Positions 1 through 64,000 of a stretch of 64,000 nt of DNA are shown here, piece by piece. Under the pieces are notes generated by a model. That model saw only the letters and a list, made by a program, of their open reading frames with translations, did no database searches and had not been told where the DNA came from. The position numbers and the translations under genes are program-made. The stretch comes from Candidatus Heimdallarchaeota archaeon (GTDB lineage Archaea > Asgardarchaeota > Heimdallarchaeia > Heimdallarchaeales > Heimdallarchaeaceae), in NCBI GenBank assembly GCA_030603365.1, contig JAUVXV010000004.1, positions 96,001 to 160,000 of the forward strand. Direction: 5' to 3'. Positions within the stretch are counted from its first letter, which is position 1; each line of letters starts with the position of its first letter.

Positions 1-206
1 GTGGTAGTGATCATAAGAAGTACATTAAACAAACTGCTCTTTTATTTCCAATTCGTAAACTACCAGGTTTCTTAAAGTTGTTATTATTAGGTAAATAAGA
101 AGCATAGTATCTTATTGTAAGGTCTACTTTACTTTCTAAAAACCCATTTTTCAATAAGGGAGACATTACAAGAAGGTGGACAAAAAAATTGAAAAAAAAG
201 TAGGTG

Positions 207-1073
207 TTAGAACTCAGATATCAAGGCAACAACATCAGGACCTGTGTGTGCAGATATAGTAACACCTGTGCATCTGGTTCTTATTTTAACATCTTTGAAG
301 TGCTGTTTTATTTGCATCTCCATTCTTCCAGCAAATTCTAGATTATTCCCATGAATAATAATAACTTGTTTTGGAAATCTGGAAAAGTTCTCTGAGGTTA
401 ATTCTAGAATTTTAAGAATGCCTTCATCTGTTTCTGTGACGGTTGTGGCAACTTCGTTTTTGCCTTCTTCATTAACGATTGTAATTGGTTTCTTCTTTAG
501 CAGAGTTCCAAAAATGTATTTTGTCACCGAGATTCTGCCTCCTTTACGCAAGAATTTCAATGAAGGAAGAAGTATGTATGTTTTAATGTTTTTAACTTGT
601 TCTCTTAGTTTCATTACTATTTCATCAGCATTCAAACCTTGTTTTTGTAGTCTCATGCCTTCTTCTATCAACAATACCTCAGAATAAGAAGCATTTAATG
701 CATCGACAAGGTGAACTTTGATTGTCTCATTTTTCCTTTTAAGCATATTTACACCCAATCGTGCACTGTTAATCGTTCCACTTAAACCTGAACTTAGAGT
801 TACCACTATTATTTCTTTTACTCCTTCTTTTGCTAGCTCTTCATACATATTAAAGAAATCATTAGGGGTTGGTTGAGCAGTTTTCGCGGAGAAATCGTTA
901 ACTGAGTCATATTTGCTATAATAAAAATCAAGATCAAAACTTCTATCCTCTTTATGTACAACATCAGCTGCATCACTAAAAGTTACACTCAAAGGAACAA
1001 CTTTTACACCTATCTCATCAGCATAATCAAGATCGATATCTGAACCACTATCTGTAACAAAACCTATCTTCAT
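207..1073 (-). CDS. degV: DegV family fatty acid-binding protein (FakB-like)
   Basis: N-terminal VTDSGSD, KTAQPTP, LSSGLSGT, LRKGGRIS and C-terminal ISAHTGP motifs typical of DegV. Confidence 0.92.
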   Translation of the reverse strand: MKIGFVTDSGSDIDLDYADEIGVKVVPLSVTFSDAADVVHKEDRSFDLDFYYSKYDSVNDFSAKTAQPTPNDFFNMYEELAKEGVKEIIVVTLSSGLSGTINSARLGVNMLKRKNETIKVHLVDALNASYSEVLLIEEGMRLQKQGLNADEIVMKLREQVKNIKTYILLPSLKFLRKGGRISVTKYIFGTLLKKKPITIVNEEGKNEVATTVTETDEGILKILELTSENFSRFPKQVIIIHGNNLEFAGRMEMQIKQHFKDVKIRTRCTGVTISAHTGPDVVALISEF

Positions 1074-1191
1074 AGATTTTTAATTCCATTCCTTATTTAT
1101 AAAAAGTTCTCCGAAACAAGCGACAGAAAAAAGAAATAGTGGATTGGGAATATGTTTATTAGAGTATTTTGCTTTTTTCCAGTAGAAAGGC

Positions 1192-2052
1192 ATGAAATTC
1201 TTAGTTTCTCATTATGATGATATTAATCAAATACCCGAAATTGTAGATTCTTATCTGAACCAACAGCCTGTTATAAATTTTGAATCAATAGGTATGCTTG
1301 AACAGTTAAGAGAAAATCCTCAAACATTTGATGGGATTCTAGAATGTATAGTTGTTTCTCTAAACAGAGAAATCCAAATTGTAACTTGTAGAATTAGACC
1401 CCATAACATTTTAATTTCTCATTCAAAAAATAGAAGTTCAATTTCTACATTAACTGAGTATTTCATAGAAACTGAAATTTCAATACCAGGAATTTATGGT
1501 CCATTGGTAGAGGTAGAACAGTTTACCAATATCTGGAAAGAGCTTTCAGGAGAAGAATTTCGAACTTCTGATGAGTTTTTACAGTATTCATTGAACAATT
1601 TGAAAATTTCATCACATCTTATTGGCGACATCTCAACTGCAAAACATGAACAAAAAGAGCTTCTAGAAGGTTGGACGAAGGAAAGCATCAGAGAGATTAT
1701 ACCTGATTCAACAGATGAATTTGTTCTTTCATGTACCACTTCTTTCCTCAAATTGCTTAATCTAAACAACGTATTTGTTTTAACAGTAGAGAATTTACCT
1801 GTTTCAATGGCAGCAATTTCAGGTCAAACAAAAACAATGCAAGCCATTAACGATGTATATACCCCACCTGAATTTCGTGGAAAGGGATTTGCAACGGAAT
1901 TGTGTGTATTCTTATGTGATTATATCTTGAATGACTGCAAAAATACTCCTGTCTTGTGGGTAAAAGCAACAAATCATGCAGCTATTCATATTTATGAAAA
2001 GATAGGATTTGAAAAAGTTGCAGAGATGACATTAAATCTGAAACAAAATTAA
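1192..2052 (+). CDS. GNAT family N-acetyltransferase
   Basis: C-terminal VYTPPEFRGKGFA acetyl-CoA motif and NHAAIHIYEKIGF. Confidence 0.88.
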   Translation: MKFLVSHYDDINQIPEIVDSYLNQQPVINFESIGMLEQLRENPQTFDGILECIVVSLNREIQIVTCRIRPHNILISHSKNRSSISTLTEYFIETEISIPGIYGPLVEVEQFTNIWKELSGEEFRTSDEFLQYSLNNLKISSHLIGDISTAKHEQKELLEGWTKESIREIIPDSTDEFVLSCTTSFLKLLNLNNVFVLTVENLPVSMAAISGQTKTMQAINDVYTPPEFRGKGFATELCVFLCDYILNDCKNTPVLWVKATNHAAIHIYEKIGFEKVAEMTLNLKQN

Positions 2053-2058
2053 GAATTC

Positions 2059-2189
2059 TGGTGGCCGGACCGTGATTTTCAGCGTTTCAGAACGCATCTG
2101 AAACTTTTTGAACACGGGATCACCTGGTGTTTTGCCCTTTTTTTAGAAGGTCCCAAACCAGGGGCCATACCAAGCTAGACCATCCGGCC
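2059..2189 (-). tRNA. tRNA-Pro(TGG) with two introns: 37/38 (2129-2151) and T-loop 59/60 (2076-2106)
   Basis: Reverse complement gives acceptor stem GGCCGGA/TCCGGCC plus ACCA, anticodon arm CCTGG-TT-TGG-G|A-CCAGG and T arm CCGTG-TTCAAA|T-CACGG. BHB helices are TTTG/CAAA and TTCA/TGAA. Confidence 0.92.
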
Positions 2190-2251
2190 AGTAATTCTAC
2201 ACTATCTGCCTTCCCCTCATCTAATTAAGCTTTTCGTTCTTGTTACTCCAT

Positions 2252-3781
2252 TCAATCAAACATCGCTCTGTTTTGTAACATTAGAATTATGTCTTCTATC
2301 AACCAATTGTTGACTTGAAGCCACAGATTGTTAGTTATAAAATCTGCAACTACTTGATCAGCTGTAAATGGTTTACTCATTACACTAGGTGGATAATCAG
2401 CTCTATCTCTATCATATGCTCCAAAATTGTGACTTATCTCGTGCTGAACCAAGTTCTCTGCCCAATCAGCTACTATTCCTATCCAACTATAATCACCTAA
2501 TTCTTCAGATTCAGCAAAATGAAAAGCAGCATTCCTTTCATAATAAGCAAAACCGAAATGTTCAGAGGTTTGGTTTGAGAAACTTGTAAATAAATCAAAA
2601 CCATGATTGTCTGGTGATCGACCATATTCAACATCCCAACTACCCTCTAAACCTAGTAATTCCCCTGCTGTTTCAAGAGCGATAGTGCCTACCACACCCA
2701 TACTCACATCTTTAGGATGCCAAGGAAGTTCAACAACTGGTATGAGCTTAATGCCAAAGTCTTTCTCAAAAAGATATGAAGTTTCATACATTGTAGTAAA
2801 AAGATCATTTCTTGCGACTTCTTTTCCAGAAATCTCCCAATTATCATTTAACATTAGAACGAACACCCTATGTTCATATTGAAGAATAGACATATCATCA
2901 AGATACACATGGGTTGAGTTATCTGCATAGACGAATACAAATTGTAGAGCAACATATGATAATCCATCGCCCTCACCAAAATGAATCAGCTGATTCTGTG
3001 GCGACGTACTGTCTAAGATTAAAGACATGTTCGATTTAATTCCATCTATAAACAAATTAACTTCAATTGAACTATTGGTGCTCTCTATTTGTTGGTTAAA
3101 GGATAAATAATGACTGTTAGTTAGATTTACAGTTTGAGAGATACTTATCCAAGTTGAGTTTCCGGGCTCAATAGTCTCAATATTGGTAAAGCGAACACAG
3201 TTACCATCTAAAGAAGGGTGAGTAGAAATCCCCGCAACAGCTTTATCATCTTGTATGTCGCCTTCCCAGTTGTTTAGATATCCACTGAAGTCCCCGTTGA
3301 CTATCTGTTCAACCTCGATTTGGTTAGTAACATTTAGAGAGAAATCTATGTTTTCTTTTATCTCTGCAACTCTATTTTCAAATGTAACCCCAAAAGAATA
3401 AATATTGTATTCTCCAATATTCAGTGCAAATAATCCTGTTGATATGTTAAGTAAAGGTCCCATCTCAACTGAAGCAACTTGTGACCCTCGAGTAATCTCC
3501 TGGTTTAACTCATAGATGATAGAACCTTTTAAAGAATAAGCATCAGATGAAATACCTATCTCTACTGATTTAATAACTGCCTTTTCTGTTCCCTCTAGTT
3601 CTATTTCAAATGTAATAGGAACTGTTTCTCCTTTTATCTTTTCCAAAGGCATTGAAATAAAAATCAATTCAGCATTTCCAGAAAAATAGTTGTTTATTAT
3701 CATATCTGTAAGAAAATATCCTCCTATCCCTACGCCTAACATTCCAATAAAAATCAGACCAATTAAGGCAGTTCTTCTCAT
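2252..3781 (-). CDS. Membrane-anchored or secreted metzincin (reprolysin/M12-like) zinc metalloprotease
   Basis: N-terminal hydrophobic anchor, HEISHNFGAYD zinc motif, Met-turn PSVMS, central NGDF...W beta-sandwich-like domain. ATG at 3781 preferred over TTG at 3802. Confidence 0.75.
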   Translation of the reverse strand: MRRTALIGLIFIGMLGVGIGGYFLTDMIINNYFSGNAELIFISMPLEKIKGETVPITFEIELEGTEKAVIKSVEIGISSDAYSLKGSIIYELNQEITRGSQVASVEMGPLLNISTGLFALNIGEYNIYSFGVTFENRVAEIKENIDFSLNVTNQIEVEQIVNGDFSGYLNNWEGDIQDDKAVAGISTHPSLDGNCVRFTNIETIEPGNSTWISISQTVNLTNSHYLSFNQQIESTNSSIEVNLFIDGIKSNMSLILDSTSPQNQLIHFGEGDGLSYVALQFVFVYADNSTHVYLDDMSILQYEHRVFVLMLNDNWEISGKEVARNDLFTTMYETSYLFEKDFGIKLIPVVELPWHPKDVSMGVVGTIALETAGELLGLEGSWDVEYGRSPDNHGFDLFTSFSNQTSEHFGFAYYERNAAFHFAESEELGDYSWIGIVADWAENLVQHEISHNFGAYDRDRADYPPSVMSKPFTADQVVADFITNNLWLQVNNWLIEDIILMLQNRAMFD

Positions 3782-3854
3782 CTTGTAGTCACTAAAATAC
3801 AATTACATGAACCATTAAATATTCTTTGTATTGTAAAAAAAGAAAAAGAAAAAC

Positions 3855-4568
3855 TTATACTTTTTCTGCAGCTACTTCTGCTTTCTCCCCCATTCTTCTT
3901 TCTGTACCTGTAAGTAGTCTTTTGATATTAGCTTTATGTCTCCAGAAAACAAGAACGACCATAATAGAATTTACTATTAGAGCCCATAAACTATTGTTAA
4001 ACCAGAAATCATTTCCTGCAAATATCCAATATAATGGTGGGGATAATAAAGCAACTGTGAGATTCGAGAGAGACATAAGTTTGGTTGTTTTAAGTAATAC
4101 AAACCAGATTATCATGATACAAATGAAGGGGATGGGATTAACTCCTAACAAAGCACCTGCTCCAACAGCAGCAGATTTTCCTCCTTTGAATTTTAACCAA
4201 ATAGGATAACTATGACCAATAACAGCCATGAAAGATACAAGAGCAAGTAGAAATCCTCTATCAAGTAACTGAGGAAATTCAACACCTGTATTGGTTGAGA
4301 AACCCGAATAATTGTCACCTACTACCCAAAGATAAATTCTTGCCAATAGAACTGCGATAGCTCCTTTGGTCATATCAAGAACCATCGTTAGAAGACCTGC
4401 CTTTTTACCAAGTGTTCTCATGACATTGGCTGTTCCCATATTACCTGAACCATAATCACGAATATCAATTCCACGACCAATTTTTCCAACCAAATATGCA
4501 ACTGGAATAGAACCGAAGAAATATCCTAGAACAACTAATACGATTTCATAAATAATCTCGTTAGCCAT
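3855..4568 (-). CDS. plsY: Glycerol-3-phosphate acyltransferase PlsY
   Basis: GYFFGSIP, DIRDYGSGNMGTANVMR, GHSYPIWLKFKGGK, RHKANIKRLLTGTE: all three PlsY motifs present. Confidence 0.95.
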   Translation of the reverse strand: MANEIIYEIVLVVLGYFFGSIPVAYLVGKIGRGIDIRDYGSGNMGTANVMRTLGKKAGLLTMVLDMTKGAIAVLLARIYLWVVGDNYSGFSTNTGVEFPQLLDRGFLLALVSFMAVIGHSYPIWLKFKGGKSAAVGAGALLGVNPIPFICIMIIWFVLLKTTKLMSLSNLTVALLSPPLYWIFAGNDFWFNNSLWALIVNSIMVVLVFWRHKANIKRLLTGTERRMGEKAEVAAEKV

Positions 4569-4657
4569 AAAAGAAAGAATTCAGACTTTTATTTAAAATT
4601 TGTCAGAAATAGCTAAGACTAGAAAAACAAATTAAAATAAAAAAGAGAGAGAGATTT

Positions 4658-4891
4658 TTATTTCTCAACACAGATCATGGTCATAGTACTACGTACATTC
4701 TCTAATGCTCGCAGATTCTCTGTAACAATTTTCTTTAACTCATCCATTGTATCTGCTTCTATTTTTGCAATTAAGTCATAAACGCCGTAAACCACATGCG
4801 CTTCACCAACATTTGGTAGAGACATAAGTTGGTCGAGTACGCTCTTTTCTTCTCCAATCTCACTATTTATCAAGATGAATGCAGTTGCCAT
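4658..4891 (-). CDS. Stand-alone Lrp/AsnC ligand-binding domain protein
   Basis: 77 aa, AFILIN...EAHVVYGVYDLIAKIEA...VRSTMT. Confidence 0.9.
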   Translation of the reverse strand: MATAFILINSEIGEEKSVLDQLMSLPNVGEAHVVYGVYDLIAKIEADTMDELKKIVTENLRALENVRSTMTMICVEK

Positions 4892-5060
4892 TAGGAATTC
4901 ACCAACAGAATGTATGTATTGGCGTTTAATAAACTTTGTTCAGAAGTGTTTAAATTAGAATGAAAAATTTCAATAGAAATTCAATTTACCAGATGCCTTG
5001 ACTGATGGTTTTGGGACAAAACAGCTGTATTTTATATGTTTAAATATACGATTATATAGA

Positions 5061-5840
5061 ATGCAAGAAGTTATCTTTCCAGAAAGACTTAGGGAACTAG
5101 CTAAACCATATTTCTACAGTGCAGAGAAAGAAAATCCTACCAACACGTTGATTATTCTTGTACATGGTTTTGGTGCTTCACCCACTGAAACACGACCATT
5201 AGGTGAGTTTCTATGCAAGAAAGGTTTCGATATCCATGGTATTCTGTTAACAGGTCATGGAACTGATTCTAAAGATTTGGATAATATTAGTTGGAAAGAT
5301 TGGTATCAAGATATAGAAAAGATTTACCTTGCAAATATAAAAAAGTACGAGAATATATTCATAGGGGGTCTTTCGTTAGGGGGAGCTTTATCATTGTACG
5401 CTGCAACAAGACTAGATTTCAAAGGAGTCTTTACAATTAATGCTCTGTATAGATTCAAGAGAACTTGGACTATTTTTGCTTGGATATCACATTTTTTCAA
5501 ATTACATAGACCTAGAAATTTGGAAAGAGTGAAATGGTATGTGGAAAATGATCTTTTTGCATATCAAGATGATTCAACATATGCAGCATATCAAATTCTG
5601 AAAATGTTAAGATTTTTACATGTAGAAATTAAAAGAATTAAGATCCCAGCATTGATAATACAATCAAAAGAAGATAAAACAATAAATCCACAGAGTGCAG
5701 AATGGATATTTGAGGATTTAAAAACCGAAAAAGAATTTATGCAACTCGATAGAGGAGATCATATTCTTACTGTTGATGATAGCAAATATTTGGCTTTTGA
5801 AAAGATTTTGGACTTTCTAAATAATAAAATAAGCAAATAA
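5061..5840 (+). CDS. Alpha/beta hydrolase (carboxylesterase or monoacylglycerol lipase-like)
   Basis: LVHGF oxyanion motif, GLSLGG nucleophile elbow, QSKEDKTI Asp, DHIL His. Confidence 0.88.
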   Translation: MQEVIFPERLRELAKPYFYSAEKENPTNTLIILVHGFGASPTETRPLGEFLCKKGFDIHGILLTGHGTDSKDLDNISWKDWYQDIEKIYLANIKKYENIFIGGLSLGGALSLYAATRLDFKGVFTINALYRFKRTWTIFAWISHFFKLHRPRNLERVKWYVENDLFAYQDDSTYAAYQILKMLRFLHVEIKRIKIPALIIQSKEDKTINPQSAEWIFEDLKTEKEFMQLDRGDHILTVDDSKYLAFEKILDFLNNKISK

Positions 5841-5888
5841 CGAAAGATATTAAAAAGAATATTGAAAGAAAGCGATGTAACAACAAAT

Positions 5889-5997
5889 GCCTCAATGGTG
5901 TAGCTCGGCCAATCATTGCGGACTTTCACATGCGAAAGTCCGCGTGACTAAACAGGATTATCCGCAGACCCGGGTTCAAATCCCGGTTGAGGCACCA
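5889..5997 (+). tRNA. tRNA-Glu(TTC) with 37/38 intron (about 5929-5959)
   Basis: Acceptor GCCTCAA/TTGAGGC plus ACCA, anticodon arm GCGGA-CT-TTC-A|A-TCCGC, T arm CCGGG-TTCAAAT-CCCGG. Upstream BRE/TATA-like CGAAAGATATTAAAAA. Confidence 0.9.
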
Positions 5998-6086
5998 CTC
6001 CCTTTTTAAAAATTAACTTTAACACCCACAAATAAATTTAAAAAATCCAATAACTTGAGTTTATTACTTAAGATATTTCTTCCCTT

Positions 6087-6171
6087 GCGGGGATTGCCGA
6101 GTGGTCAAAGGCGCTGGACTTAGGATCCAGTTCTTAGTGATTCGGGAGTTCGAATCTCCCTCCCCGCACCA
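6087..6171 (+). tRNA. tRNA-Leu(TAG), no intron
   Basis: Acceptor GCGGGGA/TCCCCGC plus ACCA, anticodon arm CTGGA-CT-TAG-GA-TCCAG, long variable arm, TTCGAAT T-loop. Confidence 0.95.
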
Positions 6172-6303
6172 ATTTTTTATTTCAGATGCAACTTTATGTC
6201 GCTCTTCAATGATGTCATTACGTGGTCTATACATTTTTTTCACTTTCAAGTCACTCTGTCTGTTTTTCTTATATATGACAAAACCAATGTTAACTTGGTC
6301 ATC

Positions 6304-6765
6304 ATGTCATCGTACTCACTCGTTCAGGAGAATCTTTTAGATTTAGGACTAGTAGCAGTGAAGTTTGACTTACAGCTGGGTCCTATGATTTTAAACAACC
6401 ATTCATCTTTGTCAGAAAATCTATTGATGAAGCTGGCAATAAAAGGGACATCAACATTAATGAATGGTTTAGGATACGACTTTTCGAATTCTAGAAGATT
6501 TAGAGGTTTATTTCAACTATCCGAGGATTATTTCGTATATGGATTTGATCTAGTACTTATTGATGACCAAGGTGATGAGGGGGGGTTATCTCCCATAATC
6601 CTCTTTTTGGTCTTTCCTACAAGTTCTTTACCATTGATAGGGTCAAACATTCGTTCAATAGAAGAGGTTCTTTATCATTCTACACAGTCTTTTCTAACAT
6701 TATCAAACATTGTTTCGAATTTTGATTCCTCTATTTTAACATCTATAGCGAATCTTCTAATCTAG
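6304..6765 (+). CDS. Hypothetical protein with uDENN/longin-like N-terminus
   Basis: LVAVKFDLQLGPMIL resembles the hhhhxFDxxxGP start of uDENN/longin domains, followed by a beta-hairpin (YFVYGFDL) and IILFLVFP strand. Confidence 0.55.
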   Translation: MSSYSLVQENLLDLGLVAVKFDLQLGPMILNNHSSLSENLLMKLAIKGTSTLMNGLGYDFSNSRRFRGLFQLSEDYFVYGFDLVLIDDQGDEGGLSPIILFLVFPTSSLPLIGSNIRSIEEVLYHSTQSFLTLSNIVSNFDSSILTSIANLLI

Positions 6766-6913
6766 TAAAAAACAATGAATATATTCCTGTTTTTCATCTA
6801 ATTATTCGATAAAATTATTTTAATTAGTAACTACTTTTTCTTGACTAGGTGAAAAATAACCTATTTATATCCAAAGAAGCTATAAAGAAGATAGCAACCC
6901 TAAAGTTGATTTT

Positions 6914-9190
6914 ATGAGTAAAGAAGAAATTATCGAACCTATAAAAAAAAGGAAATGGAGTTTCTGGGGGTATGGACTTCTTTTCTTCACAGTATTTTAC
7001 ATTGCATTAATGTTTATACTTGAAGCTGCACTTCAACCAAGGGAAAGTATGACAGCAACAATAGTTTCATACATAATAGGTATTATAGGATTAGCAATTT
7101 TTGCAGGTCTTGTCAGAGACAAAACTAGAGTACTGATATCAATACCTATTCTCTTGATAATAGTGTTTGGTGCAGGATATCTGTTTAATTATGTTGCAGA
7201 TGCACCTGTTTATAATCCCTTAGCTCCAGTTTCAGAACGTACGGGAACTCTTCTTGATACGTTTGATGTATTAAACGAAACAGAGCTAGTTGCTAGTTTA
7301 CCAGAAGAATTCAATCGGGAAACTATAGAATTTTACAGCCAATTTGCTTTCGTTATTGATCTGATAATAGCTTTACCGTTATTCATTTTCGGTACGCTTT
7401 CGCTTACGTGGTTTGTTCAGATTTTTACGTCGGCATTGAAGATATTTGTAATATTTAGTATATTGTTTGCCTTGATATTCTTCCTGATTGGGCTAGTGAT
7501 AACACCGTTTGTACATTTGTTATTCTCAAGTTTCTTAATACTTGGAAGTGACCTTCTTCCAGGAGCACTTTATGTAATGGAAGGAATTTCAATATTCACT
7601 GGTGATTTTGGAAGTCTGACGCAAGCGGAAATAGATGAAGCGATAGCGGCGTTTTACAATGCTTCATTTTACTTCAACCAAGCCGCATTAAACCTAGATG
7701 CATTACAAAAAGCAGGAATCATAGGTTTTGCACAAATGATACCGATTCTAGGAACTGTTGTGTCAAATCTTTATTGGTTTTCATTAGCAGCTTTACACCT
7801 GTCCTCCGGTCTAGGCCCATTTGCAAATGGAACATTCTACATAATGAATGGACTTCAAGACGCAATGGATGCAATGAATATAAGTTCATCTCCAATGCCT
7901 CTATCTGTTGATGATGGAAACACAGTGAAGAGAGCCCCAGGAATAAATGATACTCTATTTAACGATGCAATCGAAGTTGTGAATGAAGGTCTATTAATAT
8001 TGGGTGATAGTACAGATTACATTCAACAAGCTTTAGATGATCTAAAGAATGTCTCGTTAGAAGATGTAATAGGAAATATAACCAGAATTCCTGGAATACC
8101 CATAGAAGCTATCGAACCTGTAATGGAAAGCATGACCATGGTTGAAGATTATTTAGCAATGTTCGAAGGTGGAGTAACAGTAATTTCAGCTCTTCTTGAT
8201 AGACCTGAAATTAGTCCTGGTGTGGAAAGTGAATATGCTACTTTAACTCATTTCTTATATGGAGCATACAATCTATTCAAAGCAGGAGATAACATAGCAG
8301 AAGTCACTGCTTTTAACGGCACTGCTGAGAACTTTGAATATTCATATGGTAATTTTTCCATAGTTCAAGACCAATTACATGAACCAGAGATAGAAGCTGT
8401 AGCAACATCAGATACACCTTTCCTAAACTCAACAGTGATGTTTGTTATAGACATGGTTGACATAGGCGTACCTCTGTGTGCTCTAGGCTATTCATTAGCT
8501 ACAAATTTCTTCGATTTAGATGATATGATGAATGTATTCGCTGGTCCAGCAAATTACGAAGATGTTTCTAATTATCCTGAGTTGATCAATACACTTGATG
8601 GTCTTCGGACAACAACAAATAATTTGTCAACCAATGCAACAATAGTAGATGCAAAAATCAATGATGTAGAAGTAAAAGCTTCAGTTGATACCTATGGTCC
8701 TTTGAACGATATTGCACTTACTTTTACATCTCAGCTTTCTGATTTTGGTTTTGTGGAATATGTTAACAATGCAAACTATGTCGTAAATTCATTCTATTTC
8801 ATGTTCGTTGGAGTCATGGAATTGAGTTTCGTAGCAGGGAATATAACAGCTGGTCAAACACAATTTCTTGCAGCTAATTATGCAGCAGCCAATACTAGTT
8901 TCCTAAACGCCAATACAAGCTTAGCTTCTTCCATTTACAATTTTAATCAATCAATTTTATACATGGATGATGCAGTGAATATTGGAGGAATGACGCAACT
9001 ACAAACGTCACTTACTGCTCTAACAACAATTCGTGATAATCTACTAGGACTTCAAGCTGATCTAAACCAGCTTATGGTGTATATGGCTGATCCTGTAGGA
9101 AATTTGACAGACATAACTGATTTGCTGACTGCAATGTTAGGCGTTTTAGCTGATGTGAATGATGATTTAGAAGTCATAACTGCGCAATAA
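6914..9190 (+). CDS. Large hypothetical membrane protein (about 5-6 N-terminal TM helices plus long helical acidic domain)
   Basis: 758 aa ORF with hydrophobic N-terminal third and Asn/Ala/Leu-rich amphipathic helices. Confidence 0.8.
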   Translation: MSKEEIIEPIKKRKWSFWGYGLLFFTVFYIALMFILEAALQPRESMTATIVSYIIGIIGLAIFAGLVRDKTRVLISIPILLIIVFGAGYLFNYVADAPVYNPLAPVSERTGTLLDTFDVLNETELVASLPEEFNRETIEFYSQFAFVIDLIIALPLFIFGTLSLTWFVQIFTSALKIFVIFSILFALIFFLIGLVITPFVHLLFSSFLILGSDLLPGALYVMEGISIFTGDFGSLTQAEIDEAIAAFYNASFYFNQAALNLDALQKAGIIGFAQMIPILGTVVSNLYWFSLAALHLSSGLGPFANGTFYIMNGLQDAMDAMNISSSPMPLSVDDGNTVKRAPGINDTLFNDAIEVVNEGLLILGDSTDYIQQALDDLKNVSLEDVIGNITRIPGIPIEAIEPVMESMTMVEDYLAMFEGGVTVISALLDRPEISPGVESEYATLTHFLYGAYNLFKAGDNIAEVTAFNGTAENFEYSYGNFSIVQDQLHEPEIEAVATSDTPFLNSTVMFVIDMVDIGVPLCALGYSLATNFFDLDDMMNVFAGPANYEDVSNYPELINTLDGLRTTTNNLSTNATIVDAKINDVEVKASVDTYGPLNDIALTFTSQLSDFGFVEYVNNANYVVNSFYFMFVGVMELSFVAGNITAGQTQFLAANYAAANTSFLNANTSLASSIYNFNQSILYMDDAVNIGGMTQLQTSLTALTTIRDNLLGLQADLNQLMVYMADPVGNLTDITDLLTAMLGVLADVNDDLEVITAQ

Positions 9191-9221
9191 TCCTTCTCTT
9201 TCTTTTTTTCTTTTATTTTTC
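9191..9221 (+). terminator. Archaeal T-rich terminator tract
   Basis: TCCTTCTCTTTCTTTTTTTCTTTTATTTTT directly after the stop codon. Confidence 0.5.
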
Positions 9222-9319
9222 CCTATTAAAATTGGTTTTTCTCATTGCCTAAAGAGAATAACTTTTTATTAAAAATACATTTACTGAATTAGTAATATTT
9301 CATAGGTAAGGGTACTACT

Positions 9320-10588
9320 ATGAGTAATGTTTTCCTAGGATATGATCACAGTAAAGGAGATTTCCACGAGTTAAAGGACGGTTCTAAATTCCAAACTCTA
9401 CTTGATACTGAATCAGGTGATATAGCCAGAAAATTGTCTGGATTAGGATTAGATGGTCTTTTAACTTTTAATCACGAAAAAGAAGAATGGCATCTTATTT
9501 TTGGTAGCCACCTCGGTCTTGTTGCACAAAGAACAGGAAGAAGAATAGCTGATACAATCAGTAGATCCGGATTCATGTTAGCTTCTGGAGAACGAGCTGG
9601 AACAAAATGTAGATTAGAACAAATAACTGAAGACAATATTGGTGACCTACACAAAACAGTACAAGAGAAATATATTGATACTGATCTTGGTGGTTTTCAG
9701 GGTGATTCAAGACAAGATTCCTTCCCAAGGAAGGTTTTTTCACAAGACATACCTCCACAAAAGGGAATACCTGTTGTAACACCAGAACCAGTAGAAGATC
9801 AGAAACTTATGCCCCCTCAAGATATATACGAGCCAAAGCCAATTGTTGAACCAACACATGAACCAGCAATCGAAGAATCTTATACACCAGAACCTGAGCC
9901 TGAACCTCAAACCATGGTTTTCTCTGAGCCTGAGCCAGTAACTGAACCAGAGCCTCCAGCTAAAACCTATGTAGAACCTGTGGTTGAACCAGTAACTGAA
10001 CCAGAGGTTAGTGAAGAACCAGTTGTTGAGGAAATGGTTAAAGAAACTGTCGAGGAAGTTGTTGAAGAAGTCGTTGAAGAAGTCGTTGAAGAAATAGCTG
10101 AAGCTGTAGCTGATGCCGTTGCTGAGGAGATTTCAGACGAAACAATATCTGGCGTGATAAAAGAGGCAATAGAAGAAAAAGCTGAAGAAATTGTAGAGAG
10201 CGTTGTTGACGAAGTAATGGAAGAAATTGAAGAAGAAATTGAAGAAGCTCTTGAAGAAGCTCTTGAAGAAGATAAACCACTTGAAGATGTGGTTGAGGAT
10301 ATTGTCGAAGAGGTCATTGAAGAAATTGTTGAGGAAGTAACTGACGCAGTAGAAGAAATCGCAGAAGACGCTATGGAAGATATAGTTGAAGAAGTTCTCG
10401 AAGAAACTGTCGAGGAAATAAGTGAAGAAAAAGCAGAACACATAGCTGAAGATGTCGTCGAAGAAGTTATTGAGAAAGTTACTGAAGATATTGTTGAAGA
10501 TGTCGTCGAAGAAAAAGTGGAAGAAATAACTGAAGCGGTTGAAGAAGCCGTTAAAGAAGAATTCAACATAGAAACTGAAGATGATTAA
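9320..10588 (+). CDS. Hypothetical protein: globular (possibly gelsolin-like) head, Pro/Glu linker and long acidic EE-hydrophobic repeat tail
   Basis: 422 aa with PEPEPEP linker and EEVVEEVVEEIA tetrad repeats over about 190 aa. Confidence 0.8.
   Translation: MSNVFLGYDHSKGDFHELKDGSKFQTLLDTESGDIARKLSGLGLDGLLTFNHEKEEWHLIFGSHLGLVAQRTGRRIADTISRSGFMLASGERAGTKCRLEQITEDNIGDLHKTVQEKYIDTDLGGFQGDSRQDSFPRKVFSQDIPPQKGIPVVTPEPVEDQKLMPPQDIYEPKPIVEPTHEPAIEESYTPEPEPEPQTMVFSEPEPVTEPEPPAKTYVEPVVEPVTEPEVSEEPVVEEMVKETVEEVVEEVVEEVVEEIAEAVADAVAEEISDETISGVIKEAIEEKAEEIVESVVDEVMEEIEEEIEEALEEALEEDKPLEDVVEDIVEEVIEEIVEEVTDAVEEIAEDAMEDIVEEVLEETVEEISEEKAEHIAEDVVEEVIEKVTEDIVEDVVEEKVEEITEAVEEAVKEEFNIETEDD
10015..10560 (+). 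repeat. Low-complexity coding repeat (GTTGAAGAA-like units encoding EEVV/EEIV/EEAL)
   Basis: Imperfect 12-nt periodicity such as gttgaagaagtc-gttgaagaagtc and gaagaagctctt x2. Confidence 0.8.
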
Positions 10589-10655
10589 ATAATCTTCATT
10601 CTTTTTATTTATTTTTTACAAAATCCATTTAAAGAGAAATTATCCATTTGTCTTA

Positions 10656-11678
10656 ATGTCTGATAGAATACTGACGATTCTTGCAGGTGGATCTTCCCGA
10701 AGATTTCAGAATAACGAAGGTCGATGGTCAGACAAAGTACTAAAGGAATACAACAATAAACCACTATTGGTTCATTTACTGGAGGGATGCAGGAGATACT
10801 ATGACCTAGTTGGTATATCTGTAAACACAAAGGCAAGGAAAAGAACATATTCAAAAATAGTAAATTCTTATATCACAAATAAATTTGTTAAGTACATTAT
10901 TGATTTTAAGAAAGTCGCCTTTGAGGGTGTTCTAAAGGGAATTTATTCTACCATGGAATACTTTGAGAACAAATCAATACAATTTATCCCATCAGATAGA
11001 CCTTATCTCTTGTTTGAGATTCTAAAGGAATTGAAAGTTAAACCAAATGGGGTAAGTATTTTCAAATATTCTGATGGTATGATAGAACCACTACTGGCTT
11101 TATATGGTTCAAATTCAAGAATTTCATCAAAATTTCTCAATCTTTCATTGTCACGAGCTGATGTCCCCATACGGCTTTCACAGTATATTCAAACATATTG
11201 CATTGATGATTTATTAAAGAAAAACGATTTGTCAGCAGATATTTTTACTAATATTAATGTTCAAGGTAATTTAACCAGAGAAATAACAGAATTAGATGAT
11301 CTATCAAATATCTGTATACCTTCTCCTGAGAACATTGAAAAGCAATCTGAATTAATCTTAAATGACATAAATGATTATGAAGATGTCTTAGATGTTGCTA
11401 ATGAATTAATGGAGAAAGAACATTTCTATGCAGCTTATTTATTGTCTTTGTCTTCATTAAAGAAAAAGAAATTAGATTCAGAAGTATTCAAACAAATAGG
11501 AAAAGAAGCTCTTCTAAAAGAGCGAGAATACTGGAAGGTTAAAAATCTACCATTTCTTGAACTTCATGCTTTACAAGATTTAATCACTATTTTTCCAGAG
11601 GAACAAACGAGAGATAATATGAGTTCCGTGATAAAACTAAAAGAAAAAATGAAAATTAAATCCAGAAGGTTGAAATAG
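10656..11678 (+). CDS. mobA: Molybdenum cofactor guanylyltransferase (MobA-like) with C-terminal extension
   Basis: ILAGGSSRRF, DK, PSDRPY, IEPLLALY, FTNIN motifs; convergent with a formate dehydrogenase gene. Confidence 0.8.
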   Translation: MSDRILTILAGGSSRRFQNNEGRWSDKVLKEYNNKPLLVHLLEGCRRYYDLVGISVNTKARKRTYSKIVNSYITNKFVKYIIDFKKVAFEGVLKGIYSTMEYFENKSIQFIPSDRPYLLFEILKELKVKPNGVSIFKYSDGMIEPLLALYGSNSRISSKFLNLSLSRADVPIRLSQYIQTYCIDDLLKKNDLSADIFTNINVQGNLTREITELDDLSNICIPSPENIEKQSELILNDINDYEDVLDVANELMEKEHFYAAYLLSLSSLKKKKLDSEVFKQIGKEALLKEREYWKVKNLPFLELHALQDLITIFPEEQTRDNMSSVIKLKEKMKIKSRRLK

Positions 11679-11688
11679 ACTTCTGGAT

Positions 11689-14403
11689 CTATTCTTTTGA
11701 GACTTTGATAGCACAAACTTTGAATTCAGGAATTTTTGCTAAAGGATCTAAAGCATCAATTGTAAGAAGGTTTGCAGCAGATTCTTTATAGTGAAAAGAC
11801 ATGAAAACAAGACCTTCTTGGATTTTATTTGTAACCTTGGCAACTGTAGTAACTTTACCTCGTCTGGATTCAATTTTAATTTTGTCACCATCTTTAATAC
11901 CTAATTTTTCAGCATCTTTTGTATTAATTTGGCTTCTTTCAATAGGTCTTCTCTCATGTAATCCTTTGGATCTTCTAGACATCTCTCCAGTATGGAAGTG
12001 ATATAGAATACGTCCTGTAGTAAGCATGAAAGGATATTCTTTATCTGGTAATTCTGCAGGGTCGATATAGGAAATTGTATGGAATTTACCCTTACCTCTA
12101 CTGAATTCCTCTTGATGAAGGATTTTTGTTCCTTGATGATTCTTATCTTTGCAAGGCCATTGCAATCCAATTTCCTCAATTCTTTCATAGTTTATACCAG
12201 CATAAATCGGTGATGTTGAAGCAATTTCATCCATTATTTCACTTGGATGTTCGTACATCGCTGGAATACCAAATCGATTTAGAAGTTCAATTAATATTAC
12301 CCAATCGTCTTTTCTTTCTCCTACGGGTTCTATTGCTCTTCGCACTCTCTGAACTCGTCTTTCTGTATTAGTAAATGTTCCATCTTTTTCAGCAAAAGAC
12401 ACACCAGGGATAACAACATCAGCATACTTAGCTGTTTCTGTTAGGAAGATATCTTGTACAACGAGAAATTCAAGTTTATCAAGAGCATCACGTACATGGT
12501 TAACATTGGGATCGCTGAGAACAGGATTTTCACCCATTATGTAAATACCTCGAATGCCTCCGTCATAAGCTGCATTCATTATTTCAACAATTGTTAAACC
12601 ATTTTTGTCATCAAGGTTAGTAACATTCCAAGTTTTCTCAAACTTTGCTTTATTTTCTGGTTCAGTTACTTTCTGATAACCGGGATAAACATTAGGAAGA
12701 CCACCTACGTCACAAGCACCTTGAACATTATTTTGCCCTCTCAATGGATTAACCCCAGCTCCTGGACGACCTATATTTCCGGTTAACATAGCAAGATTTG
12801 CAAGGGATAAAACATTATCAGTACCTGTTGTATGTTGGGTAATACCCATTGAATAAACGATTGATGCTGTTTTAGCTTTTGCATACATTATGGCAGCATT
12901 CTTTACTTCCTCTACATCCACATTAGCTATTTTACACAGAGCATCTAAAGGGGTGTCCTTCAAACCTTTCTGATATTCTTCAAATCCTTCAGTTCTTTCC
13001 TTGATGAATTTTTCATCATAGAGGTTTTCTTCAAGAATTACTTTCATAAAAGCGTTAATTAGAGCAACATCAGAACCAGGTTTGTGTTGTAAATATATCT
13101 CTGAATAATCTACCAGTTCAATCCTACGTGGATCTGCAACAATCAATTTTGTTTTCTCTTGAGTTACTGCTTGCTTGATTTTCATCCCTATAACAGGATG
13201 AGCTTCTGTTGTATTGCTACCTATGATAAAAATAACTTCTGCATCATTTGCTAAATCGTCTATACTGTTTGTCATAGCTCCAGAACCAAATGCTTTTGCA
13301 AGACCTGTTACGGTGGAAGCATGACACAATCTAGCACAGTGATCAACATTATTTGTGCCAATACCAGCTCTAGCAAGCTTTTGCATAAGATAATTTTCTT
13401 CATTTGTACATTTAGCAGAAGCAAGAAAAGCTAGAGCATCAGGTCCGCTTTCATCTCGAATTGCTTTTAGCTTCTGTTCTATCAAATCAAAAGCTTCATC
13501 CCAGGAAGCTTCAACCAGTTCCCCATTCTTCTTTATTAAAGGAGTGTTTAGCCTATCTGGGTGATTGACAAAATCCCAACCAAAACGTCCTTTGACACAT
13601 AAAGCAGTTCCATTAACAACATTGTCAAGATTGGAATCAACATAAGAAATAGTGTTTGCATCTAGATTAGCTAGAATATCAAAATTACACCCAACTCCAC
13701 AATAAGAACAAATGGTAGTTGTTTTAGTTAATTCTTCACAAAATTCAGCATGTGTCATATGATGACTGGAAAGAGCACCAGAAGGACATAAGGCGACACA
13801 GTTTCCACAAGCAACACAACCAGAGGATTCAAAGCTTATTTCATCTTTAGGAAACGGATAACCATCAAATTTACCTCTTTCCATAGTAAGAACATTACAA
13901 ATCTGAAGCTCTTGAGTTACTCTTACACATAAACCACATTTAACACATGCGCTGGAATTAAAGGAGAAGAATTCATTATTTTCTCTCAAATCTTTTTCCT
14001 TTACTTCTTTTTCAATAGGTTCTTGATCACCAAGATATTTTTCTTCTAAGATTTTAATTTTACAACTCTGTCCTGTTCCACAAACAGAACATTCGTCTGC
14101 ATGTGATTTAACCATTTTTCGAATTAAAGCTGTTCTAGTTTTTACTATTCTCTCAGAATTAGTTTTGATGATAGCATTAGGTTGAGCAAGCTCTTTGCAA
14201 GAAGCTACTACTTTTGAAACACCATCAATCTCTTGTTCGACAACACAAACTCTGCATTTACCCGCAGGTTCTACTGCAGGATGATGACAAACAGTGGGTA
14301 TTTCTATTCCATTCTTTTCTGCAATTGTAAGGTAAGTTTCGTCAGAATAACCCTCTACCTCTTTACCATCAATTGTAATATTGATTTTCTCTCTACTTGA
14401 CAT
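11689..14403 (-). CDS. fdhF: Formate dehydrogenase alpha subunit (FdhF-type, Cys form) with N-terminal 2Fe-2S and 4Fe-4S domains
   Basis: GIEIPTVCHH...CRVCVVE, CVKCGLCVR, CVACGNCVALCP, CSYCGVGC, VDHCARLCH, LRGQNNVQG, PEFKVCAI. Confidence 0.93.
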   Translation of the reverse strand: MSSREKINITIDGKEVEGYSDETYLTIAEKNGIEIPTVCHHPAVEPAGKCRVCVVEQEIDGVSKVVASCKELAQPNAIIKTNSERIVKTRTALIRKMVKSHADECSVCGTGQSCKIKILEEKYLGDQEPIEKEVKEKDLRENNEFFSFNSSACVKCGLCVRVTQELQICNVLTMERGKFDGYPFPKDEISFESSGCVACGNCVALCPSGALSSHHMTHAEFCEELTKTTTICSYCGVGCNFDILANLDANTISYVDSNLDNVVNGTALCVKGRFGWDFVNHPDRLNTPLIKKNGELVEASWDEAFDLIEQKLKAIRDESGPDALAFLASAKCTNEENYLMQKLARAGIGTNNVDHCARLCHASTVTGLAKAFGSGAMTNSIDDLANDAEVIFIIGSNTTEAHPVIGMKIKQAVTQEKTKLIVADPRRIELVDYSEIYLQHKPGSDVALINAFMKVILEENLYDEKFIKERTEGFEEYQKGLKDTPLDALCKIANVDVEEVKNAAIMYAKAKTASIVYSMGITQHTTGTDNVLSLANLAMLTGNIGRPGAGVNPLRGQNNVQGACDVGGLPNVYPGYQKVTEPENKAKFEKTWNVTNLDDKNGLTIVEIMNAAYDGGIRGIYIMGENPVLSDPNVNHVRDALDKLEFLVVQDIFLTETAKYADVVIPGVSFAEKDGTFTNTERRVQRVRRAIEPVGERKDDWVILIELLNRFGIPAMYEHPSEIMDEIASTSPIYAGINYERIEEIGLQWPCKDKNHQGTKILHQEEFSRGKGKFHTISYIDPAELPDKEYPFMLTTGRILYHFHTGEMSRRSKGLHERRPIERSQINTKDAEKLGIKDGDKIKIESRRGKVTTVAKVTNKIQEGLVFMSFHYKESAANLLTIDALDPLAKIPEFKVCAIKVSKE

Positions 14404-14586
14404 TTTTTTTCACCAGAAAAGGTAATATACACTTGGATTTCGATACTAGGAGGAAATAAAAAGTCTTTCGTTAAATAGTTTCAAGAATTGAGCAAAACTT
14501 TAATCTAGAAGATACTCTAAACATTTACATACAACCTTTGTTTAGATAGGGTAAGCTTTCGAAATTCAATAATTCAGAGGTAAAGA

Positions 14587-15627
14587 ATGTCAGAAACATC
14601 CCACAAGATTCTTTTTCAAAATTCACAAGATATGCAAGGTACTGAGAATGAATCAGTAGATCTTGTTGTTACATCTCCACCATATTGTATGGTTCAGATT
14701 TGGGATGAAGTCTTTTCTGAAATGAATCCAGAAATAAGAAAAGCTCTAGCAGATGAAAATGGTAATTTGGCTTTTGAATTGATGCACCAAGAGTTAGATA
14801 AAGTCTGGAATGAAGCTTATAGAGTACTTAAAACAAATGGCATTGCTTGCATAAATATTGGTGATGCTACAAGAAGTATAGGAAACAATTTCAAGCTTTA
14901 TGCATCTCATTCTCGTATTATCTCTCATTGCTGTAAAATTGGTTTTCAATGTCTTCCATTAATCATTTGGACCAAATTAACTAATGCACCAAACAAATTT
15001 ATGGGTTCAGGAATGCTTCCTCCTGGGGGATATGTTACTCTTGAACATGAGTATATTCTAATTTTAAGAAAGGGTGGAAAGAGAGAATTCAAAACTGAAG
15101 AAGAGAAGAAAGAACGACTTAATAGTTCCTATTTTTGGGAAGAAAGGAATAAATGGTTTTCAGATATATGGGATCTTAAAGGAGTACATCAAGCACTAAA
15201 TGGGGAAAATTTAAGGAAGAGAAGCGCAGCCTTCCCTTTTGAATTGGCTTACAGACTAATAAGCATGTATTCTCTAAAAGGAGACACTGTTTTAGATCCT
15301 TTCCTAGGTACAGGAACAACAATGCTTGCAGCAATGGCTTTAGAAAGAAATAGCATAAATGTAGAAATTGAAGAAAATTTCAAGGAAATAATTGATCAAA
15401 GAGTATTGGAAATCAAGGAACATGCAAATGAATTTAACAACAACAGAATTCAGGACCATATTGATTTTATCAAAGAATATTCTGAAAAATACGAAAAACC
15501 TCCTTATGAAAACGAAAAATATGGTTTTCCAGTAAAAACAAAACAAGAAATAGTTTTCAAACTAAGAGAAATTAGAGATGTTCGAAAATTCGATGACAAT
15601 CAATACAAAGTTATTTACCAAGATTAA
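14587..15627 (+). CDS. Site-specific DNA methyltransferase (N4-C/N6-A, beta class), orphan
   Basis: VVTSPPY catalytic motif precedes VLDPFLGTGTT SAM-binding motif; no adjacent nuclease. Confidence 0.9.
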   Translation: MSETSHKILFQNSQDMQGTENESVDLVVTSPPYCMVQIWDEVFSEMNPEIRKALADENGNLAFELMHQELDKVWNEAYRVLKTNGIACINIGDATRSIGNNFKLYASHSRIISHCCKIGFQCLPLIIWTKLTNAPNKFMGSGMLPPGGYVTLEHEYILILRKGGKREFKTEEEKKERLNSSYFWEERNKWFSDIWDLKGVHQALNGENLRKRSAAFPFELAYRLISMYSLKGDTVLDPFLGTGTTMLAAMALERNSINVEIEENFKEIIDQRVLEIKEHANEFNNNRIQDHIDFIKEYSEKYEKPPYENEKYGFPVKTKQEIVFKLREIRDVRKFDDNQYKVIYQD

Positions 15628-15691
15628 TTTTGTTTGACTTCTTTATATTTATAAGATATCTAAACATAGTAATCAGCAATAGAAGATTGAT

Positions 15692-16555
15692 GTGTTGTAT
15701 TTGAGAATAAAGACAGACGTAGCAGTGATTGTTCCAGAAAAGGATTTAGCTGCACAAACAATTTGGAATCAATTAAAAAACCAATCTCTTGTCAAAGAAA
15801 CAAATGAACGATTTGATGATAATCCAGTATTTTCATATGAAAAGGAACCTAATAAAATAAAATTCATTCATTCAACGAAAGATGGAGTGGAATCCAAACA
15901 TCTAGATTCAAAAATCGAAGCAAAACTCTACATATTTGCAAGCAGACATAGGGCTGCATCTGGAACACCAGCTCTTCTTATACATCCTACAGGAAATTGG
16001 TCGAAAATAACTCTAGCAGGAAGAGAGTCTGAACTTTCCTATACTTCTAGCTGGGCATTAAAGTATGGCTTAATGAAACTAAAAGAGAAGAAAGAACTTC
16101 ATAATCTAGAAGAGTTTAAAGTAGATTTAGAAATAACTCATCATGGTCCTACTGAACTGATGACACCTTTAATTTTCATGGAACTAGGAAGCAGTGAAGA
16201 ATTTTGGAAACATGAAAAAGGAGCAACAGCTGTGGGGGAAGCAATCATAGAAACAGCTGAAGGATTTATACGTCAAAACAATTTCTCAGGTCAAAGCTAT
16301 CTTGGGTTTGGTGGAAATCATTACGCGTATAGATTTCACAAACATCTAATGGAAAATAATGATGTTTTTATTGGTCATATAGCTCCAAAACATACCTTGG
16401 ATGATGTTACATTAGAAATTGTTCAAGAAGCATTTAACAAAACAATTGAAAAACCAGTAGGGGCTTTTGTAGATAAAAAGGGGGCAAGATCTGAGCAAAG
16501 GAAGAAGATAATTGAAATAGTAGAAGAATTGGGAAAAGAATGCATAATCCTCTAA
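15692..16555 (+). CDS. dtdA: D-aminoacyl-tRNA deacylase (archaeal DTD2)
   Basis: FASRHRA, LLIHPTGNW, EITHHGPT, FMELGS, GFGGNHY, GHIAPKH. Confidence 0.92.
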   Translation: MLYLRIKTDVAVIVPEKDLAAQTIWNQLKNQSLVKETNERFDDNPVFSYEKEPNKIKFIHSTKDGVESKHLDSKIEAKLYIFASRHRAASGTPALLIHPTGNWSKITLAGRESELSYTSSWALKYGLMKLKEKKELHNLEEFKVDLEITHHGPTELMTPLIFMELGSSEEFWKHEKGATAVGEAIIETAEGFIRQNNFSGQSYLGFGGNHYAYRFHKHLMENNDVFIGHIAPKHTLDDVTLEIVQEAFNKTIEKPVGAFVDKKGARSEQRKKIIEIVEELGKECIIL

Positions 16556-16582
16556 TCAGTTAAGATAAGATTCTAACAATAC

Positions 16583-17671
16583 TTAATATTCCTGATAGAA
16601 TTCTTCAAACTCTTTAAGTTCATCTTTCAATCTGTTTAATTCTTCTGAATCTTCAGCACTAGGTTCTTCTTCTTCAAAAATATCAAAAGTCTTTAAGTTT
16701 AGATTTTTTCTAGCTTTCTGTTCTAGTTTGTTTATTCTTGTTCTTGTTGCAAAGAATTTCAGAAATTTAAATTTAAGCTTAGAGGATTTCTTTTCCCATT
16801 CTTCTGCAAAATTTCCACTTTCAATATTTTGTAGAATTTCACTCATTTTCTCTTTCAGAGGTAAGTTTCGAAACTTGATTCCTCTACTCATTGCACCATA
16901 TTGACTGGTATGGGAGTGAAGATTAACTTGTTTTACAAGACCTATTTTAGCCATCTTATGGTAGGTATAGCTCATCTCTTCAGACATAAACATTTCAATT
17001 AATACTGCTTCAAGCGGATATCCTGCATCAACTAATGTAAATATGCTAGTTAACAAAACTCGACCAAACGCGGGACCAAATGCTTGTTCATTAAAGAGAT
17101 CAAGCACTGCTTCTTGTTTAAAGTTTACATCAATTGCACCTTTTTTCAACGTGCCAATTGCTTTACAAAGGGCAAGAAGCTTTTCTTTAGCCTTGCCTGA
17201 CGCATCATTTTCAACATGAACAAAACTATAGAATCCTTCATTTGTAAGAAACCTTGCTCGAACACCTGCGCCAATCATTCTTGGTGCAATCATAAGAATA
17301 TCATGACTTTTAGAATCTTCAATTATATTAAAAGCAATATTATAACCACTAGCAAAGACTATTGCACCTTTCTTCTTTAGATTAGGCTTAATGTCGTTTT
17401 CATATGTGTCTTTCATAATTTCATCCGGAATTAGAAGAAAGAGAATGTCACAAAGACTAGTAGCTTTATCGATCGAATAAGCTTCAAATCCGTCCTTCTC
17501 TGCACGTTTCTTGTAATTGTCACTACGATTGCCAATAATAACTTTAAGTCCAGAATCTCTCATATTAAGAGCTTGGGCTCTTCCCTGGTTCCCATAACCA
17601 ATTACAGCAACTGTACCATCTCTTATAATATCTAGATTCCCATCCTTTTCAGTAAAGATGTTTTTATCCAT
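16583..17671 (-). CDS. ilvC: Ketol-acid reductoisomerase
   Basis: VIGYGNQGRAQALNMRDSG, LIPDE, IAPRM, EAVLDLFNEQ, HSHTSQYG. Confidence 0.9.
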   Translation of the reverse strand: MDKNIFTEKDGNLDIIRDGTVAVIGYGNQGRAQALNMRDSGLKVIIGNRSDNYKKRAEKDGFEAYSIDKATSLCDILFLLIPDEIMKDTYENDIKPNLKKKGAIVFASGYNIAFNIIEDSKSHDILMIAPRMIGAGVRARFLTNEGFYSFVHVENDASGKAKEKLLALCKAIGTLKKGAIDVNFKQEAVLDLFNEQAFGPAFGRVLLTSIFTLVDAGYPLEAVLIEMFMSEEMSYTYHKMAKIGLVKQVNLHSHTSQYGAMSRGIKFRNLPLKEKMSEILQNIESGNFAEEWEKKSSKLKFKFLKFFATRTRINKLEQKARKNLNLKTFDIFEEEEPSAEDSEELNRLKDELKEFEEFYQEY

Positions 17672-17781
17672 GTTTAAAAGAAGAATTAACCTAATAAAAT
17701 TATTATGGTAATAAATGTTAAAAGTTAGTAAAGGGCTTTTTTTAGGTTTATATATTGTGTTTAAGAGATAAATCTGATAGT

Positions 17782-18669
17782 ATGAATACTGCAGAGAAGG
17801 AGGAAAAAAATAATTCTAAGTTAAAAGGAAAAGTAGTAGTCATTACAGGTGCTTCTTCAGGAATAGGGAAAGCTGTTGCATTATCTTTAGCTAAACACCA
17901 ACCAAAACTGGTCATTTTTGCAAGAAGAGAAAAAAAACTAATGCAAATAGCTAGAACTCTGAAGGAGCAAGGTATTAAACTTTTACCAATTGTAGGAGAT
18001 ATTAGAAACAGAGATGATAGGGAAAAATTAATTGATTCTACATTAAAAGTATTTGGGTCAATTGATGTTCTAATAAACAACGCAGGGTTAGGAAAAGCTA
18101 ACCTTTTCCTAGAACAACCCGAAGAGGAAATTGATGAACTAATTGAAACGAATTTCTTGTCCTTAGTTAAACTTACACAAAAAACTGTACAGATAATGAA
18201 GGAACAACAAAGTGGACACATAGTCAATTTATCTACATCTTTAGTTATGTTACCAGCCTATCCTTTTGCAGTCTATAATTCTACAAAATCTGCGATAATG
18301 ACTTTTGGAGATTCAATAAGAAAAGAGATGAAGGATTATGGGATTTCAGTATCCACGGTATTTCCAGGTCCTTATAATACCAATTTCCATGAAGTTGCAC
18401 ACTGTGGTATAGACAAATTCAAGGTTTATGATGTAACCAAATTAGCCAATAAAATTGTAAAATTACTCCTAAAACCAAAAGACAATCTGATACAACCCTG
18501 GTTCTTTTCGGTATATTCTTGTCTTTCTAAGAGATCTAATAGGTTTAGAAAGAAGGTTTCAATTGAAATAGGTGATTCCATATTAAGAGCAAAAAAACTA
18601 GCAGAGAACGAACTCAAGATAGAAAAAGAACAAATAAAAAGAGAAAAGGTACAAATCATAGCTCAGTAA
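17782..18669 (+). CDS. Short-chain dehydrogenase/reductase
   Basis: TGASSGIG, NNAG, YNSTK. Confidence 0.92.
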   Translation: MNTAEKEEKNNSKLKGKVVVITGASSGIGKAVALSLAKHQPKLVIFARREKKLMQIARTLKEQGIKLLPIVGDIRNRDDREKLIDSTLKVFGSIDVLINNAGLGKANLFLEQPEEEIDELIETNFLSLVKLTQKTVQIMKEQQSGHIVNLSTSLVMLPAYPFAVYNSTKSAIMTFGDSIRKEMKDYGISVSTVFPGPYNTNFHEVAHCGIDKFKVYDVTKLANKIVKLLLKPKDNLIQPWFFSVYSCLSKRSNRFRKKVSIEIGDSILRAKKLAENELKIEKEQIKREKVQIIAQ

Positions 18670-18740
18670 AAATGGGATTAACAACAAAATACCTAATCTA
18701 AGTTCTTTTTTTCTTGTTTTAATAGTGTTAAGAATAAATA

Positions 18741-18795
18741 GAAGCTAGCCTGAATTTTGAAGAATTATGTTGGATTTGGAGAAGCTAGCTTCAGA
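18741..18795 (+). repeat. Hairpin element copy A (GAAGCTAGCC...AGCTAGCTTCAGA), candidate ncRNA or dispersed repeat
   Basis: 9-bp inverted repeat GAAGCTAGC (18741-18749) / GCTAGCTTC (18784-18792); both ends are shared with the element at 28878-28958 on the minus strand. Confidence 0.5.
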
Positions 18796-18837
18796 AAATA
18801 ATATTGATTACCATTTAAAAACACAAAAATTTGCGTT

Positions 18838-19011
18838 TTATCCAAACAAATTATCAATTGAGGTTGTAGACCAATCAATTAAACTGAAAATCACTCCAAA
18901 GATTACGGCAAAAATAAGAATAGCGATACCAATAAGAAGAATTTCCTCTAGTATTGGACTTCCTCTTTTCTTTACCAACTTTAGATTCTTTAGATACTGG
19001 AATATGAACAT
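18838..19011 (-). CDS. Small class III signal peptide (Flp/type IV pilin-like) protein, 57 aa, absent from the ORF track
   Basis: MFIFQYLKNLKLVKKRG|SPILEEILLIGIAILIFAVIFGVIFSLIDWSTTSIDNLFG: basic leader, Gly at -1, Glu at +5, hydrophobic helix. Confidence 0.75.
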   Translation of the reverse strand: MFIFQYLKNLKLVKKRGSPILEEILLIGIAILIFAVIFGVIFSLIDWSTTSIDNLFG

Positions 19012-19165
19012 TGTATTCAGTTCTTGTACTAAAAGACTCTATTTAAACTCAACAAAATCTTAGAAATGAAAGGACAAAGTTTGAACAAGTTTCATAACGT
19101 GCGTAAAGAACTTTCGTGAATTTAAGTGATTAAAAAAAAATTAGAATTTAAGCAATCCCAATGTA

Positions 19166-19792
19166 TTAAGTTGTTTTTCTTGTGGATAGTTTCAGAAGCA
19201 CTACACATGCTATACTACAGATTAAAGAAGAATAAAAACTAGTTCGAAATCCCCAGCTTCCGTCTACTACTGCTACTGTAGCTACAATCGCAAGAATAAT
19301 ACCAGAGATAACTGTTATACCAAGTGTAACAAGGCTTACGATGAATCCTTTTTTTACCATTTTCGGCATTGTTTCAATTGTTCCTCTAAGAGCTTGAACT
19401 GCTGTGAAACCCACACCAAGAAAACCTAAACACATCAAGATTATCGCTATTTGAGGAGCTGGAGCGTATTCAGGAGAAGAGATAGTAATAAATCCTTCAT
19501 CCCAGTATATCCCATAAGTGTACCACAAATACGAATCAAACCAATACCATTCAGCTAAAGGCGTTGCAAGTAGAAGAATTACCGAAAGAGCGCTTAAGCC
19601 GATAGTGCTGATGAAGAAGTATTTCTGATATTTCACATCTGAAGGAGGAACTGATTTATGTTGAGCGGGAGTTGATGATTCTAGCTTTTGAGTAAGATTT
19701 TTCATAATTTCCTTACCACAAGAAACACAAAAATTGGATGCTCCTTCTTGTTTTGCACCACAATGTTGACATATAACTGCATTTTGTGACAT
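19166..19792 (-). CDS. Zinc-ribbon domain four-TM membrane protein
   Basis: CQHCG...FCVSCG at the N-terminus followed by four hydrophobic segments. Confidence 0.8.
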   Translation of the reverse strand: MSQNAVICQHCGAKQEGASNFCVSCGKEIMKNLTQKLESSTPAQHKSVPPSDVKYQKYFFISTIGLSALSVILLLATPLAEWYWFDSYLWYTYGIYWDEGFITISSPEYAPAPQIAIILMCLGFLGVGFTAVQALRGTIETMPKMVKKGFIVSLVTLGITVISGIILAIVATVAVVDGSWGFRTSFYSSLICSIACVVLLKLSTRKTT

Positions 19793-19860
19793 AGACCAAT
19801 TTTGTTGTTTACATATTTATACTTTTGTAGAAATTGAAAAAAAAGAAAGATTGTGGGTAA

Positions 19861-20799
19861 TCAGCCCATTAAATTCTTTAGAACAGCCATCACTGTATGT
19901 AATCTGTTTTCTGCTTCATCAAACACAATGCTATGTTCGCTTTCAAAAACCTCTTCTGTAGCTTCTTTATGTTTGTAAGGTAAGCAATGCATGAAAACAT
20001 AATCAGATTTTGCATTAGAACAAAGTTCTTCAGTAATTATATAATCCTTGAAAGCTGCTAATTTGGCTTTTTCTTGATCTTCTTCACCCATAGAGATAAA
20101 AGTGTCAGTTACAACAATGTCAGCATCTGTAACAGCTGATACAGAATTATTAGTAATAACAATCTTTGCTCCTGTTTCTTCTGCAAATTCTTCTGCAAGT
20201 GCAACGATGTCGCTAGATGGTTCATAACCCTTAGGTGTAGCAACAGACATATCCATACCCATCTTAGCACATCCAATCAATAATGAATTACAGACATTGT
20301 TTCCATCACCAACCCAGGTTAGTTTTAATCCTGCAAGCCGACCTTTATGTTCTTCAATAGTTAGTAAATCAGCTAGAATTTGTAGTGGATGATATTTGTC
20401 AGATAACGCATTGATTATGGGAATCTTAGAATATTTTACTAGTTCCTCAACATCTTCATGGGCATAGACTCTGGCTAAGACACCATCAACCATTCGAGAA
20501 AGGACGCGGGAAGTATCTTTGATTGTTTCTCCACTACCTAGTTGGATATCTGCAGAACTTAGAAACAGAGCATGACCACCTAAGTAATACATTGCTACCT
20601 CAGTTGAGACACGAGTACGAGTTGATCGTTTTTGGAAAATCATTCCAAGTGTTAATCCCTCAAGAGGTAATTCAGTTCTGTTAAAAGCTTTGAATTTAGC
20701 TTTCAAGCGTTTAGATTCGTCAAGAAGAAAACGTATTTCTTCTGCTGTATAATCTACCAAGGATAAAAGTGATCTACCTTTTAAATCCATTTTACTCAC
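19861..20799 (-). CDS. argF: Ornithine carbamoyltransferase
   Basis: FQKRSTRT, HPLQILAD, GDGNNV, SMG, HCLP, EAENRLH. Confidence 0.96.
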   Translation of the reverse strand: MSKMDLKGRSLLSLVDYTAEEIRFLLDESKRLKAKFKAFNRTELPLEGLTLGMIFQKRSTRTRVSTEVAMYYLGGHALFLSSADIQLGSGETIKDTSRVLSRMVDGVLARVYAHEDVEELVKYSKIPIINALSDKYHPLQILADLLTIEEHKGRLAGLKLTWVGDGNNVCNSLLIGCAKMGMDMSVATPKGYEPSSDIVALAEEFAEETGAKIVITNNSVSAVTDADIVVTDTFISMGEEDQEKAKLAAFKDYIITEELCSNAKSDYVFMHCLPYKHKEATEEVFESEHSIVFDEAENRLHTVMAVLKNLMG

Positions 20800-20981
20800 T
20801 GGGTCAAAGGAATAAAGAAAATATAAAAAATGTTCGATATGACTTGCTGCTTCCTCTTTCTCTCTTTCTGATTCATTACAACATAAGAATAGATAAAGAA
20901 ATTAATAACTTCTCAATCGAAAAAAAAGTTGATATTACATAGAATTCTTAAATTAGTAAAAATAAGGTATTGTTGAGAAAA

Positions 20982-21374
20982 ATGGTTGATTATAAACGAT
21001 TTATTATTTCAATTGTGACAGGTGCAGTTCTTGGAGTAGCCTGTATTATAGGTGTAGGACTAAGAGTTCCTGGAGGGTATGCAGACAATATAGGGTATCT
21101 GATAGGAATATGGGCAATGAGAGTTGTTCTAGGTATCATAATAGGTTTAGCTGGAGGAATCATTCTTATCAAAGGTGAAGGATGGGAAAAATGGGTAAAT
21201 GCCGGATTAAGAGGAACATTATTTGGTATAATAGTATCAGCAGCAGTACTACTAATGGATCAATATGTTGGCTATTCTACATTTGTAGCAGGAATAGCAT
21301 ATGGAACTATAATAGATTTAGTGGCTACATTCTTCACAAAGAAAAAGAAAGAAGAAAAAATAGAAAAAGATTAG
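20982..21374 (+). CDS. Small four-TM membrane protein
   Basis: GAVLGVACIIG...GIAYGTIID hydrophobic segments with basic C-terminal tail. Confidence 0.75.
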   Translation: MVDYKRFIISIVTGAVLGVACIIGVGLRVPGGYADNIGYLIGIWAMRVVLGIIIGLAGGIILIKGEGWEKWVNAGLRGTLFGIIVSAAVLLMDQYVGYSTFVAGIAYGTIIDLVATFFTKKKKEEKIEKD

Positions 21375-21406
21375 AAATCCATTGTATTCTTTCTGAAAAA
21401 TGAGAG

Positions 21407-22471
21407 TTAGATGGGTGTTCCTTTCCACCAATTCCTCTTCTTTAGAAATTTGGCGAGATAAACCAAACCAACCATAATTGGTATCTCCCAGAATAAGCCC
21501 ATTGTTGTACCTAATGCTGCTACTGAACCAGTTCCATATATGGCAATAGCAGTTGCAATAGCAATTTCAAAATGACTAGATGATCCAATAATTACAGTAA
21601 TTACACCTTCTTTGTAAGCTAAATTTGTGAATCTTGTAATCAATAAATTATAACCTACTACGATAAGAAAACCCAATAAAAGTGGTACCGATACTAGTAA
21701 GAGCAGATTAAAATTAGTTATCATCACATTTCCATTCAATGAAAACAGTACAATAAGAGTTGTCAACAAAGCTAGTATTGATATTTTACCAACAATTGGG
21801 ATGTATTTACTCTTAAACCATTCTTCACCTTTTGCTCTTATAATTAGTGTTTTACTTATTACACCTAATATAAGTGGAATTCCAATAAAAACTGCTACTG
21901 AAATTATGAGTGATATAATATCTATGGAGATATTAGAAATTCCAGATAGTAATACAACCATAGGGGCATATCCAATAATAATAGTAACAGTATTGAGACT
22001 TGTAGTGATCACATTTTGTTCTTGATTTCCATCAGCTAAATAACCCCAAATCAGAACCATAGCTGTGCAAGGACTAGAGGCTAAGAGAATTATTGCAAAC
22101 ATTAATTGTTCATTTCCAGGAAGGAATAATCGAGCAAGTCCCCATCCTACAAAAGGTGCTATTATCCAATTTGATATTAAAGTTAGAATAATTGGTTTAG
22201 GATTTTTTGCTAATTTCTTTAATTCTGAAGCTTTAAGGTTCAGCATTGCAGGATACATCATAAAAAAAAGACATATTCCAATTGGTATTGATATCCCCCT
22301 AACTTGCCAATTATCAATCGTTTCAGCAATACTTGGTGCATAGAGTGAAAGTAAGATACCTACACCCATACAGATTACAATCCAAATAGGTAATAATTTT
22401 TCAAATAAACTAAGCCCTTCTTTCGTTTTAGTGACATCCTCAATTTGACTTGTTTCGACAGTACCACCCAA
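21407..22471 (-). CDS. acr3: Arsenite efflux transporter Acr3
   Basis: MMYP, NWIIAPF, PCTAMV, SHFEIAIATAI motifs. Confidence 0.93.
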   Translation of the reverse strand: MGGTVETSQIEDVTKTKEGLSLFEKLLPIWIVICMGVGILLSLYAPSIAETIDNWQVRGISIPIGICLFFMMYPAMLNLKASELKKLAKNPKPIILTLISNWIIAPFVGWGLARLFLPGNEQLMFAIILLASSPCTAMVLIWGYLADGNQEQNVITTSLNTVTIIIGYAPMVVLLSGISNISIDIISLIISVAVFIGIPLILGVISKTLIIRAKGEEWFKSKYIPIVGKISILALLTTLIVLFSLNGNVMITNFNLLLLVSVPLLLGFLIVVGYNLLITRFTNLAYKEGVITVIIGSSSHFEIAIATAIAIYGTGSVAALGTTMGLFWEIPIMVGLVYLAKFLKKRNWWKGTPI

Positions 22472-22496
22472 TTCTTTTCACAACCGAAAAATTTAT

Positions 22497-22541
22497 TACA
22501 TATCAAAAATATCTGTTTCATATAAATAATTTTTGATGTAT
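22497..22541. promoter_or_regulatory. Putative ArsR operator between divergent acr3 and arsR
   Basis: Inverted repeat ATCAAAAAT (22502-22510) / ATTTTTGAT (22529-22537) with ArsR-like ATCAA and TTGAT half-sites. Confidence 0.5.
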
Positions 22542-22589
22542 AATTAATTATAAATAATTTATAAATATAGTTAGAGCAATGTGAAATGT

Positions 22590-23012
22590 ATGGACTATAA
22601 TAAAAAAGAAGTGGAAATAATCAAAACACTAGCAAAATGTGAAGATATTGAAGATGCAGAAGTACATTATAATAAATTAACAGAATACAGAAAGAAAATA
22701 CTAGATGAATCAAACCTAGCAAACTTATCAAAGTTCTTGGAAGCTTTTTCTCATGTTGATAGAGTTTTAATTCTTAGAATCTTAATGGAAAAGGATCGAT
22801 GTGTATGTGAATTAGAGGTAATATTAGGAAAAAGTCAATCCAATATATCCTATCACCTTAGAATTCTTGAAAATCTAAATTTGATTAAAGGTTGGAAAAA
22901 GGGTAAATTTACACATTATTCTGTTGTTCAAAAATCCTTAGAATACCTTAGAGATTTATTTAACAATTGGATTAATGATGACATTATCAAAGTTAATCCA
23001 AATCTACTTTAG
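22590..23012 (+). CDS. arsR: ArsR/SmtB family transcriptional regulator
   Basis: RVLIL...CVCEL...SQSNISYHLRIL...KKGKFTHY; divergent from acr3. Confidence 0.92.
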   Translation: MDYNKKEVEIIKTLAKCEDIEDAEVHYNKLTEYRKKILDESNLANLSKFLEAFSHVDRVLILRILMEKDRCVCELEVILGKSQSNISYHLRILENLNLIKGWKKGKFTHYSVVQKSLEYLRDLFNNWINDDIIKVNPNLL

Positions 23013-23103
23013 ATTATTCTAAAACTGAAATAGTTTATTTATCCACTATTTCAAATAGAATAAGAATAGAAGAGAAAAAGAAAGTAGAAATAATAGAAAA
23101 AGA

Positions 23104-24309
23104 TTAGAAGAAGGTTGGTTCACCTTCAAAAACTCTTTTTGGAGGTTCCATCTTCATGGTTTCTTCAGCAGACAATATCTCAATTAGTTCATAATTGGAT
23201 ATACCCAGACCCATCTTCTCAGCGAAAACAACTGTTTCATATGGATCTTTATACGGACCATGGACACGTGTGAAAGGATGTAAATCTTCGTCTGGATTAA
23301 GGTTAACATGTTTAAAGTAAGGGGGAATGTTCTTTTCAATTAGACCCTCTTTCTTAATGAGATCGAGTGTTGCGGTTTCAACAGCAACTATGTCTTTGCT
23401 TCCAACAACGCCAATATCATTAACAACTGGAGGTTGGCCTAGACCCATACAATCGCAATAAACCGTGATTTGATTTAGAAAATTTATATACATCACTTTA
23501 GCTGGATTAAAGGTTTCTAGAACTTTTTGTGTTGCTATTGCCATCATTTCGTTAAACGCTGTATAACTTTCTCGAGGTAATTTTACTGCACCTAATCCTC
23601 CATCAACCTGCAAGCAGGTCATACATTGGTGACAATCATGATAATTTCTTCTTAGATTATTTTTCTCTTCGTCATAGCTTAACGCACCATATGGACATGA
23701 TTCTACAAGTTTTTTAGCAAGTTCAGGATTACCCTTAGCTTTATCCCAGTATTTATCAACGCTTGAAGCTCCATGGATTTTTCTCCATCGAGTAGGACCC
23801 GAGTAACCACCTAGAGCTAGGTTTTTGATTGCTCCTCCATAGCCGCAAGCTCCATGTCCTTTAGCATGAGAAACATCTACAAGAACATCTGCGTCTTTTA
23901 GTGCTCCTGCTAATTCTAGATTATCTATCCCTCTATAATTAACTTCAACTGTTGTTGTGTAACCATCTTTTACTCCTGCAATAGGAATGATAGGACACCC
24001 ACAAGTTTCTTGAGTATAACCTCTATTTACGGCATTGTAAACTGAGGTGGGATTGTCGGTAACAAAAGGAAAGCCTCCTCTTTTCTTAATAGCTTCAACA
24101 ATTCTGCGAATAAAGAATACAGGTATTGTTTGGTAACCATCATTGAAGCCTAGATGCATTTTAACAGCTACTTTATCCTTCTTTTCAATAGGAGTTTCAT
24201 CTAACAATAATTCGGTAATTTTGTCTACTTTTGCAGAAAAAGAAGCAAAAGCTGAATTTCTACCATGTTGGACAGAACCAAAGTAAACTTTAGCTTTTTC
24301 TGTAGTCAT
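23104..24309 (-). CDS. DUF362 domain iron-sulfur protein
   Basis: VAVKMHLG, SHAKGH, GGAIKNLALG, CPYGA...CHQCMTC, YCDC, DIGVVGSKDIVAVE. Start set to ATG 24309 (MTTEK). Confidence 0.85.
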   Translation of the reverse strand: MTTEKAKVYFGSVQHGRNSAFASFSAKVDKITELLLDETPIEKKDKVAVKMHLGFNDGYQTIPVFFIRRIVEAIKKRGGFPFVTDNPTSVYNAVNRGYTQETCGCPIIPIAGVKDGYTTTVEVNYRGIDNLELAGALKDADVLVDVSHAKGHGACGYGGAIKNLALGGYSGPTRWRKIHGASSVDKYWDKAKGNPELAKKLVESCPYGALSYDEEKNNLRRNYHDCHQCMTCLQVDGGLGAVKLPRESYTAFNEMMAIATQKVLETFNPAKVMYINFLNQITVYCDCMGLGQPPVVNDIGVVGSKDIVAVETATLDLIKKEGLIEKNIPPYFKHVNLNPDEDLHPFTRVHGPYKDPYETVVFAEKMGLGISNYELIEILSAEETMKMEPPKRVFEGEPTFF

Positions 24310-24404
24310 ATTTTGCGTAAACTTTGAGTTATTAATAAAGGATTTGGATAAAGATTTTACTTGAACGAATACTATTTTAATATAATCTGACTTGATATTA
24401 TAGT

Positions 24405-25277
24405 ATGAACAACGATTCTTGGATAAAGGAAAAAACGTGCTTAATAACTGGGGCAAATGCAGGAATCGGAAAAGCAACAACAAGACAGATTGCGGATTTA
24501 GGTGCGAAAGTTATAATGGTGTGTCGTAATCCAGAGAAGGGAGAAAAAGCTCGACAAGAGATTATTCAAGCAACCAAAAACAAGAATGTCGAGCTTCTGA
24601 TTTGTGATTTAGCATCATTAAAAGATGTAAAACGCTTCGCTGAAGAATTTCTTATTAATCACTCAAATTTGCATGTCTTAGTTAATAATGCAGGAGTTTT
24701 CAGTATGAAGAGAACTACAACCAAAGATGGATATGAAAGTACTTTTGCAGTAAACTACTTAGCTCATTTCTATCTTACTAAACTAATGTCCCCCTTGTTA
24801 AAGAAAAATTCTCCCGCTAGAATTATTAATCTCTCTTCTGACATGCACAAATACTTTAAGATTAAATTGAATGATCCTCTATTAGAGAAAAGATATAGTG
24901 GTCAGCAAGCATATAGTAATTCTAAAACTGCAATGGTCTTGTTTTCTTATAAGTTAGTAAGAGAACTAGAAGGATCTGGAGTATCAGTATATGCAGTAAA
25001 TCCAGGACATGTTAAAACACAATTGACAACAGTTGGTCTACCTAATTGGTATAGGAAAATATCTGATCTAATTCCAAGTCGTCGAACTCCTGAAGAAGGG
25101 GCAGAAGTTTCTGTATATGCTGCCTCCTCAAATAATCTAGAGAAAATAACAGGTAAATATATTACTAAATTTAAAGAGAAAAAGTCAGCAAAGATGACTT
25201 ATGACCTTGCTAAACAAGATTATCTTTGGGAATTGAGTGAGAAATTAGTAGAAGAAGCAATTGAAAAAGAAAATTAA
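24405..25277 (+). CDS. SDR oxidoreductase (retinol dehydrogenase-like)
   Basis: TGANAGIG, CDLASL, NNAG, FAVNYLAHF, YSNSK. Confidence 0.92.
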   Translation: MNNDSWIKEKTCLITGANAGIGKATTRQIADLGAKVIMVCRNPEKGEKARQEIIQATKNKNVELLICDLASLKDVKRFAEEFLINHSNLHVLVNNAGVFSMKRTTTKDGYESTFAVNYLAHFYLTKLMSPLLKKNSPARIINLSSDMHKYFKIKLNDPLLEKRYSGQQAYSNSKTAMVLFSYKLVRELEGSGVSVYAVNPGHVKTQLTTVGLPNWYRKISDLIPSRRTPEEGAEVSVYAASSNNLEKITGKYITKFKEKKSAKMTYDLAKQDYLWELSEKLVEEAIEKEN

Positions 25278-25322
25278 TAAATGTTCATACTGCAATAAAC
25301 AAAAATCAAATAGGTTGTACAA

Positions 25323-26255
25323 ATGCCCAAACCTTACGCTGTAATTAATGAAGAAATAAAAGATGCATTAAAAGGAAAAGCAGGAGAAGAAAGGGCTAGG
25401 GAAATTAAGAGACTATTGAAAGCAATACATTGGGATGTAGGAGATTATAAGAGAATTAAAGATAAACTAAGACGCGAATTAGCAGAAATAGAAACGATGG
25501 AACAAGCTAAGAAAGCTTCTAGAAGTCGTACAAAAACTAAAAAAACCACTCCTCAGTTTTGTATAATTGGATCTACAAATAGCGGAAAAAGTACACTAAT
25601 CAATAATCTAACCGGTACCACAATTCCTGTTGAATCTTATCCATTCACTACAATTGAACCACAATACGGTGCAATGGAGTATGATAATATTAGTTTTCAA
25701 TTTGTTGAAATTCCTGCAATTTATGATGGTTGTTGGAATGGAGATAAATCCACTCTAGGTATGATATATTTTACAGACTGCGTTATGATACTGGGTCGTT
25801 CTCACGAAGACTTTGAATTAGTTCTAAAGGAATTAGCGGGACAGAATATAGAGCTAATAGGAGAAAGAATGAGTGATGGATTTATCCAAACAACACCTAG
25901 GAAGATACCAGCCTTCCTGGTTTTCGATAAAACAGATCCAAATTTACCTCCTTCTCATCTAAAGAAGATTCCTTCGGACAATCTTGAAGAGATAAAACAA
26001 AACATGATAAAAATCATAAAACCTGTACGGCTTTATACAATGAATTCTTTTAATGAGATACAAGAACAACCTGTAGTGTTTTTCAAAGATCAAATTACTG
26101 TTAAAGAAGTTATTCAGAAAGTGTATAAGGGAAAAGAAGAGATTTTCAAAGATGCGGTTATACTGGAAGGGGGACCAAATGGAAGAAGAAAAAGAGTAGG
26201 AATAACTTATGAACTTTCAGACAAAGATGTGATACATCTAACTTTTCACAAATAA
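25323..26255 (+). CDS. DRG/Obg-related GTP-binding protein with C-terminal TGS-like domain (divergent)
   Basis: GSTNSGKST P-loop, YPFTT switch I, RVGITYELSDKDVI TGS end; G3 reads EIPA. Confidence 0.8.
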   Translation: MPKPYAVINEEIKDALKGKAGEERAREIKRLLKAIHWDVGDYKRIKDKLRRELAEIETMEQAKKASRSRTKTKKTTPQFCIIGSTNSGKSTLINNLTGTTIPVESYPFTTIEPQYGAMEYDNISFQFVEIPAIYDGCWNGDKSTLGMIYFTDCVMILGRSHEDFELVLKELAGQNIELIGERMSDGFIQTTPRKIPAFLVFDKTDPNLPPSHLKKIPSDNLEEIKQNMIKIIKPVRLYTMNSFNEIQEQPVVFFKDQITVKEVIQKVYKGKEEIFKDAVILEGGPNGRRKRVGITYELSDKDVIHLTFHK

Positions 26256-26274
26256 AAATAAGAAGGGAGTAAAA

Positions 26275-26832
26275 TTACTCCAGTTTAGAACCACAGCTTT
26301 CACAGAATTTTGAACCTACAGGAGGTCTGTGACCACAATAGGGACAGTAATTAATCTCTCCAGTAGGAAAGATAACTTCAACTTGTTTCTTAGGTAAGGG
26401 TGTTTCAAATTCTGGTGCTGGCTCGTATTTGACTTCTTCACCGAAAATAATTTCTCCTGTTGCACCATCATAACTATATTGAATACCTCTTCTAGTACGA
26501 AGGTCAACAAGAATACGAAGCATGTTCTTTGATTTAATACCAACTTCTTGAGCTAGGTTCTCAACTTTTACTCTTCCTGTACGGTTTAAAGTAGATGAAT
26601 GAACGATATCTCTCATTCTCTTATCCCAATAGAGACTACTAAAACCACCTATGAAACTGAAGAAAGCAGGGATGAAAAGCCAATAACCCCAACTAGCCAA
26701 ACCTATGAAAGAAATGTTATAAGCTCGGAATATTAATGATAAAACACCTACTATTGTGAAAACTATGGCAGTTCCAAAAGCAGACAAGTTTCCTTTATAA
26801 TCTTTTTTCTGATAATATCTATCTTGAGACAT
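26275..26832 (-). CDS. Two-TM membrane protein with winged-helix (PCI-like) and zinc-ribbon domains
   Basis: VKVENLAQEVGI...ILVDL...YSYDGATGEI; C-terminal CPYCG...FCESCG. Confidence 0.72.
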   Translation of the reverse strand: MSQDRYYQKKDYKGNLSAFGTAIVFTIVGVLSLIFRAYNISFIGLASWGYWLFIPAFFSFIGGFSSLYWDKRMRDIVHSSTLNRTGRVKVENLAQEVGIKSKNMLRILVDLRTRRGIQYSYDGATGEIIFGEEVKYEPAPEFETPLPKKQVEVIFPTGEINYCPYCGHRPPVGSKFCESCGSKLE

Positions 26833-26958
26833 AGAATAACCTCAAGTAGGGAGGCTCATGGACTTTATTAAACTTAAGCATTCATTGAGAAATTATGAAG
26901 GGGAAACGAAACAAAAAACTTTTAATGGAACGAAGAACAGAAAAGATAGAATATAGGT

Positions 26959-27081
26959 GCCCAGATAGCTTAGCTGGGAGAGCGCAGGACTGAAGAAGAA
27001 TCTTTCAGAAATCCTGTTGTCGCGTGTTCAAGAAGGTTTCAGATGCGTTCTGTGACATTGAATATCACGCTCTGGGCTCCA
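26959..27081 (+). tRNA. tRNA-Phe(GAA) with two introns: 37/38 (26996-27010) and T-loop 59/60 (27033-27064)
   Basis: Acceptor GCCCAGA/TCTGGGC plus TCCA, anticodon arm CAGGA-CT-GAA-G|A-TCCTG, T arm GCGTG-TTCAAG|T-CACGC. BHB helices are CTGA/TCAG and TTCA/TGAA. Confidence 0.92.
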
Positions 27082-27140
27082 AATATTTTTCTTCTCTAAG
27101 AATTGAAACTTCTTTTCAGTTATTGTTTTTCCGATAAGAT

Positions 27141-28706
27141 TCATTTCCAAAATCTTCTATGTCTTGTTTTAGCAGTTATTGTAATTCCAAGAAATGATAA
27201 TAGAACAATTAGAACACTAAAAAAAGATTCTTCAGTTGGTTCAGCTGTTGTCTCGCTAGTTACTTGGCAATCATAGTTGTAAACAGATGGATAAGGATCT
27301 GTCATATTGTATTTTCCATCTATAGAGTATTCTCCTTCTCCTTCATAATCTGTCCAAAAATTACCTGTGCTTGAATCATCATCATACCACTTGTTATTAT
27401 AGCTATCATCAAAGGCTTGGGAATACCCATCTTCTGTTCCATTTAGATTATTGCAAATGAAGTAGTTATGATGTATGACATTCCAAGTTGAAAGCAAAGT
27501 AGCTATCTTAACTCCATATTTTCTGTTTCTTAGTAGAGTATTATTTACTATTTCTATATATTTTGAATCAACTAGTAAAATTCCTTGACCATTGGATTCG
27601 CATGTGTTATTTCTAATTATTGCATGATGTGTTTCCCAAACTCTCATTCCTATTGTATTGTTCTTACACACATTATCTTCAATTATTGGTGGTGTAAGAG
27701 ATGTAAAAGAACCATAATAAGTGAAGATTCCAGCGTCTTTGTTTTCCGTACATGTGTTATTTGCTACTGTTCCTTTTGAGCATCTAGCTATCCTTATTCC
27801 TGATTCATTATTCTTTGTAAAGAAATTGTCTAGTATCAATGAATCATCCATTTCATTAGAATAAATTCCATCTTGATTATTTTTTGAGCACTCATTCTCA
27901 ATAATCGAGATATTTTGTGACATATTAACTACAATTCCAAAAACACCTCTTGTGCAATAATTGTTCTCTACTCGATTATGTTTTCCCCACCACATGCTTA
28001 TTCCTGAATAGCCATAATCCACTATGACATTTCGTTCAAAAATCGTGTTCTTAACATAGTAAGTGTCTATGCCATCATGATTGAGTTCTAAGGTGTTATC
28101 CATGACCTTAGAATGTTCTGAATAGAGTAACCTGATGCCGTTCCTATTATCATGACAATAGTTCTTTTTAATCTCCAGATACTCCCCTCTATCAGTCGCT
28201 ATTCCATTCCGGTTTCCATAGCATTCATTCTGTCTTAGATAGACCTGACTAGATCCCCAAACGTAAATCCCATCATAGTTGTGATTTATACAAGTATTGT
28301 TTTCTATAATAGCAGTTCCAGAAATAATATCAGTTATTACAATTCCCCAATCTAGAGCTGAAATGAAACAATTAGAAATTGTGAAACTCTTGGTAGTATT
28401 GAAGACATACATCCCAATCCCGAAGGTAGTTGTGATATCATAATTCTCGATTTGATAGGGATCAGATGGAGTTCCCTCCCCTGGAAATCCTTGAGTTATA
28501 AAATCCTCGTCTGATAAAATAATAATACTTTGATGAGGAATTAATTCTGTTTTCATTTTATTCATTTTAGGATAGGAATTTTGATTCAGATTGTCCGTTT
28601 GAGATAACTCTGCTATAACTTCGGAATTCGAAAGACGGATTTTACTAGGGAAGAGAATTAGAAATAAAACACAATAGATAAAGATTGTTTCATACTTCTT
28701 CCACAT
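27141..28706 (-). CDS. Cell-surface right-handed parallel beta-helix (NosD/CASH-like) protein with C-terminal membrane anchor
   Basis: Signal peptide, GTPSDPYQIENY, many GI...N.C..N repeats, GNFWTDY, Thr/Glu linker, TM helix and basic tail. GAGGAG SD before ATG 28706. Confidence 0.88.
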   Translation of the reverse strand: MWKKYETIFIYCVLFLILFPSKIRLSNSEVIAELSQTDNLNQNSYPKMNKMKTELIPHQSIIILSDEDFITQGFPGEGTPSDPYQIENYDITTTFGIGMYVFNTTKSFTISNCFISALDWGIVITDIISGTAIIENNTCINHNYDGIYVWGSSQVYLRQNECYGNRNGIATDRGEYLEIKKNYCHDNRNGIRLLYSEHSKVMDNTLELNHDGIDTYYVKNTIFERNVIVDYGYSGISMWWGKHNRVENNYCTRGVFGIVVNMSQNISIIENECSKNNQDGIYSNEMDDSLILDNFFTKNNESGIRIARCSKGTVANNTCTENKDAGIFTYYGSFTSLTPPIIEDNVCKNNTIGMRVWETHHAIIRNNTCESNGQGILLVDSKYIEIVNNTLLRNRKYGVKIATLLSTWNVIHHNYFICNNLNGTEDGYSQAFDDSYNNKWYDDDSSTGNFWTDYEGEGEYSIDGKYNMTDPYPSVYNYDCQVTSETTAEPTEESFFSVLIVLLSFLGITITAKTRHRRFWK

Positions 28707-28877
28707 TTTCTCTCCTCTTAATAGTTGTTTTCTAAACATATATAAGTCGACTCTTCAAATTATTTACGTGTTTAATTATCCCAAATTTTTTCCTTTATTG
28801 AATCTTTGAAAAATACTCTTTTGCCCTTATCAAGGTACTATTCCTTTTGTGTTTTTAAACCTAAATTTGTTTATTTA

Positions 28878-28958
28878 TCTGAAGCTAGCTCTAACATCTG
28901 CTAGATGGTTTCAAGAATGCTTTCCACATTCATCCCCAATGTTTCTCTGGCTAGCTTC
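28878..28958 (-). repeat. Hairpin element copy B (GAAGCTAGCC...AGCTAGCTTCAGA), candidate ncRNA or dispersed repeat
   Basis: Minus strand reads GAAGCTAGCCAGA...GAGCTAGCTTCAGATAAATAA, with internal helices AACAT/ATGTT and GAATGT/GCATTC. Confidence 0.5.
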
Positions 28959-29071
28959 CCCCCTCTCCCCCTCTTTGAAAGATTCACCCTCTTATTGTAC
29001 AAAGCATTTTTGATAAAAAAAGAGTGAATGCTTTAATATCAACTACTCTATTTTCTTCCAAAGTGATTTCA

Positions 29072-29563
29072 ATGCGTGGAATGAGAAGAAAGGAAAAAGC
29101 AATAGATGATATTGAAGAATTGCAGCATATTTTGAAAACTGTTAAACATATTACTATAGCAATGTGTCAAGATAATGAACCCTATTTGGTTACTTTGAGT
29201 CATGGTTATGATCCAAAAGAACATTGTATTTTCTTCCACTGTGCAAGCGAGGGTAAAAAAATCGATATCTTAAAAGAAAATAACATTGTGTGGGGACAGG
29301 CTTTAGTTGATGAAGGGTATATTCAAGGAGCTTGTGATCATCTATATGCAACTGCTCAATTCAAGGGCAAAGTGCGCTTTCTAGAAGATTTTGAAGAGAA
29401 AAAAACAGCTTTGGAACTTATGATTAAGAAACTAGATGAGAAACCAGAGGAAGTAGCTGAAAAACAATTAACAGAGCAATCCGTTACTAGGGTTGCCGTA
29501 GGAAGGATTGACATTGAATATATGAGCGGTAAAAAATCTAAGGATGTAATCATTAGTCTTTGA
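29072..29563 (+). CDS. Pyridoxamine 5'-phosphate oxidase family (NimA-like) flavin-binding protein
   Basis: MRRKEK, PYLVTLSHGY, FHCASEGKKIDIL, MSGK. Confidence 0.88.
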   Translation: MRGMRRKEKAIDDIEELQHILKTVKHITIAMCQDNEPYLVTLSHGYDPKEHCIFFHCASEGKKIDILKENNIVWGQALVDEGYIQGACDHLYATAQFKGKVRFLEDFEEKKTALELMIKKLDEKPEEVAEKQLTEQSVTRVAVGRIDIEYMSGKKSKDVIISL

Positions 29564-29600
29564 CGTTATATTGATAAGTGTTCAAGTTGTCAAATCAAAC

Positions 29601-29849
29601 ATGCCAATGTTCGGTAAATGCGCCCAATGTGGAAGATCTTTAGATGAGGGAAAGAAAACTTGTGGAGCTAGCTTCGCAATATGTAAAAAATGTAAGATGT
29701 TAATCCATCCACATTGTATGGGGGAACATAGGTTAATGCATAATCGCCAAGATATGATAGCAAAATATGCTACAAAAAATGAGTATGATTCTGTTTTTTC
29801 AAGAACTATCGCGTTCATTAAAGAGAAATTGTCTAAATCAAAATCCTGA
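29601..29849 (+). CDS. Small Cys/His-rich zinc finger protein
   Basis: CAQC-x10-C-x6-CKKC-x4-HPHC-x3-H. Confidence 0.7.
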   Translation: MPMFGKCAQCGRSLDEGKKTCGASFAICKKCKMLIHPHCMGEHRLMHNRQDMIAKYATKNEYDSVFSRTIAFIKEKLSKSKS

Positions 29850-29905
29850 TAGTTGAAGGATTGAAAGAAGCCAATATTTTTAACTTTCCGATATCCTTTT
29901 TCATT

Positions 29906-30889
29906 ATGGAATATAGAAGATTAGGTTCTACTGGAGTTAAAATATCTCCTGTTGTTCTTGGAACAATGCAGATGGGATGGAGAGTGGAGGAAGAAGAATC
30001 TTTCAAAATAATGGATAAGGCAATTGAGTTGGGTATTAATTGCTTTGATACAGCTGATGTCTATTCTTATTGGGCTGATAATAGTTATCCTGGAAAGACT
30101 GAAGAGATAATAGGTCGATGGCTAGAAGATAGAGGCGCAAGAGATGATCTTGTTCTAGCTACTAAGCTCAGAGGAGCAATGAGTGATGATATTAATGATC
30201 GAGGTTTATCTCGAAGACATGTTCATCAAGCTATTAAAGGAAGTTTGAAAAGACTTCAGACAGACTGGATTGACCTTTATCAGATACATAGTTTTGATAA
30301 TGATGTACCTATTGAGGAAACTCTTCATGCTCTTAACCTGCTAGTGGATGATGGTTTAGTTAACTATATTGGCGCATCAAATATTCACCCTTGGATGTTA
30401 GTTGAATCCTTTTGGGTAAGCGAAAAAAATGGTTATGCTCGTTTTGAAACTGTTCAACCTCCATATAGTATTGTAAGAAGAATGCTGGTAGAACATCAAA
30501 TGGAACATGTGATCAAGAAATATTGTCTAGGCGTTATTCCTTACAGTCCTTTAGCGGGAGGGTTCTTGACCAATAGATACTCTAGAGATGGTCCAATCCC
30601 AGATACACCACGAAGTGAAGGCGCTCAAAAACGATACTTTACAGAGAAGAGATGGGCAATACATGAAGCAGTAAAAGAAATCGCAGATGTTAAGGAAGCG
30701 AAAATGACACAAGTAGCAATAGCTTGGATATTAACTAAAGATTTCATTACTGCACCAATAGTAGGAGCAAATAGCGTTGAGCAACTAGAAGATAATCTAG
30801 GAGCTTTAGACATAAAACTAGATGAAGATGAAATAAAAAGATTAGATGAAGTGTCAGACTGGGTTGCTGATTACGAAGAAATCAGATAA
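29906..30889 (+). CDS. Aldo/keto reductase
   Basis: FDTADVY, LATK, SLKRLQTDWIDLYQIH, PYSPLAGG, PIVGA. Confidence 0.95.
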   Translation: MEYRRLGSTGVKISPVVLGTMQMGWRVEEEESFKIMDKAIELGINCFDTADVYSYWADNSYPGKTEEIIGRWLEDRGARDDLVLATKLRGAMSDDINDRGLSRRHVHQAIKGSLKRLQTDWIDLYQIHSFDNDVPIEETLHALNLLVDDGLVNYIGASNIHPWMLVESFWVSEKNGYARFETVQPPYSIVRRMLVEHQMEHVIKKYCLGVIPYSPLAGGFLTNRYSRDGPIPDTPRSEGAQKRYFTEKRWAIHEAVKEIADVKEAKMTQVAIAWILTKDFITAPIVGANSVEQLEDNLGALDIKLDEDEIKRLDEVSDWVADYEEIR

Positions 30890-31570
30890 CTATTTCCAGA
30901 ACTGCCACCATTTCTTTTCTCTTCTTGGTTCTTTTTTCTCTACAGTACTTCTGAGTTCTAGTACTCCGTCTTTTATCCCTAGTTTGAAAACCATGTTACG
31001 AAAACCTTCAGGTTCATTTTCTTCTTCAATAACATAAACTAACGGAGCGAATTTTCTTTCTACCTCAAGCTTTCTTGAAATTCTACCTGCTTCATATTTC
31101 TCTTTGATTTGGCTTTCCTTACCTATCCAAATGTAGATGTCTTCGTGGGCATCAAGAAGAAAGGCATCATCAGATTTGAAATATTGATATCCAACTGGTA
31201 AATCTATAATATCTACTTCTCCTTTATCATCCTCTCTTAGTTGAAGTAAACGCATATCTTTCTGGATTTTCTTTTCAAAATGTTTTAGAAAACCTGGAGT
31301 ATCACCCTCTACAACTTCAAAATCAATAATCCTGGTGAAAATTGCGGGTTCTTCACCCTCTAAAACTGCTTTTATTTTCAAATCCTTCTTCTTCTCTTCT
31401 ACAATCTTAGCTCCCCAAGCACCTACAGCTTTGTCATCACAATAAGACTTAGATCCTAACCAAATCCAGAGTTCAGTGTCTGTTTCAATAACATACACGT
31501 CACCATTTAGAAATATGTAAGGTACCTCTAGGGGTATTAATTCCTTTTTTGAAACATGAAATACGTTCAT
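30890..31570 (-). CDS. Two-domain gelsolin-like actin regulator
   Basis: Two gelsolin repeats (GDVYVI...LWIWLGS...DDK; DDAFLLD...IYIWIGKES...EK...EEENEPEGF) and a KKWWQFWK tail. ATG 31570 preferred. Confidence 0.88.
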   Translation of the reverse strand: MNVFHVSKKELIPLEVPYIFLNGDVYVIETDTELWIWLGSKSYCDDKAVGAWGAKIVEEKKKDLKIKAVLEGEEPAIFTRIIDFEVVEGDTPGFLKHFEKKIQKDMRLLQLREDDKGEVDIIDLPVGYQYFKSDDAFLLDAHEDIYIWIGKESQIKEKYEAGRISRKLEVERKFAPLVYVIEEENEPEGFRNMVFKLGIKDGVLELRSTVEKKEPRREKKWWQFWK

Positions 31571-31635
31571 ACCACTGGTAAGATTAGTGAACAATATAAT
31601 GATTTCCCTAAGAAGCGATTAGAATTTTCAAAAAT

Positions 31636-32604
31636 TCATTTAACTTCTTTGGGTAAATGTATCGCAAAAGTGCAGATATCATCTCCTTTCAAAACCGATT
31701 TTATTAGATCTACTTCCAAAGATTGTTCGAAAATACCTTCAAAAGGAACTTTGTGCCAGCCACCTGAACAATTACAAAACGTATGTGAAACTTGATTTGC
31801 TTCGGGTTTTTGTAATGAGTCTCTAACCCAGGCACAATGACAATAATGATAACGCTTGGTTTTCTCATCTTTAGCTTCAATAAATTTTTTTATTTGATAA
31901 GGAATTTTAGATACATAAACAATATTCCCTTCTCTTTTTCCCGCTTCTATAGTTGGATCTGCTTCAACGTACTTATATTCTGGAGAATCATACCCATAGC
32001 GATCACCAATAGTCTTCTTCCATTTGTCATGTAAGTGCTGTAAAACAACATCAATACTGCCTGATTTTTTATACATTCGTTTTAGTTTTTTAAACGATGG
32101 GGACTCTGGGCTTTTGAAGTGTAAATTATTGTTTAGAATTATCTTGCATGTTTTCTCATCAACATTAGCTTCTAGACAGTCCATCATACATTTTGTCCAG
32201 TCTGCTTTTCTTGCAGTTGTAGAGGTTTGCTTAATGGAACCACCAGCTTCCATGATTTGTTGCTGTAATTCTTCACCCACATATTCATTTAGTGTCTCTT
32301 CGAGTCTAAATAGCCATGTTCCTCTACCTAACAGTTGATTCGAATTAGCAATTAAATTATTATTTTTTGTTGCTTTCCCATAACTTATCATAACTCGAAG
32401 AAATCTTTTCTTCTTTTTCTTATCAACTTCCCACTGTTTGAGAAAAGCTTGTAAATCTTTCAAGTATGATTTATCTATCCCAAGAGATTTCTTTTCGTTT
32501 TTAAGATAATCATCAATTTTTCTTACAAAAGCAACGTATATCTCTGTAGTGTTTTCTTGCTTGTTTTGTGATTTCAAGTAATTAATAAATTTCTCCTCTT
32601 GCAT
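31636..32604 (-). CDS. DUF6144-like (V4R-related) protein with integrase SAM-like N-terminal domain
   Basis: YCHCAW, FCNCSGGW, SVLKGDDICTFAIHLP; N-terminal FINYLK...ENTTEIY. Confidence 0.7.
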   Translation of the reverse strand: MQEEKFINYLKSQNKQENTTEIYVAFVRKIDDYLKNEKKSLGIDKSYLKDLQAFLKQWEVDKKKKKRFLRVMISYGKATKNNNLIANSNQLLGRGTWLFRLEETLNEYVGEELQQQIMEAGGSIKQTSTTARKADWTKCMMDCLEANVDEKTCKIILNNNLHFKSPESPSFKKLKRMYKKSGSIDVVLQHLHDKWKKTIGDRYGYDSPEYKYVEADPTIEAGKREGNIVYVSKIPYQIKKFIEAKDEKTKRYHYCHCAWVRDSLQKPEANQVSHTFCNCSGGWHKVPFEGIFEQSLEVDLIKSVLKGDDICTFAIHLPKEVK

Positions 32605-32690
32605 TGTTTATACCTTATTACTGCATGAAGTAAATTCATATAACAGTTTAAGTTTTTGAATATATAAAGTAGTTAGAGGTTCTTAAGTTT

Positions 32691-33683
32691 TCAACTAATC
32701 TCTTTGATTTCTTCTACCTTTCCACCTATATCTAGACCTGCATTTCTCCCCCTTCCCTCAAAAATCACCTTGTCTCCTTTTCTATTAAATTCTACTAGTT
32801 TAATGTCTACTTGAGCAGTTATACTTTCCAAAATACGTCCAGTCATAGAACCCTCAATGGGTGAAGCAAGGTCTACGCCCTCTGATTTGTGTGCTTCAAT
32901 TTCTAATCTTCTCTTTCGATCAGCAAAATGCATAACAATCTTTTTTTCTCCAATGTTTAATTTAGTTAATTTAGCACCAGTATAATTTGTAAAACGATAG
33001 ACTTTCCCTTTGTAGTAAAAACCTGCAACATAACCATCAAAAGCACTCCCTATCCAAGGTATTTTAGCAAAAGAAGCCATCAATGAAGTATCTGGAGTGT
33101 CAAAATGGTTTGATTGTAACCAAAGATAATAATGTGGGAAACTTCTACCGTAATCCTTCTCTATGTAACCCTTTCCGCCAGTAAAATCTATCTTGTTTGC
33201 ATTAATTTCTAATTCACCCTCTAGGACGTGATCAAATCCAAGAACACCGTGGTAACATTCCATGAAGGGAACAAACCTATACCAGCTCATAACTCCAGGA
33301 GAAAAAGCTTTGACTGGCCAATTCTTAAGGTTTGAATGTTTGATTCTTCCTTTTATCTTGTAGTTGTCTTTGTTGATGTTTAACTCAATGAATTCAGAAT
33401 TGAATCTATTTTCACCAATACTTACATCAAAGCTCTTCTTGGAGAATTGAAAATCAGAAAAGTCATACTCAAAGAAGTTCATTACAGCTTTTTTACCATC
33501 GAAAAACTGAATGAAAGAAATAGCTTTACCATCTTTCTCGAAAGAAACACCTGGAATAATGGCGTAGATATTCTCTTCCTTTTTATCTACGATCTTGAAA
33601 TACCATCCCTCAAAATATGATCGCATCTTCCTTTTGCCCTGATAATTTGCTGGTTTCCATATATTCCTGAATCTTCTAAACAT
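32691..33683 (-). CDS. Tocopherol cyclase family protein
   Basis: YFEGWYFK, FMECYHG, GKGYIEKDYGRSFP, WLQSNHF, AKIPW. Confidence 0.88.
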   Translation of the reverse strand: MFRRFRNIWKPANYQGKRKMRSYFEGWYFKIVDKKEENIYAIIPGVSFEKDGKAISFIQFFDGKKAVMNFFEYDFSDFQFSKKSFDVSIGENRFNSEFIELNINKDNYKIKGRIKHSNLKNWPVKAFSPGVMSWYRFVPFMECYHGVLGFDHVLEGELEINANKIDFTGGKGYIEKDYGRSFPHYYLWLQSNHFDTPDTSLMASFAKIPWIGSAFDGYVAGFYYKGKVYRFTNYTGAKLTKLNIGEKKIVMHFADRKRRLEIEAHKSEGVDLASPIEGSMTGRILESITAQVDIKLVEFNRKGDKVIFEGRGRNAGLDIGGKVEEIKEIS

Positions 33684-33819
33684 CGAGTTCTCGCCAGGTA
33701 GTTATTAGAATGCTATTTTATAACGCTTATTGCTTTACAAAACAATTTTAGCTTATTTTCTCAAGAGTTTTGATTTTCTGTTTTTGGTGTTTTTATATTG
33801 TATTTAGTATATAAAATGA

Positions 33820-33875
33820 GGGTGTGAACATCTGCTCGTCTTTAGCCCTAGCTACCTTACAACAGATGAACGCCC
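33820..33875 (+). promoter_or_regulatory. Structured 5' leader hairpin with GAA/A internal loop
   Basis: Helices GGGTGT/ACGCCC and CATCTG/CAGATG separated by a GAA/A loop; begins about 25 nt after TTTATAT (about 33792). Confidence 0.5.
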
Positions 33876-33896
33876 AATAGAGAATGGTGAAATAAA

Positions 33897-34019
33897 ATGA
33901 GCAAAACAAAATATCAGCGTATGATAAGGCAAGCAGAAAATGAGTGGAAGTATTCCTTGGAGAACAAAGCGAAGCAAAAGAATCTTTACTTCTTTAACGG
34001 ACAGATGATTCTCTGCTAA
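33897..34019 (+). CDS. Small protein, 40 aa (MSKTKYQRMIRQAENEWKYSLENKAKQKNLYFFNGQMILC), absent from the ORF track
   Basis: GGTGA SD 6 nt upstream of the ATG, TATA-like box further upstream, fills an intergenic gap. Confidence 0.55.
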   Translation: MSKTKYQRMIRQAENEWKYSLENKAKQKNLYFFNGQMILC

Positions 34020-34058
34020 ACTTTAAATTTGCATAGGATTTTCTTACTATGAAAAACA

Positions 34059-36134
34059 TTGAACAATGAAACACTACAACAAACTGTTCGGATTGGTATT
34101 GACACAGGAGGGACCTTTACCGACTATGTTATTGTTTCGGAGGGGTATATTCAAGCTTGGAAGACTCCAACAACCCCAAAAGACCCAAGCGAAGGTATAG
34201 TCTTTGGATTTAACGAAATAATGGAAAAGTTTCACTTTCAAAAAAATGATGTAGAAATCATTGTTCATGGAACAACAATAGGTACAAACGCTTTTTTGGA
34301 GGACAAATGTCCTCCTATTGCCTTTCTAACAACAAAAGGTTTCAAAGATATTATAGAAATTGGTCGACAACAGAGATCTGAGTTATATAATTTGAAGTTT
34401 AAACAGAAATATCCTGTTAATTTCAATAAGGATATACTATTCGAAATTGAAGAACGTATGGATAACAATGGCAAGATATTGACACAACTTGATTTGACTT
34501 CCTTGCCTAATTTTGCTTCAGCTTTAAGATCCAAGTCAATTGATACTGCAGCTGTTTCACTGTTATTTTCATTTCTTAACCCAACTCATGAAAATAGAAT
34601 TAGTAAATTTTTAAGTGAGGAAGGCTTCAACGTTTTTACTTCATTTGAGATTAGTCCTCAAATCCGAGAGTACGAACGCTCCGTTACTACAATAGTAAAT
34701 GCCAAAGTTAGTCCTGTAGTCAATTCGTATTTATCAAAATTACAAAGTAAATTAATAGAAAACAAAATTAATGCCCCTCTTTTAATCATGCAATCAAACA
34801 CTGGAATGAGTGATGTTGCAGCAATAGGTAAATCTGGGATACAAACCCTCTACTCTGGTCTAGCAGGTGGAGTTCTGGCTGCAGCTGAGAGTCTCAAACA
34901 TCTTAATCGTACTCATTTAGTGTCTCTAGACATTGGTGGAACTTCAACAGATGTTTCTGCTTTAATTGATGCCCCAGTTATTTTAAGAGAAAGAAATTTC
35001 GGAGGTTTTCCATTAGTTGCTAGTATGGTTGATGTAGAAACCATAGGAAGCGGAGGTGGTTCTATTGCCAAATTCAAAGATGGTTTACTGACTGTTGGTC
35101 CTGAATCTCAAGGAGCAAACCCTGGACCAGCTTGTTACTCGTTAGGAGGGAATTTGGTTACTTTAACTGATGCTAATCTTTACTTAGGTTATGTTCATGA
35201 AGATAACTTCGCAGGAAATTTGAATATAGATAAAAACAAATCTCATCTGTACTTGACCAAGCTCTATGATGAAATAAAATCTTCTTCATTTTCCCTTGAG
35301 ATGGATTCTATAGACGAACTAGCAATCTCAATAAGAAAAATACTGAACAATAATATTGCAAATGCAATAAGAATTGTTACAATCCAACGAGGGTTGGATC
35401 CAAGAGATTTTGCACTTCTAGGTTTTGGAGGAGCAGGACCTCTACAAGCTTGGGACATTGCTCAAGAACTAGAGATGGGAGGAGTAATTATACCTCCGTT
35501 CCCTGGAGTATGGTCTGCATTTGGTCTTATTTCTTCAGATATCAAACATGAAAAAACTCAATCATATCTTCAAACAACAGATAATCTTGAGATAAGTGAT
35601 ATTAACAGCAAAATGCAAGAAATTCAGCAAAAACTTGTTGAGATATTAGATAGTGAAGAAGTAGCAAAAGGAAACCAAAGATTTAGTTATTCTTTGGATA
35701 TGCGATATGTTGGACAATCTGATTTTCTTACACTAGATATCGAATTTCCTTTAAATAAAAGTCAATTAGATGAAATTATTAGTCGATTTCAAATCCTGCA
35801 CAACCAGAATTATTCTTGGTTTGATAAAGAACTACAAGTTGAAGTTGTGAATATATCAGTTAGTGGGATTGGTCTTGTACCAAGAACAAAATTACCTAAA
35901 CTCCAAGTAGGAAAGGAAAGATCACCACAAGATTCACACAAAACGAGTAGAAGGATTAACTTTGATGGAGATTGGACAGATACTCTTGTTTATGAAAAAT
36001 CTAGGCTTCTAGCAAATAATGTACTAGAAGGACCATGTATAATTGATCAGTTAGATACAACTACAGTAATCCCTCCAAAGGTTAAGGGTATAGTGGATAA
36101 GCTTGGATATATTTCAATGGAGGAAATAAAATGA
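34059..36134 (+). CDS. hyuA: Hydantoinase A / 5-oxoprolinase subunit
   Basis: GIDTGGTFTD, HGTT, DIGGTSTD, GSGGGS, GPESQGANPGPACY, FGGAGP. Confidence 0.93.
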   Translation: MNNETLQQTVRIGIDTGGTFTDYVIVSEGYIQAWKTPTTPKDPSEGIVFGFNEIMEKFHFQKNDVEIIVHGTTIGTNAFLEDKCPPIAFLTTKGFKDIIEIGRQQRSELYNLKFKQKYPVNFNKDILFEIEERMDNNGKILTQLDLTSLPNFASALRSKSIDTAAVSLLFSFLNPTHENRISKFLSEEGFNVFTSFEISPQIREYERSVTTIVNAKVSPVVNSYLSKLQSKLIENKINAPLLIMQSNTGMSDVAAIGKSGIQTLYSGLAGGVLAAAESLKHLNRTHLVSLDIGGTSTDVSALIDAPVILRERNFGGFPLVASMVDVETIGSGGGSIAKFKDGLLTVGPESQGANPGPACYSLGGNLVTLTDANLYLGYVHEDNFAGNLNIDKNKSHLYLTKLYDEIKSSSFSLEMDSIDELAISIRKILNNNIANAIRIVTIQRGLDPRDFALLGFGGAGPLQAWDIAQELEMGGVIIPPFPGVWSAFGLISSDIKHEKTQSYLQTTDNLEISDINSKMQEIQQKLVEILDSEEVAKGNQRFSYSLDMRYVGQSDFLTLDIEFPLNKSQLDEIISRFQILHNQNYSWFDKELQVEVVNISVSGIGLVPRTKLPKLQVGKERSPQDSHKTSRRINFDGDWTDTLVYEKSRLLANNVLEGPCIIDQLDTTTVIPPKVKGIVDKLGYISMEEIK

Positions 36135-37714
36135 GTACAGGATTTAGTTTAATCGAGGCACAAGTAATCAATCAAGCATTGACCAATGTAGCTTTAGAAA
36201 CAGGTATTGTTCTCCAACGTTCAGCTTTTTCACCAAATATTCGTGATAGATTAGATTTTTCAAGTGCTATATTGGATCAACATGGTCGTTTAATCGCTCA
36301 AGCAGAACACATCCCTGTTCATCTAGGGGCAATGCCAGAGGGTGTTAAAGCTTTAATCAAACATTTTGGTAAAGAGAATATACTTGATGGCGATATATAC
36401 ATTGCCAATAATCCTTACTTGGGTGGAACACATTTACCCGATATAGCAGTAGTAAAACCAATCTTCTTTGATCAAACCTTAGTTGGATATATTGCAAACA
36501 GATGTCATCATGCAGATGTTGGAGGTGTTGTCCCTGGGTCTATGCCAAGTGGAAAATATACTCTGGAAGAAGAAGGATTTGTTATTAATCCAACAGTTTT
36601 GGAACGAAATGGTGTTCTAAATCAAGATTGGTTCAATGAGTTTCTATCAAAAATACGAGTTCCAGATGAAAGAAAAGGGGATATTCAAGCACAACTAGCT
36701 TCCACTAAAATCGGTGAAAAGAAGTTTCATTCAATTCTTAAGAAATATTCTTTAGAGAGAGTTCAGCAAATTATTGATTTCCTTAATGAACGATCCAAAA
36801 ATGCTTCTTTAGAACTCATTAGAACCATCCCTGAAAACCAAAAGGTTAGTTTTACTGACTATATGGATAACGATGGAGTGAAAGAGGATCCTATAGGTAT
36901 AACAGCTGAAGTTGAAAGAAAGGGTGACAAACTAATAGTTGATTATAGTAAAACCGATAATCAAGTTGAAGGAAATATCAATGCTACTTATGCCGTAACC
37001 CTCTCAGCGACATATTATATTCTGCGTTGTTTGGTTTCTAGGGAGTATGCTACAAACAGTGGATTATATGAACCACTGGAGATTATAACAAAGAAAGGAA
37101 CATTGATTGATCCTCTTCCTCCCGCTGGTGTAGCAGCTGGAAATGTTGAAACTAGCCAAAGAATAACTGATGTGATGATCGGCGTTTTCTCACAACTATT
37201 CCCAGACGATATTCCTGCAGCTAGCAGCGGAACAATGAATAATATAATTATTGGAGGAGTAAACCCCAAAGGAGTGCAGTTCACTTATTATGAAACACTT
37301 GCCGGTGGGATAGGTGCAGGAAAGAATTACTCTCCTCCAAATGCAAAACACAGTCATATGACAAACACAAGAAATACTTCTGTTGAAGTTCTAGAGAAAT
37401 ATTATCCTCTAAGAATTCATGAATACTCTGTACTGCCTAATACAGGTGGTGAAGGAAAGTGGTCAGGAAGTAATGGTATTCGTAGAGCTGTTGAGTTGGT
37501 AGCTGATGAAGCTATTCTGTCTATTCAAAGTGAAAGAAGAAAATATTCGCCTTTTGGTTTGCTTGGTGGAAAGGATGGAGCGAAAGGTAAGAACATTTTG
37601 AAGACCCAAGAAGAGACAATTATACTTCCATCAAAAGTTACTAAGAAAATACTGAAGGGAGACATTGTCATTATAGAAACTCCTGGTGGTGGAGGATACG
37701 GAAAAGCAGAATAA
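36131..37714 (+). CDS. hyuB: Hydantoinase B / 5-oxoprolinase subunit
   Basis: SPNIRDRLDFS, HIPVHLGAM, NNPYLGGTHLPD, GNVETSQ, MTNT, TPGGGGYG. Confidence 0.93.
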   Translation: MSTGFSLIEAQVINQALTNVALETGIVLQRSAFSPNIRDRLDFSSAILDQHGRLIAQAEHIPVHLGAMPEGVKALIKHFGKENILDGDIYIANNPYLGGTHLPDIAVVKPIFFDQTLVGYIANRCHHADVGGVVPGSMPSGKYTLEEEGFVINPTVLERNGVLNQDWFNEFLSKIRVPDERKGDIQAQLASTKIGEKKFHSILKKYSLERVQQIIDFLNERSKNASLELIRTIPENQKVSFTDYMDNDGVKEDPIGITAEVERKGDKLIVDYSKTDNQVEGNINATYAVTLSATYYILRCLVSREYATNSGLYEPLEIITKKGTLIDPLPPAGVAAGNVETSQRITDVMIGVFSQLFPDDIPAASSGTMNNIIIGGVNPKGVQFTYYETLAGGIGAGKNYSPPNAKHSHMTNTRNTSVEVLEKYYPLRIHEYSVLPNTGGEGKWSGSNGIRRAVELVADEAILSIQSERRKYSPFGLLGGKDGAKGKNILKTQEETIILPSKVTKKILKGDIVIIETPGGGGYGKAE

Positions 37715-37871
37715 AGTGTGTTAGTACCGTATTATTTTGGTATTACTGTTTTTCTTATTTTTTGCTTTTAAGCTCCCAAACATACACAACTGAGGTTTTT
37801 TGCTTTTAGAGCATTTTTGTCGTATATTCGCTACACAAAAGATTTAGATAGGACTAAACTAAATCTAGTTC

Positions 37872-38663
37872 ATGGCAGAGAATGAACCCTTACTAATTGT
37901 GGAAACTGTAGGTGAGAATAGTAATATTGTAATTATAACATTGAATCGCCAGAAGAAGTTGAATGCATTAAACAAAGAAATGCTTGAGTTACTTGATAAA
38001 AAAATCAAATCAATTAAACATGATCACAACATTAGAGCTATAATTATTTATTCAGAAGGTAAAAGCTGGTGTGCAGGTGTTGACTTAAAATGGGCATCAA
38101 GTTCAGTTTGGAAATTCGTAAAAGCGATTAAAATGGGTCGGAGAATATTTGCTAGAATAGAAAAACAACCGATTCCTGTAATAGCAGCTATTAATGGATA
38201 TGCAGTTGGTGGAGGAATGGAGTTAGCACTATCTTGTGATATACGCGTTGCAGCTGATATTGCTACCTTCGCACAATCTGAGGCAACAATTGGTTTACCT
38301 CCTGGATGGGGTGGAACATATCGCTTACCAAAGGTTGTTGGTTTAAGTACAGCTAAAGCTTTAATCTACACAGGTAGAAGATTTTCTGCAGAAGAAGCTC
38401 TTGAAATGAAGTTTGTAAGTAAGATTGTACCCGTAGAAGAGTTGAAAAATCAGGCTATAGAGATAGCTGAATCCATTGCTAGAAGTGCCCCAATGGCTGT
38501 CAAAAAATCTAAGAAAGCCATTAACAAAGGTATTTCGACTACTGCTAGGGGAGGATATAGGGCAGAGAAAAGAGGAGTTTGGCGTTGCATTAGAACTAAA
38601 GATATAAGAGAAGGAATAACAGCTGTATTCGAGAAGAGAAAACCTGAGTTCAAAGGCAAATAG
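37872..38663 (+). CDS. Enoyl-CoA hydratase/isomerase family protein
   Basis: LNAL, CAGVDL, AINGYAVGGGMELALSCDIR, PGWGGT, EKRKPEFKG. Confidence 0.93.
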   Translation: MAENEPLLIVETVGENSNIVIITLNRQKKLNALNKEMLELLDKKIKSIKHDHNIRAIIIYSEGKSWCAGVDLKWASSSVWKFVKAIKMGRRIFARIEKQPIPVIAAINGYAVGGGMELALSCDIRVAADIATFAQSEATIGLPPGWGGTYRLPKVVGLSTAKALIYTGRRFSAEEALEMKFVSKIVPVEELKNQAIEIAESIARSAPMAVKKSKKAINKGISTTARGGYRAEKRGVWRCIRTKDIREGITAVFEKRKPEFKGK

Positions 38664-38691
38664 TTTCTCGTAAGAGTTAAGGGGATTCTCC

Positions 38692-39435
38692 ATGACTCAA
38701 ACTGAAGTAACACCTGCAGAAGAAGAATATCTAGAAACATTCTTTTGGTTTTTTGAATATGGGACTAAGCACGTAAAGACAAATCAAATAGCTGAAATGA
38801 TGAATGTAGATCCAGGTACTGTTACTTCAATGTTCAAGAAATTATCAAGAAAGGGATTCATAAATTACAAACCATATTATGGTGCAGAGTTAACTCCAAA
38901 GGGAGAGGAAATAGCTAGAAAAGTTGTAAGAAGACATAGGATATCTGAGGTCTTCCTTGATTGGCTAGGTCTTCCTTGGGCAAAGATTCATGAGGAAGCT
39001 TGTAAGTGGGAGCATATCCTAACGGATGAAATAGCAGAGATGATTGAACAAAAGTTAAAACCCGAGAAAACACCTTACGGTGCAACCATTCCTAGGAAAG
39101 AAGGTCTTGAACCAAAAACAGCAGAAAATAAACCTTTAGCATTATTCAGTTCAGGTAGAAAAGTAGAGATTGTAGAAATAATTGAAAGAGCTATTGCTAG
39201 ACATTTCCCACATGAAGCAACTTTACAAGAAGTATATTTTGAATTGGAAGAGAAAGAATTGAAACCAGGTACTGAATGGACAATTATCTCTACGAAAATT
39301 AGTAAAGACGCTATTGTGGAAAATTGGTCACTCTCTTATGATTTGGATATGACATTGGAAAATAAAGAGGGAAGAAAGGTAAAAGTTCCTTATTATCTGG
39401 TTAATATGATTTTAGCAAGAGAAGCTTCTTCTTAA
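38692..39435 (+). CDS. DtxR/MntR family metal-dependent transcriptional regulator
   Basis: EEYLE, TVTSMFKKL, RRHRISE, EEACKWEH, FeoA-like C-terminus. Confidence 0.92.
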   Translation: MTQTEVTPAEEEYLETFFWFFEYGTKHVKTNQIAEMMNVDPGTVTSMFKKLSRKGFINYKPYYGAELTPKGEEIARKVVRRHRISEVFLDWLGLPWAKIHEEACKWEHILTDEIAEMIEQKLKPEKTPYGATIPRKEGLEPKTAENKPLALFSSGRKVEIVEIIERAIARHFPHEATLQEVYFELEEKELKPGTEWTIISTKISKDAIVENWSLSYDLDMTLENKEGRKVKVPYYLVNMILAREASS

Positions 39436-39464
39436 TATTATAGCTCCACTATGTTTTTGTAGTT

Positions 39465-39959
39465 TTATTTATCTAAATCTTCTTCAAATTCTTTCTTTAG
39501 TTCTTTATCTAGTTTTTCCTGTTCTTTTTTCTTTTTCCTTCTTCGATTTACGAGTATGTCAGCAGCAATTAAAGCTATTACAACAACTGGTATAGCAATT
39601 GCTTGAGCTATCCAATAATTAGTGCTGTATTCTTGTTCTAGAATAAAGAATCCTGAAAATATGATCAGATAAGTGGTGAGAGCAAAGACTGTGATTAATA
39701 TGATTCTAATTAGAGTTGAAATAACAATCTCTGCATTCCTGTCCCTTTTTTTCTTTCTAATAAATGCCATAGCCATTCCTGCGGAAATAAGAAAGCCAAA
39801 TCCGACAGCTGTTAAACTAGCAGCAAGTAAGAATGTCATCATATCAAACAAAGATACAATGAAAAACACTACGCCTCCTAGCATAAGACCAAGAGCAGTA
39901 TACATGTAAACTTGGTAATCTTCAGGAACACCAACAAATAGTGTCATTAGTAAGTTCAA
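39465..39959 (-). CDS. Hypothetical membrane protein
   Basis: Four hydrophobic segments and a charged C-terminal tail. Confidence 0.7.
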   Translation of the reverse strand: MNLLMTLFVGVPEDYQVYMYTALGLMLGGVVFFIVSLFDMMTFLLAASLTAVGFGFLISAGMAMAFIRKKKRDRNAEIVISTLIRIILITVFALTTYLIIFSGFFILEQEYSTNYWIAQAIAIPVVVIALIAADILVNRRRKKKKEQEKLDKELKKEFEEDLDK

Positions 39960-40037
39960 TTTACCATGTTCTATAAATTCTTTTAGATGATTTTATTTAA
40001 AAAATTTAATGGATTAAGAAAGAGAGAAAAATAATTG

Positions 40038-41468
40038 TTATTCTTCAGTTAGTTTCCAAAGAATTCTTTTCGGAGTATCCTCTAGAGCGATTCCTGCTTT
40101 CTTCAAGTCATCTCTGATTTTATCGCTCATTTCCCAATTTTTTTCATTACGGAAGTTTTTACGAAGTTCAATAAGTAGTTTAACAAGTTGTTCTAAAGTT
40201 GCAAAAGAAGAATACTGGTCAAAGTTCTCAAATAAACCGAATATGGAACGAAATTCATCAAAGAATTGGTCAACTTCATGAATAACTGTAGCATTTATCA
40301 TTTCTGTTTTTCGGATATAATTATTCACTTCATGTGAAAGGTCAAAAATCACTGCAAGGGCAATAGAAGTATTGAAATCTTCATTCATACCCTTTAAGAA
40401 ATCTTCTCGAGACTTATTGGTTTTTTCAATCATTTTTTCATCCATCTCATTGGAAGATTCCAGGATCTCTTCACTTTTAGCATAGTGTTTGACTAGAAGC
40501 AAAGTATTGAACAGTCTATCAGCTGTAATCTGGGATTGGTCCATAGCATCTTCGGTGAAGATAATAGGACTGCGGTAATGAGTTTGAAGGACAAATAAGC
40601 GAACTGCATCTGGAGAATAGTGTTCCAGTAGTTCAACAATATTAACAAAGTTACCTAAAGATTTACTCATTTTCTCTTTATCGATGTTAACATAACCGTT
40701 GTGAAGCCAATAATTGACGAAAGGTTTTCCTGTAAGAGCTTCAGATTGAGCAATTTCGTTTTCATGATGAGGAAAAATGAGATCTTGACCTCCACTGTGA
40801 ATATCCAAGGTTTCTCCAAGGTACATCATGGACATTTGACTACATTCTAAAGACCAACCGACTCTTCCTTTTCCCCATGGTGATGGCCAATTTGGCTCTC
40901 CTGGCTTCATTGCCTTCCATAGTGCGAAGTCTGCTGGAAATCTTTTATTGGGATTCTTTGTATCTTCTGTTCCTTCTTGAAGAATATTCTCTAATTTCTG
41001 ATTTGACAGTTTTCCATATTCCTTGAACTTTCTAATATCGTAATATACGTCTCCTCCGCTCTCGTAAGCATATCCTTTCTCCACCAGTTTCTCCACGAAT
41101 TCTATCATTGGATTCATATGGAGCATTGCTCTTGGATGTACAGTAGCAGGTTTTAGGTTTATGCTGGCCATATCTCTTCGAAAATAGCTTAGGTACTCTT
41201 CTGCAACTTCAAGCACTTGTCGCTTTTCTTTGTTTGCAACCTCAATCATTCTATCCTCAATATCTGTAAAGTTCATAACATAGTCTACTTTGTATCCTCT
41301 ATATTCGAGATATCTGCGGATAGTATCAAATGCGATAGCAGATCTAGCGTGCCCTAGATGCATTAACCCATTAACCGTTGGACCACAGTTGTACCACTTA
41401 ACAACGTTAGGTTCAATAGTCTTGAACTCTTCAAGTTGACGGGTAAGAGTACTATAGATTTTAATCAT
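40038..41468 (-). CDS. cysS: Cysteine--tRNA ligase
   Basis: CGPTV, HLGH, DFALWK, DLIFPHHENE, KMSKS, SDKIRDDL. Confidence 0.96.
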   Translation of the reverse strand: MIKIYSTLTRQLEEFKTIEPNVVKWYNCGPTVNGLMHLGHARSAIAFDTIRRYLEYRGYKVDYVMNFTDIEDRMIEVANKEKRQVLEVAEEYLSYFRRDMASINLKPATVHPRAMLHMNPMIEFVEKLVEKGYAYESGGDVYYDIRKFKEYGKLSNQKLENILQEGTEDTKNPNKRFPADFALWKAMKPGEPNWPSPWGKGRVGWSLECSQMSMMYLGETLDIHSGGQDLIFPHHENEIAQSEALTGKPFVNYWLHNGYVNIDKEKMSKSLGNFVNIVELLEHYSPDAVRLFVLQTHYRSPIIFTEDAMDQSQITADRLFNTLLLVKHYAKSEEILESSNEMDEKMIEKTNKSREDFLKGMNEDFNTSIALAVIFDLSHEVNNYIRKTEMINATVIHEVDQFFDEFRSIFGLFENFDQYSSFATLEQLVKLLIELRKNFRNEKNWEMSDKIRDDLKKAGIALEDTPKRILWKLTEE

Positions 41469-41591
41469 AACATTACTTCAAAATCTGCTTAAAAAAGCGT
41501 TTCGCTCAGACAGAAGTTAAAATAATTTAGCTTCAGAGGTTTTTCTCTCTAAAAAAATATATAGAACCAATGAATCTTTCAGAGGAAGAAT

Positions 41592-42581
41592 ATGACCATA
41601 TTAGTTACTGGGGCAACAAGTGCTGTGGGTTATTTTATAGCTAAAAGAGTGAGAGAACAGTATCCAAAGACAGAAATTAAAGCTCTCTCTCGCTCAGGGA
41701 AGAAATCAAAAGAGCTAGAAGAGCTAGGAATAAGTATAGTTAAAGGAGATCTTACTGATAGAACTTCTCTTGAAAGAGCTTTGAAAGGAATTGATACAGT
41801 ATATAATGCAGCAGGAGAAGCTCGGGATTATATCCCCTCTAAACTCTATTATCAAGTTAATGTGGATGGAACAAAAAATTTGTTAGAAGCATTTGTTAAG
41901 AATAACGGAAACAGGTTTTTGCATGTTAGTACTGTAGGTATTTATGGATATCAAATAAAAAATCAACCCGTAAAAGAAACCCATCCCAAGAAATCAGATC
42001 ACCCTTATCATAAGACTAAGATGATTGCAGAACAGTTGGTTTTTCAATATGCAAAGGAGCGTGGGTTTTTTGCAACAGCTGTTAGACCCCCCTATATTGT
42101 GGGTCCAAAAGACAGACAGGTTGCACCAAAAATCTTTGACTATCTTTTGAAGGAACGAAAAATCCCGTTAGTAGGAGGAGGAGATGCAGTAGTGTCCTTT
42201 GTTCATCATGATGATGTGGCACAAGCATTAGTTATGTCCGGAGAAGTTGAAGATGCAAACGGGGAAGCTTTCCATGTGATAGGTGGAACATGTACAGCTA
42301 GAGAGTTATTTCAACTAGCAGGGGAAATCACTGGTAAAGAACCTATTTTCCAAGAAATTAGTTTTCCCTTAGCAATTACTGTGGCAATCATAAGTGAAAT
42401 CATGGCTAAGATAAAAGGATCAAAACCCAAGATCTCTCGAAGAAGGGTCAATCAATTTAGCAGAACACGTGTATATAGTACAGATAAAATAAAGGAAATA
42501 GTGGGCTTTGAACCCAAATACGATGTTAAGGCAGCGTTCCAAGATGCATTCAATTGGATGAAAGAACAGAAAATTGTTTAG
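41592..42581 (+). CDS. NAD-dependent epimerase/dehydratase (3-beta-HSD-like extended SDR)
   Basis: LVTGAT, GDLTD, VNVDGT, YHKTK, RPPYIVGP. Confidence 0.88.
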   Translation: MTILVTGATSAVGYFIAKRVREQYPKTEIKALSRSGKKSKELEELGISIVKGDLTDRTSLERALKGIDTVYNAAGEARDYIPSKLYYQVNVDGTKNLLEAFVKNNGNRFLHVSTVGIYGYQIKNQPVKETHPKKSDHPYHKTKMIAEQLVFQYAKERGFFATAVRPPYIVGPKDRQVAPKIFDYLLKERKIPLVGGGDAVVSFVHHDDVAQALVMSGEVEDANGEAFHVIGGTCTARELFQLAGEITGKEPIFQEISFPLAITVAIISEIMAKIKGSKPKISRRRVNQFSRTRVYSTDKIKEIVGFEPKYDVKAAFQDAFNWMKEQKIV

Positions 42582-42588
42582 TTCCATT

Positions 42589-43332
42589 CTATTTGTTTTC
42601 AAAACCGTATTTTTCTTTTATTTCATATAATATCTTCTTGTTGGATTTTTCTTTATAGCCTTTCTTCATGATAAGATTAAACTTGAATAGATCAAACAAT
42701 CCTTTGAAAAGTCTTTTAGTACCATATTTTGATTTTCCACTTAATCTAGGTCGATGTGATACTTTTGTTTCAGATATCTTAAATCCTCTACTAACGATGA
42801 TGGCTGGTAAATATCTATGTGCTCCTTTAATCAACGAGAGTTCAGAAACAACATCTTTTCGATAAACTCTTAGCATACAATTATTATCGTGAATTTCAAT
42901 TCTGCTAAAGATTTTGTTAAGAATATTATATATTTTTGATAATGATTTCTTAATTGTGGTGTCTTGGCGTTCATGCCTCCACCCACATATCACATCATGA
43001 TCGTCTGTTAATGATGAAAGAAGAAGGGGAATATTACCCGGAAAATCTTGACCATCTCCATCTAGTGTGATAACTAGTTTTCCCTTAATGTGGTTAAATC
43101 CAGCTGTTAGCGCAGCACTTTTTCCAAAGCGACGAGTTAATTGAATTATACGTAAATTATCTTCTTTTGAAAGAAGCTTTAGGAGATTAGGTAAAGTGTT
43201 ATCATTTGATCCATCATCTATGAAGATAGTTTCGAACTCTTGAGATAGTTTAAGCATCACCTCCTTCAGCTCTTTATACAAAGGGATGATATTATCTTCT
43301 TCATTGAAAACCGGAATGATAACTGATAACAT
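42589..43332 (-). CDS. Glycosyltransferase family 2 (polyprenol-phosphate glycosyltransferase-like)
   Basis: SVIIPVFNEE, IDDGSND, LDGDGQD, HRYLP, HRPRLSGKSKY. Confidence 0.92.
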   Translation of the reverse strand: MLSVIIPVFNEEDNIIPLYKELKEVMLKLSQEFETIFIDDGSNDNTLPNLLKLLSKEDNLRIIQLTRRFGKSAALTAGFNHIKGKLVITLDGDGQDFPGNIPLLLSSLTDDHDVICGWRHERQDTTIKKSLSKIYNILNKIFSRIEIHDNNCMLRVYRKDVVSELSLIKGAHRYLPAIIVSRGFKISETKVSHRPRLSGKSKYGTKRLFKGLFDLFKFNLIMKKGYKEKSNKKILYEIKEKYGFENK

Positions 43333-43402
43333 AAGGATATAACATTGTGTGTTTATCCAAACAAAAGTTTTTCCAAAGCTCTTTAGAACATAAAAAGAAA
43401 GG

Positions 43403-43509
43403 TGGTGGACCAGTCGGGATATTCATTTAGCTTCCCACAAGAAACTAAAACTTGAACCCGAGGCCTCTTCGGTGCAAGCGAAGCGATCTTCCAACTGATC
43501 TACTGGCCC
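43403..43509 (-). tRNA. tRNA-Ala(TGC) with T-loop 59/60 intron (43420-43450)
   Basis: Reverse complement: acceptor GGGCCAG/CTGGTCC plus ACCA, anticodon arm CTTCG-CT-TGC-AC-CGAAG, strict BHB TTCA-AGT-TTTAG / CTAAA-TGAA-TAT. Confidence 0.93.
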
Positions 43510-43641
43510 ACGTTGAACTGTTAGTTTGCTTTCTATTACTTCTTTTTTTAAAGTTTCGATATCGAAATTCTTTTTTGGATGAATATTTCTCATAAAACTG
43601 CATCTTTGTCTCTTTCCTTGATAATAGCGGGGTATTACATT

Positions 43642-43678
43642 TACCGACAAAAATGTGTTCACACAATACCGACAAAAA
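43642..43678 (+). repeat. 12-bp direct repeat TACCGACAAAAA x2 (25-bp spacing)
   Basis: Copies at 43642-43653 and 43667-43678. Confidence 0.8.
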
Positions 43679-43718
43679 AGGTAAAATCGACGACTAAATT
43701 TATTTTGGCGTGAAACAG

Positions 43719-43833
43719 CCCCTCCCCATAGTTTCCAATGGAAATTGTGGTTCCTTGTTGTTTCCGCCTCTCTCTTACGTAAATAGCAAATATACAAACT
43801 ATTTTCATGTATCTATTAGATTTCCATTGGAAA
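43719..43833. other. Candidate replication origin: inverted ORB-like boxes
   Basis: ATTTCCATTGGAAA on the minus strand (43732-43745, followed by CTATGGGGAGGGG) and on the plus strand (43820-43833), 74 bp apart; matches the archaeal ORB consensus TTCCAxTGGAAAC...GGGG. Confidence 0.55.
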
Positions 43834-43918
43834 AGTAAAGCGTTAAGTAAATATATTAGATGATTTTAAAAGTAAATATTATCTCAGTATAAATAGCAAA
43901 AACTGCAAGAAAGAAGTG

Positions 43919-44236
43919 ATGATGATGGTAACAATCAGCGAAGCACAGAGAAAATTGCTCGAACTCATTAATAGTAGGAACAGTGTAAAACAATTAGATG
44001 TAATGAATATTCCAAAAACTCCTAGTAGAATAATGGGCGAAAAAATGTTGAATGCTTTCGCCACTCAAATATTGGATGATTGTGAAGGATTAGAATGTGA
44101 TCCAACTATTGAAGATGAATTAATTGAAAGTTTACTTAGTACACTAGCATTAGCAGGTGTAGTAGGAATAGATTTAGAAAGAAAGTTAGTAGAAATACTA
44201 GGTTTAATGGAAATAGTTACCGCTGATAGTTCATAA
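43919..44236 (+). CDS. Small protein with degenerate MazG-like (all-alpha NTP pyrophosphatase) fold
   Basis: TISEAQ N-terminus and IEDELIESLLSTLALAGVVGIDLE resemble MazG EELAD...LAN.LGIDLE. Confidence 0.5.
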   Translation: MMMVTISEAQRKLLELINSRNSVKQLDVMNIPKTPSRIMGEKMLNAFATQILDDCEGLECDPTIEDELIESLLSTLALAGVVGIDLERKLVEILGLMEIVTADSS

Positions 44237-44468
44237 GAATAATAGGCAAGGTCTCTGTCGGTGGGAGGGATTCCTTATCATTCTACTAAAATGAATAAAG
44301 GGAAACTCAAAATAAGCGATTTTTAAGATTGGTTTGATAATTGACTCAAAACAAAGAATGGTTCAGTTAAAACCATATAATCTTTAGTGGGAGGAACTAT
44401 TCACATTGTTGTTATACAATCAAACGTTATATATTATTTAGATCTGATTCATTGACAATTTAATGCTT

Positions 44469-45341
44469 CTAAGCTATTGATAGGCAATATACTGCAGAAT
44501 GACTTGCGGTATCTATAAATCTAATATGAAAATCATTGTCCTTTATTATTTCCTTCAACTTATCAGGATTAATGAAATTTCTTGTATTTCTATAAATCTC
44601 TCTTTCTTTTAATTCGTATTCTCGAGTTAGTCGGTTATATGTAGAATATGTGATTGCTTGCATTCCATAGTCCTTCTTAACTGCTGGAAAAAGGTAATGT
44701 TCGCCAGCGATAATATCATTACTTGGTTCTATTAGTAATTCTCCGCTGTAATCTCCTTTTAGATTTTTCGAATTGAATTTGTTATCAGTTGCTTTTGGTT
44801 TATAAGTTGAAAAAATCAATAATCCATTAGGATTCAATTGTCTCCTAGTAGCTGAGAAAAACTCTTTCAACATTGAAATAGGAAAACTTGGAAATGTATT
44901 CATTGGTAGAACTATAACATCAAACTGCCTTTGATACATGTTGTTGTTTTTTAAGAAATCATCAAAAAGGATATTACAATTCTCTAGCAATAAATTCTCT
45001 TTTGAATAAGCTTGGACGTATTTCTTACAATGTTTACAGATCTCTATTCCAAATAATTGTGCCTTTTTGGTTTGATTCTCGTTTTCTATTGCAATCTTGT
45101 TTAGAACTCTTCCATAAGCTGTACCAATCTCTAATATTGTTGTTGGATTGCTATCAAATATGAATTGAATCTCAGGATCATATCTATTAGCATGATTCTT
45201 CCTTCTTCTCCAAAAAACATCAGCCCAAAAACATGAAGAATGTAAATCGTTCCTTATATTTGATATTGATTCATTTGCCATTAAGAATCCAGAGTCATGT
45301 AGTTTCTGTAATTCAGATTCGATTTCCTGCTTGGAAAGCAT
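44469..45341 (-). CDS. Class I SAM-dependent methyltransferase
   Basis: ILEIGTAYGRV motif I, FDVIVLPMNTF, LNPNGLLIF. Confidence 0.85.
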   Translation of the reverse strand: MLSKQEIESELQKLHDSGFLMANESISNIRNDLHSSCFWADVFWRRRKNHANRYDPEIQFIFDSNPTTILEIGTAYGRVLNKIAIENENQTKKAQLFGIEICKHCKKYVQAYSKENLLLENCNILFDDFLKNNNMYQRQFDVIVLPMNTFPSFPISMLKEFFSATRRQLNPNGLLIFSTYKPKATDNKFNSKNLKGDYSGELLIEPSNDIIAGEHYLFPAVKKDYGMQAITYSTYNRLTREYELKEREIYRNTRNFINPDKLKEIIKDNDFHIRFIDTASHSAVYCLSIA

Positions 45342-45464
45342 AAGATTCTACTGTTTATGATACTATATTAATTCATCTTATCTGAAACCCCGTTTTGAAA
45401 TGTTTCGATTTTTGAAGGCAAAAGATAGAAATATAAACACAACTAGGTCTCCTATTTTGATAAT

Positions 45465-45989
45465 ATGATTGGTTTAAAGCGGGGGATAGTGGAATTAAAA
45501 CCATACAATCCTCAATGGAATGCATTCTATATTCAAGAAGAAGAGCTAATATCCTCAGTGATAACTGATTTCCTAATTGAGATTCAACATATTGGAAGTA
45601 CTGCTATTCCAGATATTGTGGCTAAACCAATAATAGATATCGCGGTTGCGATTGATTCCCTCAGGAACATTGAGAAAATCATAGCTCCTTTGGAAGGAGT
45701 AGGTTATATTTATCGAGGGGAACAAGGGATTCCAGATAGGCATTTGTTTGTTAAAGGTGGAGAGGATTTTAGAACTCATCATCTTCATGTTATGGACAAA
45801 ACCCATTACGAATGGAAGAAGCACATTGTTTTCAGAGATTATTTAAGAAACCATCCTGAAGAAGCAAAACGGTATTCGGAACTGAAAATGAAATTAGCAA
45901 AAGAGTTTGAAAACGATAGAGAGTCCTATACTGAAAACAAATCAACGTTTATACAAAACATTCTAGAACAAGTACTGAAGAACCAATAA
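45465..45989 (+). CDS. GrpB family protein (UPF0157)
   Basis: HIGSTAIP, AKPIIDI, HLHV, FRDYLR, YTENK. Confidence 0.93.
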   Translation: MIGLKRGIVELKPYNPQWNAFYIQEEELISSVITDFLIEIQHIGSTAIPDIVAKPIIDIAVAIDSLRNIEKIIAPLEGVGYIYRGEQGIPDRHLFVKGGEDFRTHHLHVMDKTHYEWKKHIVFRDYLRNHPEEAKRYSELKMKLAKEFENDRESYTENKSTFIQNILEQVLKNQ

Positions 45990-46007
45990 ACTCCACAATA
46001 AGTCTGT

Positions 46008-46340
46008 TTAATAGAGTTTTCCACCTAAAGGTACATCAGTATCTGGACTAATTAAGATGCAATCGCCTGACTCATCTGGTACTCCCACAACTAGCACTTC
46101 TGATTTTGAGGGACCAATTTGGCGTGGAGGAAAATTAACAACGGCCATAACATACTTGTCTTTTAACTCATCTTTATTGTAATTGGATACTAATTGTGCA
46201 ATAGATTTCTTTAAACCTATATTTTCTCCAAAATCTACAACCAATTTGTAAGAAGGTTTACGTGCAGCGGGATAATCATCAACACTAACAATTCTCCCAA
46301 CTCTAATTTCGACCTTTTCAAAATCAGCAAAAGTAATCAT
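46008..46340 (-). CDS. csaA: CsaA/Trbp111-like tRNA-binding and export chaperone
   Basis: FEKVEIRVG, VVNFPPRQIG, SEVLVVG. Confidence 0.9.
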   Translation of the reverse strand: MITFADFEKVEIRVGRIVSVDDYPAARKPSYKLVVDFGENIGLKKSIAQLVSNYNKDELKDKYVMAVVNFPPRQIGPSKSEVLVVGVPDESGDCILISPDTDVPLGGKLY

Positions 46341-46373
46341 GATGAAATATATTTCAGATAAGATAATATAAAT

Positions 46374-46910
46374 TTAACTTGAGTTCTTCCTGTCAAATAA
46401 TCTCTTGAGAAGGAGTATCTGACCTATATGCAATACCTCGTGTTCAATAATATGAAAGAGAATCCATTCAATAGTATACTTTTCAGTATCAGAACCAACA
46501 GTTTTTTCCAGTTCTTCATCCTTTAATTCAAGTAATCGGTGATAAACCTGAGTTCGTACTTCTGTTAGCTTTTCAATATAGAATTGCTTAGTTTTACCCT
46601 CAATTTGTGGAATATTTACTTCTGGTCTTAAAGCAAAAGCATGCTTAAATTCCTCAAAATCCATTTCTAGACCATCAATATCCTCAAAAATCCAGCTCCA
46701 TTCAATGGCAGCAATATGTAGTAGAAGTGTTCCAATAGTCTCAATATTCTTCTCATTTGGTGTATAATCAAAAGTTTCTTCTTCTAGATTCTCAACAATT
46801 AATAGTAGTCTTCTTCTTACACTTTCCATCATAGAATACCAATAAGAAACCTTGGTGGGAAGTTCAGTTGATCTCTCCAACCTTGTAGCCTTTATTTCAC
46901 CATTACTCAT
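46374..46910 (-). CDS. DinB family protein
   Basis: TIGTLLLHIAAIE, WILFHIIEHEVLHIGQI. Confidence 0.9.
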   Translation of the reverse strand: MSNGEIKATRLERSTELPTKVSYWYSMMESVRRRLLLIVENLEEETFDYTPNEKNIETIGTLLLHIAAIEWSWIFEDIDGLEMDFEEFKHAFALRPEVNIPQIEGKTKQFYIEKLTEVRTQVYHRLLELKDEELEKTVGSDTEKYTIEWILFHIIEHEVLHIGQILLLKRLFDRKNSS

Positions 46911-46970
46911 AAGTTATCATCATGGAACTTATTATTATGATTTATTAATGAACAAATTTGAAAAAGTTAA

Positions 46971-47045
46971 TGGAGCCTCGGGGGGGATTTGAACCCCCGG
47001 CTAATTGATTACAAGTCAATCACTCTACCTCTGAGTTACCGAGGC
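46971..47045 (-). tRNA. tRNA-Thr(TGT), no intron
   Basis: Reverse complement: GCCTCGG/CCGAGGC plus TCCA, anticodon arm ATTGA-CT-TGT-AA-TCAAT. Confidence 0.95.
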
Positions 47046-47120
47046 TGCTTTCAGCAAAGAGTTTTCAGCATAGTCCTATAAAAAATATTTTGATAGTCAC
47101 TACATTATTTTTCATACGTA

Positions 47121-47792
47121 TTAATCCCTTAGAAATATCTTATCTTCAGTTTTAATCCTTCCAACGCTTAAGTATGGTTTTACTGAAACAATTTGGATAT
47201 CATCTACAGACATCTCACCTATATTCACTTCTCTATACCTTTGTTCAACCTGATCTATCACTTCTTTTGCTTCTTCTGAAGTTATTCTAGCAATAGAAAT
47301 ATGGGGTATATATTCAGGAAAACGTTTTTCTAGAAACGAAAATTCTTCTAACATCCTATTGTAAATACTCCGTAGAACTCGGTTTTTATCAAAAACCTGA
47401 GCATAAATTATTCTTTCAAAACAGTTTAACCCCTTAATCTCCAAATTAAAGGGTGAGAAATCAAGAAGAATATCTTCCATTTTTTGTTTAATTTTGTTAT
47501 AATCAACTTGATCTTTCCAGCCAAATTCACTTAGAGTAATGTGAAAATAGATTGGGTGAAAAAATTCGTGTCTTGAATCAATTCTCTCAATATCTGCTTG
47601 TATATCCTGAATTTTCTTCCAAAGACTAGAATCAACCTTAACAATACTAGCAAGGAATGGTGGATTGGTTCTTTCATTCACCTTCTTACCAAGCCATACA
47701 TAGTTTTTATCCATAGGGGAGATTAAACCCTCTCTAATAATTCTACTATATTTGTTCCAATTCCTTTTATAACCATCAATCTGTTGTTTCAT
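47121..47792 (-). CDS. 2H phosphoesterase (2'-5' RNA ligase family)
   Basis: Two HxT/S motifs: FHITL and PHISIAR. Confidence 0.85.
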   Translation of the reverse strand: MKQQIDGYKRNWNKYSRIIREGLISPMDKNYVWLGKKVNERTNPPFLASIVKVDSSLWKKIQDIQADIERIDSRHEFFHPIYFHITLSEFGWKDQVDYNKIKQKMEDILLDFSPFNLEIKGLNCFERIIYAQVFDKNRVLRSIYNRMLEEFSFLEKRFPEYIPHISIARITSEEAKEVIDQVEQRYREVNIGEMSVDDIQIVSVKPYLSVGRIKTEDKIFLRD

Positions 47793-47877
47793 ATAGATTT
47801 ACCTTGAAATGATTGATATAGCATTGGCACAACTCTTCTTAAGAATGTTGCTGAAGAAAGATTTTCTGTTTTTTTGA

Positions 47878-48000
47878 TTAGAAAACAACATATTCTTCTT
47901 CTGGTAACTGTTTTTCATTAAAAGGCAGGATACCAATTTGTATCAGCAACTCTTCTATTGTTGAAAAAACTATCAACTTCAAGTTTAATTTTTTTCCCAT
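47878..48000 (-). CDS. Possible 40-aa small protein (MGKKLNLKLIVFSTIEELLIQIGILPFNEKQLPEEEYVVF)
   Basis: Clean ATG-TAA ORF with protein-like composition in an otherwise empty gap; no family recognised. Confidence 0.3.
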   Translation of the reverse strand: MGKKLNLKLIVFSTIEELLIQIGILPFNEKQLPEEEYVVF

Positions 48001-48163
48001 CACAGGTTTGTCCGGAAAACAGTGATTGGATTTATGCAATAGATCATCACAAAATTAACAATTTGGTTTACGAAGCACTAGAAAAAAGTAACTAGTAAAA
48101 TAAGAGAATAGAAAAAAAGGTTTAAAAAGAAAAAGAAAGAAGAACGATTGCCGTTATTATATT

Positions 48164-48271
48164 GCCACCCTAGCTCAGTTGGTAGAGCCATCGGCTGTTA
48201 AGACAGTATGGAGCTTCCATTCGGTTACATAAACCGATAGGTCGCAGGTTCGAGTCCTGCGGGTGGCGCCA
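48164..48271 (+). tRNA. tRNA-Asn(GTT) with 37/38 intron (48201-48232)
   Basis: Acceptor GCCACCC/GGGTGGC plus GCCA, anticodon arm ATCGG-CT-GTT-A|A-CCGAT, TTCGAGT T-loop. Confidence 0.93.
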
Positions 48272-48289
48272 TAATTCTTCTCTCTGTTT

Positions 48290-49582
48290 TCAGCTATTTG
48301 CTATCGATTTTAAAGCTTGAAGGAATATTTTTACTTCTTCGAGAGTGTTATAATGAACCAAACTAATTCGGTTAATATTTGGTTTGTTATATACATCTTG
48401 AGCATAGGAATAATAATTACCTGCACGGGCAGCTATCCCTCCTTCTTTCCACAAACGAGCTACAATCACATCCTCAGGTACGTTAGCTACTTCGAAAGAA
48501 AATGTTGGATCTCTCTCACTCAATCTCTTTAGATCAGTTAGACCGTAAACTTTCACCTTGGGCATATCTAGTAAACCAGGTATATCATCAAATCCAGCAA
48601 GTATTGCTCTAGAAAATTCCATTTCATATTTTTCTATTGCATCCATTGCAATCTTTAGAGAGCGTTTATTTTCATCATATTCGGTATATTTTCCTTCGTA
48701 GTTGGTTTGAACTTCACCAGATATCCAATGAAAATGCTCAATTACACCTTTGATAGCTGCAAACATTGCTTGATTTCTAGTTCCCCATTCAAACTTCCCA
48801 GGAGGATCATTAGTTGAAGGCTTCACTTTGAAGGGTTTAAGAGCATCTAGATGTTCCTTTTTACCATAAAGATAACTTCCATGAGAACTAAAAAGTTTGT
48901 AACCTGAAAATACTAGAAAATCACAATCTAAAGCTTGAACATCGGTTTGACCATGTGCAATGTGATGCACAGCATCTACTATGAAGTAAGCTCCAACTTC
49001 TTTTGCCATTTTTCCAATTTCTTCTAACGGTGTTTTTGTTCCAAGCATGTTCGAAGCAGATGTTACTGTTACAACCTTTGTGTTAGAATCTATTATTTCT
49101 TGTAGATGTTTCATATCAAGAGTGCCTTCTTCCATGTTCAACTTCGCATATCGAATTTGTTGGATTCTTCCACGTTCTTCCAATTCAACCCAAGGGCTTA
49201 TGTTTGTATAGTGCTCATAATCGGTAGTTACAACATTTTCGGAACCCGAAAGCTCTTTTCCGATAGCATAACTTAAGTTAAAGAACAAAGATGTCGCTGA
49301 TTCACCTGAAACGATGGTTGACGGAGAAGGAGCATTTAGAAAATCAGCTACTGCTTCTCTCCCTTCCTGAATAACAACTTCAGCTTGTTTAGATTCGTCA
49401 AAGATAGCACCTACATTTGCACTACAATTTATACGGGCTTCAGCTTCAGCTTCTGCTGCTTTATCTACAACAAGCGTTGCTGTACCATTATCAAAAAAAG
49501 CACGTTTTCGACCATTGAAATCAGTAACTGCTCTAGGAAAGGCAGCCCTAATCTGATCTATTAATTCTTGATTGAACATCAT
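48290..49582 (-). CDS. Aminotransferase class V, cysteine desulfurase-like (subfamily lacking the catalytic Cys)
   Basis: FFDNG, EHYTNISPW, VDAVH, FSGYK PLP lysine, RAGNYY in place of RAGHHC, RISLVHYNT. Confidence 0.88.
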   Translation of the reverse strand: MMFNQELIDQIRAAFPRAVTDFNGRKRAFFDNGTATLVVDKAAEAEAEARINCSANVGAIFDESKQAEVVIQEGREAVADFLNAPSPSTIVSGESATSLFFNLSYAIGKELSGSENVVTTDYEHYTNISPWVELEERGRIQQIRYAKLNMEEGTLDMKHLQEIIDSNTKVVTVTSASNMLGTKTPLEEIGKMAKEVGAYFIVDAVHHIAHGQTDVQALDCDFLVFSGYKLFSSHGSYLYGKKEHLDALKPFKVKPSTNDPPGKFEWGTRNQAMFAAIKGVIEHFHWISGEVQTNYEGKYTEYDENKRSLKIAMDAIEKYEMEFSRAILAGFDDIPGLLDMPKVKVYGLTDLKRLSERDPTFSFEVANVPEDVIVARLWKEGGIAARAGNYYSYAQDVYNKPNINRISLVHYNTLEEVKIFLQALKSIANS

Positions 49583-49608
49583 ATGATAGTTTTTGAATCA
49601 TAATTAGA

Positions 49609-50457
49609 TTAAAAGTTTCTGACATAATCACTTAATTGTCCTAAAAACTCTAATCTTTCATCTGGTTTGATATCTCCTCTGGATAAATCAAGTATTACTC
49701 TATGAATTCCATTTTCTTTATATTCATTAATCAGCAGTTCTAAATCTGTATCTCTATAAACATCAACATGAACTGATAAATAGAAATCTCTATCTTTTAG
49801 CCTATTTTGATAAGGCTCAATTATTTGTTTGATTTCCTGCCCACTTGCGCCTGCTGGATGTAATCCATCACCATATTCTATTGCTGTTTCTACCATATAG
49901 TCAGACGTCCCTGCCACAATTAAGGGTAATTCAGAAAGCTCAGGTCTTAATGGTTTAAAGCTTACATTTTGAAACTGATAATATTCTCCTTCAAATGAAG
50001 TTTCACCATTCCATAAGGCTCTAATGATTTGAAGACTCTCACGAAGTTTGCTACCACGTTTCTTGAAATTTTCTCCAAGAAAACCAAATTCAGTTTCATT
50101 CCACCCAGCACCGAATGTCATCACAATTCTTCCATCAGTTAAGTAATCTAAAGTGGCTAGTTGTTTAGCTACGATGATGGGATTTCTTATTGGAAGAACA
50201 AGAGTAGATACTCCAAACTTAATTTTCTTGGTATGTCCTGCAAGAAAAGCTATCGTTGTTAAAGGTTCAGCAATATTATTGTAGAGTGCGGTAGTTGTGT
50301 CACCATAAATCGTTAATCCTTTCTCATCAGATTGCATGATATGATCAACCATCCAAAGAGATTCAAAACCTGCTTGTTCTGCTACTCTTGCGGTTTCAAT
50401 CAAAAAATCTCTTTTTAAGTTAGCATCAAAATTTTCTAATGTATATCCAAATTTCAT
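49609..50457 (-). CDS. LLM class (luciferase-like, probably F420-dependent) oxidoreductase
   Basis: AEQAGFESLWMVDH, RNPIIVAKQLATLDYLTDGR, GAGWNETEF. Confidence 0.9.
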   Translation of the reverse strand: MKFGYTLENFDANLKRDFLIETARVAEQAGFESLWMVDHIMQSDEKGLTIYGDTTTALYNNIAEPLTTIAFLAGHTKKIKFGVSTLVLPIRNPIIVAKQLATLDYLTDGRIVMTFGAGWNETEFGFLGENFKKRGSKLRESLQIIRALWNGETSFEGEYYQFQNVSFKPLRPELSELPLIVAGTSDYMVETAIEYGDGLHPAGASGQEIKQIIEPYQNRLKDRDFYLSVHVDVYRDTDLELLINEYKENGIHRVILDLSRGDIKPDERLEFLGQLSDYVRNF

Positions 50458-50513
50458 TTCAAGTCACTTAATCCATTATCTTAAGATGTTTTTACATCTA
50501 GATGAGATTACCT

Positions 50514-50609
50514 TTATTTCTCAACTCTTTCAAGTTTGAAAATTACAGGCCTTATTCCATCTGGACAAGCTTTGTAAATTATATTTTCAATGAACAGAGG
50601 ATATTGTAC
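50514..50609 (-). pseudogene. Remnant C-terminus of a TIGR04076-like protein
   Basis: Translates ...IYKACPDGIRPVIFKLERVEK* with an in-frame stop just upstream and no ATG. Confidence 0.5.
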
Positions 50610-50661
50610 TTAGACAGTTATAAACCAAACGTTCAAATTTGATTTCTTCTTGTTATAGTTA

Positions 50662-51687
50662 ATGAGCATAAAAGAAGTCGATGTTCTTTGTATTTGGCAA
50701 CCGAATGACAAATTAAAAGAATATTTGGAACAAGGATTAAGCGAATATCCTCAGGTTAAACTCATCTATCCTCCAGATACACAACCGGAAACTTTCCTTA
50801 AATTAGCACCAGAGGTAGATATTATTATGGGATGGAGACCAACATTAGAATTACTTCAAACTGCAAAGAATCTGAAGTTATTCATTAATCCTGGGGCAGG
50901 AGTGCAGCATCTTATTCCTATTTTTCAGGAAGCCACAAAGGAGAAATCTATAATCCTTGTTAATGGACATGGTAATGCTTATTTTACAGCTCAACATACT
51001 GTTGCTCTTCTCCTATCATTGATGAATAAAGTCATTCTTCATCATAATTGGATGGTTGAAGGACTCTGGCGAAGAGGAGATTCTTTCGCTACTTCTATTC
51101 CACTTCGTAGTAAAACAGTAGGTTTGCTAGGTTATGGTGCTGTTAATAGAAGAGTTCACAAATTTCTTTCTGGTTTTGATATTGAATTTGCTATACTTAG
51201 GCAAGATTGGAAGAAACAAAATGAACCCCTTTGTACATCTGTAACAAAGTACGCCTTTGGTGAATTACATAGGTTTTTGGAAGAAATAGATGTATTGATT
51301 ATAGCTGTACCTTTAACCTCTAAAACTGAGGGACTAATCGGAAGAAATGAACTAAAACTCCTTGGAAAAAACAGTTTCCTTGTTAACGTTGGAAGAGGAT
51401 CTGTTATTGATGAGGCAAGCTTATACCAAGCTTTGAAAGAGAAAGAGATTGCTGGAGCAGCAATAGATGTATGGTATAATTATCAACCTGATGAATACGA
51501 ACAAGGAAAGAAATTCCCATCCAGTCAGCCGTTTTATTCTCTAGATAATGTTGTTCTATCCCCACACAGAGGTGCTTCTCCTATGGGAAATCTAAAAAGA
51601 TGGGATGAGCAGATAGAAAATATTAGCCGTTTTGCAAGAGGGGAAAAAGAGTTTATTAACATGGTTAATTTGGAGGAAGGCTACTAG
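50662..51687 (+). CDS. D-isomer-specific 2-hydroxyacid dehydrogenase
   Basis: GLLGYGAV, VPLTSKT, LVNVGRG, AAIDVW, SPHRG. Confidence 0.92.
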   Translation: MSIKEVDVLCIWQPNDKLKEYLEQGLSEYPQVKLIYPPDTQPETFLKLAPEVDIIMGWRPTLELLQTAKNLKLFINPGAGVQHLIPIFQEATKEKSIILVNGHGNAYFTAQHTVALLLSLMNKVILHHNWMVEGLWRRGDSFATSIPLRSKTVGLLGYGAVNRRVHKFLSGFDIEFAILRQDWKKQNEPLCTSVTKYAFGELHRFLEEIDVLIIAVPLTSKTEGLIGRNELKLLGKNSFLVNVGRGSVIDEASLYQALKEKEIAGAAIDVWYNYQPDEYEQGKKFPSSQPFYSLDNVVLSPHRGASPMGNLKRWDEQIENISRFARGEKEFINMVNLEEGY

Positions 51688-52261
51688 AATTTTTCCAAGT
51701 AGTATATTTCTTATTAAAGATTTTAACAAAAGGAAAAGCAAGCGAATAAATAAACAACTCAAAGAGGAAAGATCCTTTTTCAGGGGGTAAACCCTTTAAT
51801 CTACTCTCAAATGCATCTAAGGTGTTTCCTAAGAGATTTCCCATTGTAATCATTTCAATAAAAAGCTGAATATCTTTAGCTTTTTCTTCTCCATAAAATT
51901 CCAGAACCTTTTGCCATGCTTCAGTTGTATTTTTTCCTTCAGCTTCTGCATAATACTGAGCATAAGCTAAAGCTACAACTTCTTCAGGATCACAGGAACT
52001 GAAATCATTAATCATTATTTGCTCTATTTCTTCTTCACTGCATCCTATATCAAGTGCTGATTTAGTGTGACCCCACTCACAATATCTACAACCATTAACA
52101 GCTGTTACTGTTAGAATTATGCGTTTTTCAAATTGTGGACTAATACGACCTGCTTTCTTTGTTTCTCGAATCAAAGGTGTTTTTTTTATCATTCGAAATA
52201 TATCTTGAAAGAAACTTTTGAATGTGTATGATCTTTTTTTGAAATATTGAGTACCATACAT
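51665..52261 (-). CDS. AhpD/carboxymuconolactone decarboxylase family protein
   Basis: VTAVNGCRYCEWGH, ALAYAQ, GNLLGNT. Confidence 0.85.
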   Translation of the reverse strand: MYGTQYFKKRSYTFKSFFQDIFRMIKKTPLIRETKKAGRISPQFEKRIILTVTAVNGCRYCEWGHTKSALDIGCSEEEIEQIMINDFSSCDPEEVVALAYAQYYAEAEGKNTTEAWQKVLEFYGEEKAKDIQLFIEMITMGNLLGNTLDAFESRLKGLPPEKGSFLFELFIYSLAFPFVKIFNKKYTTWKNSSSLPPN

Positions 52262-52356
52262 TGAGAGAAATTTGAAACACAAGATAAAAACATCGCTATT
52301 TAGTAAAAATCATTCAATAATCAGAACTGAAATGAAAAAGAAAAGAAAAAAGAGTG

Positions 52357-53397
52357 TTAAATTTCTGGAAAATGGCAAGCAATATAGTGATTAGGTTCTA
52401 CTTCCTCAAGATCAGGAGTTACTTTAGAACAGATTTCTTGTACTTTGTAACATCTTGGATGGAATGGACATCCTGAGGGAGGATTAATTGGACTTGGAAC
52501 GTCTCCTTCCAGAATAATACGATCCATTTTCAGACGAGGATCTGTACGGGGAATAGCTGAAAGCAGTGAAACCGAATATGGGTGTCCTGTCTTTCGGAAT
52601 AATTCACCTGTTGGAGACATTTCCATTATTTTTCCAAGATACATTACTGCTACCCTATCTGAAACATGTTTGATAACACTGAGATCATGTGCAATAAACA
52701 TGAAAGTTAGATCGAAATCTCCCTGCAAGTCGTGTAATAGGTTCAGGATTTGTGCCTGTACTGAAACATCTAGAGCAGATACGGGTTCATCTAACAAAAT
52801 AACTTCAGGATGAATAGCTAATGCTCTTGCAATTCCTAATCTCTGTCTTTGCCCACCACTAAATTCGTGAGGATATCTTAAAGCATGATAATCTTCTAAT
52901 CCTACTTTAGCAAGCATTTCGAGAACCCTAGCTTCCTTTTCTTCATATAACATGTCTGGAAAATGTATGTCAAAGGGTTCTTTGATTAGATCAAGAACCA
53001 TTCTTCTTGGATTCAAACTGGAATAGGGATCTTGGAATACCATCTGAAGCTGTCTTTTAACTGTAAGTTCTTCTTCCCTAGTCATAGGTTGAAAAATATC
53101 TATTCCTTTGAAATAAACTGATCCTTCAGTTGGTTTTTCAAGCTTAACTGTAACTTTTGCAGTTGTACTTTTTCCACAACCTGATTCTCCTACAAGACCA
53201 AGAGTTTCACCTTTATTGAGGAAAAGGTTTACTCCATCTACAGCTTTTATGTGAGCTACAACTCGAGAAAATAAGATAGATTGTTGGCTAACTGGGAACC
53301 ATTTTTTCATGTTATCAATAGTAATAATTGGTTGAGTCTTTGCATCCCAGCTGGAGAATAGATCAATAGTCTCATATTCTTCAAATGTTGATGCCAT
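52357..53397 (-). CDS. oppF: Oligopeptide/dipeptide ABC transporter ATP-binding subunit
   Basis: GESGCGKST, FQDPYSSLNPR, FSGGQRQR, DEPVSALD, GCPFHPRC. Confidence 0.95.
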   Translation of the reverse strand: MASTFEEYETIDLFSSWDAKTQPIITIDNMKKWFPVSQQSILFSRVVAHIKAVDGVNLFLNKGETLGLVGESGCGKSTTAKVTVKLEKPTEGSVYFKGIDIFQPMTREEELTVKRQLQMVFQDPYSSLNPRRMVLDLIKEPFDIHFPDMLYEEKEARVLEMLAKVGLEDYHALRYPHEFSGGQRQRLGIARALAIHPEVILLDEPVSALDVSVQAQILNLLHDLQGDFDLTFMFIAHDLSVIKHVSDRVAVMYLGKIMEMSPTGELFRKTGHPYSVSLLSAIPRTDPRLKMDRIILEGDVPSPINPPSGCPFHPRCYKVQEICSKVTPDLEEVEPNHYIACHFPEI

Positions 53398-53398
53398 T

Positions 53399-54430
53399 TT
53401 AGACTTCCTCCTTTATCATTGTTCGCTCACGCATAGTTTCTTCACCTATATGAAGGTCTAATTCTTCAAAGTGATGACATGCAACTCTACGGCTCCTGCC
53501 AAAATTATGCTCAGGGGGACGAATACGAGAACAAATTTCGGTGGCATACTTGCATCTAGGATGGAATCTGCAACCTTTTGGTGGATTGATAAGTCTTGGA
53601 ACGTTACCTGGAATTGTTACCAATCGTGTTTTATCTTTCTCTAAACTTGGAATACTCTCGAAAAGTGCGTATGTATAAGGATGTGCTGGATTAAGAAATA
53701 TGTCTTCAGTATATCCTGATTCAACAACTCGACCTCCGTAGAATATGTGCACTCTTTTTGTAATTTCAGCTACTACTCCAAGATTGTGTGTAATGAGCAT
53801 CATACCTAATCCTAGCTTCTGTTGCATCTCCTTAATAATTTCAAGAACTTGTGCTTGAATTGTTACGTCCAAAGCAGTGGTGGGTTCATCAGCAATTAGT
53901 AAACTTGGTTGCAGAGCTAGTGCTCTTGCTATGAGTATTCTTTGCCTCATACCCCCACTGAATTGATGTGGGTAATCAGTTATACGGGTTTCAGGTTCAG
54001 AAATTCCAACTTGATCTAGCGATTCAATAGCTAGCTCTAATGCTTCTTTCTTACTACATTTCCTATGGAGAGCAATAACTTCTGTCATCTGATCAGCAAT
54101 CCTGAAGATAGGATTTAAGCTTGTCATAGGGTCTTGGAAAATCATAGCTATCTCTTTTCCTCTAATTCTTCGCATCTGAAGATCTGGTAATTCAAGTAGA
54201 TTTACTCCTTTGTAGATTATTTCCCCTGAAATTGTTTTTCCATTTTTAGGTAGAATTCTGAGTGTTGAATGTGCTGTCACAGTCTTGCCACAGCCAGATT
54301 CCCCTACAATTCCAACAGGTTCTCCTTTCATAACATCAAAGGATACTCCATCTAAGGCCTCTACTATACCAGATTCGGTGTAGAAATAGGTATATACATC
54401 ATTAAGTTCTAATATTGGTTTTTCGGTCAC
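53399..54430 (-). CDS. oppD: Oligopeptide/dipeptide ABC transporter ATP-binding subunit
   Basis: GESGCGKT, FQDPMTSLNP, FSGGMRQR, DEPTTALD, GCRFHPRC. Confidence 0.95.
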   Translation of the reverse strand: MTEKPILELNDVYTYFYTESGIVEALDGVSFDVMKGEPVGIVGESGCGKTVTAHSTLRILPKNGKTISGEIIYKGVNLLELPDLQMRRIRGKEIAMIFQDPMTSLNPIFRIADQMTEVIALHRKCSKKEALELAIESLDQVGISEPETRITDYPHQFSGGMRQRILIARALALQPSLLIADEPTTALDVTIQAQVLEIIKEMQQKLGLGMMLITHNLGVVAEITKRVHIFYGGRVVESGYTEDIFLNPAHPYTYALFESIPSLEKDKTRLVTIPGNVPRLINPPKGCRFHPRCKYATEICSRIRPPEHNFGRSRRVACHHFEELDLHIGEETMRERTMIKEEV

Positions 54431-54436
54431 TTTGTA

Positions 54437-55699
54437 TCACTCTCTCAATCTTGGATCTAAAGCATCCCTTAATGCATCTCCTAGTAAGTTAAACGCCAAT
54501 ACTACGAAGAATATAGCGAAACCAGGAAGCAAAGCTAACTCTGGATTCGTTTTCAATACTGTTTGTGCATCATTAACCATCTGTCCCCAAGAGATTGTCG
54601 TTGGACTTCCTAAACCAAGGAAAGTCAATCCTGCTTCTGCAAGGATTCCTCCTGCGATAGAGATTGTTGCTATAACAATAATTGGTGCTAAGATATTAGG
54701 CAGAATATGAACTAAGATAATTCGCCTATTACTCGCCCCCAATACTCTTGCTGCATTAACGTAATCTAAATTGTAAATTTGCCGCGTGTTCGCACTTACT
54801 AGCCTACATAATCCCGCCCAACCGAATACACCAAGTACTACGATGATAACGATCGATTGCGGAATTTGTCTCAAGAAAACTAATCTTCCTCTTCTAATGA
54901 AGGAAACAGCTAGAATTGCAATCACAAGAAATGGTAATGCAAGAAACATATCTGTTAATCTCATGATTATTTCTTCTGTCCAACCTCTGTAATATCCTGC
55001 TAAAGCACCTAATGTAACTCCAATCAATACTGCGAGTATTGATGAGAATACTCCAACAGTTAGAGATACTTCACTTCCTGCTAATAATCTTGAGAATTCA
55101 TCTCTTCCTAGTACGTCAGTTCCTCCAGGATATTTTAAGTTAGGATTAGCGAGGGAACCTCCTCCATTCCAAGCATCGAATAAGGGTTCAGTCATTACAG
55201 GACTGAAAGGCATTATTATTGGATAAACTATTGCTAAGATAGTAATTCCAATTACAAGTACGCCAGATAATATCGCCACTTTGTTTTTACTATATCTTCT
55301 CCAAACTAGTGACCATTGGGATGGACTTCTTTCCCTTAGAGTTCCATCTTTTGCAATGATAACTTCTTTCTTAGATGTTGTTCTTTTGTAATATCCCCAT
55401 GCGAATTTGGCGCCAACCCAGATTAGGGCCAATACTACTACGAAAATGAAGTACATATACCAACCTGTTGCTGATCCAAAGCCGACATTCTTTACTGAGA
55501 CCCCAAAAAGTGGTACAATAACTCCAACTACTAATACAATACCTAAAAACTCTACAATATAATTTAGATAGTAATGTTTCCAAAGTATTGCTAGTTTGCC
55601 AACCCAAGACATTGATTTAGGTAATCTGTTTTCTACTAGATATTCGTCTAATCTTTCAGCGAAAGATAATTTTGTTGTTTCTGCTGCTACTCTTTGCAT
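54437..55699 (-). CDS. oppC: Oligopeptide ABC transporter permease with two extra N-terminal TM helices
   Basis: GTDVLGRD, DYVNAARVLGAS, HILPN, EAGLTFLGLG, GDALRDALDPR. Confidence 0.93.
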   Translation of the reverse strand: MQRVAAETTKLSFAERLDEYLVENRLPKSMSWVGKLAILWKHYYLNYIVEFLGIVLVVGVIVPLFGVSVKNVGFGSATGWYMYFIFVVVLALIWVGAKFAWGYYKRTTSKKEVIIAKDGTLRERSPSQWSLVWRRYSKNKVAILSGVLVIGITILAIVYPIIMPFSPVMTEPLFDAWNGGGSLANPNLKYPGGTDVLGRDEFSRLLAGSEVSLTVGVFSSILAVLIGVTLGALAGYYRGWTEEIIMRLTDMFLALPFLVIAILAVSFIRRGRLVFLRQIPQSIVIIVVLGVFGWAGLCRLVSANTRQIYNLDYVNAARVLGASNRRIILVHILPNILAPIIVIATISIAGGILAEAGLTFLGLGSPTTISWGQMVNDAQTVLKTNPELALLPGFAIFFVVLAFNLLGDALRDALDPRLRE

Positions 55700-55714
55700 T
55701 TTTCATCCACCTTA

Positions 55715-58327
55715 TCATAGTTCTATTCGAGGGTCTACTGCCACATAAACAATATCTGTTATCAGATTTCCTAGTAATATTAATATTGTAAGCAATGCTG
55801 TCGTTCCCAGTATCATTGGAAAGTCTAATAGGATCACCGCGCTTACATACTTGAATCCTAATCCTGGCCACGTAAAGAGTGTTTCAGTGATTGGAGCTCC
55901 TGCAAGTGCTGTAGCTAGAAATAGTCCAATGTAAGTAACAACTGGAATTAAAACATTCCTGAAAGCATGTCTCCAAGTAATGGATCTTTCTGAAAGTCCA
56001 TTTGCTCTAGCTGATAAAATATAATCTTGTCGAAGAACCTCAAGCATTGTTGATCTAACCAATCTGGTATATAATGCAATAGATGCAAATGTTAATGCAA
56101 TGATTGGTAAGACCATATGGAGCATTGAATCTAACAATCTTTCCGACACATTCGCCCACCACGTAGACATATTCCCTGACCAGAATAAACTCCAATTCGT
56201 ATCACTGAATACTGGCATGGGTGCTGGTACACGATGAGCTTTTGCAGCTGGGAACCAGCCCAGACCATATCCACTAAATATGTAAATCAATAATAATCCA
56301 AACACAAAAATTGGCATTGAAAGACCTAATAGTGCAAATGCACTAGCTGCTGAATCAATCCATGAATTTTGATTTTTTGCTGCTAAAATTCCTAGAGGAA
56401 TTGCTATTAAGAGGGCAAACACAAATGATGCCAATTGAAGTTTTAGTGTTTCCCAAACTAATCCTCCAATCATGTCATTAATAGATTGACCAGATTGGAA
56501 GCTAGTTCCCATATCTCCGTGAAGCAGGTTGTAAAACCAAACTACAAATTGTACATAGATTGGTTGATCTAAGCCTAATTTCCGCGTCAGATTTAATCTA
56601 TCTGCTTCCGTTACTCTTTGTTTTCCTAGAAGAAGTAAAGTTACTGGGTCTCCCATTCCACTAACCATTACAAATGTCATAACACATATCGCTATGAACA
56701 GAGGAATGAGGGTCAGCAATCTTCTTGTAATATATGTTGTTAATCTTAAAGTAGCAACATTCTTAATCCATTTAATTACACCAGTCTCACCTACTCTTCT
56801 AGTCATTGTTGAATCTGAGGGTTTTTGCCAGTCAACGGGTAAGAAAATACCTGTGAGCATCACAAAGATTCCTATCACAAACAAATAGAAACCTGGTTCA
56901 ATAGTTCCTGTAAGAGCTATGTTGAAGAAAGCAGGATTCGAATCATTAGGATTAAAGGTTATCGGGCTGAAGGTTATCGCATCTTGTCCAGAAATAATCG
57001 CTTCATATCTTCCAGCAGCAATTATCATCGATCTATTCATCGCTAGAATTGCGGCTACAAGCGATGTAAGCAAGAGAATACCACCGGCTATATCGGCAAT
57101 TATACCTCTTGATTTTAACTCTCCACTTTGGAATACTTGTCCTAAAACAATCGCCATAAGAGCAAAGAGAATAGTAAACCAAACAGCAGCTGCTAAGATT
57201 ATTATGCTACTAGGTGTTTCTGCTTGTAAAAATCTTGCTTGTGTTATGTTATCTGCGCTGTCATAGGTTATGAGTCTATAATCAACACTAAAACTATATA
57301 TTTCAACAAGGTTTCCAAAACTATCTTTATTGTAACGTGGTCTCACACTATAAACTTCTAAACCTGTTCCTGATTCAGCCACATATGCATATCCATCTAT
57401 AACAAACAATGCAACTGACTCTGCAGAAGTGTTATATGAACCTGCACTTTGTAAAACAACTGGGTTAATAATTGAAACAATGTGTAACCCATAGCTTGAA
57501 TCAGTAATATAGGCGTGTTCATTATCTATATCTATCCCTTTAACATCTCCTGAAACATCATATTGATTCCCGAATATTGGGACTTCTGGATTTGTCAAGT
57601 TAACAGATTGCAATCCGAAGTTTGCACCTACAATATATGCATAATCACCTTGAACATCAACATCATACACAGGATTACCTGCTTCATATGTTCCAATTAA
57701 AGTTGGATCGGTTGGATCACTCACATTCAAGACATGTAATCCTACTGTTGAATCTACAACATATGCAACGTCCTCTTGAACTACTACGCTATTTACATCA
57801 CCAGAAATACTGTATGTGCCTTCTTGAGATGGTGTTGCTGGAGTACTTACATCAAGTATTTGTAATCCTATTGTTGAATCTACAACATAAGCATAGTCGT
57901 TTAAAACATATACATTGTTCGCACCGCCAGCGATGCTATAAGTTCCTAAACTTGTTGGTGTTGTTGGATCTGTTACATCTACAGTTTGTAACCCTGTATT
58001 GGTATCAGCAATGTAAGCAACATTATCTGCAACAAATATACCATTGGAACTACCCGTTATACTGTAAATTCCAATAATGTCTATTGTCTGTGCATCAGTT
58101 ACATTTACAATAACTAATCCTGAATCAGAATTCAAAACATATGCAAAGCCACCATCATAATAAACTGCTGTTAAATTACCTACAATGATTTGTGTATTTT
58201 CAAGTACAATGGGTTCTGGTTCTGCAGAAGTTGAATCAAAATCAAGACCATACAAAGGTACAAAAGCTGCGATAAAAATAAGAGCAAAACCAACAATTTT
58301 AAGAGAAATTGCTACACTTTTATCCAT
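55715..58327 (-). CDS. oppB: Oligopeptide ABC transporter permease OppB fused to an N-terminal LVIVD-repeat beta-propeller and TM module
   Basis: C-terminal OppB core (YITRRLL, GLDQP, QDYILSARANGL, HAFRN, ETLFTWPGLG, DPRI); aa ~45-330 contain seven AYV/I..GL.hh.V..P repeats. Confidence 0.9.
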   Translation of the reverse strand: MDKSVAISLKIVGFALIFIAAFVPLYGLDFDSTSAEPEPIVLENTQIIVGNLTAVYYDGGFAYVLNSDSGLVIVNVTDAQTIDIIGIYSITGSSNGIFVADNVAYIADTNTGLQTVDVTDPTTPTSLGTYSIAGGANNVYVLNDYAYVVDSTIGLQILDVSTPATPSQEGTYSISGDVNSVVVQEDVAYVVDSTVGLHVLNVSDPTDPTLIGTYEAGNPVYDVDVQGDYAYIVGANFGLQSVNLTNPEVPIFGNQYDVSGDVKGIDIDNEHAYITDSSYGLHIVSIINPVVLQSAGSYNTSAESVALFVIDGYAYVAESGTGLEVYSVRPRYNKDSFGNLVEIYSFSVDYRLITYDSADNITQARFLQAETPSSIIILAAAVWFTILFALMAIVLGQVFQSGELKSRGIIADIAGGILLLTSLVAAILAMNRSMIIAAGRYEAIISGQDAITFSPITFNPNDSNPAFFNIALTGTIEPGFYLFVIGIFVMLTGIFLPVDWQKPSDSTMTRRVGETGVIKWIKNVATLRLTTYITRRLLTLIPLFIAICVMTFVMVSGMGDPVTLLLLGKQRVTEADRLNLTRKLGLDQPIYVQFVVWFYNLLHGDMGTSFQSGQSINDMIGGLVWETLKLQLASFVFALLIAIPLGILAAKNQNSWIDSAASAFALLGLSMPIFVFGLLLIYIFSGYGLGWFPAAKAHRVPAPMPVFSDTNWSLFWSGNMSTWWANVSERLLDSMLHMVLPIIALTFASIALYTRLVRSTMLEVLRQDYILSARANGLSERSITWRHAFRNVLIPVVTYIGLFLATALAGAPITETLFTWPGLGFKYVSAVILLDFPMILGTTALLTILILLGNLITDIVYVAVDPRIEL

Positions 58328-58676
58328 AATTTATCACTCGAGTGGAATGAATAGAATCATCTATTCTTTTATAGAAAGACTGTTGAAGTTTTTATAAATG
58401 TTGCCTAGTGTTATAAGATATAAAGAAAATGTATAGAATCTGTATTTGAGTCGGAAAATATCGAAAGTATCAACCAAATTTATTTTTCATACTGATTCTA
58501 CGCTTTTTAGAGTGTTCTTTACAAGTATATCTTAATAATTAGAATGAAAAATGTCTATCTAATCTAATAGGTAATATTATAGCAATCTGTGTTAGATAAA
58601 CAACAATTAAGCTTGGTAACAAAAAATATTTAAAGCAACCTTGAAAGAAAAAGATGACATTAGCCTATCGGTAATA

Positions 58677-58754
58677 GGGGCAGTGATCTAGCCTGGCTAT
58701 GATACCTCCTTGACGTGGAGGAAGTCGCAAGTTCGAATCTTGCCTGCCCCACCA
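58677..58754 (+). tRNA. tRNA-Val(GAC), no intron
   Basis: Acceptor GGGGCAG/CTGCCCC plus ACCA, anticodon arm CCTCC-TT-GAC-GT-GGAGG, TTCGAAT T-loop. Confidence 0.95.
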
Positions 58755-58764
58755 TTCTTGATTT

Positions 58765-59679
58765 TTAACGAAACAGATTCTCAACACTTAGGTATCTCTG
58801 ACCAGTATCAGCCAGTATGGTCACGATAGTTTTATCTTTACTACTAGGACGTTGAGCAATTTTCTCTGCAGCTACACTTACTGCTCCCGAACTAATTCCT
58901 ACCAAAATCCCCTCTGTTTTTGCTATACGCCTACACATGTTAAATGCTTCTTCTTGTTTTACAAGGAAAATTTCATCAATTATCTCTTTGTCAAGTGTTT
59001 CTGGTATAAAACCTGGAGCTGTTCCCATCATTTTATGAGGATTGAAAATCCCCTTAGAAATATAGGGTGATTCGTGAGGTTCAACCGCTATAAGTTTTAC
59101 AGAGGGATTTTTTTCTTTGAGGTATCTTCCAGCTCCACAAATAGTACCTCCTGTTCCTAAACCTGCAATAAGAATATCTATTTTTCCTTCTGTATCCTGC
59201 CAAATTTCGGGACCAGTAGTAAGATAATGTGCTTTTGGATTTGATTGACTCACATGCTGTCCTACATAGAAAAAATCTGGGTTTTCTTCTAATATTTCTT
59301 TTAGTTTCTTACGCGATCCTTCTGTACCTAACTCAGCAGGGGTTAGGATTAGTTGTGCTCCCAATGCACTTAAAATCTGACGCCGTTCAATACTTTGTAT
59401 TTCAGACATAACTAAAATTGCTTTATAATTCCTGATACAAGAAATAAATGCCACTGCCATTCCAGTGTTCCCACTTGTACATTCAATAACAGTATCACCT
59501 GGTTTCAACCTACCTTCCTTTTCAGCATCTATAAAAATTTGAAGAACGGGTCTATCTTTTATGCTTAATGGGTTCATAAATTCGCATTTCCCATATATAG
59601 TGCTACTTGGAAAGGTTCTCTTCATTCTTAGAAGAGGCGTATTTCCAATAAGTTCTGATATATCTTCAATAATTCCCAT
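58765..59679 (-). CDS. cysK: Cysteine synthase (O-acetylserine thiol-lyase)
   Basis: IGNTPL, SIKDR, TSGNTG, GLGTGGT, GISSGA, DTGQRYLS. Confidence 0.92.
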   Translation of the reverse strand: MGIIEDISELIGNTPLLRMKRTFPSSTIYGKCEFMNPLSIKDRPVLQIFIDAEKEGRLKPGDTVIECTSGNTGMAVAFISCIRNYKAILVMSEIQSIERRQILSALGAQLILTPAELGTEGSRKKLKEILEENPDFFYVGQHVSQSNPKAHYLTTGPEIWQDTEGKIDILIAGLGTGGTICGAGRYLKEKNPSVKLIAVEPHESPYISKGIFNPHKMMGTAPGFIPETLDKEIIDEIFLVKQEEAFNMCRRIAKTEGILVGISSGAVSVAAEKIAQRPSSKDKTIVTILADTGQRYLSVENLFR

Positions 59680-59724
59680 TTTTTACTCACCATTTAATTC
59701 ATATCTTGACTTTTAGATTCATGA

Positions 59725-60561
59725 CTAAAAGACATCCAAATCATTTCCCGAAATAATTTTTCCATCATATCTTTCCTTTATTTCATCAAGAAGTTGATTT
59801 TGGGATATGCCCCAAAAGAGTTGATGATATAAGATTAATAGTTCAGGTCCTGCTCTTGAAGCTATCTCCGCTAACTCATGAGTTGATGTGTGTACGTTTT
59901 TATGATATTCTTGCCATTCTTTGGGTCTTTTTCGCAACCCATTAACAGAGTATACTTCGTGAATCAGAATATCGCATCCCTTCGCTTGTTTCTCAAGCTC
60001 TTCTGAAGGTGCTGTATCTCCAGAAATCACAATTGTTTTATCAGGAGTATAAAATTTGAAACCATATGCTGTCCAGGAACCATGATTAACAGGAAAAGCT
60101 TCCACTCTTAGATGAATATCAGAATAGATGAGACCTGGGCTAATTTCGTGAATATTAACTTGAGTTCCTTCATGATTTATAGGTTCTAAACCTTCAATTC
60201 TTTCTCTTATGTCTTCTTTGAATGCTTCAACAATGTGTTCTGTTAGGTGTTTCAACCCTTCAGGGCCATATACCTCAAGTGATTTTTTTCTACCCAAAAC
60301 CCATGGAGTAAAGATTAAATCAGGATATCCGATTGTGTGATCTGAGTGAAGATGAGTTAAAAATGCAGTTTCTATTTTTACAGGATCAATACTTGCAGCT
60401 TTAACACGCCTTATTACACCGGGACCAAAATCGACAAGATATGGTCTTTCACTAACAATTATTGCGATTGACGAACCAGATCTTTCAGGAAATGCATTGG
60501 GAGTTCCTGTTCCCAAGAGAATGATTTTCGTTTTATTGATATTCATTTCAGATTCATTCAT
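59725..60561 (-). CDS. MBL-fold metallo-hydrolase (ElaC/AtsA-like)
   Basis: LLGTGTP, THLHSDH, ISGDT, LIHE, HTS, LYH. Confidence 0.88.
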   Translation of the reverse strand: MNESEMNINKTKIILLGTGTPNAFPERSGSSIAIIVSERPYLVDFGPGVIRRVKAASIDPVKIETAFLTHLHSDHTIGYPDLIFTPWVLGRKKSLEVYGPEGLKHLTEHIVEAFKEDIRERIEGLEPINHEGTQVNIHEISPGLIYSDIHLRVEAFPVNHGSWTAYGFKFYTPDKTIVISGDTAPSEELEKQAKGCDILIHEVYSVNGLRKRPKEWQEYHKNVHTSTHELAEIASRAGPELLILYHQLFWGISQNQLLDEIKERYDGKIISGNDLDVF

Positions 60562-60604
60562 TAAATGGTATGTATCTTTAAAACTTAAATAGAAATCGAC
60601 TGTA

Positions 60605-61576
60605 ATGTACTTGAAAAGTATGAATTTATTACAAGAAATCTTAATTGCTGAGAAAAGAGTTAGAAAACATATAGATAAAACACCTCTAATACATTCTCCT
60701 TATCTTAGTGAACAAGGAAATTGTAATGTTTATTTGAAATCTGAAAACCTTCAAAAAACTGGTTCATTCAAGATAAGAGGAGCTTTCAATGCAATACTTT
60801 CTCTTTATGAGGAACAAAATATAACTGATTTTGTAACTTCTTCTTCTGGAAATCATGGTAATGCTTTTGCACACGTTATACAAGAGTTAAATCTTAATGG
60901 ACTAATATTTCTGCCAGAAAATGCATCTCAGGCAAAAACTGATACTTTGAAGGAATGTAGTTCAGAAATTAGATTTTATGGAACTGATTGTGTAGAAACT
61001 GAAGTCTTTGCTAGAAATTTTGCTTTAGAACAGAGTTTGCCATTTATTTCTCCTTACAACGATGTGAATATTATTGCGGGACAAGGAACTATAGGAGTTG
61101 AACTTGAAGAAGATTTAGCACAAATAGATTGTGTTTTCGTTCCAATAGGTGGTGGAGGTTTGATCTCAGGAATAGCTTGCTATATGAAAAACAAGCGAGA
61201 TGCTATTCACATAATTGGATGTCAGCCACAAAATTCCCCAGTGATGTATGAATCAATTAAAGCGGGAACTATTATTGAGATGAAATCTGAACCCACTCTA
61301 TCTGATGGCACAGCTGGAGGAATCGAACCCAATTCAATAACATTTGATTTTTGTAAAAAATATGTAGACGATTATGAACTGGTTACAGAAGATGAAATTA
61401 AAAATGCAATAAGATTGGTTATGACTGAGCACAATATGATAATTGAAGGAGCTGGAGCTTTAAGTATAGCTGCTTTTCTGAAGAAGAAAGATGAATTCAT
61501 TGAAAAGACTGTGGTTTTAGTTATTAGTGGTTCAAAGATTAACCCCAAAGAATTCAACGAGATTATAAGCAAGTAA
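60605..61576 (+). CDS. Threonine/serine dehydratase (PLP-dependent)
   Basis: KSENLQKTGSFKIRGA, SSGNH, GQGTIG, PIGGGGL, VISG. Confidence 0.92.
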   Translation: MYLKSMNLLQEILIAEKRVRKHIDKTPLIHSPYLSEQGNCNVYLKSENLQKTGSFKIRGAFNAILSLYEEQNITDFVTSSSGNHGNAFAHVIQELNLNGLIFLPENASQAKTDTLKECSSEIRFYGTDCVETEVFARNFALEQSLPFISPYNDVNIIAGQGTIGVELEEDLAQIDCVFVPIGGGGLISGIACYMKNKRDAIHIIGCQPQNSPVMYESIKAGTIIEMKSEPTLSDGTAGGIEPNSITFDFCKKYVDDYELVTEDEIKNAIRLVMTEHNMIIEGAGALSIAAFLKKKDEFIEKTVVLVISGSKINPKEFNEIISK

Positions 61577-61588
61577 TGATGTTTTTAG

Positions 61589-62086
61589 TTAATATTCAGT
61601 TAATGTGCCGATTCTTAAATTATCATCATTCTCAAACAAATCTAGTTCTATAATGGAGTTCATCTTTTCTCTACCTAATAGTTGGGTAATCATATAATAA
61701 TCAGATGGAATAATATTCTCTTTTTCGACAGATATTTCTTCTTTAGTAAACCATCGTAATTCTCCTTCGGCAGTTTCTTTCAATATATCTGAATCTGCTA
61801 TAGTTAAACAAAGAATAATTAAGAATTGTTTATGTGTTTTAGCAGTTATCCCGTCTTTCAATTTCTCATTCAAAATAGCTTTTATCCCCTTCCATTTAAC
61901 AGATAAGCCTGTTTCCTCTTGTATTTCTCTAAGAAGTGCTTCTCTAATTCCTTCATCAAAGTTCATTTTTCCTCCAACTAAAGCCCATTTTTGTTGATAG
62001 TCTCCCCTTTTTCTTTTGATAAGTAACCACTTATTATTGCGTTCAATCCCTCCTATAACTATGTTAAGAATTCGTTTTTGTTCCAT
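61589..62086 (-). CDS. NUDIX hydrolase
   Basis: GGKMNFDEGIREALLREIQEETGL Nudix box. Confidence 0.92.
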   Translation of the reverse strand: MEQKRILNIVIGGIERNNKWLLIKRKRGDYQQKWALVGGKMNFDEGIREALLREIQEETGLSVKWKGIKAILNEKLKDGITAKTHKQFLIILCLTIADSDILKETAEGELRWFTKEEISVEKENIIPSDYYMITQLLGREKMNSIIELDLFENDDNLRIGTLTEY

Positions 62087-62196
62087 TATTAAGTTCTAAA
62101 ACATTATAATTCTAAACTTTTACTCTAGTATTTTAAAAATCTTTAAAGTCATAACATTCTTAAACATTCAAAGTTCATGCTCTTTAGCGAAGCCCA

Positions 62197-62799
62197 ATGA
62201 CTAACTTCATTCAGAATTTCAGACGTTCAATTCGTAGGAAACTAGGCTACCCAGAAGTTTCTATCCTTGTTTTAGGAGATAATAATCCTGCTACTAGGAA
62301 TCGGGCTCTACTAACTAAATCAGAAACATCTCTTAATGAGTTTATCATTGATAACTCTTTAGTAGAACTGCCTTATGCTTTGAACTTTAAATTCAAACAT
62401 AATCTATTTGTTCCATTTGAAGGCTTACTGTATTTCATTGATTCAACAAAAGAAGAAATGATAAAACATGAAAGAAATTTCCTTTGGGAGAAAATCGTCT
62501 GGAATGCTGAAACTCAGAATTTACCTATTGCTCTCTGCGCATATAACTCAAATTTACAAGGAGCATTATCCAGAGGGGAATTAATAGAAAATCTTTCTTT
62601 GATTCGATTAACAGATAGACTCTGGAATCTCTTTGAGACACCAGAAGTGCCATCTATAATTGAAGCACTAAAGTGGCTGAAAAAGGTAATTCATATAGGC
62701 TATGTTAAGTCATGGGAAGAAAAAGAAAAATTATTATTAAAAATTAAACCTGTAGAAATTCAGATCACTACAGAAGAAGAAAATGATCTAGATGTATAA
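62197..62799 (+). CDS. Arf-family-like small GTPase fold protein with degenerate G motifs (pseudo-GTPase)
   Basis: Amphipathic N-helix, ILVLGD, FEGLLYFIDST, LPIAL, ALS..ELIENLSL..LTDRLW and IIEALKWL match the Arf pattern; GKT, DxxG and NKxD are absent. Confidence 0.65.
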   Translation: MTNFIQNFRRSIRRKLGYPEVSILVLGDNNPATRNRALLTKSETSLNEFIIDNSLVELPYALNFKFKHNLFVPFEGLLYFIDSTKEEMIKHERNFLWEKIVWNAETQNLPIALCAYNSNLQGALSRGELIENLSLIRLTDRLWNLFETPEVPSIIEALKWLKKVIHIGYVKSWEEKEKLLLKIKPVEIQITTEEENDLDV

Positions 62800-62816
62800 T
62801 AAAAGAGGTACCTCTA

Positions 62817-64000
62817 ATGACACTCTCAATACAGAATTTAATGAAAGACGGGTATGAAGGATTTTCCGTTAGATCGATTTTAATGAATCCTGAATTCCGA
62901 GACAGAGTTTTAAAAGATGTTAGCGTAAGAGGAAACGAAGTAGGTAAGAACCTTGTGATGGATAAACTCGCAGTTGGTGGAAAGGTTCTACTTACAGGTC
63001 CAACCGGTGAAGCTAAAACACTGTTTGCTAGAGTACTACTTGACCATTTAGTCAGAGAAATCAACAATTTCAAATACCACATAGCTGATTGTCCATTTTT
63101 AGAAGATGCTGGATATATCATTGATATTATAGAAAACTTTCCTGCAAATCCTTTTGCTGGTATTCGTGTTATGCAATCCCTATGTCCTTATTGTAGGAAT
63201 AACATTGAAACTATTCTATCAAAAGATGGAAACGTTGTTCAACTAGATAACACCAACAGTGTTCTAGAAATTTCTCCAAAGGAAATAGTAAGTAGATTAG
63301 GAAAACTGGAAGCAGGTAAAACAACTGTTCGTAGATCACAACTAGACCCAAGAACTGATCCTGAAAGTCTTTATATGTTATTGGCTGGAGTTGAAAACTT
63401 AGAAGAATTATTCGGAAAAGATACTTCAACAACATTTGCAGCTACTTCACATAAAGTAGGAGTTCTATCTCACGGATTCATTGTAGTTAACGAAATCCAA
63501 AGACTCCCACTTAGTCTGCTAGAATCCCTCATGGGTTTTCTTGAAGAACCAATGGGTATCAAGTATAACATTCAAGGAGAACCAGTTTATATCGATGGTG
63601 CAGTTCTTTTCACTTCAAATGCTCCTTTAACAGTTTTTGGAGAAGAAAGTCAACCTATTATCAATCGTATTCCTGAAGTTCTTTGGCCCGCACGTTCAGT
63701 AGAAAGCAGAGAACAAATCCTCAAAGATATGTTCGATGAACAATTAGTTCTAACAAGAAAGAAAATTACTGCTAATCCTTCAATTATTCAATTGCATGAA
63801 CTTGGAAAAGAAGCAACTGACTATGTAAGCAGACTAGCACTGGATTTCTTGGCTTTCTTGGGAAACAATTCACTTCCTGAATCACTTAAGACCAAAGGAT
63901 TACGTTCTGAAAGTAGATTGGCTCGTAATGATTTTTACTCAGGTCTTGATGAAGTTCACGACCCACAAAGGAACCCACATATTGACCTTCGTACTATGAA
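62817..64000 (+). CDS. ChlI/MoxR-related AAA+ ATPase (partial, runs off the window end)
   Basis: Manual translation MTLSIQNLMK...VLLTGPTGEAKT (Walker A), CPF...CPYC insert, FIVVNE (Walker B), VLFTSN (sensor 1), INRI (Arg finger). GAGGT SD upstream. Confidence 0.8.
   Translation, partial: MTLSIQNLMKDGYEGFSVRSILMNPEFRDRVLKDVSVRGNEVGKNLVMDKLAVGGKVLLTGPTGEAKTLFARVLLDHLVREINNFKYHIADCPFLEDAGYIIDIIENFPANPFAGIRVMQSLCPYCRNNIETILSKDGNVVQLDNTNSVLEISPKEIVSRLGKLEAGKTTVRRSQLDPRTDPESLYMLLAGVENLEELFGKDTSTTFAATSHKVGVLSHGFIVVNEIQRLPLSLLESLMGFLEEPMGIKYNIQGEPVYIDGAVLFTSNAPLTVFGEESQPIINRIPEVLWPARSVESREQILKDMFDEQLVLTRKKITANPSIIQLHELGKEATDYVSRLALDFLAFLGNNSLPESLKTKGLRSESRLARNDFYSGLDEVHDPQRNPHIDLRTM

Follow-up and report, generated by a model that had tools for sequence, protein, structure and literature searches.

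Transposition of introns between tRNA genes is known from Thermoproteales (PMC4090602, PMC4033280), and the intron family described here, family A, is a further case of intron copying between tRNAs. Its host is an Asgard archaeon of the class Heimdallarchaeia (assembly G000; 3.65 Mb, 89% complete), in agreement with the Asgard lineage proposed in a sequence-only reading of the window, i.e., of the whole 64,000-nucleotide stretch of DNA analyzed. Compared with the transposed families described there, G000 is alike in its closely similar introns across isotypes of one genome, its multi-intron genes, its BHB junctions, and its (alpha-beta)2 endonuclease. It differs from what is described there in that family A resides in an Asgard host, is found at one position only, appears to have an old founding copy, is strongly conserved, and shows many precise losses; about 2 of about 25 introns in G000 belong to such families, against 28% in Thermoproteales, and the copying in G000 is therefore not large-scale. 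The Cys-intron system with its epsilon2 endonuclease shares the 59/60 position and the relaxed hBH motif with family A, and cleavage was demonstrated in vitro there; in the passages describing that system, however, the intron is 13 nt long (31–32 nt in family A) and a cross-isotype family is not mentioned. An Asgard census found T-arm BHB introns to be common, gained repeatedly, and missed by annotators (bioRxiv 10.64898/2026.10.13.758758; PMC11291895). Where copying was tested there, in Freyr-, Jordi-, and Atabey-type lineages, it proved rare, with 1.5% cross-isotype families (bioRxiv 10.64898/2026.10.13.758758), whereas the AB_125-like genus of Heimdallarchaeia studied here has two clear ones.

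Host genes and their introns

The window holds a tRNA-Pro(UGG) gene (2059..2189, minus strand) and a tRNA-Phe(GAA) gene (26959..27081, plus strand), both with an encoded CCA and two introns, and a tRNA-Ala(UGC) gene (43403..43509, minus strand) that the sequence-only reading had missed. Each was found as a single copy, and neither a second copy nor a spliced-form sequence of any of them is present in the 89%-complete assembly. Removal of the introns gives a 77-nt tRNA-Pro(UGG), a 76-nt tRNA-Phe(GAA), and a 76-nt tRNA-Ala, all called by ARAGORN; the unspliced Pro and Phe genes were missed by both ARAGORN and Rfam, and in all, three essential tRNA genes of this window are missed or mangled by these two tools.

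The 37/38 introns of Pro (23 nt; 2129..2151, minus strand) and Phe (15 nt; 26996..27010, plus strand) each have a 4/4 central helix; they had been called unrelated and are indeed absent from the similar intron pairs, and that of Pro recurs among the sister genomes with the same length and sequence only in G016. The 59/60 introns of Pro (31 nt; 2076..2106, minus strand) and Phe (32 nt; 27033..27064, plus strand), whose coordinates and lengths had been given exactly, belong to family A. The Pro intron combines the T-stem and a UUCA/UGAA helix (relaxed hBH) with an 8-bp hairpin; the Phe intron has the UUCA/UGAA helix and an imperfect intron-side stem, its pairing being read from the sequence. Both contain the same 17-nt core, at 2088..2104 in Pro (minus strand; UGCGU loop at 2092–2096) and at 27036..27052 in Phe (plus strand; UGCGU loop at 27044–27048). 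The TGAA(A/T)A at both intron 3′ ends and the T-arm core CGTG-TTCAA..TCACG of both hosts are seen in the sequence as previously noted. The Ala 59/60 intron (31 nt; 43420..43450, minus strand) has a 10-bp hairpin with a stem unrelated to family A and a UGUG loop (43436–43439, minus strand).

Predicted splicing

A 4-bp central helix, a 3-nt bulge, and at least one flanking helix (UUCA/UGAA plus T-stem) are present in Pro, Phe, and Ala, the Pro helix being the minimum-energy fold and those of Phe and Ala being read from the sequence. G000 encodes two EndA paralogues, of which the catalytic one is closest to Aeropyrum alpha (E=4e-36) and keeps the aligned specificity-loop lysine (with PMC3488258 as reference), and an RtcB ligase (E=4e-165). 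The assignment of all three 59/60 introns to predicted protein-spliced BHB introns is strongly supported. U54-U55-C56-A57 of the T-loop would pair with UGAA at the intron 3′ end, with the T-stem as exon helix; a broad-specificity (alpha-beta)2 endonuclease would make its cuts 3′ of base 59 and 5′ of base 60, leaving the exons to be joined by RtcB. Because UUCA sits in nearly every T-loop, such introns should be spliceable in almost any tRNA.

Descent, age, and inheritance

The inner parts of the Pro and Phe 59/60 introns are 0.81 (81%) identical and share the 17-nt block, which occurs exactly twice in the window (chance expectation 0.11 even with 3 mismatches allowed) and at no further site in the 3.65-Mb genome with up to 2 mismatches. 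Among 115 other Asgard 59/60 introns, compared without their last six bases, identity averages 0.44 and reaches at most 0.61, with shared blocks of no more than 8 nt; none of 5002 cross-family background pairs reaches 0.78 or 13 nt, and the Ala intron is only 0.46–0.50 identical to family A. By this comparison, the likeness of the two introns is one of descent, not design, from which it follows that copying between tRNA genes happened, as the sequence-only reading had proposed. Identity of at least 80% between isotypes of one genome, above the null, was found for Pro/Phe in G000 (0.81) and for Phe/Tyr in G008 (0.82); in G000, this is the one similar pair among 17 introns compared of about 25 present.

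The copying had also been called recent, and in this it was mistaken: as judged from sequence comparison and parsimony, it is old, both introns tracing to the root of the AB_125-like genus. The nearest neighbors of both G000 introns are orthologues in other species (0.90 and 0.88). On an RpoA′+EF-2 tree, poorly resolved at the base of the genus, Fitch parsimony gives the root state "present" for the Phe intron (17 present, 4 absent, 4 changes) and for the Pro intron (11 present, 10 absent, 7 changes); the Pro-negative score of G014 comes from a 3′ end in which the anticodon was not visible, and since this genome adjoins two negatives the Pro counts should stay unchanged. In the sister genera, Phe, Tyr, and Pro are intron-free. 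The 17-mer, when sought in related genomes, proved to be the family consensus, present in many species. Core identity is 0.91–0.93 across species whose fourfold sites are only about 46% identical (0.46–0.47), which shows that both copies were inherited and kept under purifying selection. The alternative offered in the sequence-only reading, a conserved hairpin, thus holds as well; the two readings are each partly true and not exclusive. Sequences of 31 bases are compatible with either Phe or Pro as the donor.

Between G010 and G013 on the one hand and G008, G012, and G024 on the other, loci 91–94% identical over 2.4–2.6 kb are distinguished by presence or absence of the entire intron, a pattern of precise loss that, on the parsimony counts, befell the Pro and the Phe copies several times each. 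The comparison genomes are draft MAGs, 72–92% complete, and for that reason losses are possibly inflated by mis-binning or interspecies exchange. With near-identical loci that differ by precise intron presence or absence, the genus (25 genomes) is a clean positive case.

Spread to other tRNAs

Family A comprises 38 copies in seven tRNA types. Besides Phe and Pro, its hosts are Tyr (two or more gains), Ser, Thr, Asn, and, in another family (f3; G026 and G028), Trp, which a 17-nt match links to Phe of the AB_125-like genus. It was seen at 59/60 only, most searches having been anchored on the T-loop, and the G000 core is at no other site. The role suggested for T-arm likeness is supported. The CGTG T-arm is carried in G000 by Phe, Pro, and Tyr only, and Tyr, the host so predicted, does gain the intron: it carries the family in five sister genomes, as two different family variants. 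All of the true metagenome matches (9/9) lie in Phe, Pro, or Tyr. A rough binomial gives modest values for T-arm guidance (P of about 0.03 to 0.003, depending on event counting), and only Tyr is a clean test of it, the Phe and Pro copy counts being inheritance and not separate events. The CCGTG stem of Pro(UGG) is in no outgroup examined and may therefore have arrived in Pro with the intron.

We consider it probable that family A is one old family of ordinary protein-spliced introns with a history of old copying, inheritance, losses, and later spread. As the comparison shows, the intron came into Phe or Pro close to where the genus arose and was copied to the other at that time; Tyr (on two or more occasions), Ser, Thr, and Asn received later copies, and Trp of another family holds one. 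For the route itself, ectopic gene conversion between tRNA genes via short T-arm identity, the chances appear about even. Such conversion would bring the intron in from a gene that carries it or, with an intron-free gene as template, remove it, at times replacing the T-stem as well. That Tyr, the sole other tRNA with the same T-arm, gained the intron repeatedly favors this DNA-level route. The Ser, Thr, Asn, and Trp hosts have only about 7+2 bases in common around the site, a short stretch for homologous conversion, and this counts against it.

Alternative explanations

Those same hosts, with almost no flanking identity, would be accounted for by an RNA route with the same history, in which the T-loop of another tRNA takes up an excised or circular intron by reversed EndA/RtcB chemistry and the product is reverse transcribed into the gene, while losses come from cDNA of mature tRNA. 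This would also explain why a single site is strictly used, why losses leave no scar, and why Trp of f3 matches Phe over 17 nt. We nevertheless hold it to be unlikely: only 2 of the 25 genomes yielded a reverse transcriptase, neither the repeated Tyr gains nor the T-stem change with the Pro gain is predicted by it, and a 2026 preprint saw no reverse-transcription signature among Asgard gains (bioRxiv 10.64898/2026.10.13.758758). In the AB_125-like genus, DNA conversion and RNA re-insertion can be tested against each other, and its intron family, copied between genes long ago, since spread to other tRNA types and lost many times, is well suited to studying how introns of this kind spread.

Delivery by mobile elements is less probable still. 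In the model of PMC3293823, an intron-bearing attachment site travels with viruses or plasmids whose integration targets tRNA 3′ ends; the intron stays behind in the rebuilt gene and then blocks later integration. An intron could be moved between families in this way (Trp in G026 and G028), and a duplicate of the 3′ half of tRNA-Cys, situated in G000 some 1.1 kb away from the Cys gene, resembles an integration scar. In G000, however, the 3′ ends of Pro, Phe, and Ala are not duplicated, the flanking genes scanned include no integrase, and the conserved loop described below would be left unexplained. No viral carrier of family A was found: both viral matches to the family pattern lie inside a phage tail gene and are attributed to chance, and the loose-pattern loci examined included no tRNA.

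A recent copy within the G000 genome, the main proposal of the sequence-only reading, is very improbable and as the origin of the Pro/Phe pair already refuted on the sequence evidence, both introns being genus-wide and nearer to orthologues than to each other, and the 17-mer being a consensus; the G000 Phe intron does start with AAGGTTTC, as do Pro-type introns of relatives, where most Phe orthologues have AATYG or AACCA, so that a short patch of later conversion is possible. Convergent design, in which 59/60 introns of about 30 nt become alike through BHB and hairpin constraints without copying, would fit the length (29–33 nt), TGAA end, and hairpin geometry common to such introns across Asgard classes, but it is scarcely credible, and for family A refuted by the background comparison (at most 0.61 and 8 nt vs. 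0.81 and 17 nt), as the site does not dictate the stem and the Ala intron has the design without the family A sequence.

Further candidates were rejected: a homing-endonuclease or group I/II intron (only 31–32 nt; Rfam in the window matches tRNA alone); a box C/D guide intron of the tRNA-Trp type (no C, D′, C′, or D boxes in the 31–32-nt sequences); an IS200/IS605- or REP-type hairpin element (Y1 transposase, PF01797, in 0/25 genomes; no copies outside tRNAs under the scan criteria); a CRISPR origin (the GTTTC...GAAAC ends are repeat-like, but G000 showed no CRISPR array); and, from the sequence, a nested intron via an inner TTCA/TGAA pair (the outer helix does not form and the product would not be a T-loop). 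No BHB-closed YGNG hairpin was found outside the three tRNA genes under the criteria of the scan; a look-alike hairpin at C14:47846 sits in what reads as a short ribosomal-protein gene.

The YGNG hairpin loop

Across the order, 59/60 introns with unrelated stems have a YGNG hairpin loop at a fixed position (22 of 31 sequence clusters), against 6/23 clusters in another order of the class, 0/36 in other Asgard classes, and 7% in shuffles; the motif was first spotted in part of the data used for these counts. The loop, YGNG(N), lies 11–13 bases from the 5′ cut and 19–21 bases from the 3′ cut. Its sharing among introns with unrelated stems, which is new here, suggests selection on the loop, although deep common ancestry or plain folding stability could also produce the pattern. 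Selection on hairpin and loop would most likely concern folding or recognition for splicing or intron turnover. More speculatively, the tRNA introns of about 31 nt in this order may constitute a class in which a protein (endonuclease, splicing helper, or mobility factor) reads the YGNG(N) loop, which would make the loop a lineage-specific cis signal, beyond the BHB motif, for splicing or spreading archaeal mini-introns. The conserved loop suggests that intron sequence beyond that motif matters in a lineage close to eukaryotes. No earlier account of such loop conservation in the tRNA introns of archaea came up in a literature search, although one may exist; "hairpin" and "loop sequence" are absent from the text of the Asgard census.

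YNMG tetraloops have four-base loops and a preferred C-G closing pair. Of the intron loops, UGCG, UGAG, CGCG, and CGAG fit YNMG, the consensus of the stable YNMG/UNCG tetraloops (PMC2346598), whereas UGUG (9/44 loops) does not, G at position 2 is fixed, many intron loops are five-base, and their closing pairs vary instead of being C-G. Family A itself was rejected as a YNMG tetraloop, its loop being five-base and closed by A-U, and UGUG loops being common.

In other intron positions, the loop was dropped for Tyr 37/38 and Lys D-arm introns, Tyr fitting a K-loop better and Lys varying. It is absent in G000 from the Lys and Met-i D-arm introns and the 16S intron, and is found in 0/23 and 2/14 of two sets of 37/38 introns. 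It is present in an unrelated D-arm intron of tRNA-Ile2 (18/18) and in the 31-nt Lys 37/38 introns of four genomes.

Related T-loop introns in two tRNA genes

In the source Heimdallarchaeota assembly (G000; 3.65 Mb, 33% G+C, 89% complete), tRNA-Pro(UGG) (2059-2189, minus strand) carries a 37/38 intron of 23 nt and a 59/60 intron of 31 nt, and tRNA-Phe(GAA) (26959-27081, plus strand) a 37/38 intron of 15 nt and a 59/60 intron of 32 nt. Excision yields normal tRNAs, and each gene is present once in this 89%-complete assembly. The sequence-only reading gave the coordinates and lengths of these introns exactly; it overlooked a third 59/60 intron in the window, of 31 nt, in tRNA-Ala(UGC) (gene 43403-43509, intron 43420-43450, minus strand). 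The 17-mer shared by the Pro and Phe introns occurs exactly twice without mismatch in the window; the rest of the genome has no copy of it, even when up to two mismatches are allowed.

The T-loop pattern was matched in 242 of 400 Asgard genomes and only rarely in the reversed control; 59/60 introns of about 30 nt are common in Asgard archaea. We gathered 161 59/60 introns and compared them with the last six bases stripped. The Pro and Phe introns were 0.81 identical with a 17-nt shared block; the background, set by 115 introns from outside the family and of similar length, was 0.44 (mean) and 0.61 (maximum), longest block 8 nt, and 0/5002 cross-family background pairs reached 0.78 identity or a 13-nt block. 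Clustering at 70% placed both in a single group of 38 (Phe, 17; Pro, 11; Tyr, 5; Trp, 2; Asn, Ser, and Thr, 1 each), hereafter family A. Identity and block above background, with the joint cluster, show that the two introns are homologous. In a pattern scan of GTDB genomes, true family A tRNA introns lay in records titled Heimdallarchaeota (AB_125 among them) or unclassified archaeon; bacterial matches lay outside tRNA genes. The AB_125 match shares its coordinates with that of G009, a genome of this genus, which places the window in the AB_125 genus. Among 59/60 pattern matches of the AB_125-like genus (25 genomes), a relative of the Ala(UGC) intron occurs in G004 alone, from a different clade.

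Splicing

In the Pro, Phe, and Ala genes, intron positions -6 to -3 read UGAA and can base-pair with U54-U55-C56-A57; the T-stem serves as the exon helix, and the 3' bulge consists of the last two intron bases plus U60. In Pro this pairing is the minimum-energy fold (z = -4.2), and the BHB motif is relaxed because the intron-side helix is offset; the intron-side stem is imperfect in Phe and of 10 bp in Ala. The genome codes for RtcB and two EndA paralogues; the catalytic one has the Aeropyrum alpha subunit as its nearest match and retains the broad-specificity loop lysine (PMC3488258). For ARMAN-2, in vitro cleavage of a relaxed 59/60 intron has been demonstrated (PMC3239211). We infer that all three introns are spliced.

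Age of the copy

Relatives were placed on an RpoA'+EF-2 tree; at fourfold sites they are just 42-58% identical to G000. The sequence-only reading had proposed a recent copy event. Each intron is, however, nearer its orthologue in other species (Pro, 0.90; Phe, 0.88 to one orthologue) than its partner, and Fitch parsimony places both at the genus root (Phe, 4 changes; Pro, 7 changes) and gives absence there for the Tyr copy. In sister genera, Phe and Tyr are intron-free with the CGTG arm already there, and Pro(UGG) is intron-free with T-stems other than the CCGTG type. Loci 91-94% identical across about 2.5 kb differ by an entire intron, scar-free; species with fourfold-site identity of 46-47% retain 91-93% identity in the 17-nt core, with a compensatory pair change in G005. 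Orthologue closeness, parsimony, scar-free loci, and conserved core thus show the copy to be old, selected, and repeatedly lost. In another family of archaea, tRNA-Trp of G026 has a 17-nt block in common with Phe of G023, and no such intron is present in tRNA-Trp of the related genome G033, suggesting either passage from one lineage to another or very long-term conservation.

Route of spread

If the T-arm guided copying, as the same reading proposed, other hosts with that arm should gain the intron. The CGTG-TTCAA..TCACG arm of Pro and Phe is common only to Tyr in G000, and Tyr bears family A in five sister genomes, as two variants, one a Pro-type copy in two genomes without family A in their own Pro. 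True metagenome matches were 9/9 in Phe, Pro, or Tyr, some duplicating known genomes. For T-arm guidance, a rough binomial gives P = 0.03 to 0.003. Ectopic gene conversion between tRNA genes via T-arm likeness would spread introns, and we judge it evenly balanced whether this was the route; its main difficulty is the hosts with little flanking identity (Ser, Thr, Asn, and Trp). The Pro T-stem has apparently shifted to CCGTG in the genus, as a conversion tract would produce, but among outgroups Pro T-stems are variable. Reverse transcriptase is scarce (2/25 genomes), and neither a Y1 transposase (25 genomes) nor, when looked for, a viral carrier of family A was found. Re-insertion of intron RNA is unlikely, and delivery by a mobile element is more doubtful still.

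The 52-62 pair is changed from U-A to A-U in both Phe and Pro of G003 and G019 (in Phe also of G006) and unchanged in Tyr of G003, as concerted change or conversion. The Cys gene is followed, at about 1.1 kb downstream, by a 3'-half tRNA-Cys duplicate (G000:C14:57892-57946, plus strand) that resembles an integration scar; a short Pro anticodon-arm duplicate lies about 30 bases after tRNA-Pro of G016.

Comparison with known families

The transposed intron families of Thermoproteales work alike and show comparable similarity (PMC4090602, PMC4033280); family A falls short of their scale. A census of October 2026 reported T-arm introns in Asgard archaea, with cross-isotype families at 1.5% in its focal Asgard lineages versus 28.3% in Thermoproteales, and left open the route of intron arrival (bioRxiv 10.64898/2026.10.13.758758). 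The genus, outside those focal lineages, is a counter-example to rare copying. The Pro/Phe pair is real, of a kind already known, and old instead of recent; its value lies in a testable series of gains and losses, and in the hairpin loop.

The YGNG hairpin loop

A YGNG loop, often with one added base, caps hairpins of stem-unrelated introns in 22/31 clusters of the order, 6/23 of another order of the class, 0/36 of other classes, and 7% of shuffles (order versus other classes, Fisher P 7e-11, overstated since kin are not independent). Its start lies at a distance of 11-13 bases to the 5' cut and of 19-21 bases to the 3' cut. Orthologous introns are conserved whole, so the argument stands on comparison across unrelated stems. 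Further introns capped by the loop are that in the D-arm of tRNA-Ile2, which is unrelated (18/18 genomes, closing pair covarying), the Tyr D-loop intron of G000 (loop UGUGU), and 31-nt Lys 37/38 introns of four genomes. It is scarce in other 37/38 introns (0/23 and 2/14), and is not in the G000 16S and Met-i introns nor, by minimum-energy fold, the Lys D-arm intron. Protein recognition is possible, and deep common ancestry may be the source; plain YNMG stability fits poorly because G2 is fixed, UGUG variants occur, and closing pairs vary.

The 16S rRNA carries, close to its 3' end, a BHB intron of 31 nt (G000:C8, about 10100-10130, minus strand), of the same size class and with loop AGUA. G030, from another family (f3), has many 59/60 introns, several of just 20-23 nt, without YGNG.

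Other introns and repeats

A second cross-isotype 59/60 family of the genus comprises Asn, Arg(UCG), and Lys(CUU); the Val(GAC) intron is a looser relative. Among 37/38 introns, that of Met-e has a 13-nt block in common with Leu(UAA) and an 11-nt block, partly BHB-fixed, with Leu(CAA) (the three genes at G000:C1:13454-13579, 94908-95034, and 46565-46675); a second, older cross-isotype family is possible. Within the window, tRNA-Asn(GUU) (48164-48271, plus strand) has a 37/38 intron of 32 nt and is miscalled Tyr(AUA) by ARAGORN when introns are allowed. In tRNA-Glu(UUC) (5889-5997, plus strand), 10 bases of the 37/38 intron are perfectly complementary to the gene's own 5' anticodon arm, and the central helix of this intron is just 3/4. 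A dispersed intergenic repeat pair (18783-18828 and 28845-28890) has AGCTAGCTTCAGA ends, with no link to introns seen. No Pro(CGG) or Arg(CCG) gene was found in the G000 assembly; a tRNA-like gene at G000:C13:71399-71475 (plus strand) has an irregular anticodon arm. The tRNA-Tyr 37/38 intron (gene at G000:C1:422135-422290, minus strand) is conserved genus-wide, with a K-loop-like GUGAG...AUGAUC motif, possibly an L7Ae site.

Follow-up and report, generated by a model that had tools for sequence, protein, structure and literature searches.

In textbook type I ABC importers the permeases are bare, and a dedicated substrate-binding protein (SBP) is encoded beside them. It is also well known that a single Opp permease in bacteria can be shared by several OppA paralogues encoded in trans. 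OpuA and GlnPQ represent a type of ABC importer in which the binding domain is fused to the permease, and MalF of MalFGK2 has extra N-terminal transmembrane (TM) helices and a large periplasmic loop, P2, that contacts MalE.

We analysed a four-gene opp locus of Candidatus Heimdallarchaeota archaeon within a 64,000-nucleotide stretch of DNA (the window). Like the Opp/Dpp importers of E. coli (DppB, 8z1v; OppB, 8z21) and M. tuberculosis (8j5q and 8wd9), the locus encodes a six-TM BPD_transp_1 core with BPD_transp_1_N, an OppC partner with OppC_N and two oligo_HPY ATPases, in tight B-C-D-F order. It differs from them in that OppB bears a 300-aa propeller and four additional TM helices, OppC has two additional helices, no cognate SBP gene lies at the locus, and all NCBIfam equivalog scores are below the cut-offs.

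MalF, too, belongs to a type I importer, has supernumerary helices at its N-terminus and bears a large, folded extracytoplasmic loop next to the docking site; if the propeller is an accessory docking domain, P2 is its best functional analogue. However, P2 is Ig-like and not a propeller, MalF belongs to another permease family, P2 is constitutive and not polymorphic, and contact with an SBP is hypothetical in the present case. In OpuA and GlnPQ, and in the natural proteins P0216 and P0218, in which SBP_bac_5 is fused to the N-terminus of OppB, an extracellular domain is joined covalently to the permease on its N-terminal side by way of additional TM helices, an arrangement also predicted here. 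The domain fused here is an LVIVD propeller, whereas a fused SBP has the periplasmic binding-protein fold, which the OppB ectodomain does not have, and the propeller is dispensable in orthologues; the SBP_bac_5-OppB fusions look different.

LVIVD-repeat proteins of the cell surface (PF08309) were described by Adindla et al. 2004 (PMC2447325). Like them, the OppB insert has a ~42-aa repeat and a predicted seven-bladed propeller with a predicted extracellular location, and such proteins are common in these genomes. Known members are stand-alone or multidomain proteins, and none has been described inside a transporter subunit. Literature searches on LVIVD with ABC transporter, on the LVIVD repeat and on propeller with OppB/OppC found no account of this architecture, in agreement with the preliminary description of the locus, which had not recognised it as a described system.

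Gene order and protein domains

The minus strand of the window carries, between 52357 and 58327, a tight oppB-C-D-F operon, in which ORF calling gave intergenic gaps of 15, 6 and 1 bp. The oppB fusion gene (P0001; 55715-58327) encodes 870 aa and is followed by oppC (54437-55699; 420 aa), oppD (53399-54430; 343 aa) and oppF (52357-53397; 346 aa), all on the minus strand. A CMD/AhpD-family gene (51665-52282, minus strand; PF02627, E 1.5e-10), which may be co-transcribed with the operon, lies 74 bp downstream, and its synteny is kept in 9 of the 14 relatives examined. Upstream, an AT-rich intergenic region of 349 bp (58328-58676, no strand), with TATA-like boxes and no ORF, separates oppB from tRNA-Val(GAC) (58677-58754, plus strand). 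A Pfam profile search found no SBP_bac_5 match on the whole contig. The preliminary description had claimed an oppBCDF operon without oppA, a gap of ~350 bp and a tRNA-Val upstream, and an AhpD-family gene downstream, all of which were confirmed.

Pfam assigned OppC_N (residues 127-171) and BPD_transp_1 (PF00528, E 4.7e-33) to OppC, and hydropathy analysis gave eight TM helices, including the two extra N-terminal ones noticed earlier (51-69 and 82-100). Both ATPases (P0003 and P0004) contain ABC_tran (PF00005) and oligo_HPY (PF08352), with readable Walker A, signature and Walker B motifs and a 4-Cys C-terminal motif. Since all NCBIfam equivalog scores were under the cut-offs (the best was Opp2B, 258 bits vs 350, with NikB, Opp4B and DppB likewise below), no named substrate subfamily was assigned.

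OppB had been read as TM1, a seven-bladed LVIVD propeller, three further TM helices and an intact core, and Pfam and hydropathy agreed with this layout, as did AF2 modelling for the propeller. Pfam detected LVIVD with 97.9 bits (cut-off 20.2), BPD_transp_1_N at residues 531-607 and BPD_transp_1 (PF00528, E 2.6e-38) at residues 642-869. By hydropathy, the protein has ten TM helices, four of them extra (5-23, 375-393, 409-427 and 480-498) and six in the core. Its first segment on the minus strand is TM1 (58247-58315, residues ~5-27), assigned by hydropathy as an N-in anchor before the propeller and kept in the long and short forms of the protein described below. The propeller cassette (57332-58225, minus strand, residues ~35-332) was delimited by Pfam, AF2 and alignment and has the invariant junction motifs EPEPI and VRPR. 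The family-specific extension that follows (56738-57331, minus strand, residues 333-530), recognised by invariant columns and hydropathy, comprises a conserved pre-TM2 segment and TM2-TM4. Two invariant motifs of this extension, LGQVFQSG and TFNPND, are present in long and short forms alike, the latter being borne on the predicted extracellular loop 428-479. The extension is specific to Heimdallarchaeaceae: it was found only in family f1 (26 of 30 genomes; 0 of 52 other genomes of the class), and a BLAST comparison with the +4-TM extension seen in the nearest OppB subfamily of the Heimdall group detected no homology. The last segment (55718-56737, minus strand) is a six-TM permease core of the OppB/DppB type, which has an EAA-type coupling motif; it was identified by Pfam, NCBIfam and its match to E. 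coli DppB (8z1v; residues 531-868, E 1.1e-60).

The four extra TM helices before an N-in OppB core, together with charge bias and sequons, predict that the propeller lies outside the cell, as had been proposed earlier. Loop 1 contains 6 K/R vs 44 D/E in 351 aa, and the cytoplasmic loop 4 contains 8 K/R in 38 aa, in keeping with the positive-inside rule. The N-x-S/T sites N75 and N243 are conserved in 14 of 14 long forms.

Seven tandem ~42-aa LVIVD repeats are laid out in OppB, and a closed seven-bladed fold was predicted by an AF2 model of the propeller, in which 28 strands form seven four-stranded blades (residues 40-328, pLDDT ~90). The full-length AF2 model, made from a 22-sequence alignment, was confident only for the propeller and parts of TM1-4, and the pLDDT of the core was <50. 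A Foldseek search against the PDB matched seven-bladed propellers with a probability of 1.0, but these were generic ones only (beta-TrCP, BamB and 5hrm) and gave no functional clue. Variability is similar in the loops of the two propeller faces (entropy 1.0-1.3 bits), a loop-class conservation analysis found no conserved face, and the 56 invariant propeller residues mostly occupy structural-consensus positions of the LVIVD repeat; thus there is no conserved pocket or patch that would suggest a fixed partner. Stand-alone LVIVD surface proteins are abundant in these genomes and include TM-propeller-TM proteins of ~370 aa.

Long and short alleles of OppB

The long form of OppB (868-873 aa) was found in 15 species-level genomes of one Heimdallarchaeaceae genus (g1), at the same locus and with identical junctions, and at least 16 database clusters (NCBI, JGI, ENA and Logan) carry the same long-form junctions. 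A short form of 567-601 aa was found in 12 genomes, including those of the outgroup genera g2 and g5, and matches residues 1-34 and 337-870. In these orthologues a ~20-aa linker replaces the propeller, and the alignment is that of a clean insertion. The cassette, present in about half of genus g1, sits in the first outward-facing loop of the OppB extension and was found only inside this one permease, at a single site with invariant junctions. The seven long and seven short loci examined share a conserved neighbourhood of genes for a 2-hydroxyacid dehydrogenase, CMD, a PLP enzyme, MBL and an Arf-like protein.

The backbone tree contains at least three changes of state, and one short-form species (G023) is nested among the propeller carriers, within a long-form clade (support 100/100). 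In a comparison with 26 other LVIVD propellers, the 15 fused ones group as a single clade (SH-aLRT 99), indicating that the cassette had a single origin. In eight of the nine within-clade pairs, dN/dS was 0.15-0.31 in the propeller and 0.04-0.095 in the core: the propeller is under purifying selection and evolves faster than the transporter core. With a mean dN/dS far below 1, diversifying selection is not apparent overall. In the ninth pair, G008-G015, dS was 0.010 in the propeller vs 0.18-0.24 in the remainder of the gene, and nucleotide identity fell from 97-100% in the first ~1000 nt to 88-97% thereafter. The cassette is exchanged between lineages by homologous recombination.

Outside the cassette, G023 shares 88-99% nucleotide identity per 150-nt segment with the long-form G017, and natural long/short pairs such as this one could serve as ready-made controls for biochemical tests. 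Unique substitutions are not in excess in G023 (8 in OppB vs 2-9 in its sisters; 2 in OppC). A simple deletion was rejected as the origin of its short allele, because the linker, which resembles those of other short alleles, contains neither EPEPI nor VRPR, the long-form junction motifs.

SBP_bac_5 genes in this genome and in relatives

SBP_bac_5 genes were absent from all 14 orthologous loci examined. Because the short-form orthologues have neither a propeller nor a local SBP gene, the absence of oppA predates the propeller and is independent of it. The earlier proposal that the propeller replaces OppA was not supported, since the 12 relatives without a propeller are also without an SBP gene within about 10 kb. 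The alternative proposed with it, that the propeller recruits a distant OppA, may hold.

Elsewhere in the genome there are 22-23 SBP_bac_5 genes, compared with four Opp permease sets. In all 22 of the proteins examined, the N-terminus is hydrophobic and signal-like and the C-terminus is a predicted TM helix followed by a basic tail; the orphan SBPs are thus predicted to be secreted by a signal peptide and tethered to the membrane at the C-terminus, with a stalk rich in Thr and Pro. In the closed genomes G005 and G006, which contain 9-12 SBP genes, every one of these is distant from the operon, and in G005 none is within ~270 kb. The C1-type SBP family (~600 aa) is present in g1, g2 and g5 and absent from g3 and g4, which is the genus pattern of the transporter within the family. 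This co-occurrence is weak: it involves two genus-level absences only, two MAGs of the same genus that have SBPs show no transporter, and the C1-type family also occurs in families f7 and f4, both of which are without the transporter. C4-type SBPs occur in every genus of the family. A complex prediction of the propeller (residues 25-372) with one C1-type SBP (residues 30-565), one of ~22 candidates and run without controls, scored 0.00 and gave no answer. In P. syntrophicum, a cultured Asgard archaeon, the dominant N-glycoprotein is an extracellular SBP of the oligopeptide type, and no S-layer protein was detected (PMC11284389).

Possible roles of the propeller

These data describe a lineage-specific variant of an Opp/Dpp-type (family 5) importer, in which the propeller is probably a dispensable extracellular module and not a substitute for OppA, and in which the SBPs are probably encoded elsewhere. 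We infer from family membership that the transporter depends on binding proteins. Since propeller-less relatives have no local SBP gene and ~22 orphan SBP genes are available, it most likely uses SBPs from elsewhere; it would be fed by the ~22 orphan SBP_bac_5 proteins, which may be shared among the four Opp permease sets. The propeller would then be a protein- or glycan-interaction module beside the docking face of the transporter, and it most plausibly would concentrate or select tethered SBPs, or other surface partners, rather as P2 of MalF helps MalE. Here, in a member of the Heimdall group, the archaea closest to eukaryotes, about two dozen tethered SBPs appear to be served by few translocators, one of which has gained a large, modular and recombining ectodomain.

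A propeller that acts outside the transport cycle, in adhesion, in contact with the envelope or with neighbouring cells, or as a variable surface target or decoy (e.g. for viruses), with the permease as its anchor only, is rather unlikely. Exposed surface determinants typically show what is seen here: presence/absence polymorphism, recombination of the cassette and a rate of evolution above that of the core. These genomes also encode many stand-alone LVIVD surface proteins, and the first description of LVIVD repeats concerned archaeal proteins of the cell surface (PMC2447325). However, the cassette was seen only inside one permease, always at one site and with invariant junctions, and mean dN/dS gave no sign of diversifying selection overall.

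We consider it improbable that the propeller is a built-in receptor, which would capture the substrate, or a polymer yielding it, and pass it to the pore in place of OppA. The operon has no SBP gene and the propeller is predicted to sit on the permease outside the cell, and the SBP_bac_5-OppB fusions P0216 and P0218 make such a device mechanically plausible. Against this, the short orthologues retain intact BCDF genes with neither a propeller nor a local SBP gene, and G023 has no propeller and no compensating changes. The propeller also differs in fold from the binding proteins, shows no conserved pocket, and occurs in a genome with ~22 orphan SBPs.

It is very improbable that the six extra TM helices (four in OppB and two in OppC) form a substrate path of their own in an SBP-independent system or an exporter, to which the propeller would be peripheral. 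All orthologous loci examined lack an SBP gene, LGQVFQSG and TFNPND are invariant in the extension of long and short forms, and no NCBIfam equivalog score reached its cut-off. Yet the alignment of the core, BPD_transp_1_N included, with the SBP-dependent DppB runs from end to end, there are far more orphan SBP genes than permease sets, and in bacteria it is well known that OppA paralogues encoded in trans can share one Opp permease.

An artefact of assembly or gene calling, such as a chimera unique to this contig, was excluded and has practically no chance of being correct, because the frame is uninterrupted, the same junctions recur in 15 independently assembled genomes and at least 16 clusters, and the propeller is under purifying selection.

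Returning to the importer fed by SBPs from elsewhere, an extended form of this proposal is unlikely but may be stated. Propeller-bearing Opp permeases could be an unrecognised, convergent class that includes the OppB with LVIVD of Heimdallarchaea and perhaps Chloroflexota permeases with PSII_BNR. As a platform for docking or sorting, the propeller could enable a single translocator to work with a large and changing set of tethered SBPs, or it could couple peptide uptake directly to contact with cells or particles. The long/short polymorphism could then tune which substrates a population harvests. A propeller that organises the traffic of SBPs, or that ties uptake to contact at the surface, would represent a new accessory principle for ABC importers and would give insight into how Heimdallarchaea feed on peptides. 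The ESM Atlas returned sub-threshold leads only (0.83), among them a Chloroflexota cluster that combines a permease with PSII_BNR.

Architecture and predicted topology of the propeller-bearing transporter

The four-gene oppB-oppC-oppD-oppF operon lies at 52357-58327 on the minus strand with intergenic gaps of 15, 6 and 1 bp. Upstream of oppB, an AT-rich gap of 349 bp containing TATA-like boxes separates the operon from tRNA-Val(GAC); a CMD/AhpD-family gene lies on the 3' side of oppF. Pfam searches detected LVIVD repeats (97.9 bits), BPD_transp_1_N (531-607) and BPD_transp_1 (642-869) in OppB (P0001, 870 aa), OppC_N and BPD_transp_1 in OppC (P0002, 420 aa), and an oligo_HPY tail in each of the ABC ATPases OppD (P0003) and OppF (P0004). 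The OppB core aligned over its full length with DppB of E. coli (8z1v; E 1.1e-60). The propeller-bearing transporter is a real variant of the Opp-type importer. None of the NCBIfam equivalogs Opp2B, NikB, Opp4B and DppB reached its cut-off, so these models assign no substrate class. The C-termini of OppD and OppF (window 52357-54430) each carry a four-cysteine motif, GC..HPRC......IC ... AC.HF, a possible counterpart of the Fe-S-binding tail that M. tuberculosis OppD is reported to have.

Hydropathy analysis identified ten transmembrane (TM) helices in OppB, four extra (5-23, 375-393, 409-427 and 480-498) and six in the core, and eight in OppC, two of which are extra. Structures of Dpp and Opp have established that the OppB core begins on the cytoplasmic side. 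Since four extra helices precede this core, loop 1, which carries the propeller, and loop 3 are predicted to lie outside the cell. The composition of loop 1 (6 K/R versus 44 D/E over 351 residues) agrees with this placement, and that of loop 4 (8 K/R over 38 residues) agrees with the predicted topology. The N-x-S/T sites N75 and N243 were conserved in 14/14 long forms, those bearing the propeller, and N461 in 13/14. The extracellular location suggested in the preliminary description is thus also predicted from the helix count, the loop charges and the conserved sequons. AlphaFold2 modeled residues 40-328 as 28 strands forming seven four-stranded blades (pLDDT ~90), and the core was modeled poorly because the alignment was shallow. 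Foldseek searches with the propeller model returned generic seven-bladed propellers and nothing else.

Distribution and evolution of the propeller

Among the 31 Heimdallarchaeaceae genomes surveyed, 15 encoded the full form, every one in g1, the genus of the window genome. Twelve (8 g1, 2 g5 and 2 g2) encoded a short orthologue, 567-601 aa long, corresponding to residues 1-34 and ~337-870 of the window OppB, and the remaining four, comprising two g1 MAGs (86% and 89% completeness) and the sole genomes of g3 and g4, contained neither form. In the protein database, clusters of 868-871 aa sharing this Pfam architecture numbered at least 16; those named by source were all labeled Heimdallarchaeaceae or Heimdallarchaeota, and the public annotation reads 'ABC transporter permease subunit'. 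With the architecture shared by these genomes and clusters, the fusion is neither an assembly chimera nor unique to this contig, two possibilities raised earlier, and the neighborhood was conserved across the 14 loci inspected in detail. The fusion is genuine, yet lineage-restricted and optional.

In the alignment, the propeller is a clean insert that follows TM1 and 'FDS' and precedes a conserved pre-TM2 segment; invariant EPEPI and VRPR motifs mark its borders. The four-helix N-terminal extension was present in 26/30 genomes of the family versus 0/52 other genomes of the class. In a tree built on the OppB columns common to long and short forms, the g2 and g5 short forms fell outside; within g1, the short form of genome G023 was nested in a long-form clade (100/100), and other short forms grouped with long clade C, so that the tree requires at least three changes of state. 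When set against 26 other LVIVD propellers in a quick tree, the 15 fused propellers formed a single clade (SH-aLRT 99), indicating that the fusion arose once. An LVIVD propeller gene that stands alone, with 27-29% identity to the fused propeller, is located ~7 kb away from the operon in two clade-C genomes, G013 (L043:18662-19609) and G021 (L046:1643-2458; ~364-aa open frame).

In eight of nine within-clade pairs, the propeller had a dN/dS of 0.15-0.31, compared with 0.07-0.35 for the extension and 0.04-0.095 for the core, indicating that the cassette is maintained by selection with looser constraint. Between clades, identity was 37-57% in the propeller versus 81-86% in the core. The ninth pair, G008-G015, was treated separately: identity was 97-100% within the initial ~1000 nt, with a propeller dS of 0.010, and fell to 88-97% (dS 0.18-0.24) in the rest of the gene. 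The G023 flanks were 88-99% identical to those of its long-form sisters per 150-nt window. Its linker lacks both long-form junction motifs, which excludes a fresh deletion, and is similar to those in other short alleles, identifying an exchanged allele. As read from the G008/G015 and G023 sequences, these cases show recombination acting on the cassette. Neither OppB nor OppC of G023 had an excess of private substitutions. The remainder of the transporter accommodates either state, and the propeller is therefore modular.

Missing oppA and a pool of tethered binding proteins

The operon was described as lacking oppA, and we found no gene for a family 5 substrate-binding protein (SBP_bac_5) anywhere on its contig, nor within ~10 kb at the 14 orthologous loci. 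The closest such genes in two single-contig genomes (G005 and G006) lay hundreds of kilobases from the operon. The proposal that the propeller replaces OppA is not supported: the short forms have no propeller and no local binding protein either, so the propeller cannot be what makes up for the absent gene.

Variable upstream inserts at these loci encode NosD/beta-helix proteins, IS605-type TnpB, a Pfam-less membrane protein or an S9 peptidase. Between the PLP-enzyme gene and oppB lies a variable insertion site that in some relatives is occupied by a secreted ~650-aa protein of the NosD/right-handed beta-helix type and by an IS605-type TnpB element (L040:5362-9595 in G008; L043:5346-8650 in G013). 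A prolyl-oligopeptidase (S9) gene adjoins the short-form operon of g2 (L038:11866-13689; L039:7259-9082), which hints slightly at peptide substrates.

A genome-wide search of the window genome detected 22-23 SBP_bac_5 genes versus four Opp-type permease sets, an unusually high ratio, and only the set on contig C2 has an adjoining binding protein. About 22 orphans lie outside the window, among them tandem arrays of three, five and four genes at C12:69265-75052, C15:113989-124286 and C4:91608-113556, respectively, and further genes on contigs C7, C11, C1, C5 and C9. All 22 proteins inspected have a hydrophobic, signal-like N-terminus and, at the C-terminus, a predicted TM helix and basic tail, in most preceded by a Thr/Pro-rich stalk. 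Sharing of one permease by several OppA paralogues is well known in bacteria. The C1-type binding-protein family (~600 aa) matches the transporter in its genus pattern within the Heimdallarchaeaceae, a weak lead. The dominant surface glycoprotein of P. syntrophicum, a cultured Asgard archaeon, is an oligopeptide-type binding protein, and an S-layer protein was not detected (PMC11284389).

Possible role of the propeller and related Opp-type systems

The importer is probably fed by shared membrane-tethered binding proteins, with the propeller acting as an accessory interaction module close to the docking face, for which MalF-P2 is a proposed analogue. A serious competing reading is that the propeller serves surface contact independently of transport. 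Neither a conserved pocket nor a conserved face was found on the propeller: loops on every side had entropies of 1.0-1.3 bits, and most invariant residues were LVIVD structural-consensus positions. The partner may therefore vary. Our literature search found no paper describing a propeller on OppB or OppC.

Two database proteins, P0216 (851 aa) and P0218 (878 aa), link an SBP_bac_5 domain (~66-400) through a single TM helix to an entire OppB core and, judged by domain composition, are natural covalently tethered OppA proteins. Ectodomain fusion is thus possible at the same position as in the window OppB, whose ectodomain, in contrast, lacks a binding-protein fold. Elsewhere in the window genome, locus L053 (C11:112000-125000; 3578-7490, minus strand) contains a lone oppB (335 aa) with no ATPase genes nearby, followed by a 572-aa Pfam-less ORF and an S58 (DmpA-type) aminopeptidase. 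The second Opp operon (L055, C2:49000-61000; genes C2:51556-59309), with its adjacent binding protein, encodes a 515-aa OppB with ~4 extra TM helices and a 679-aa OppC with ~9, in extensions without detectable similarity to those of the window operon. Related Asgard OppB proteins carry different polytopic N-terminal extensions of +4 to ~+10 TM helices; the homologues P0163-P0166 (Heimdall, Promethearchaeota; 692-812 aa) have ~10 extra helices in an extension free of Pfam domains and a core identity of 36-40%.
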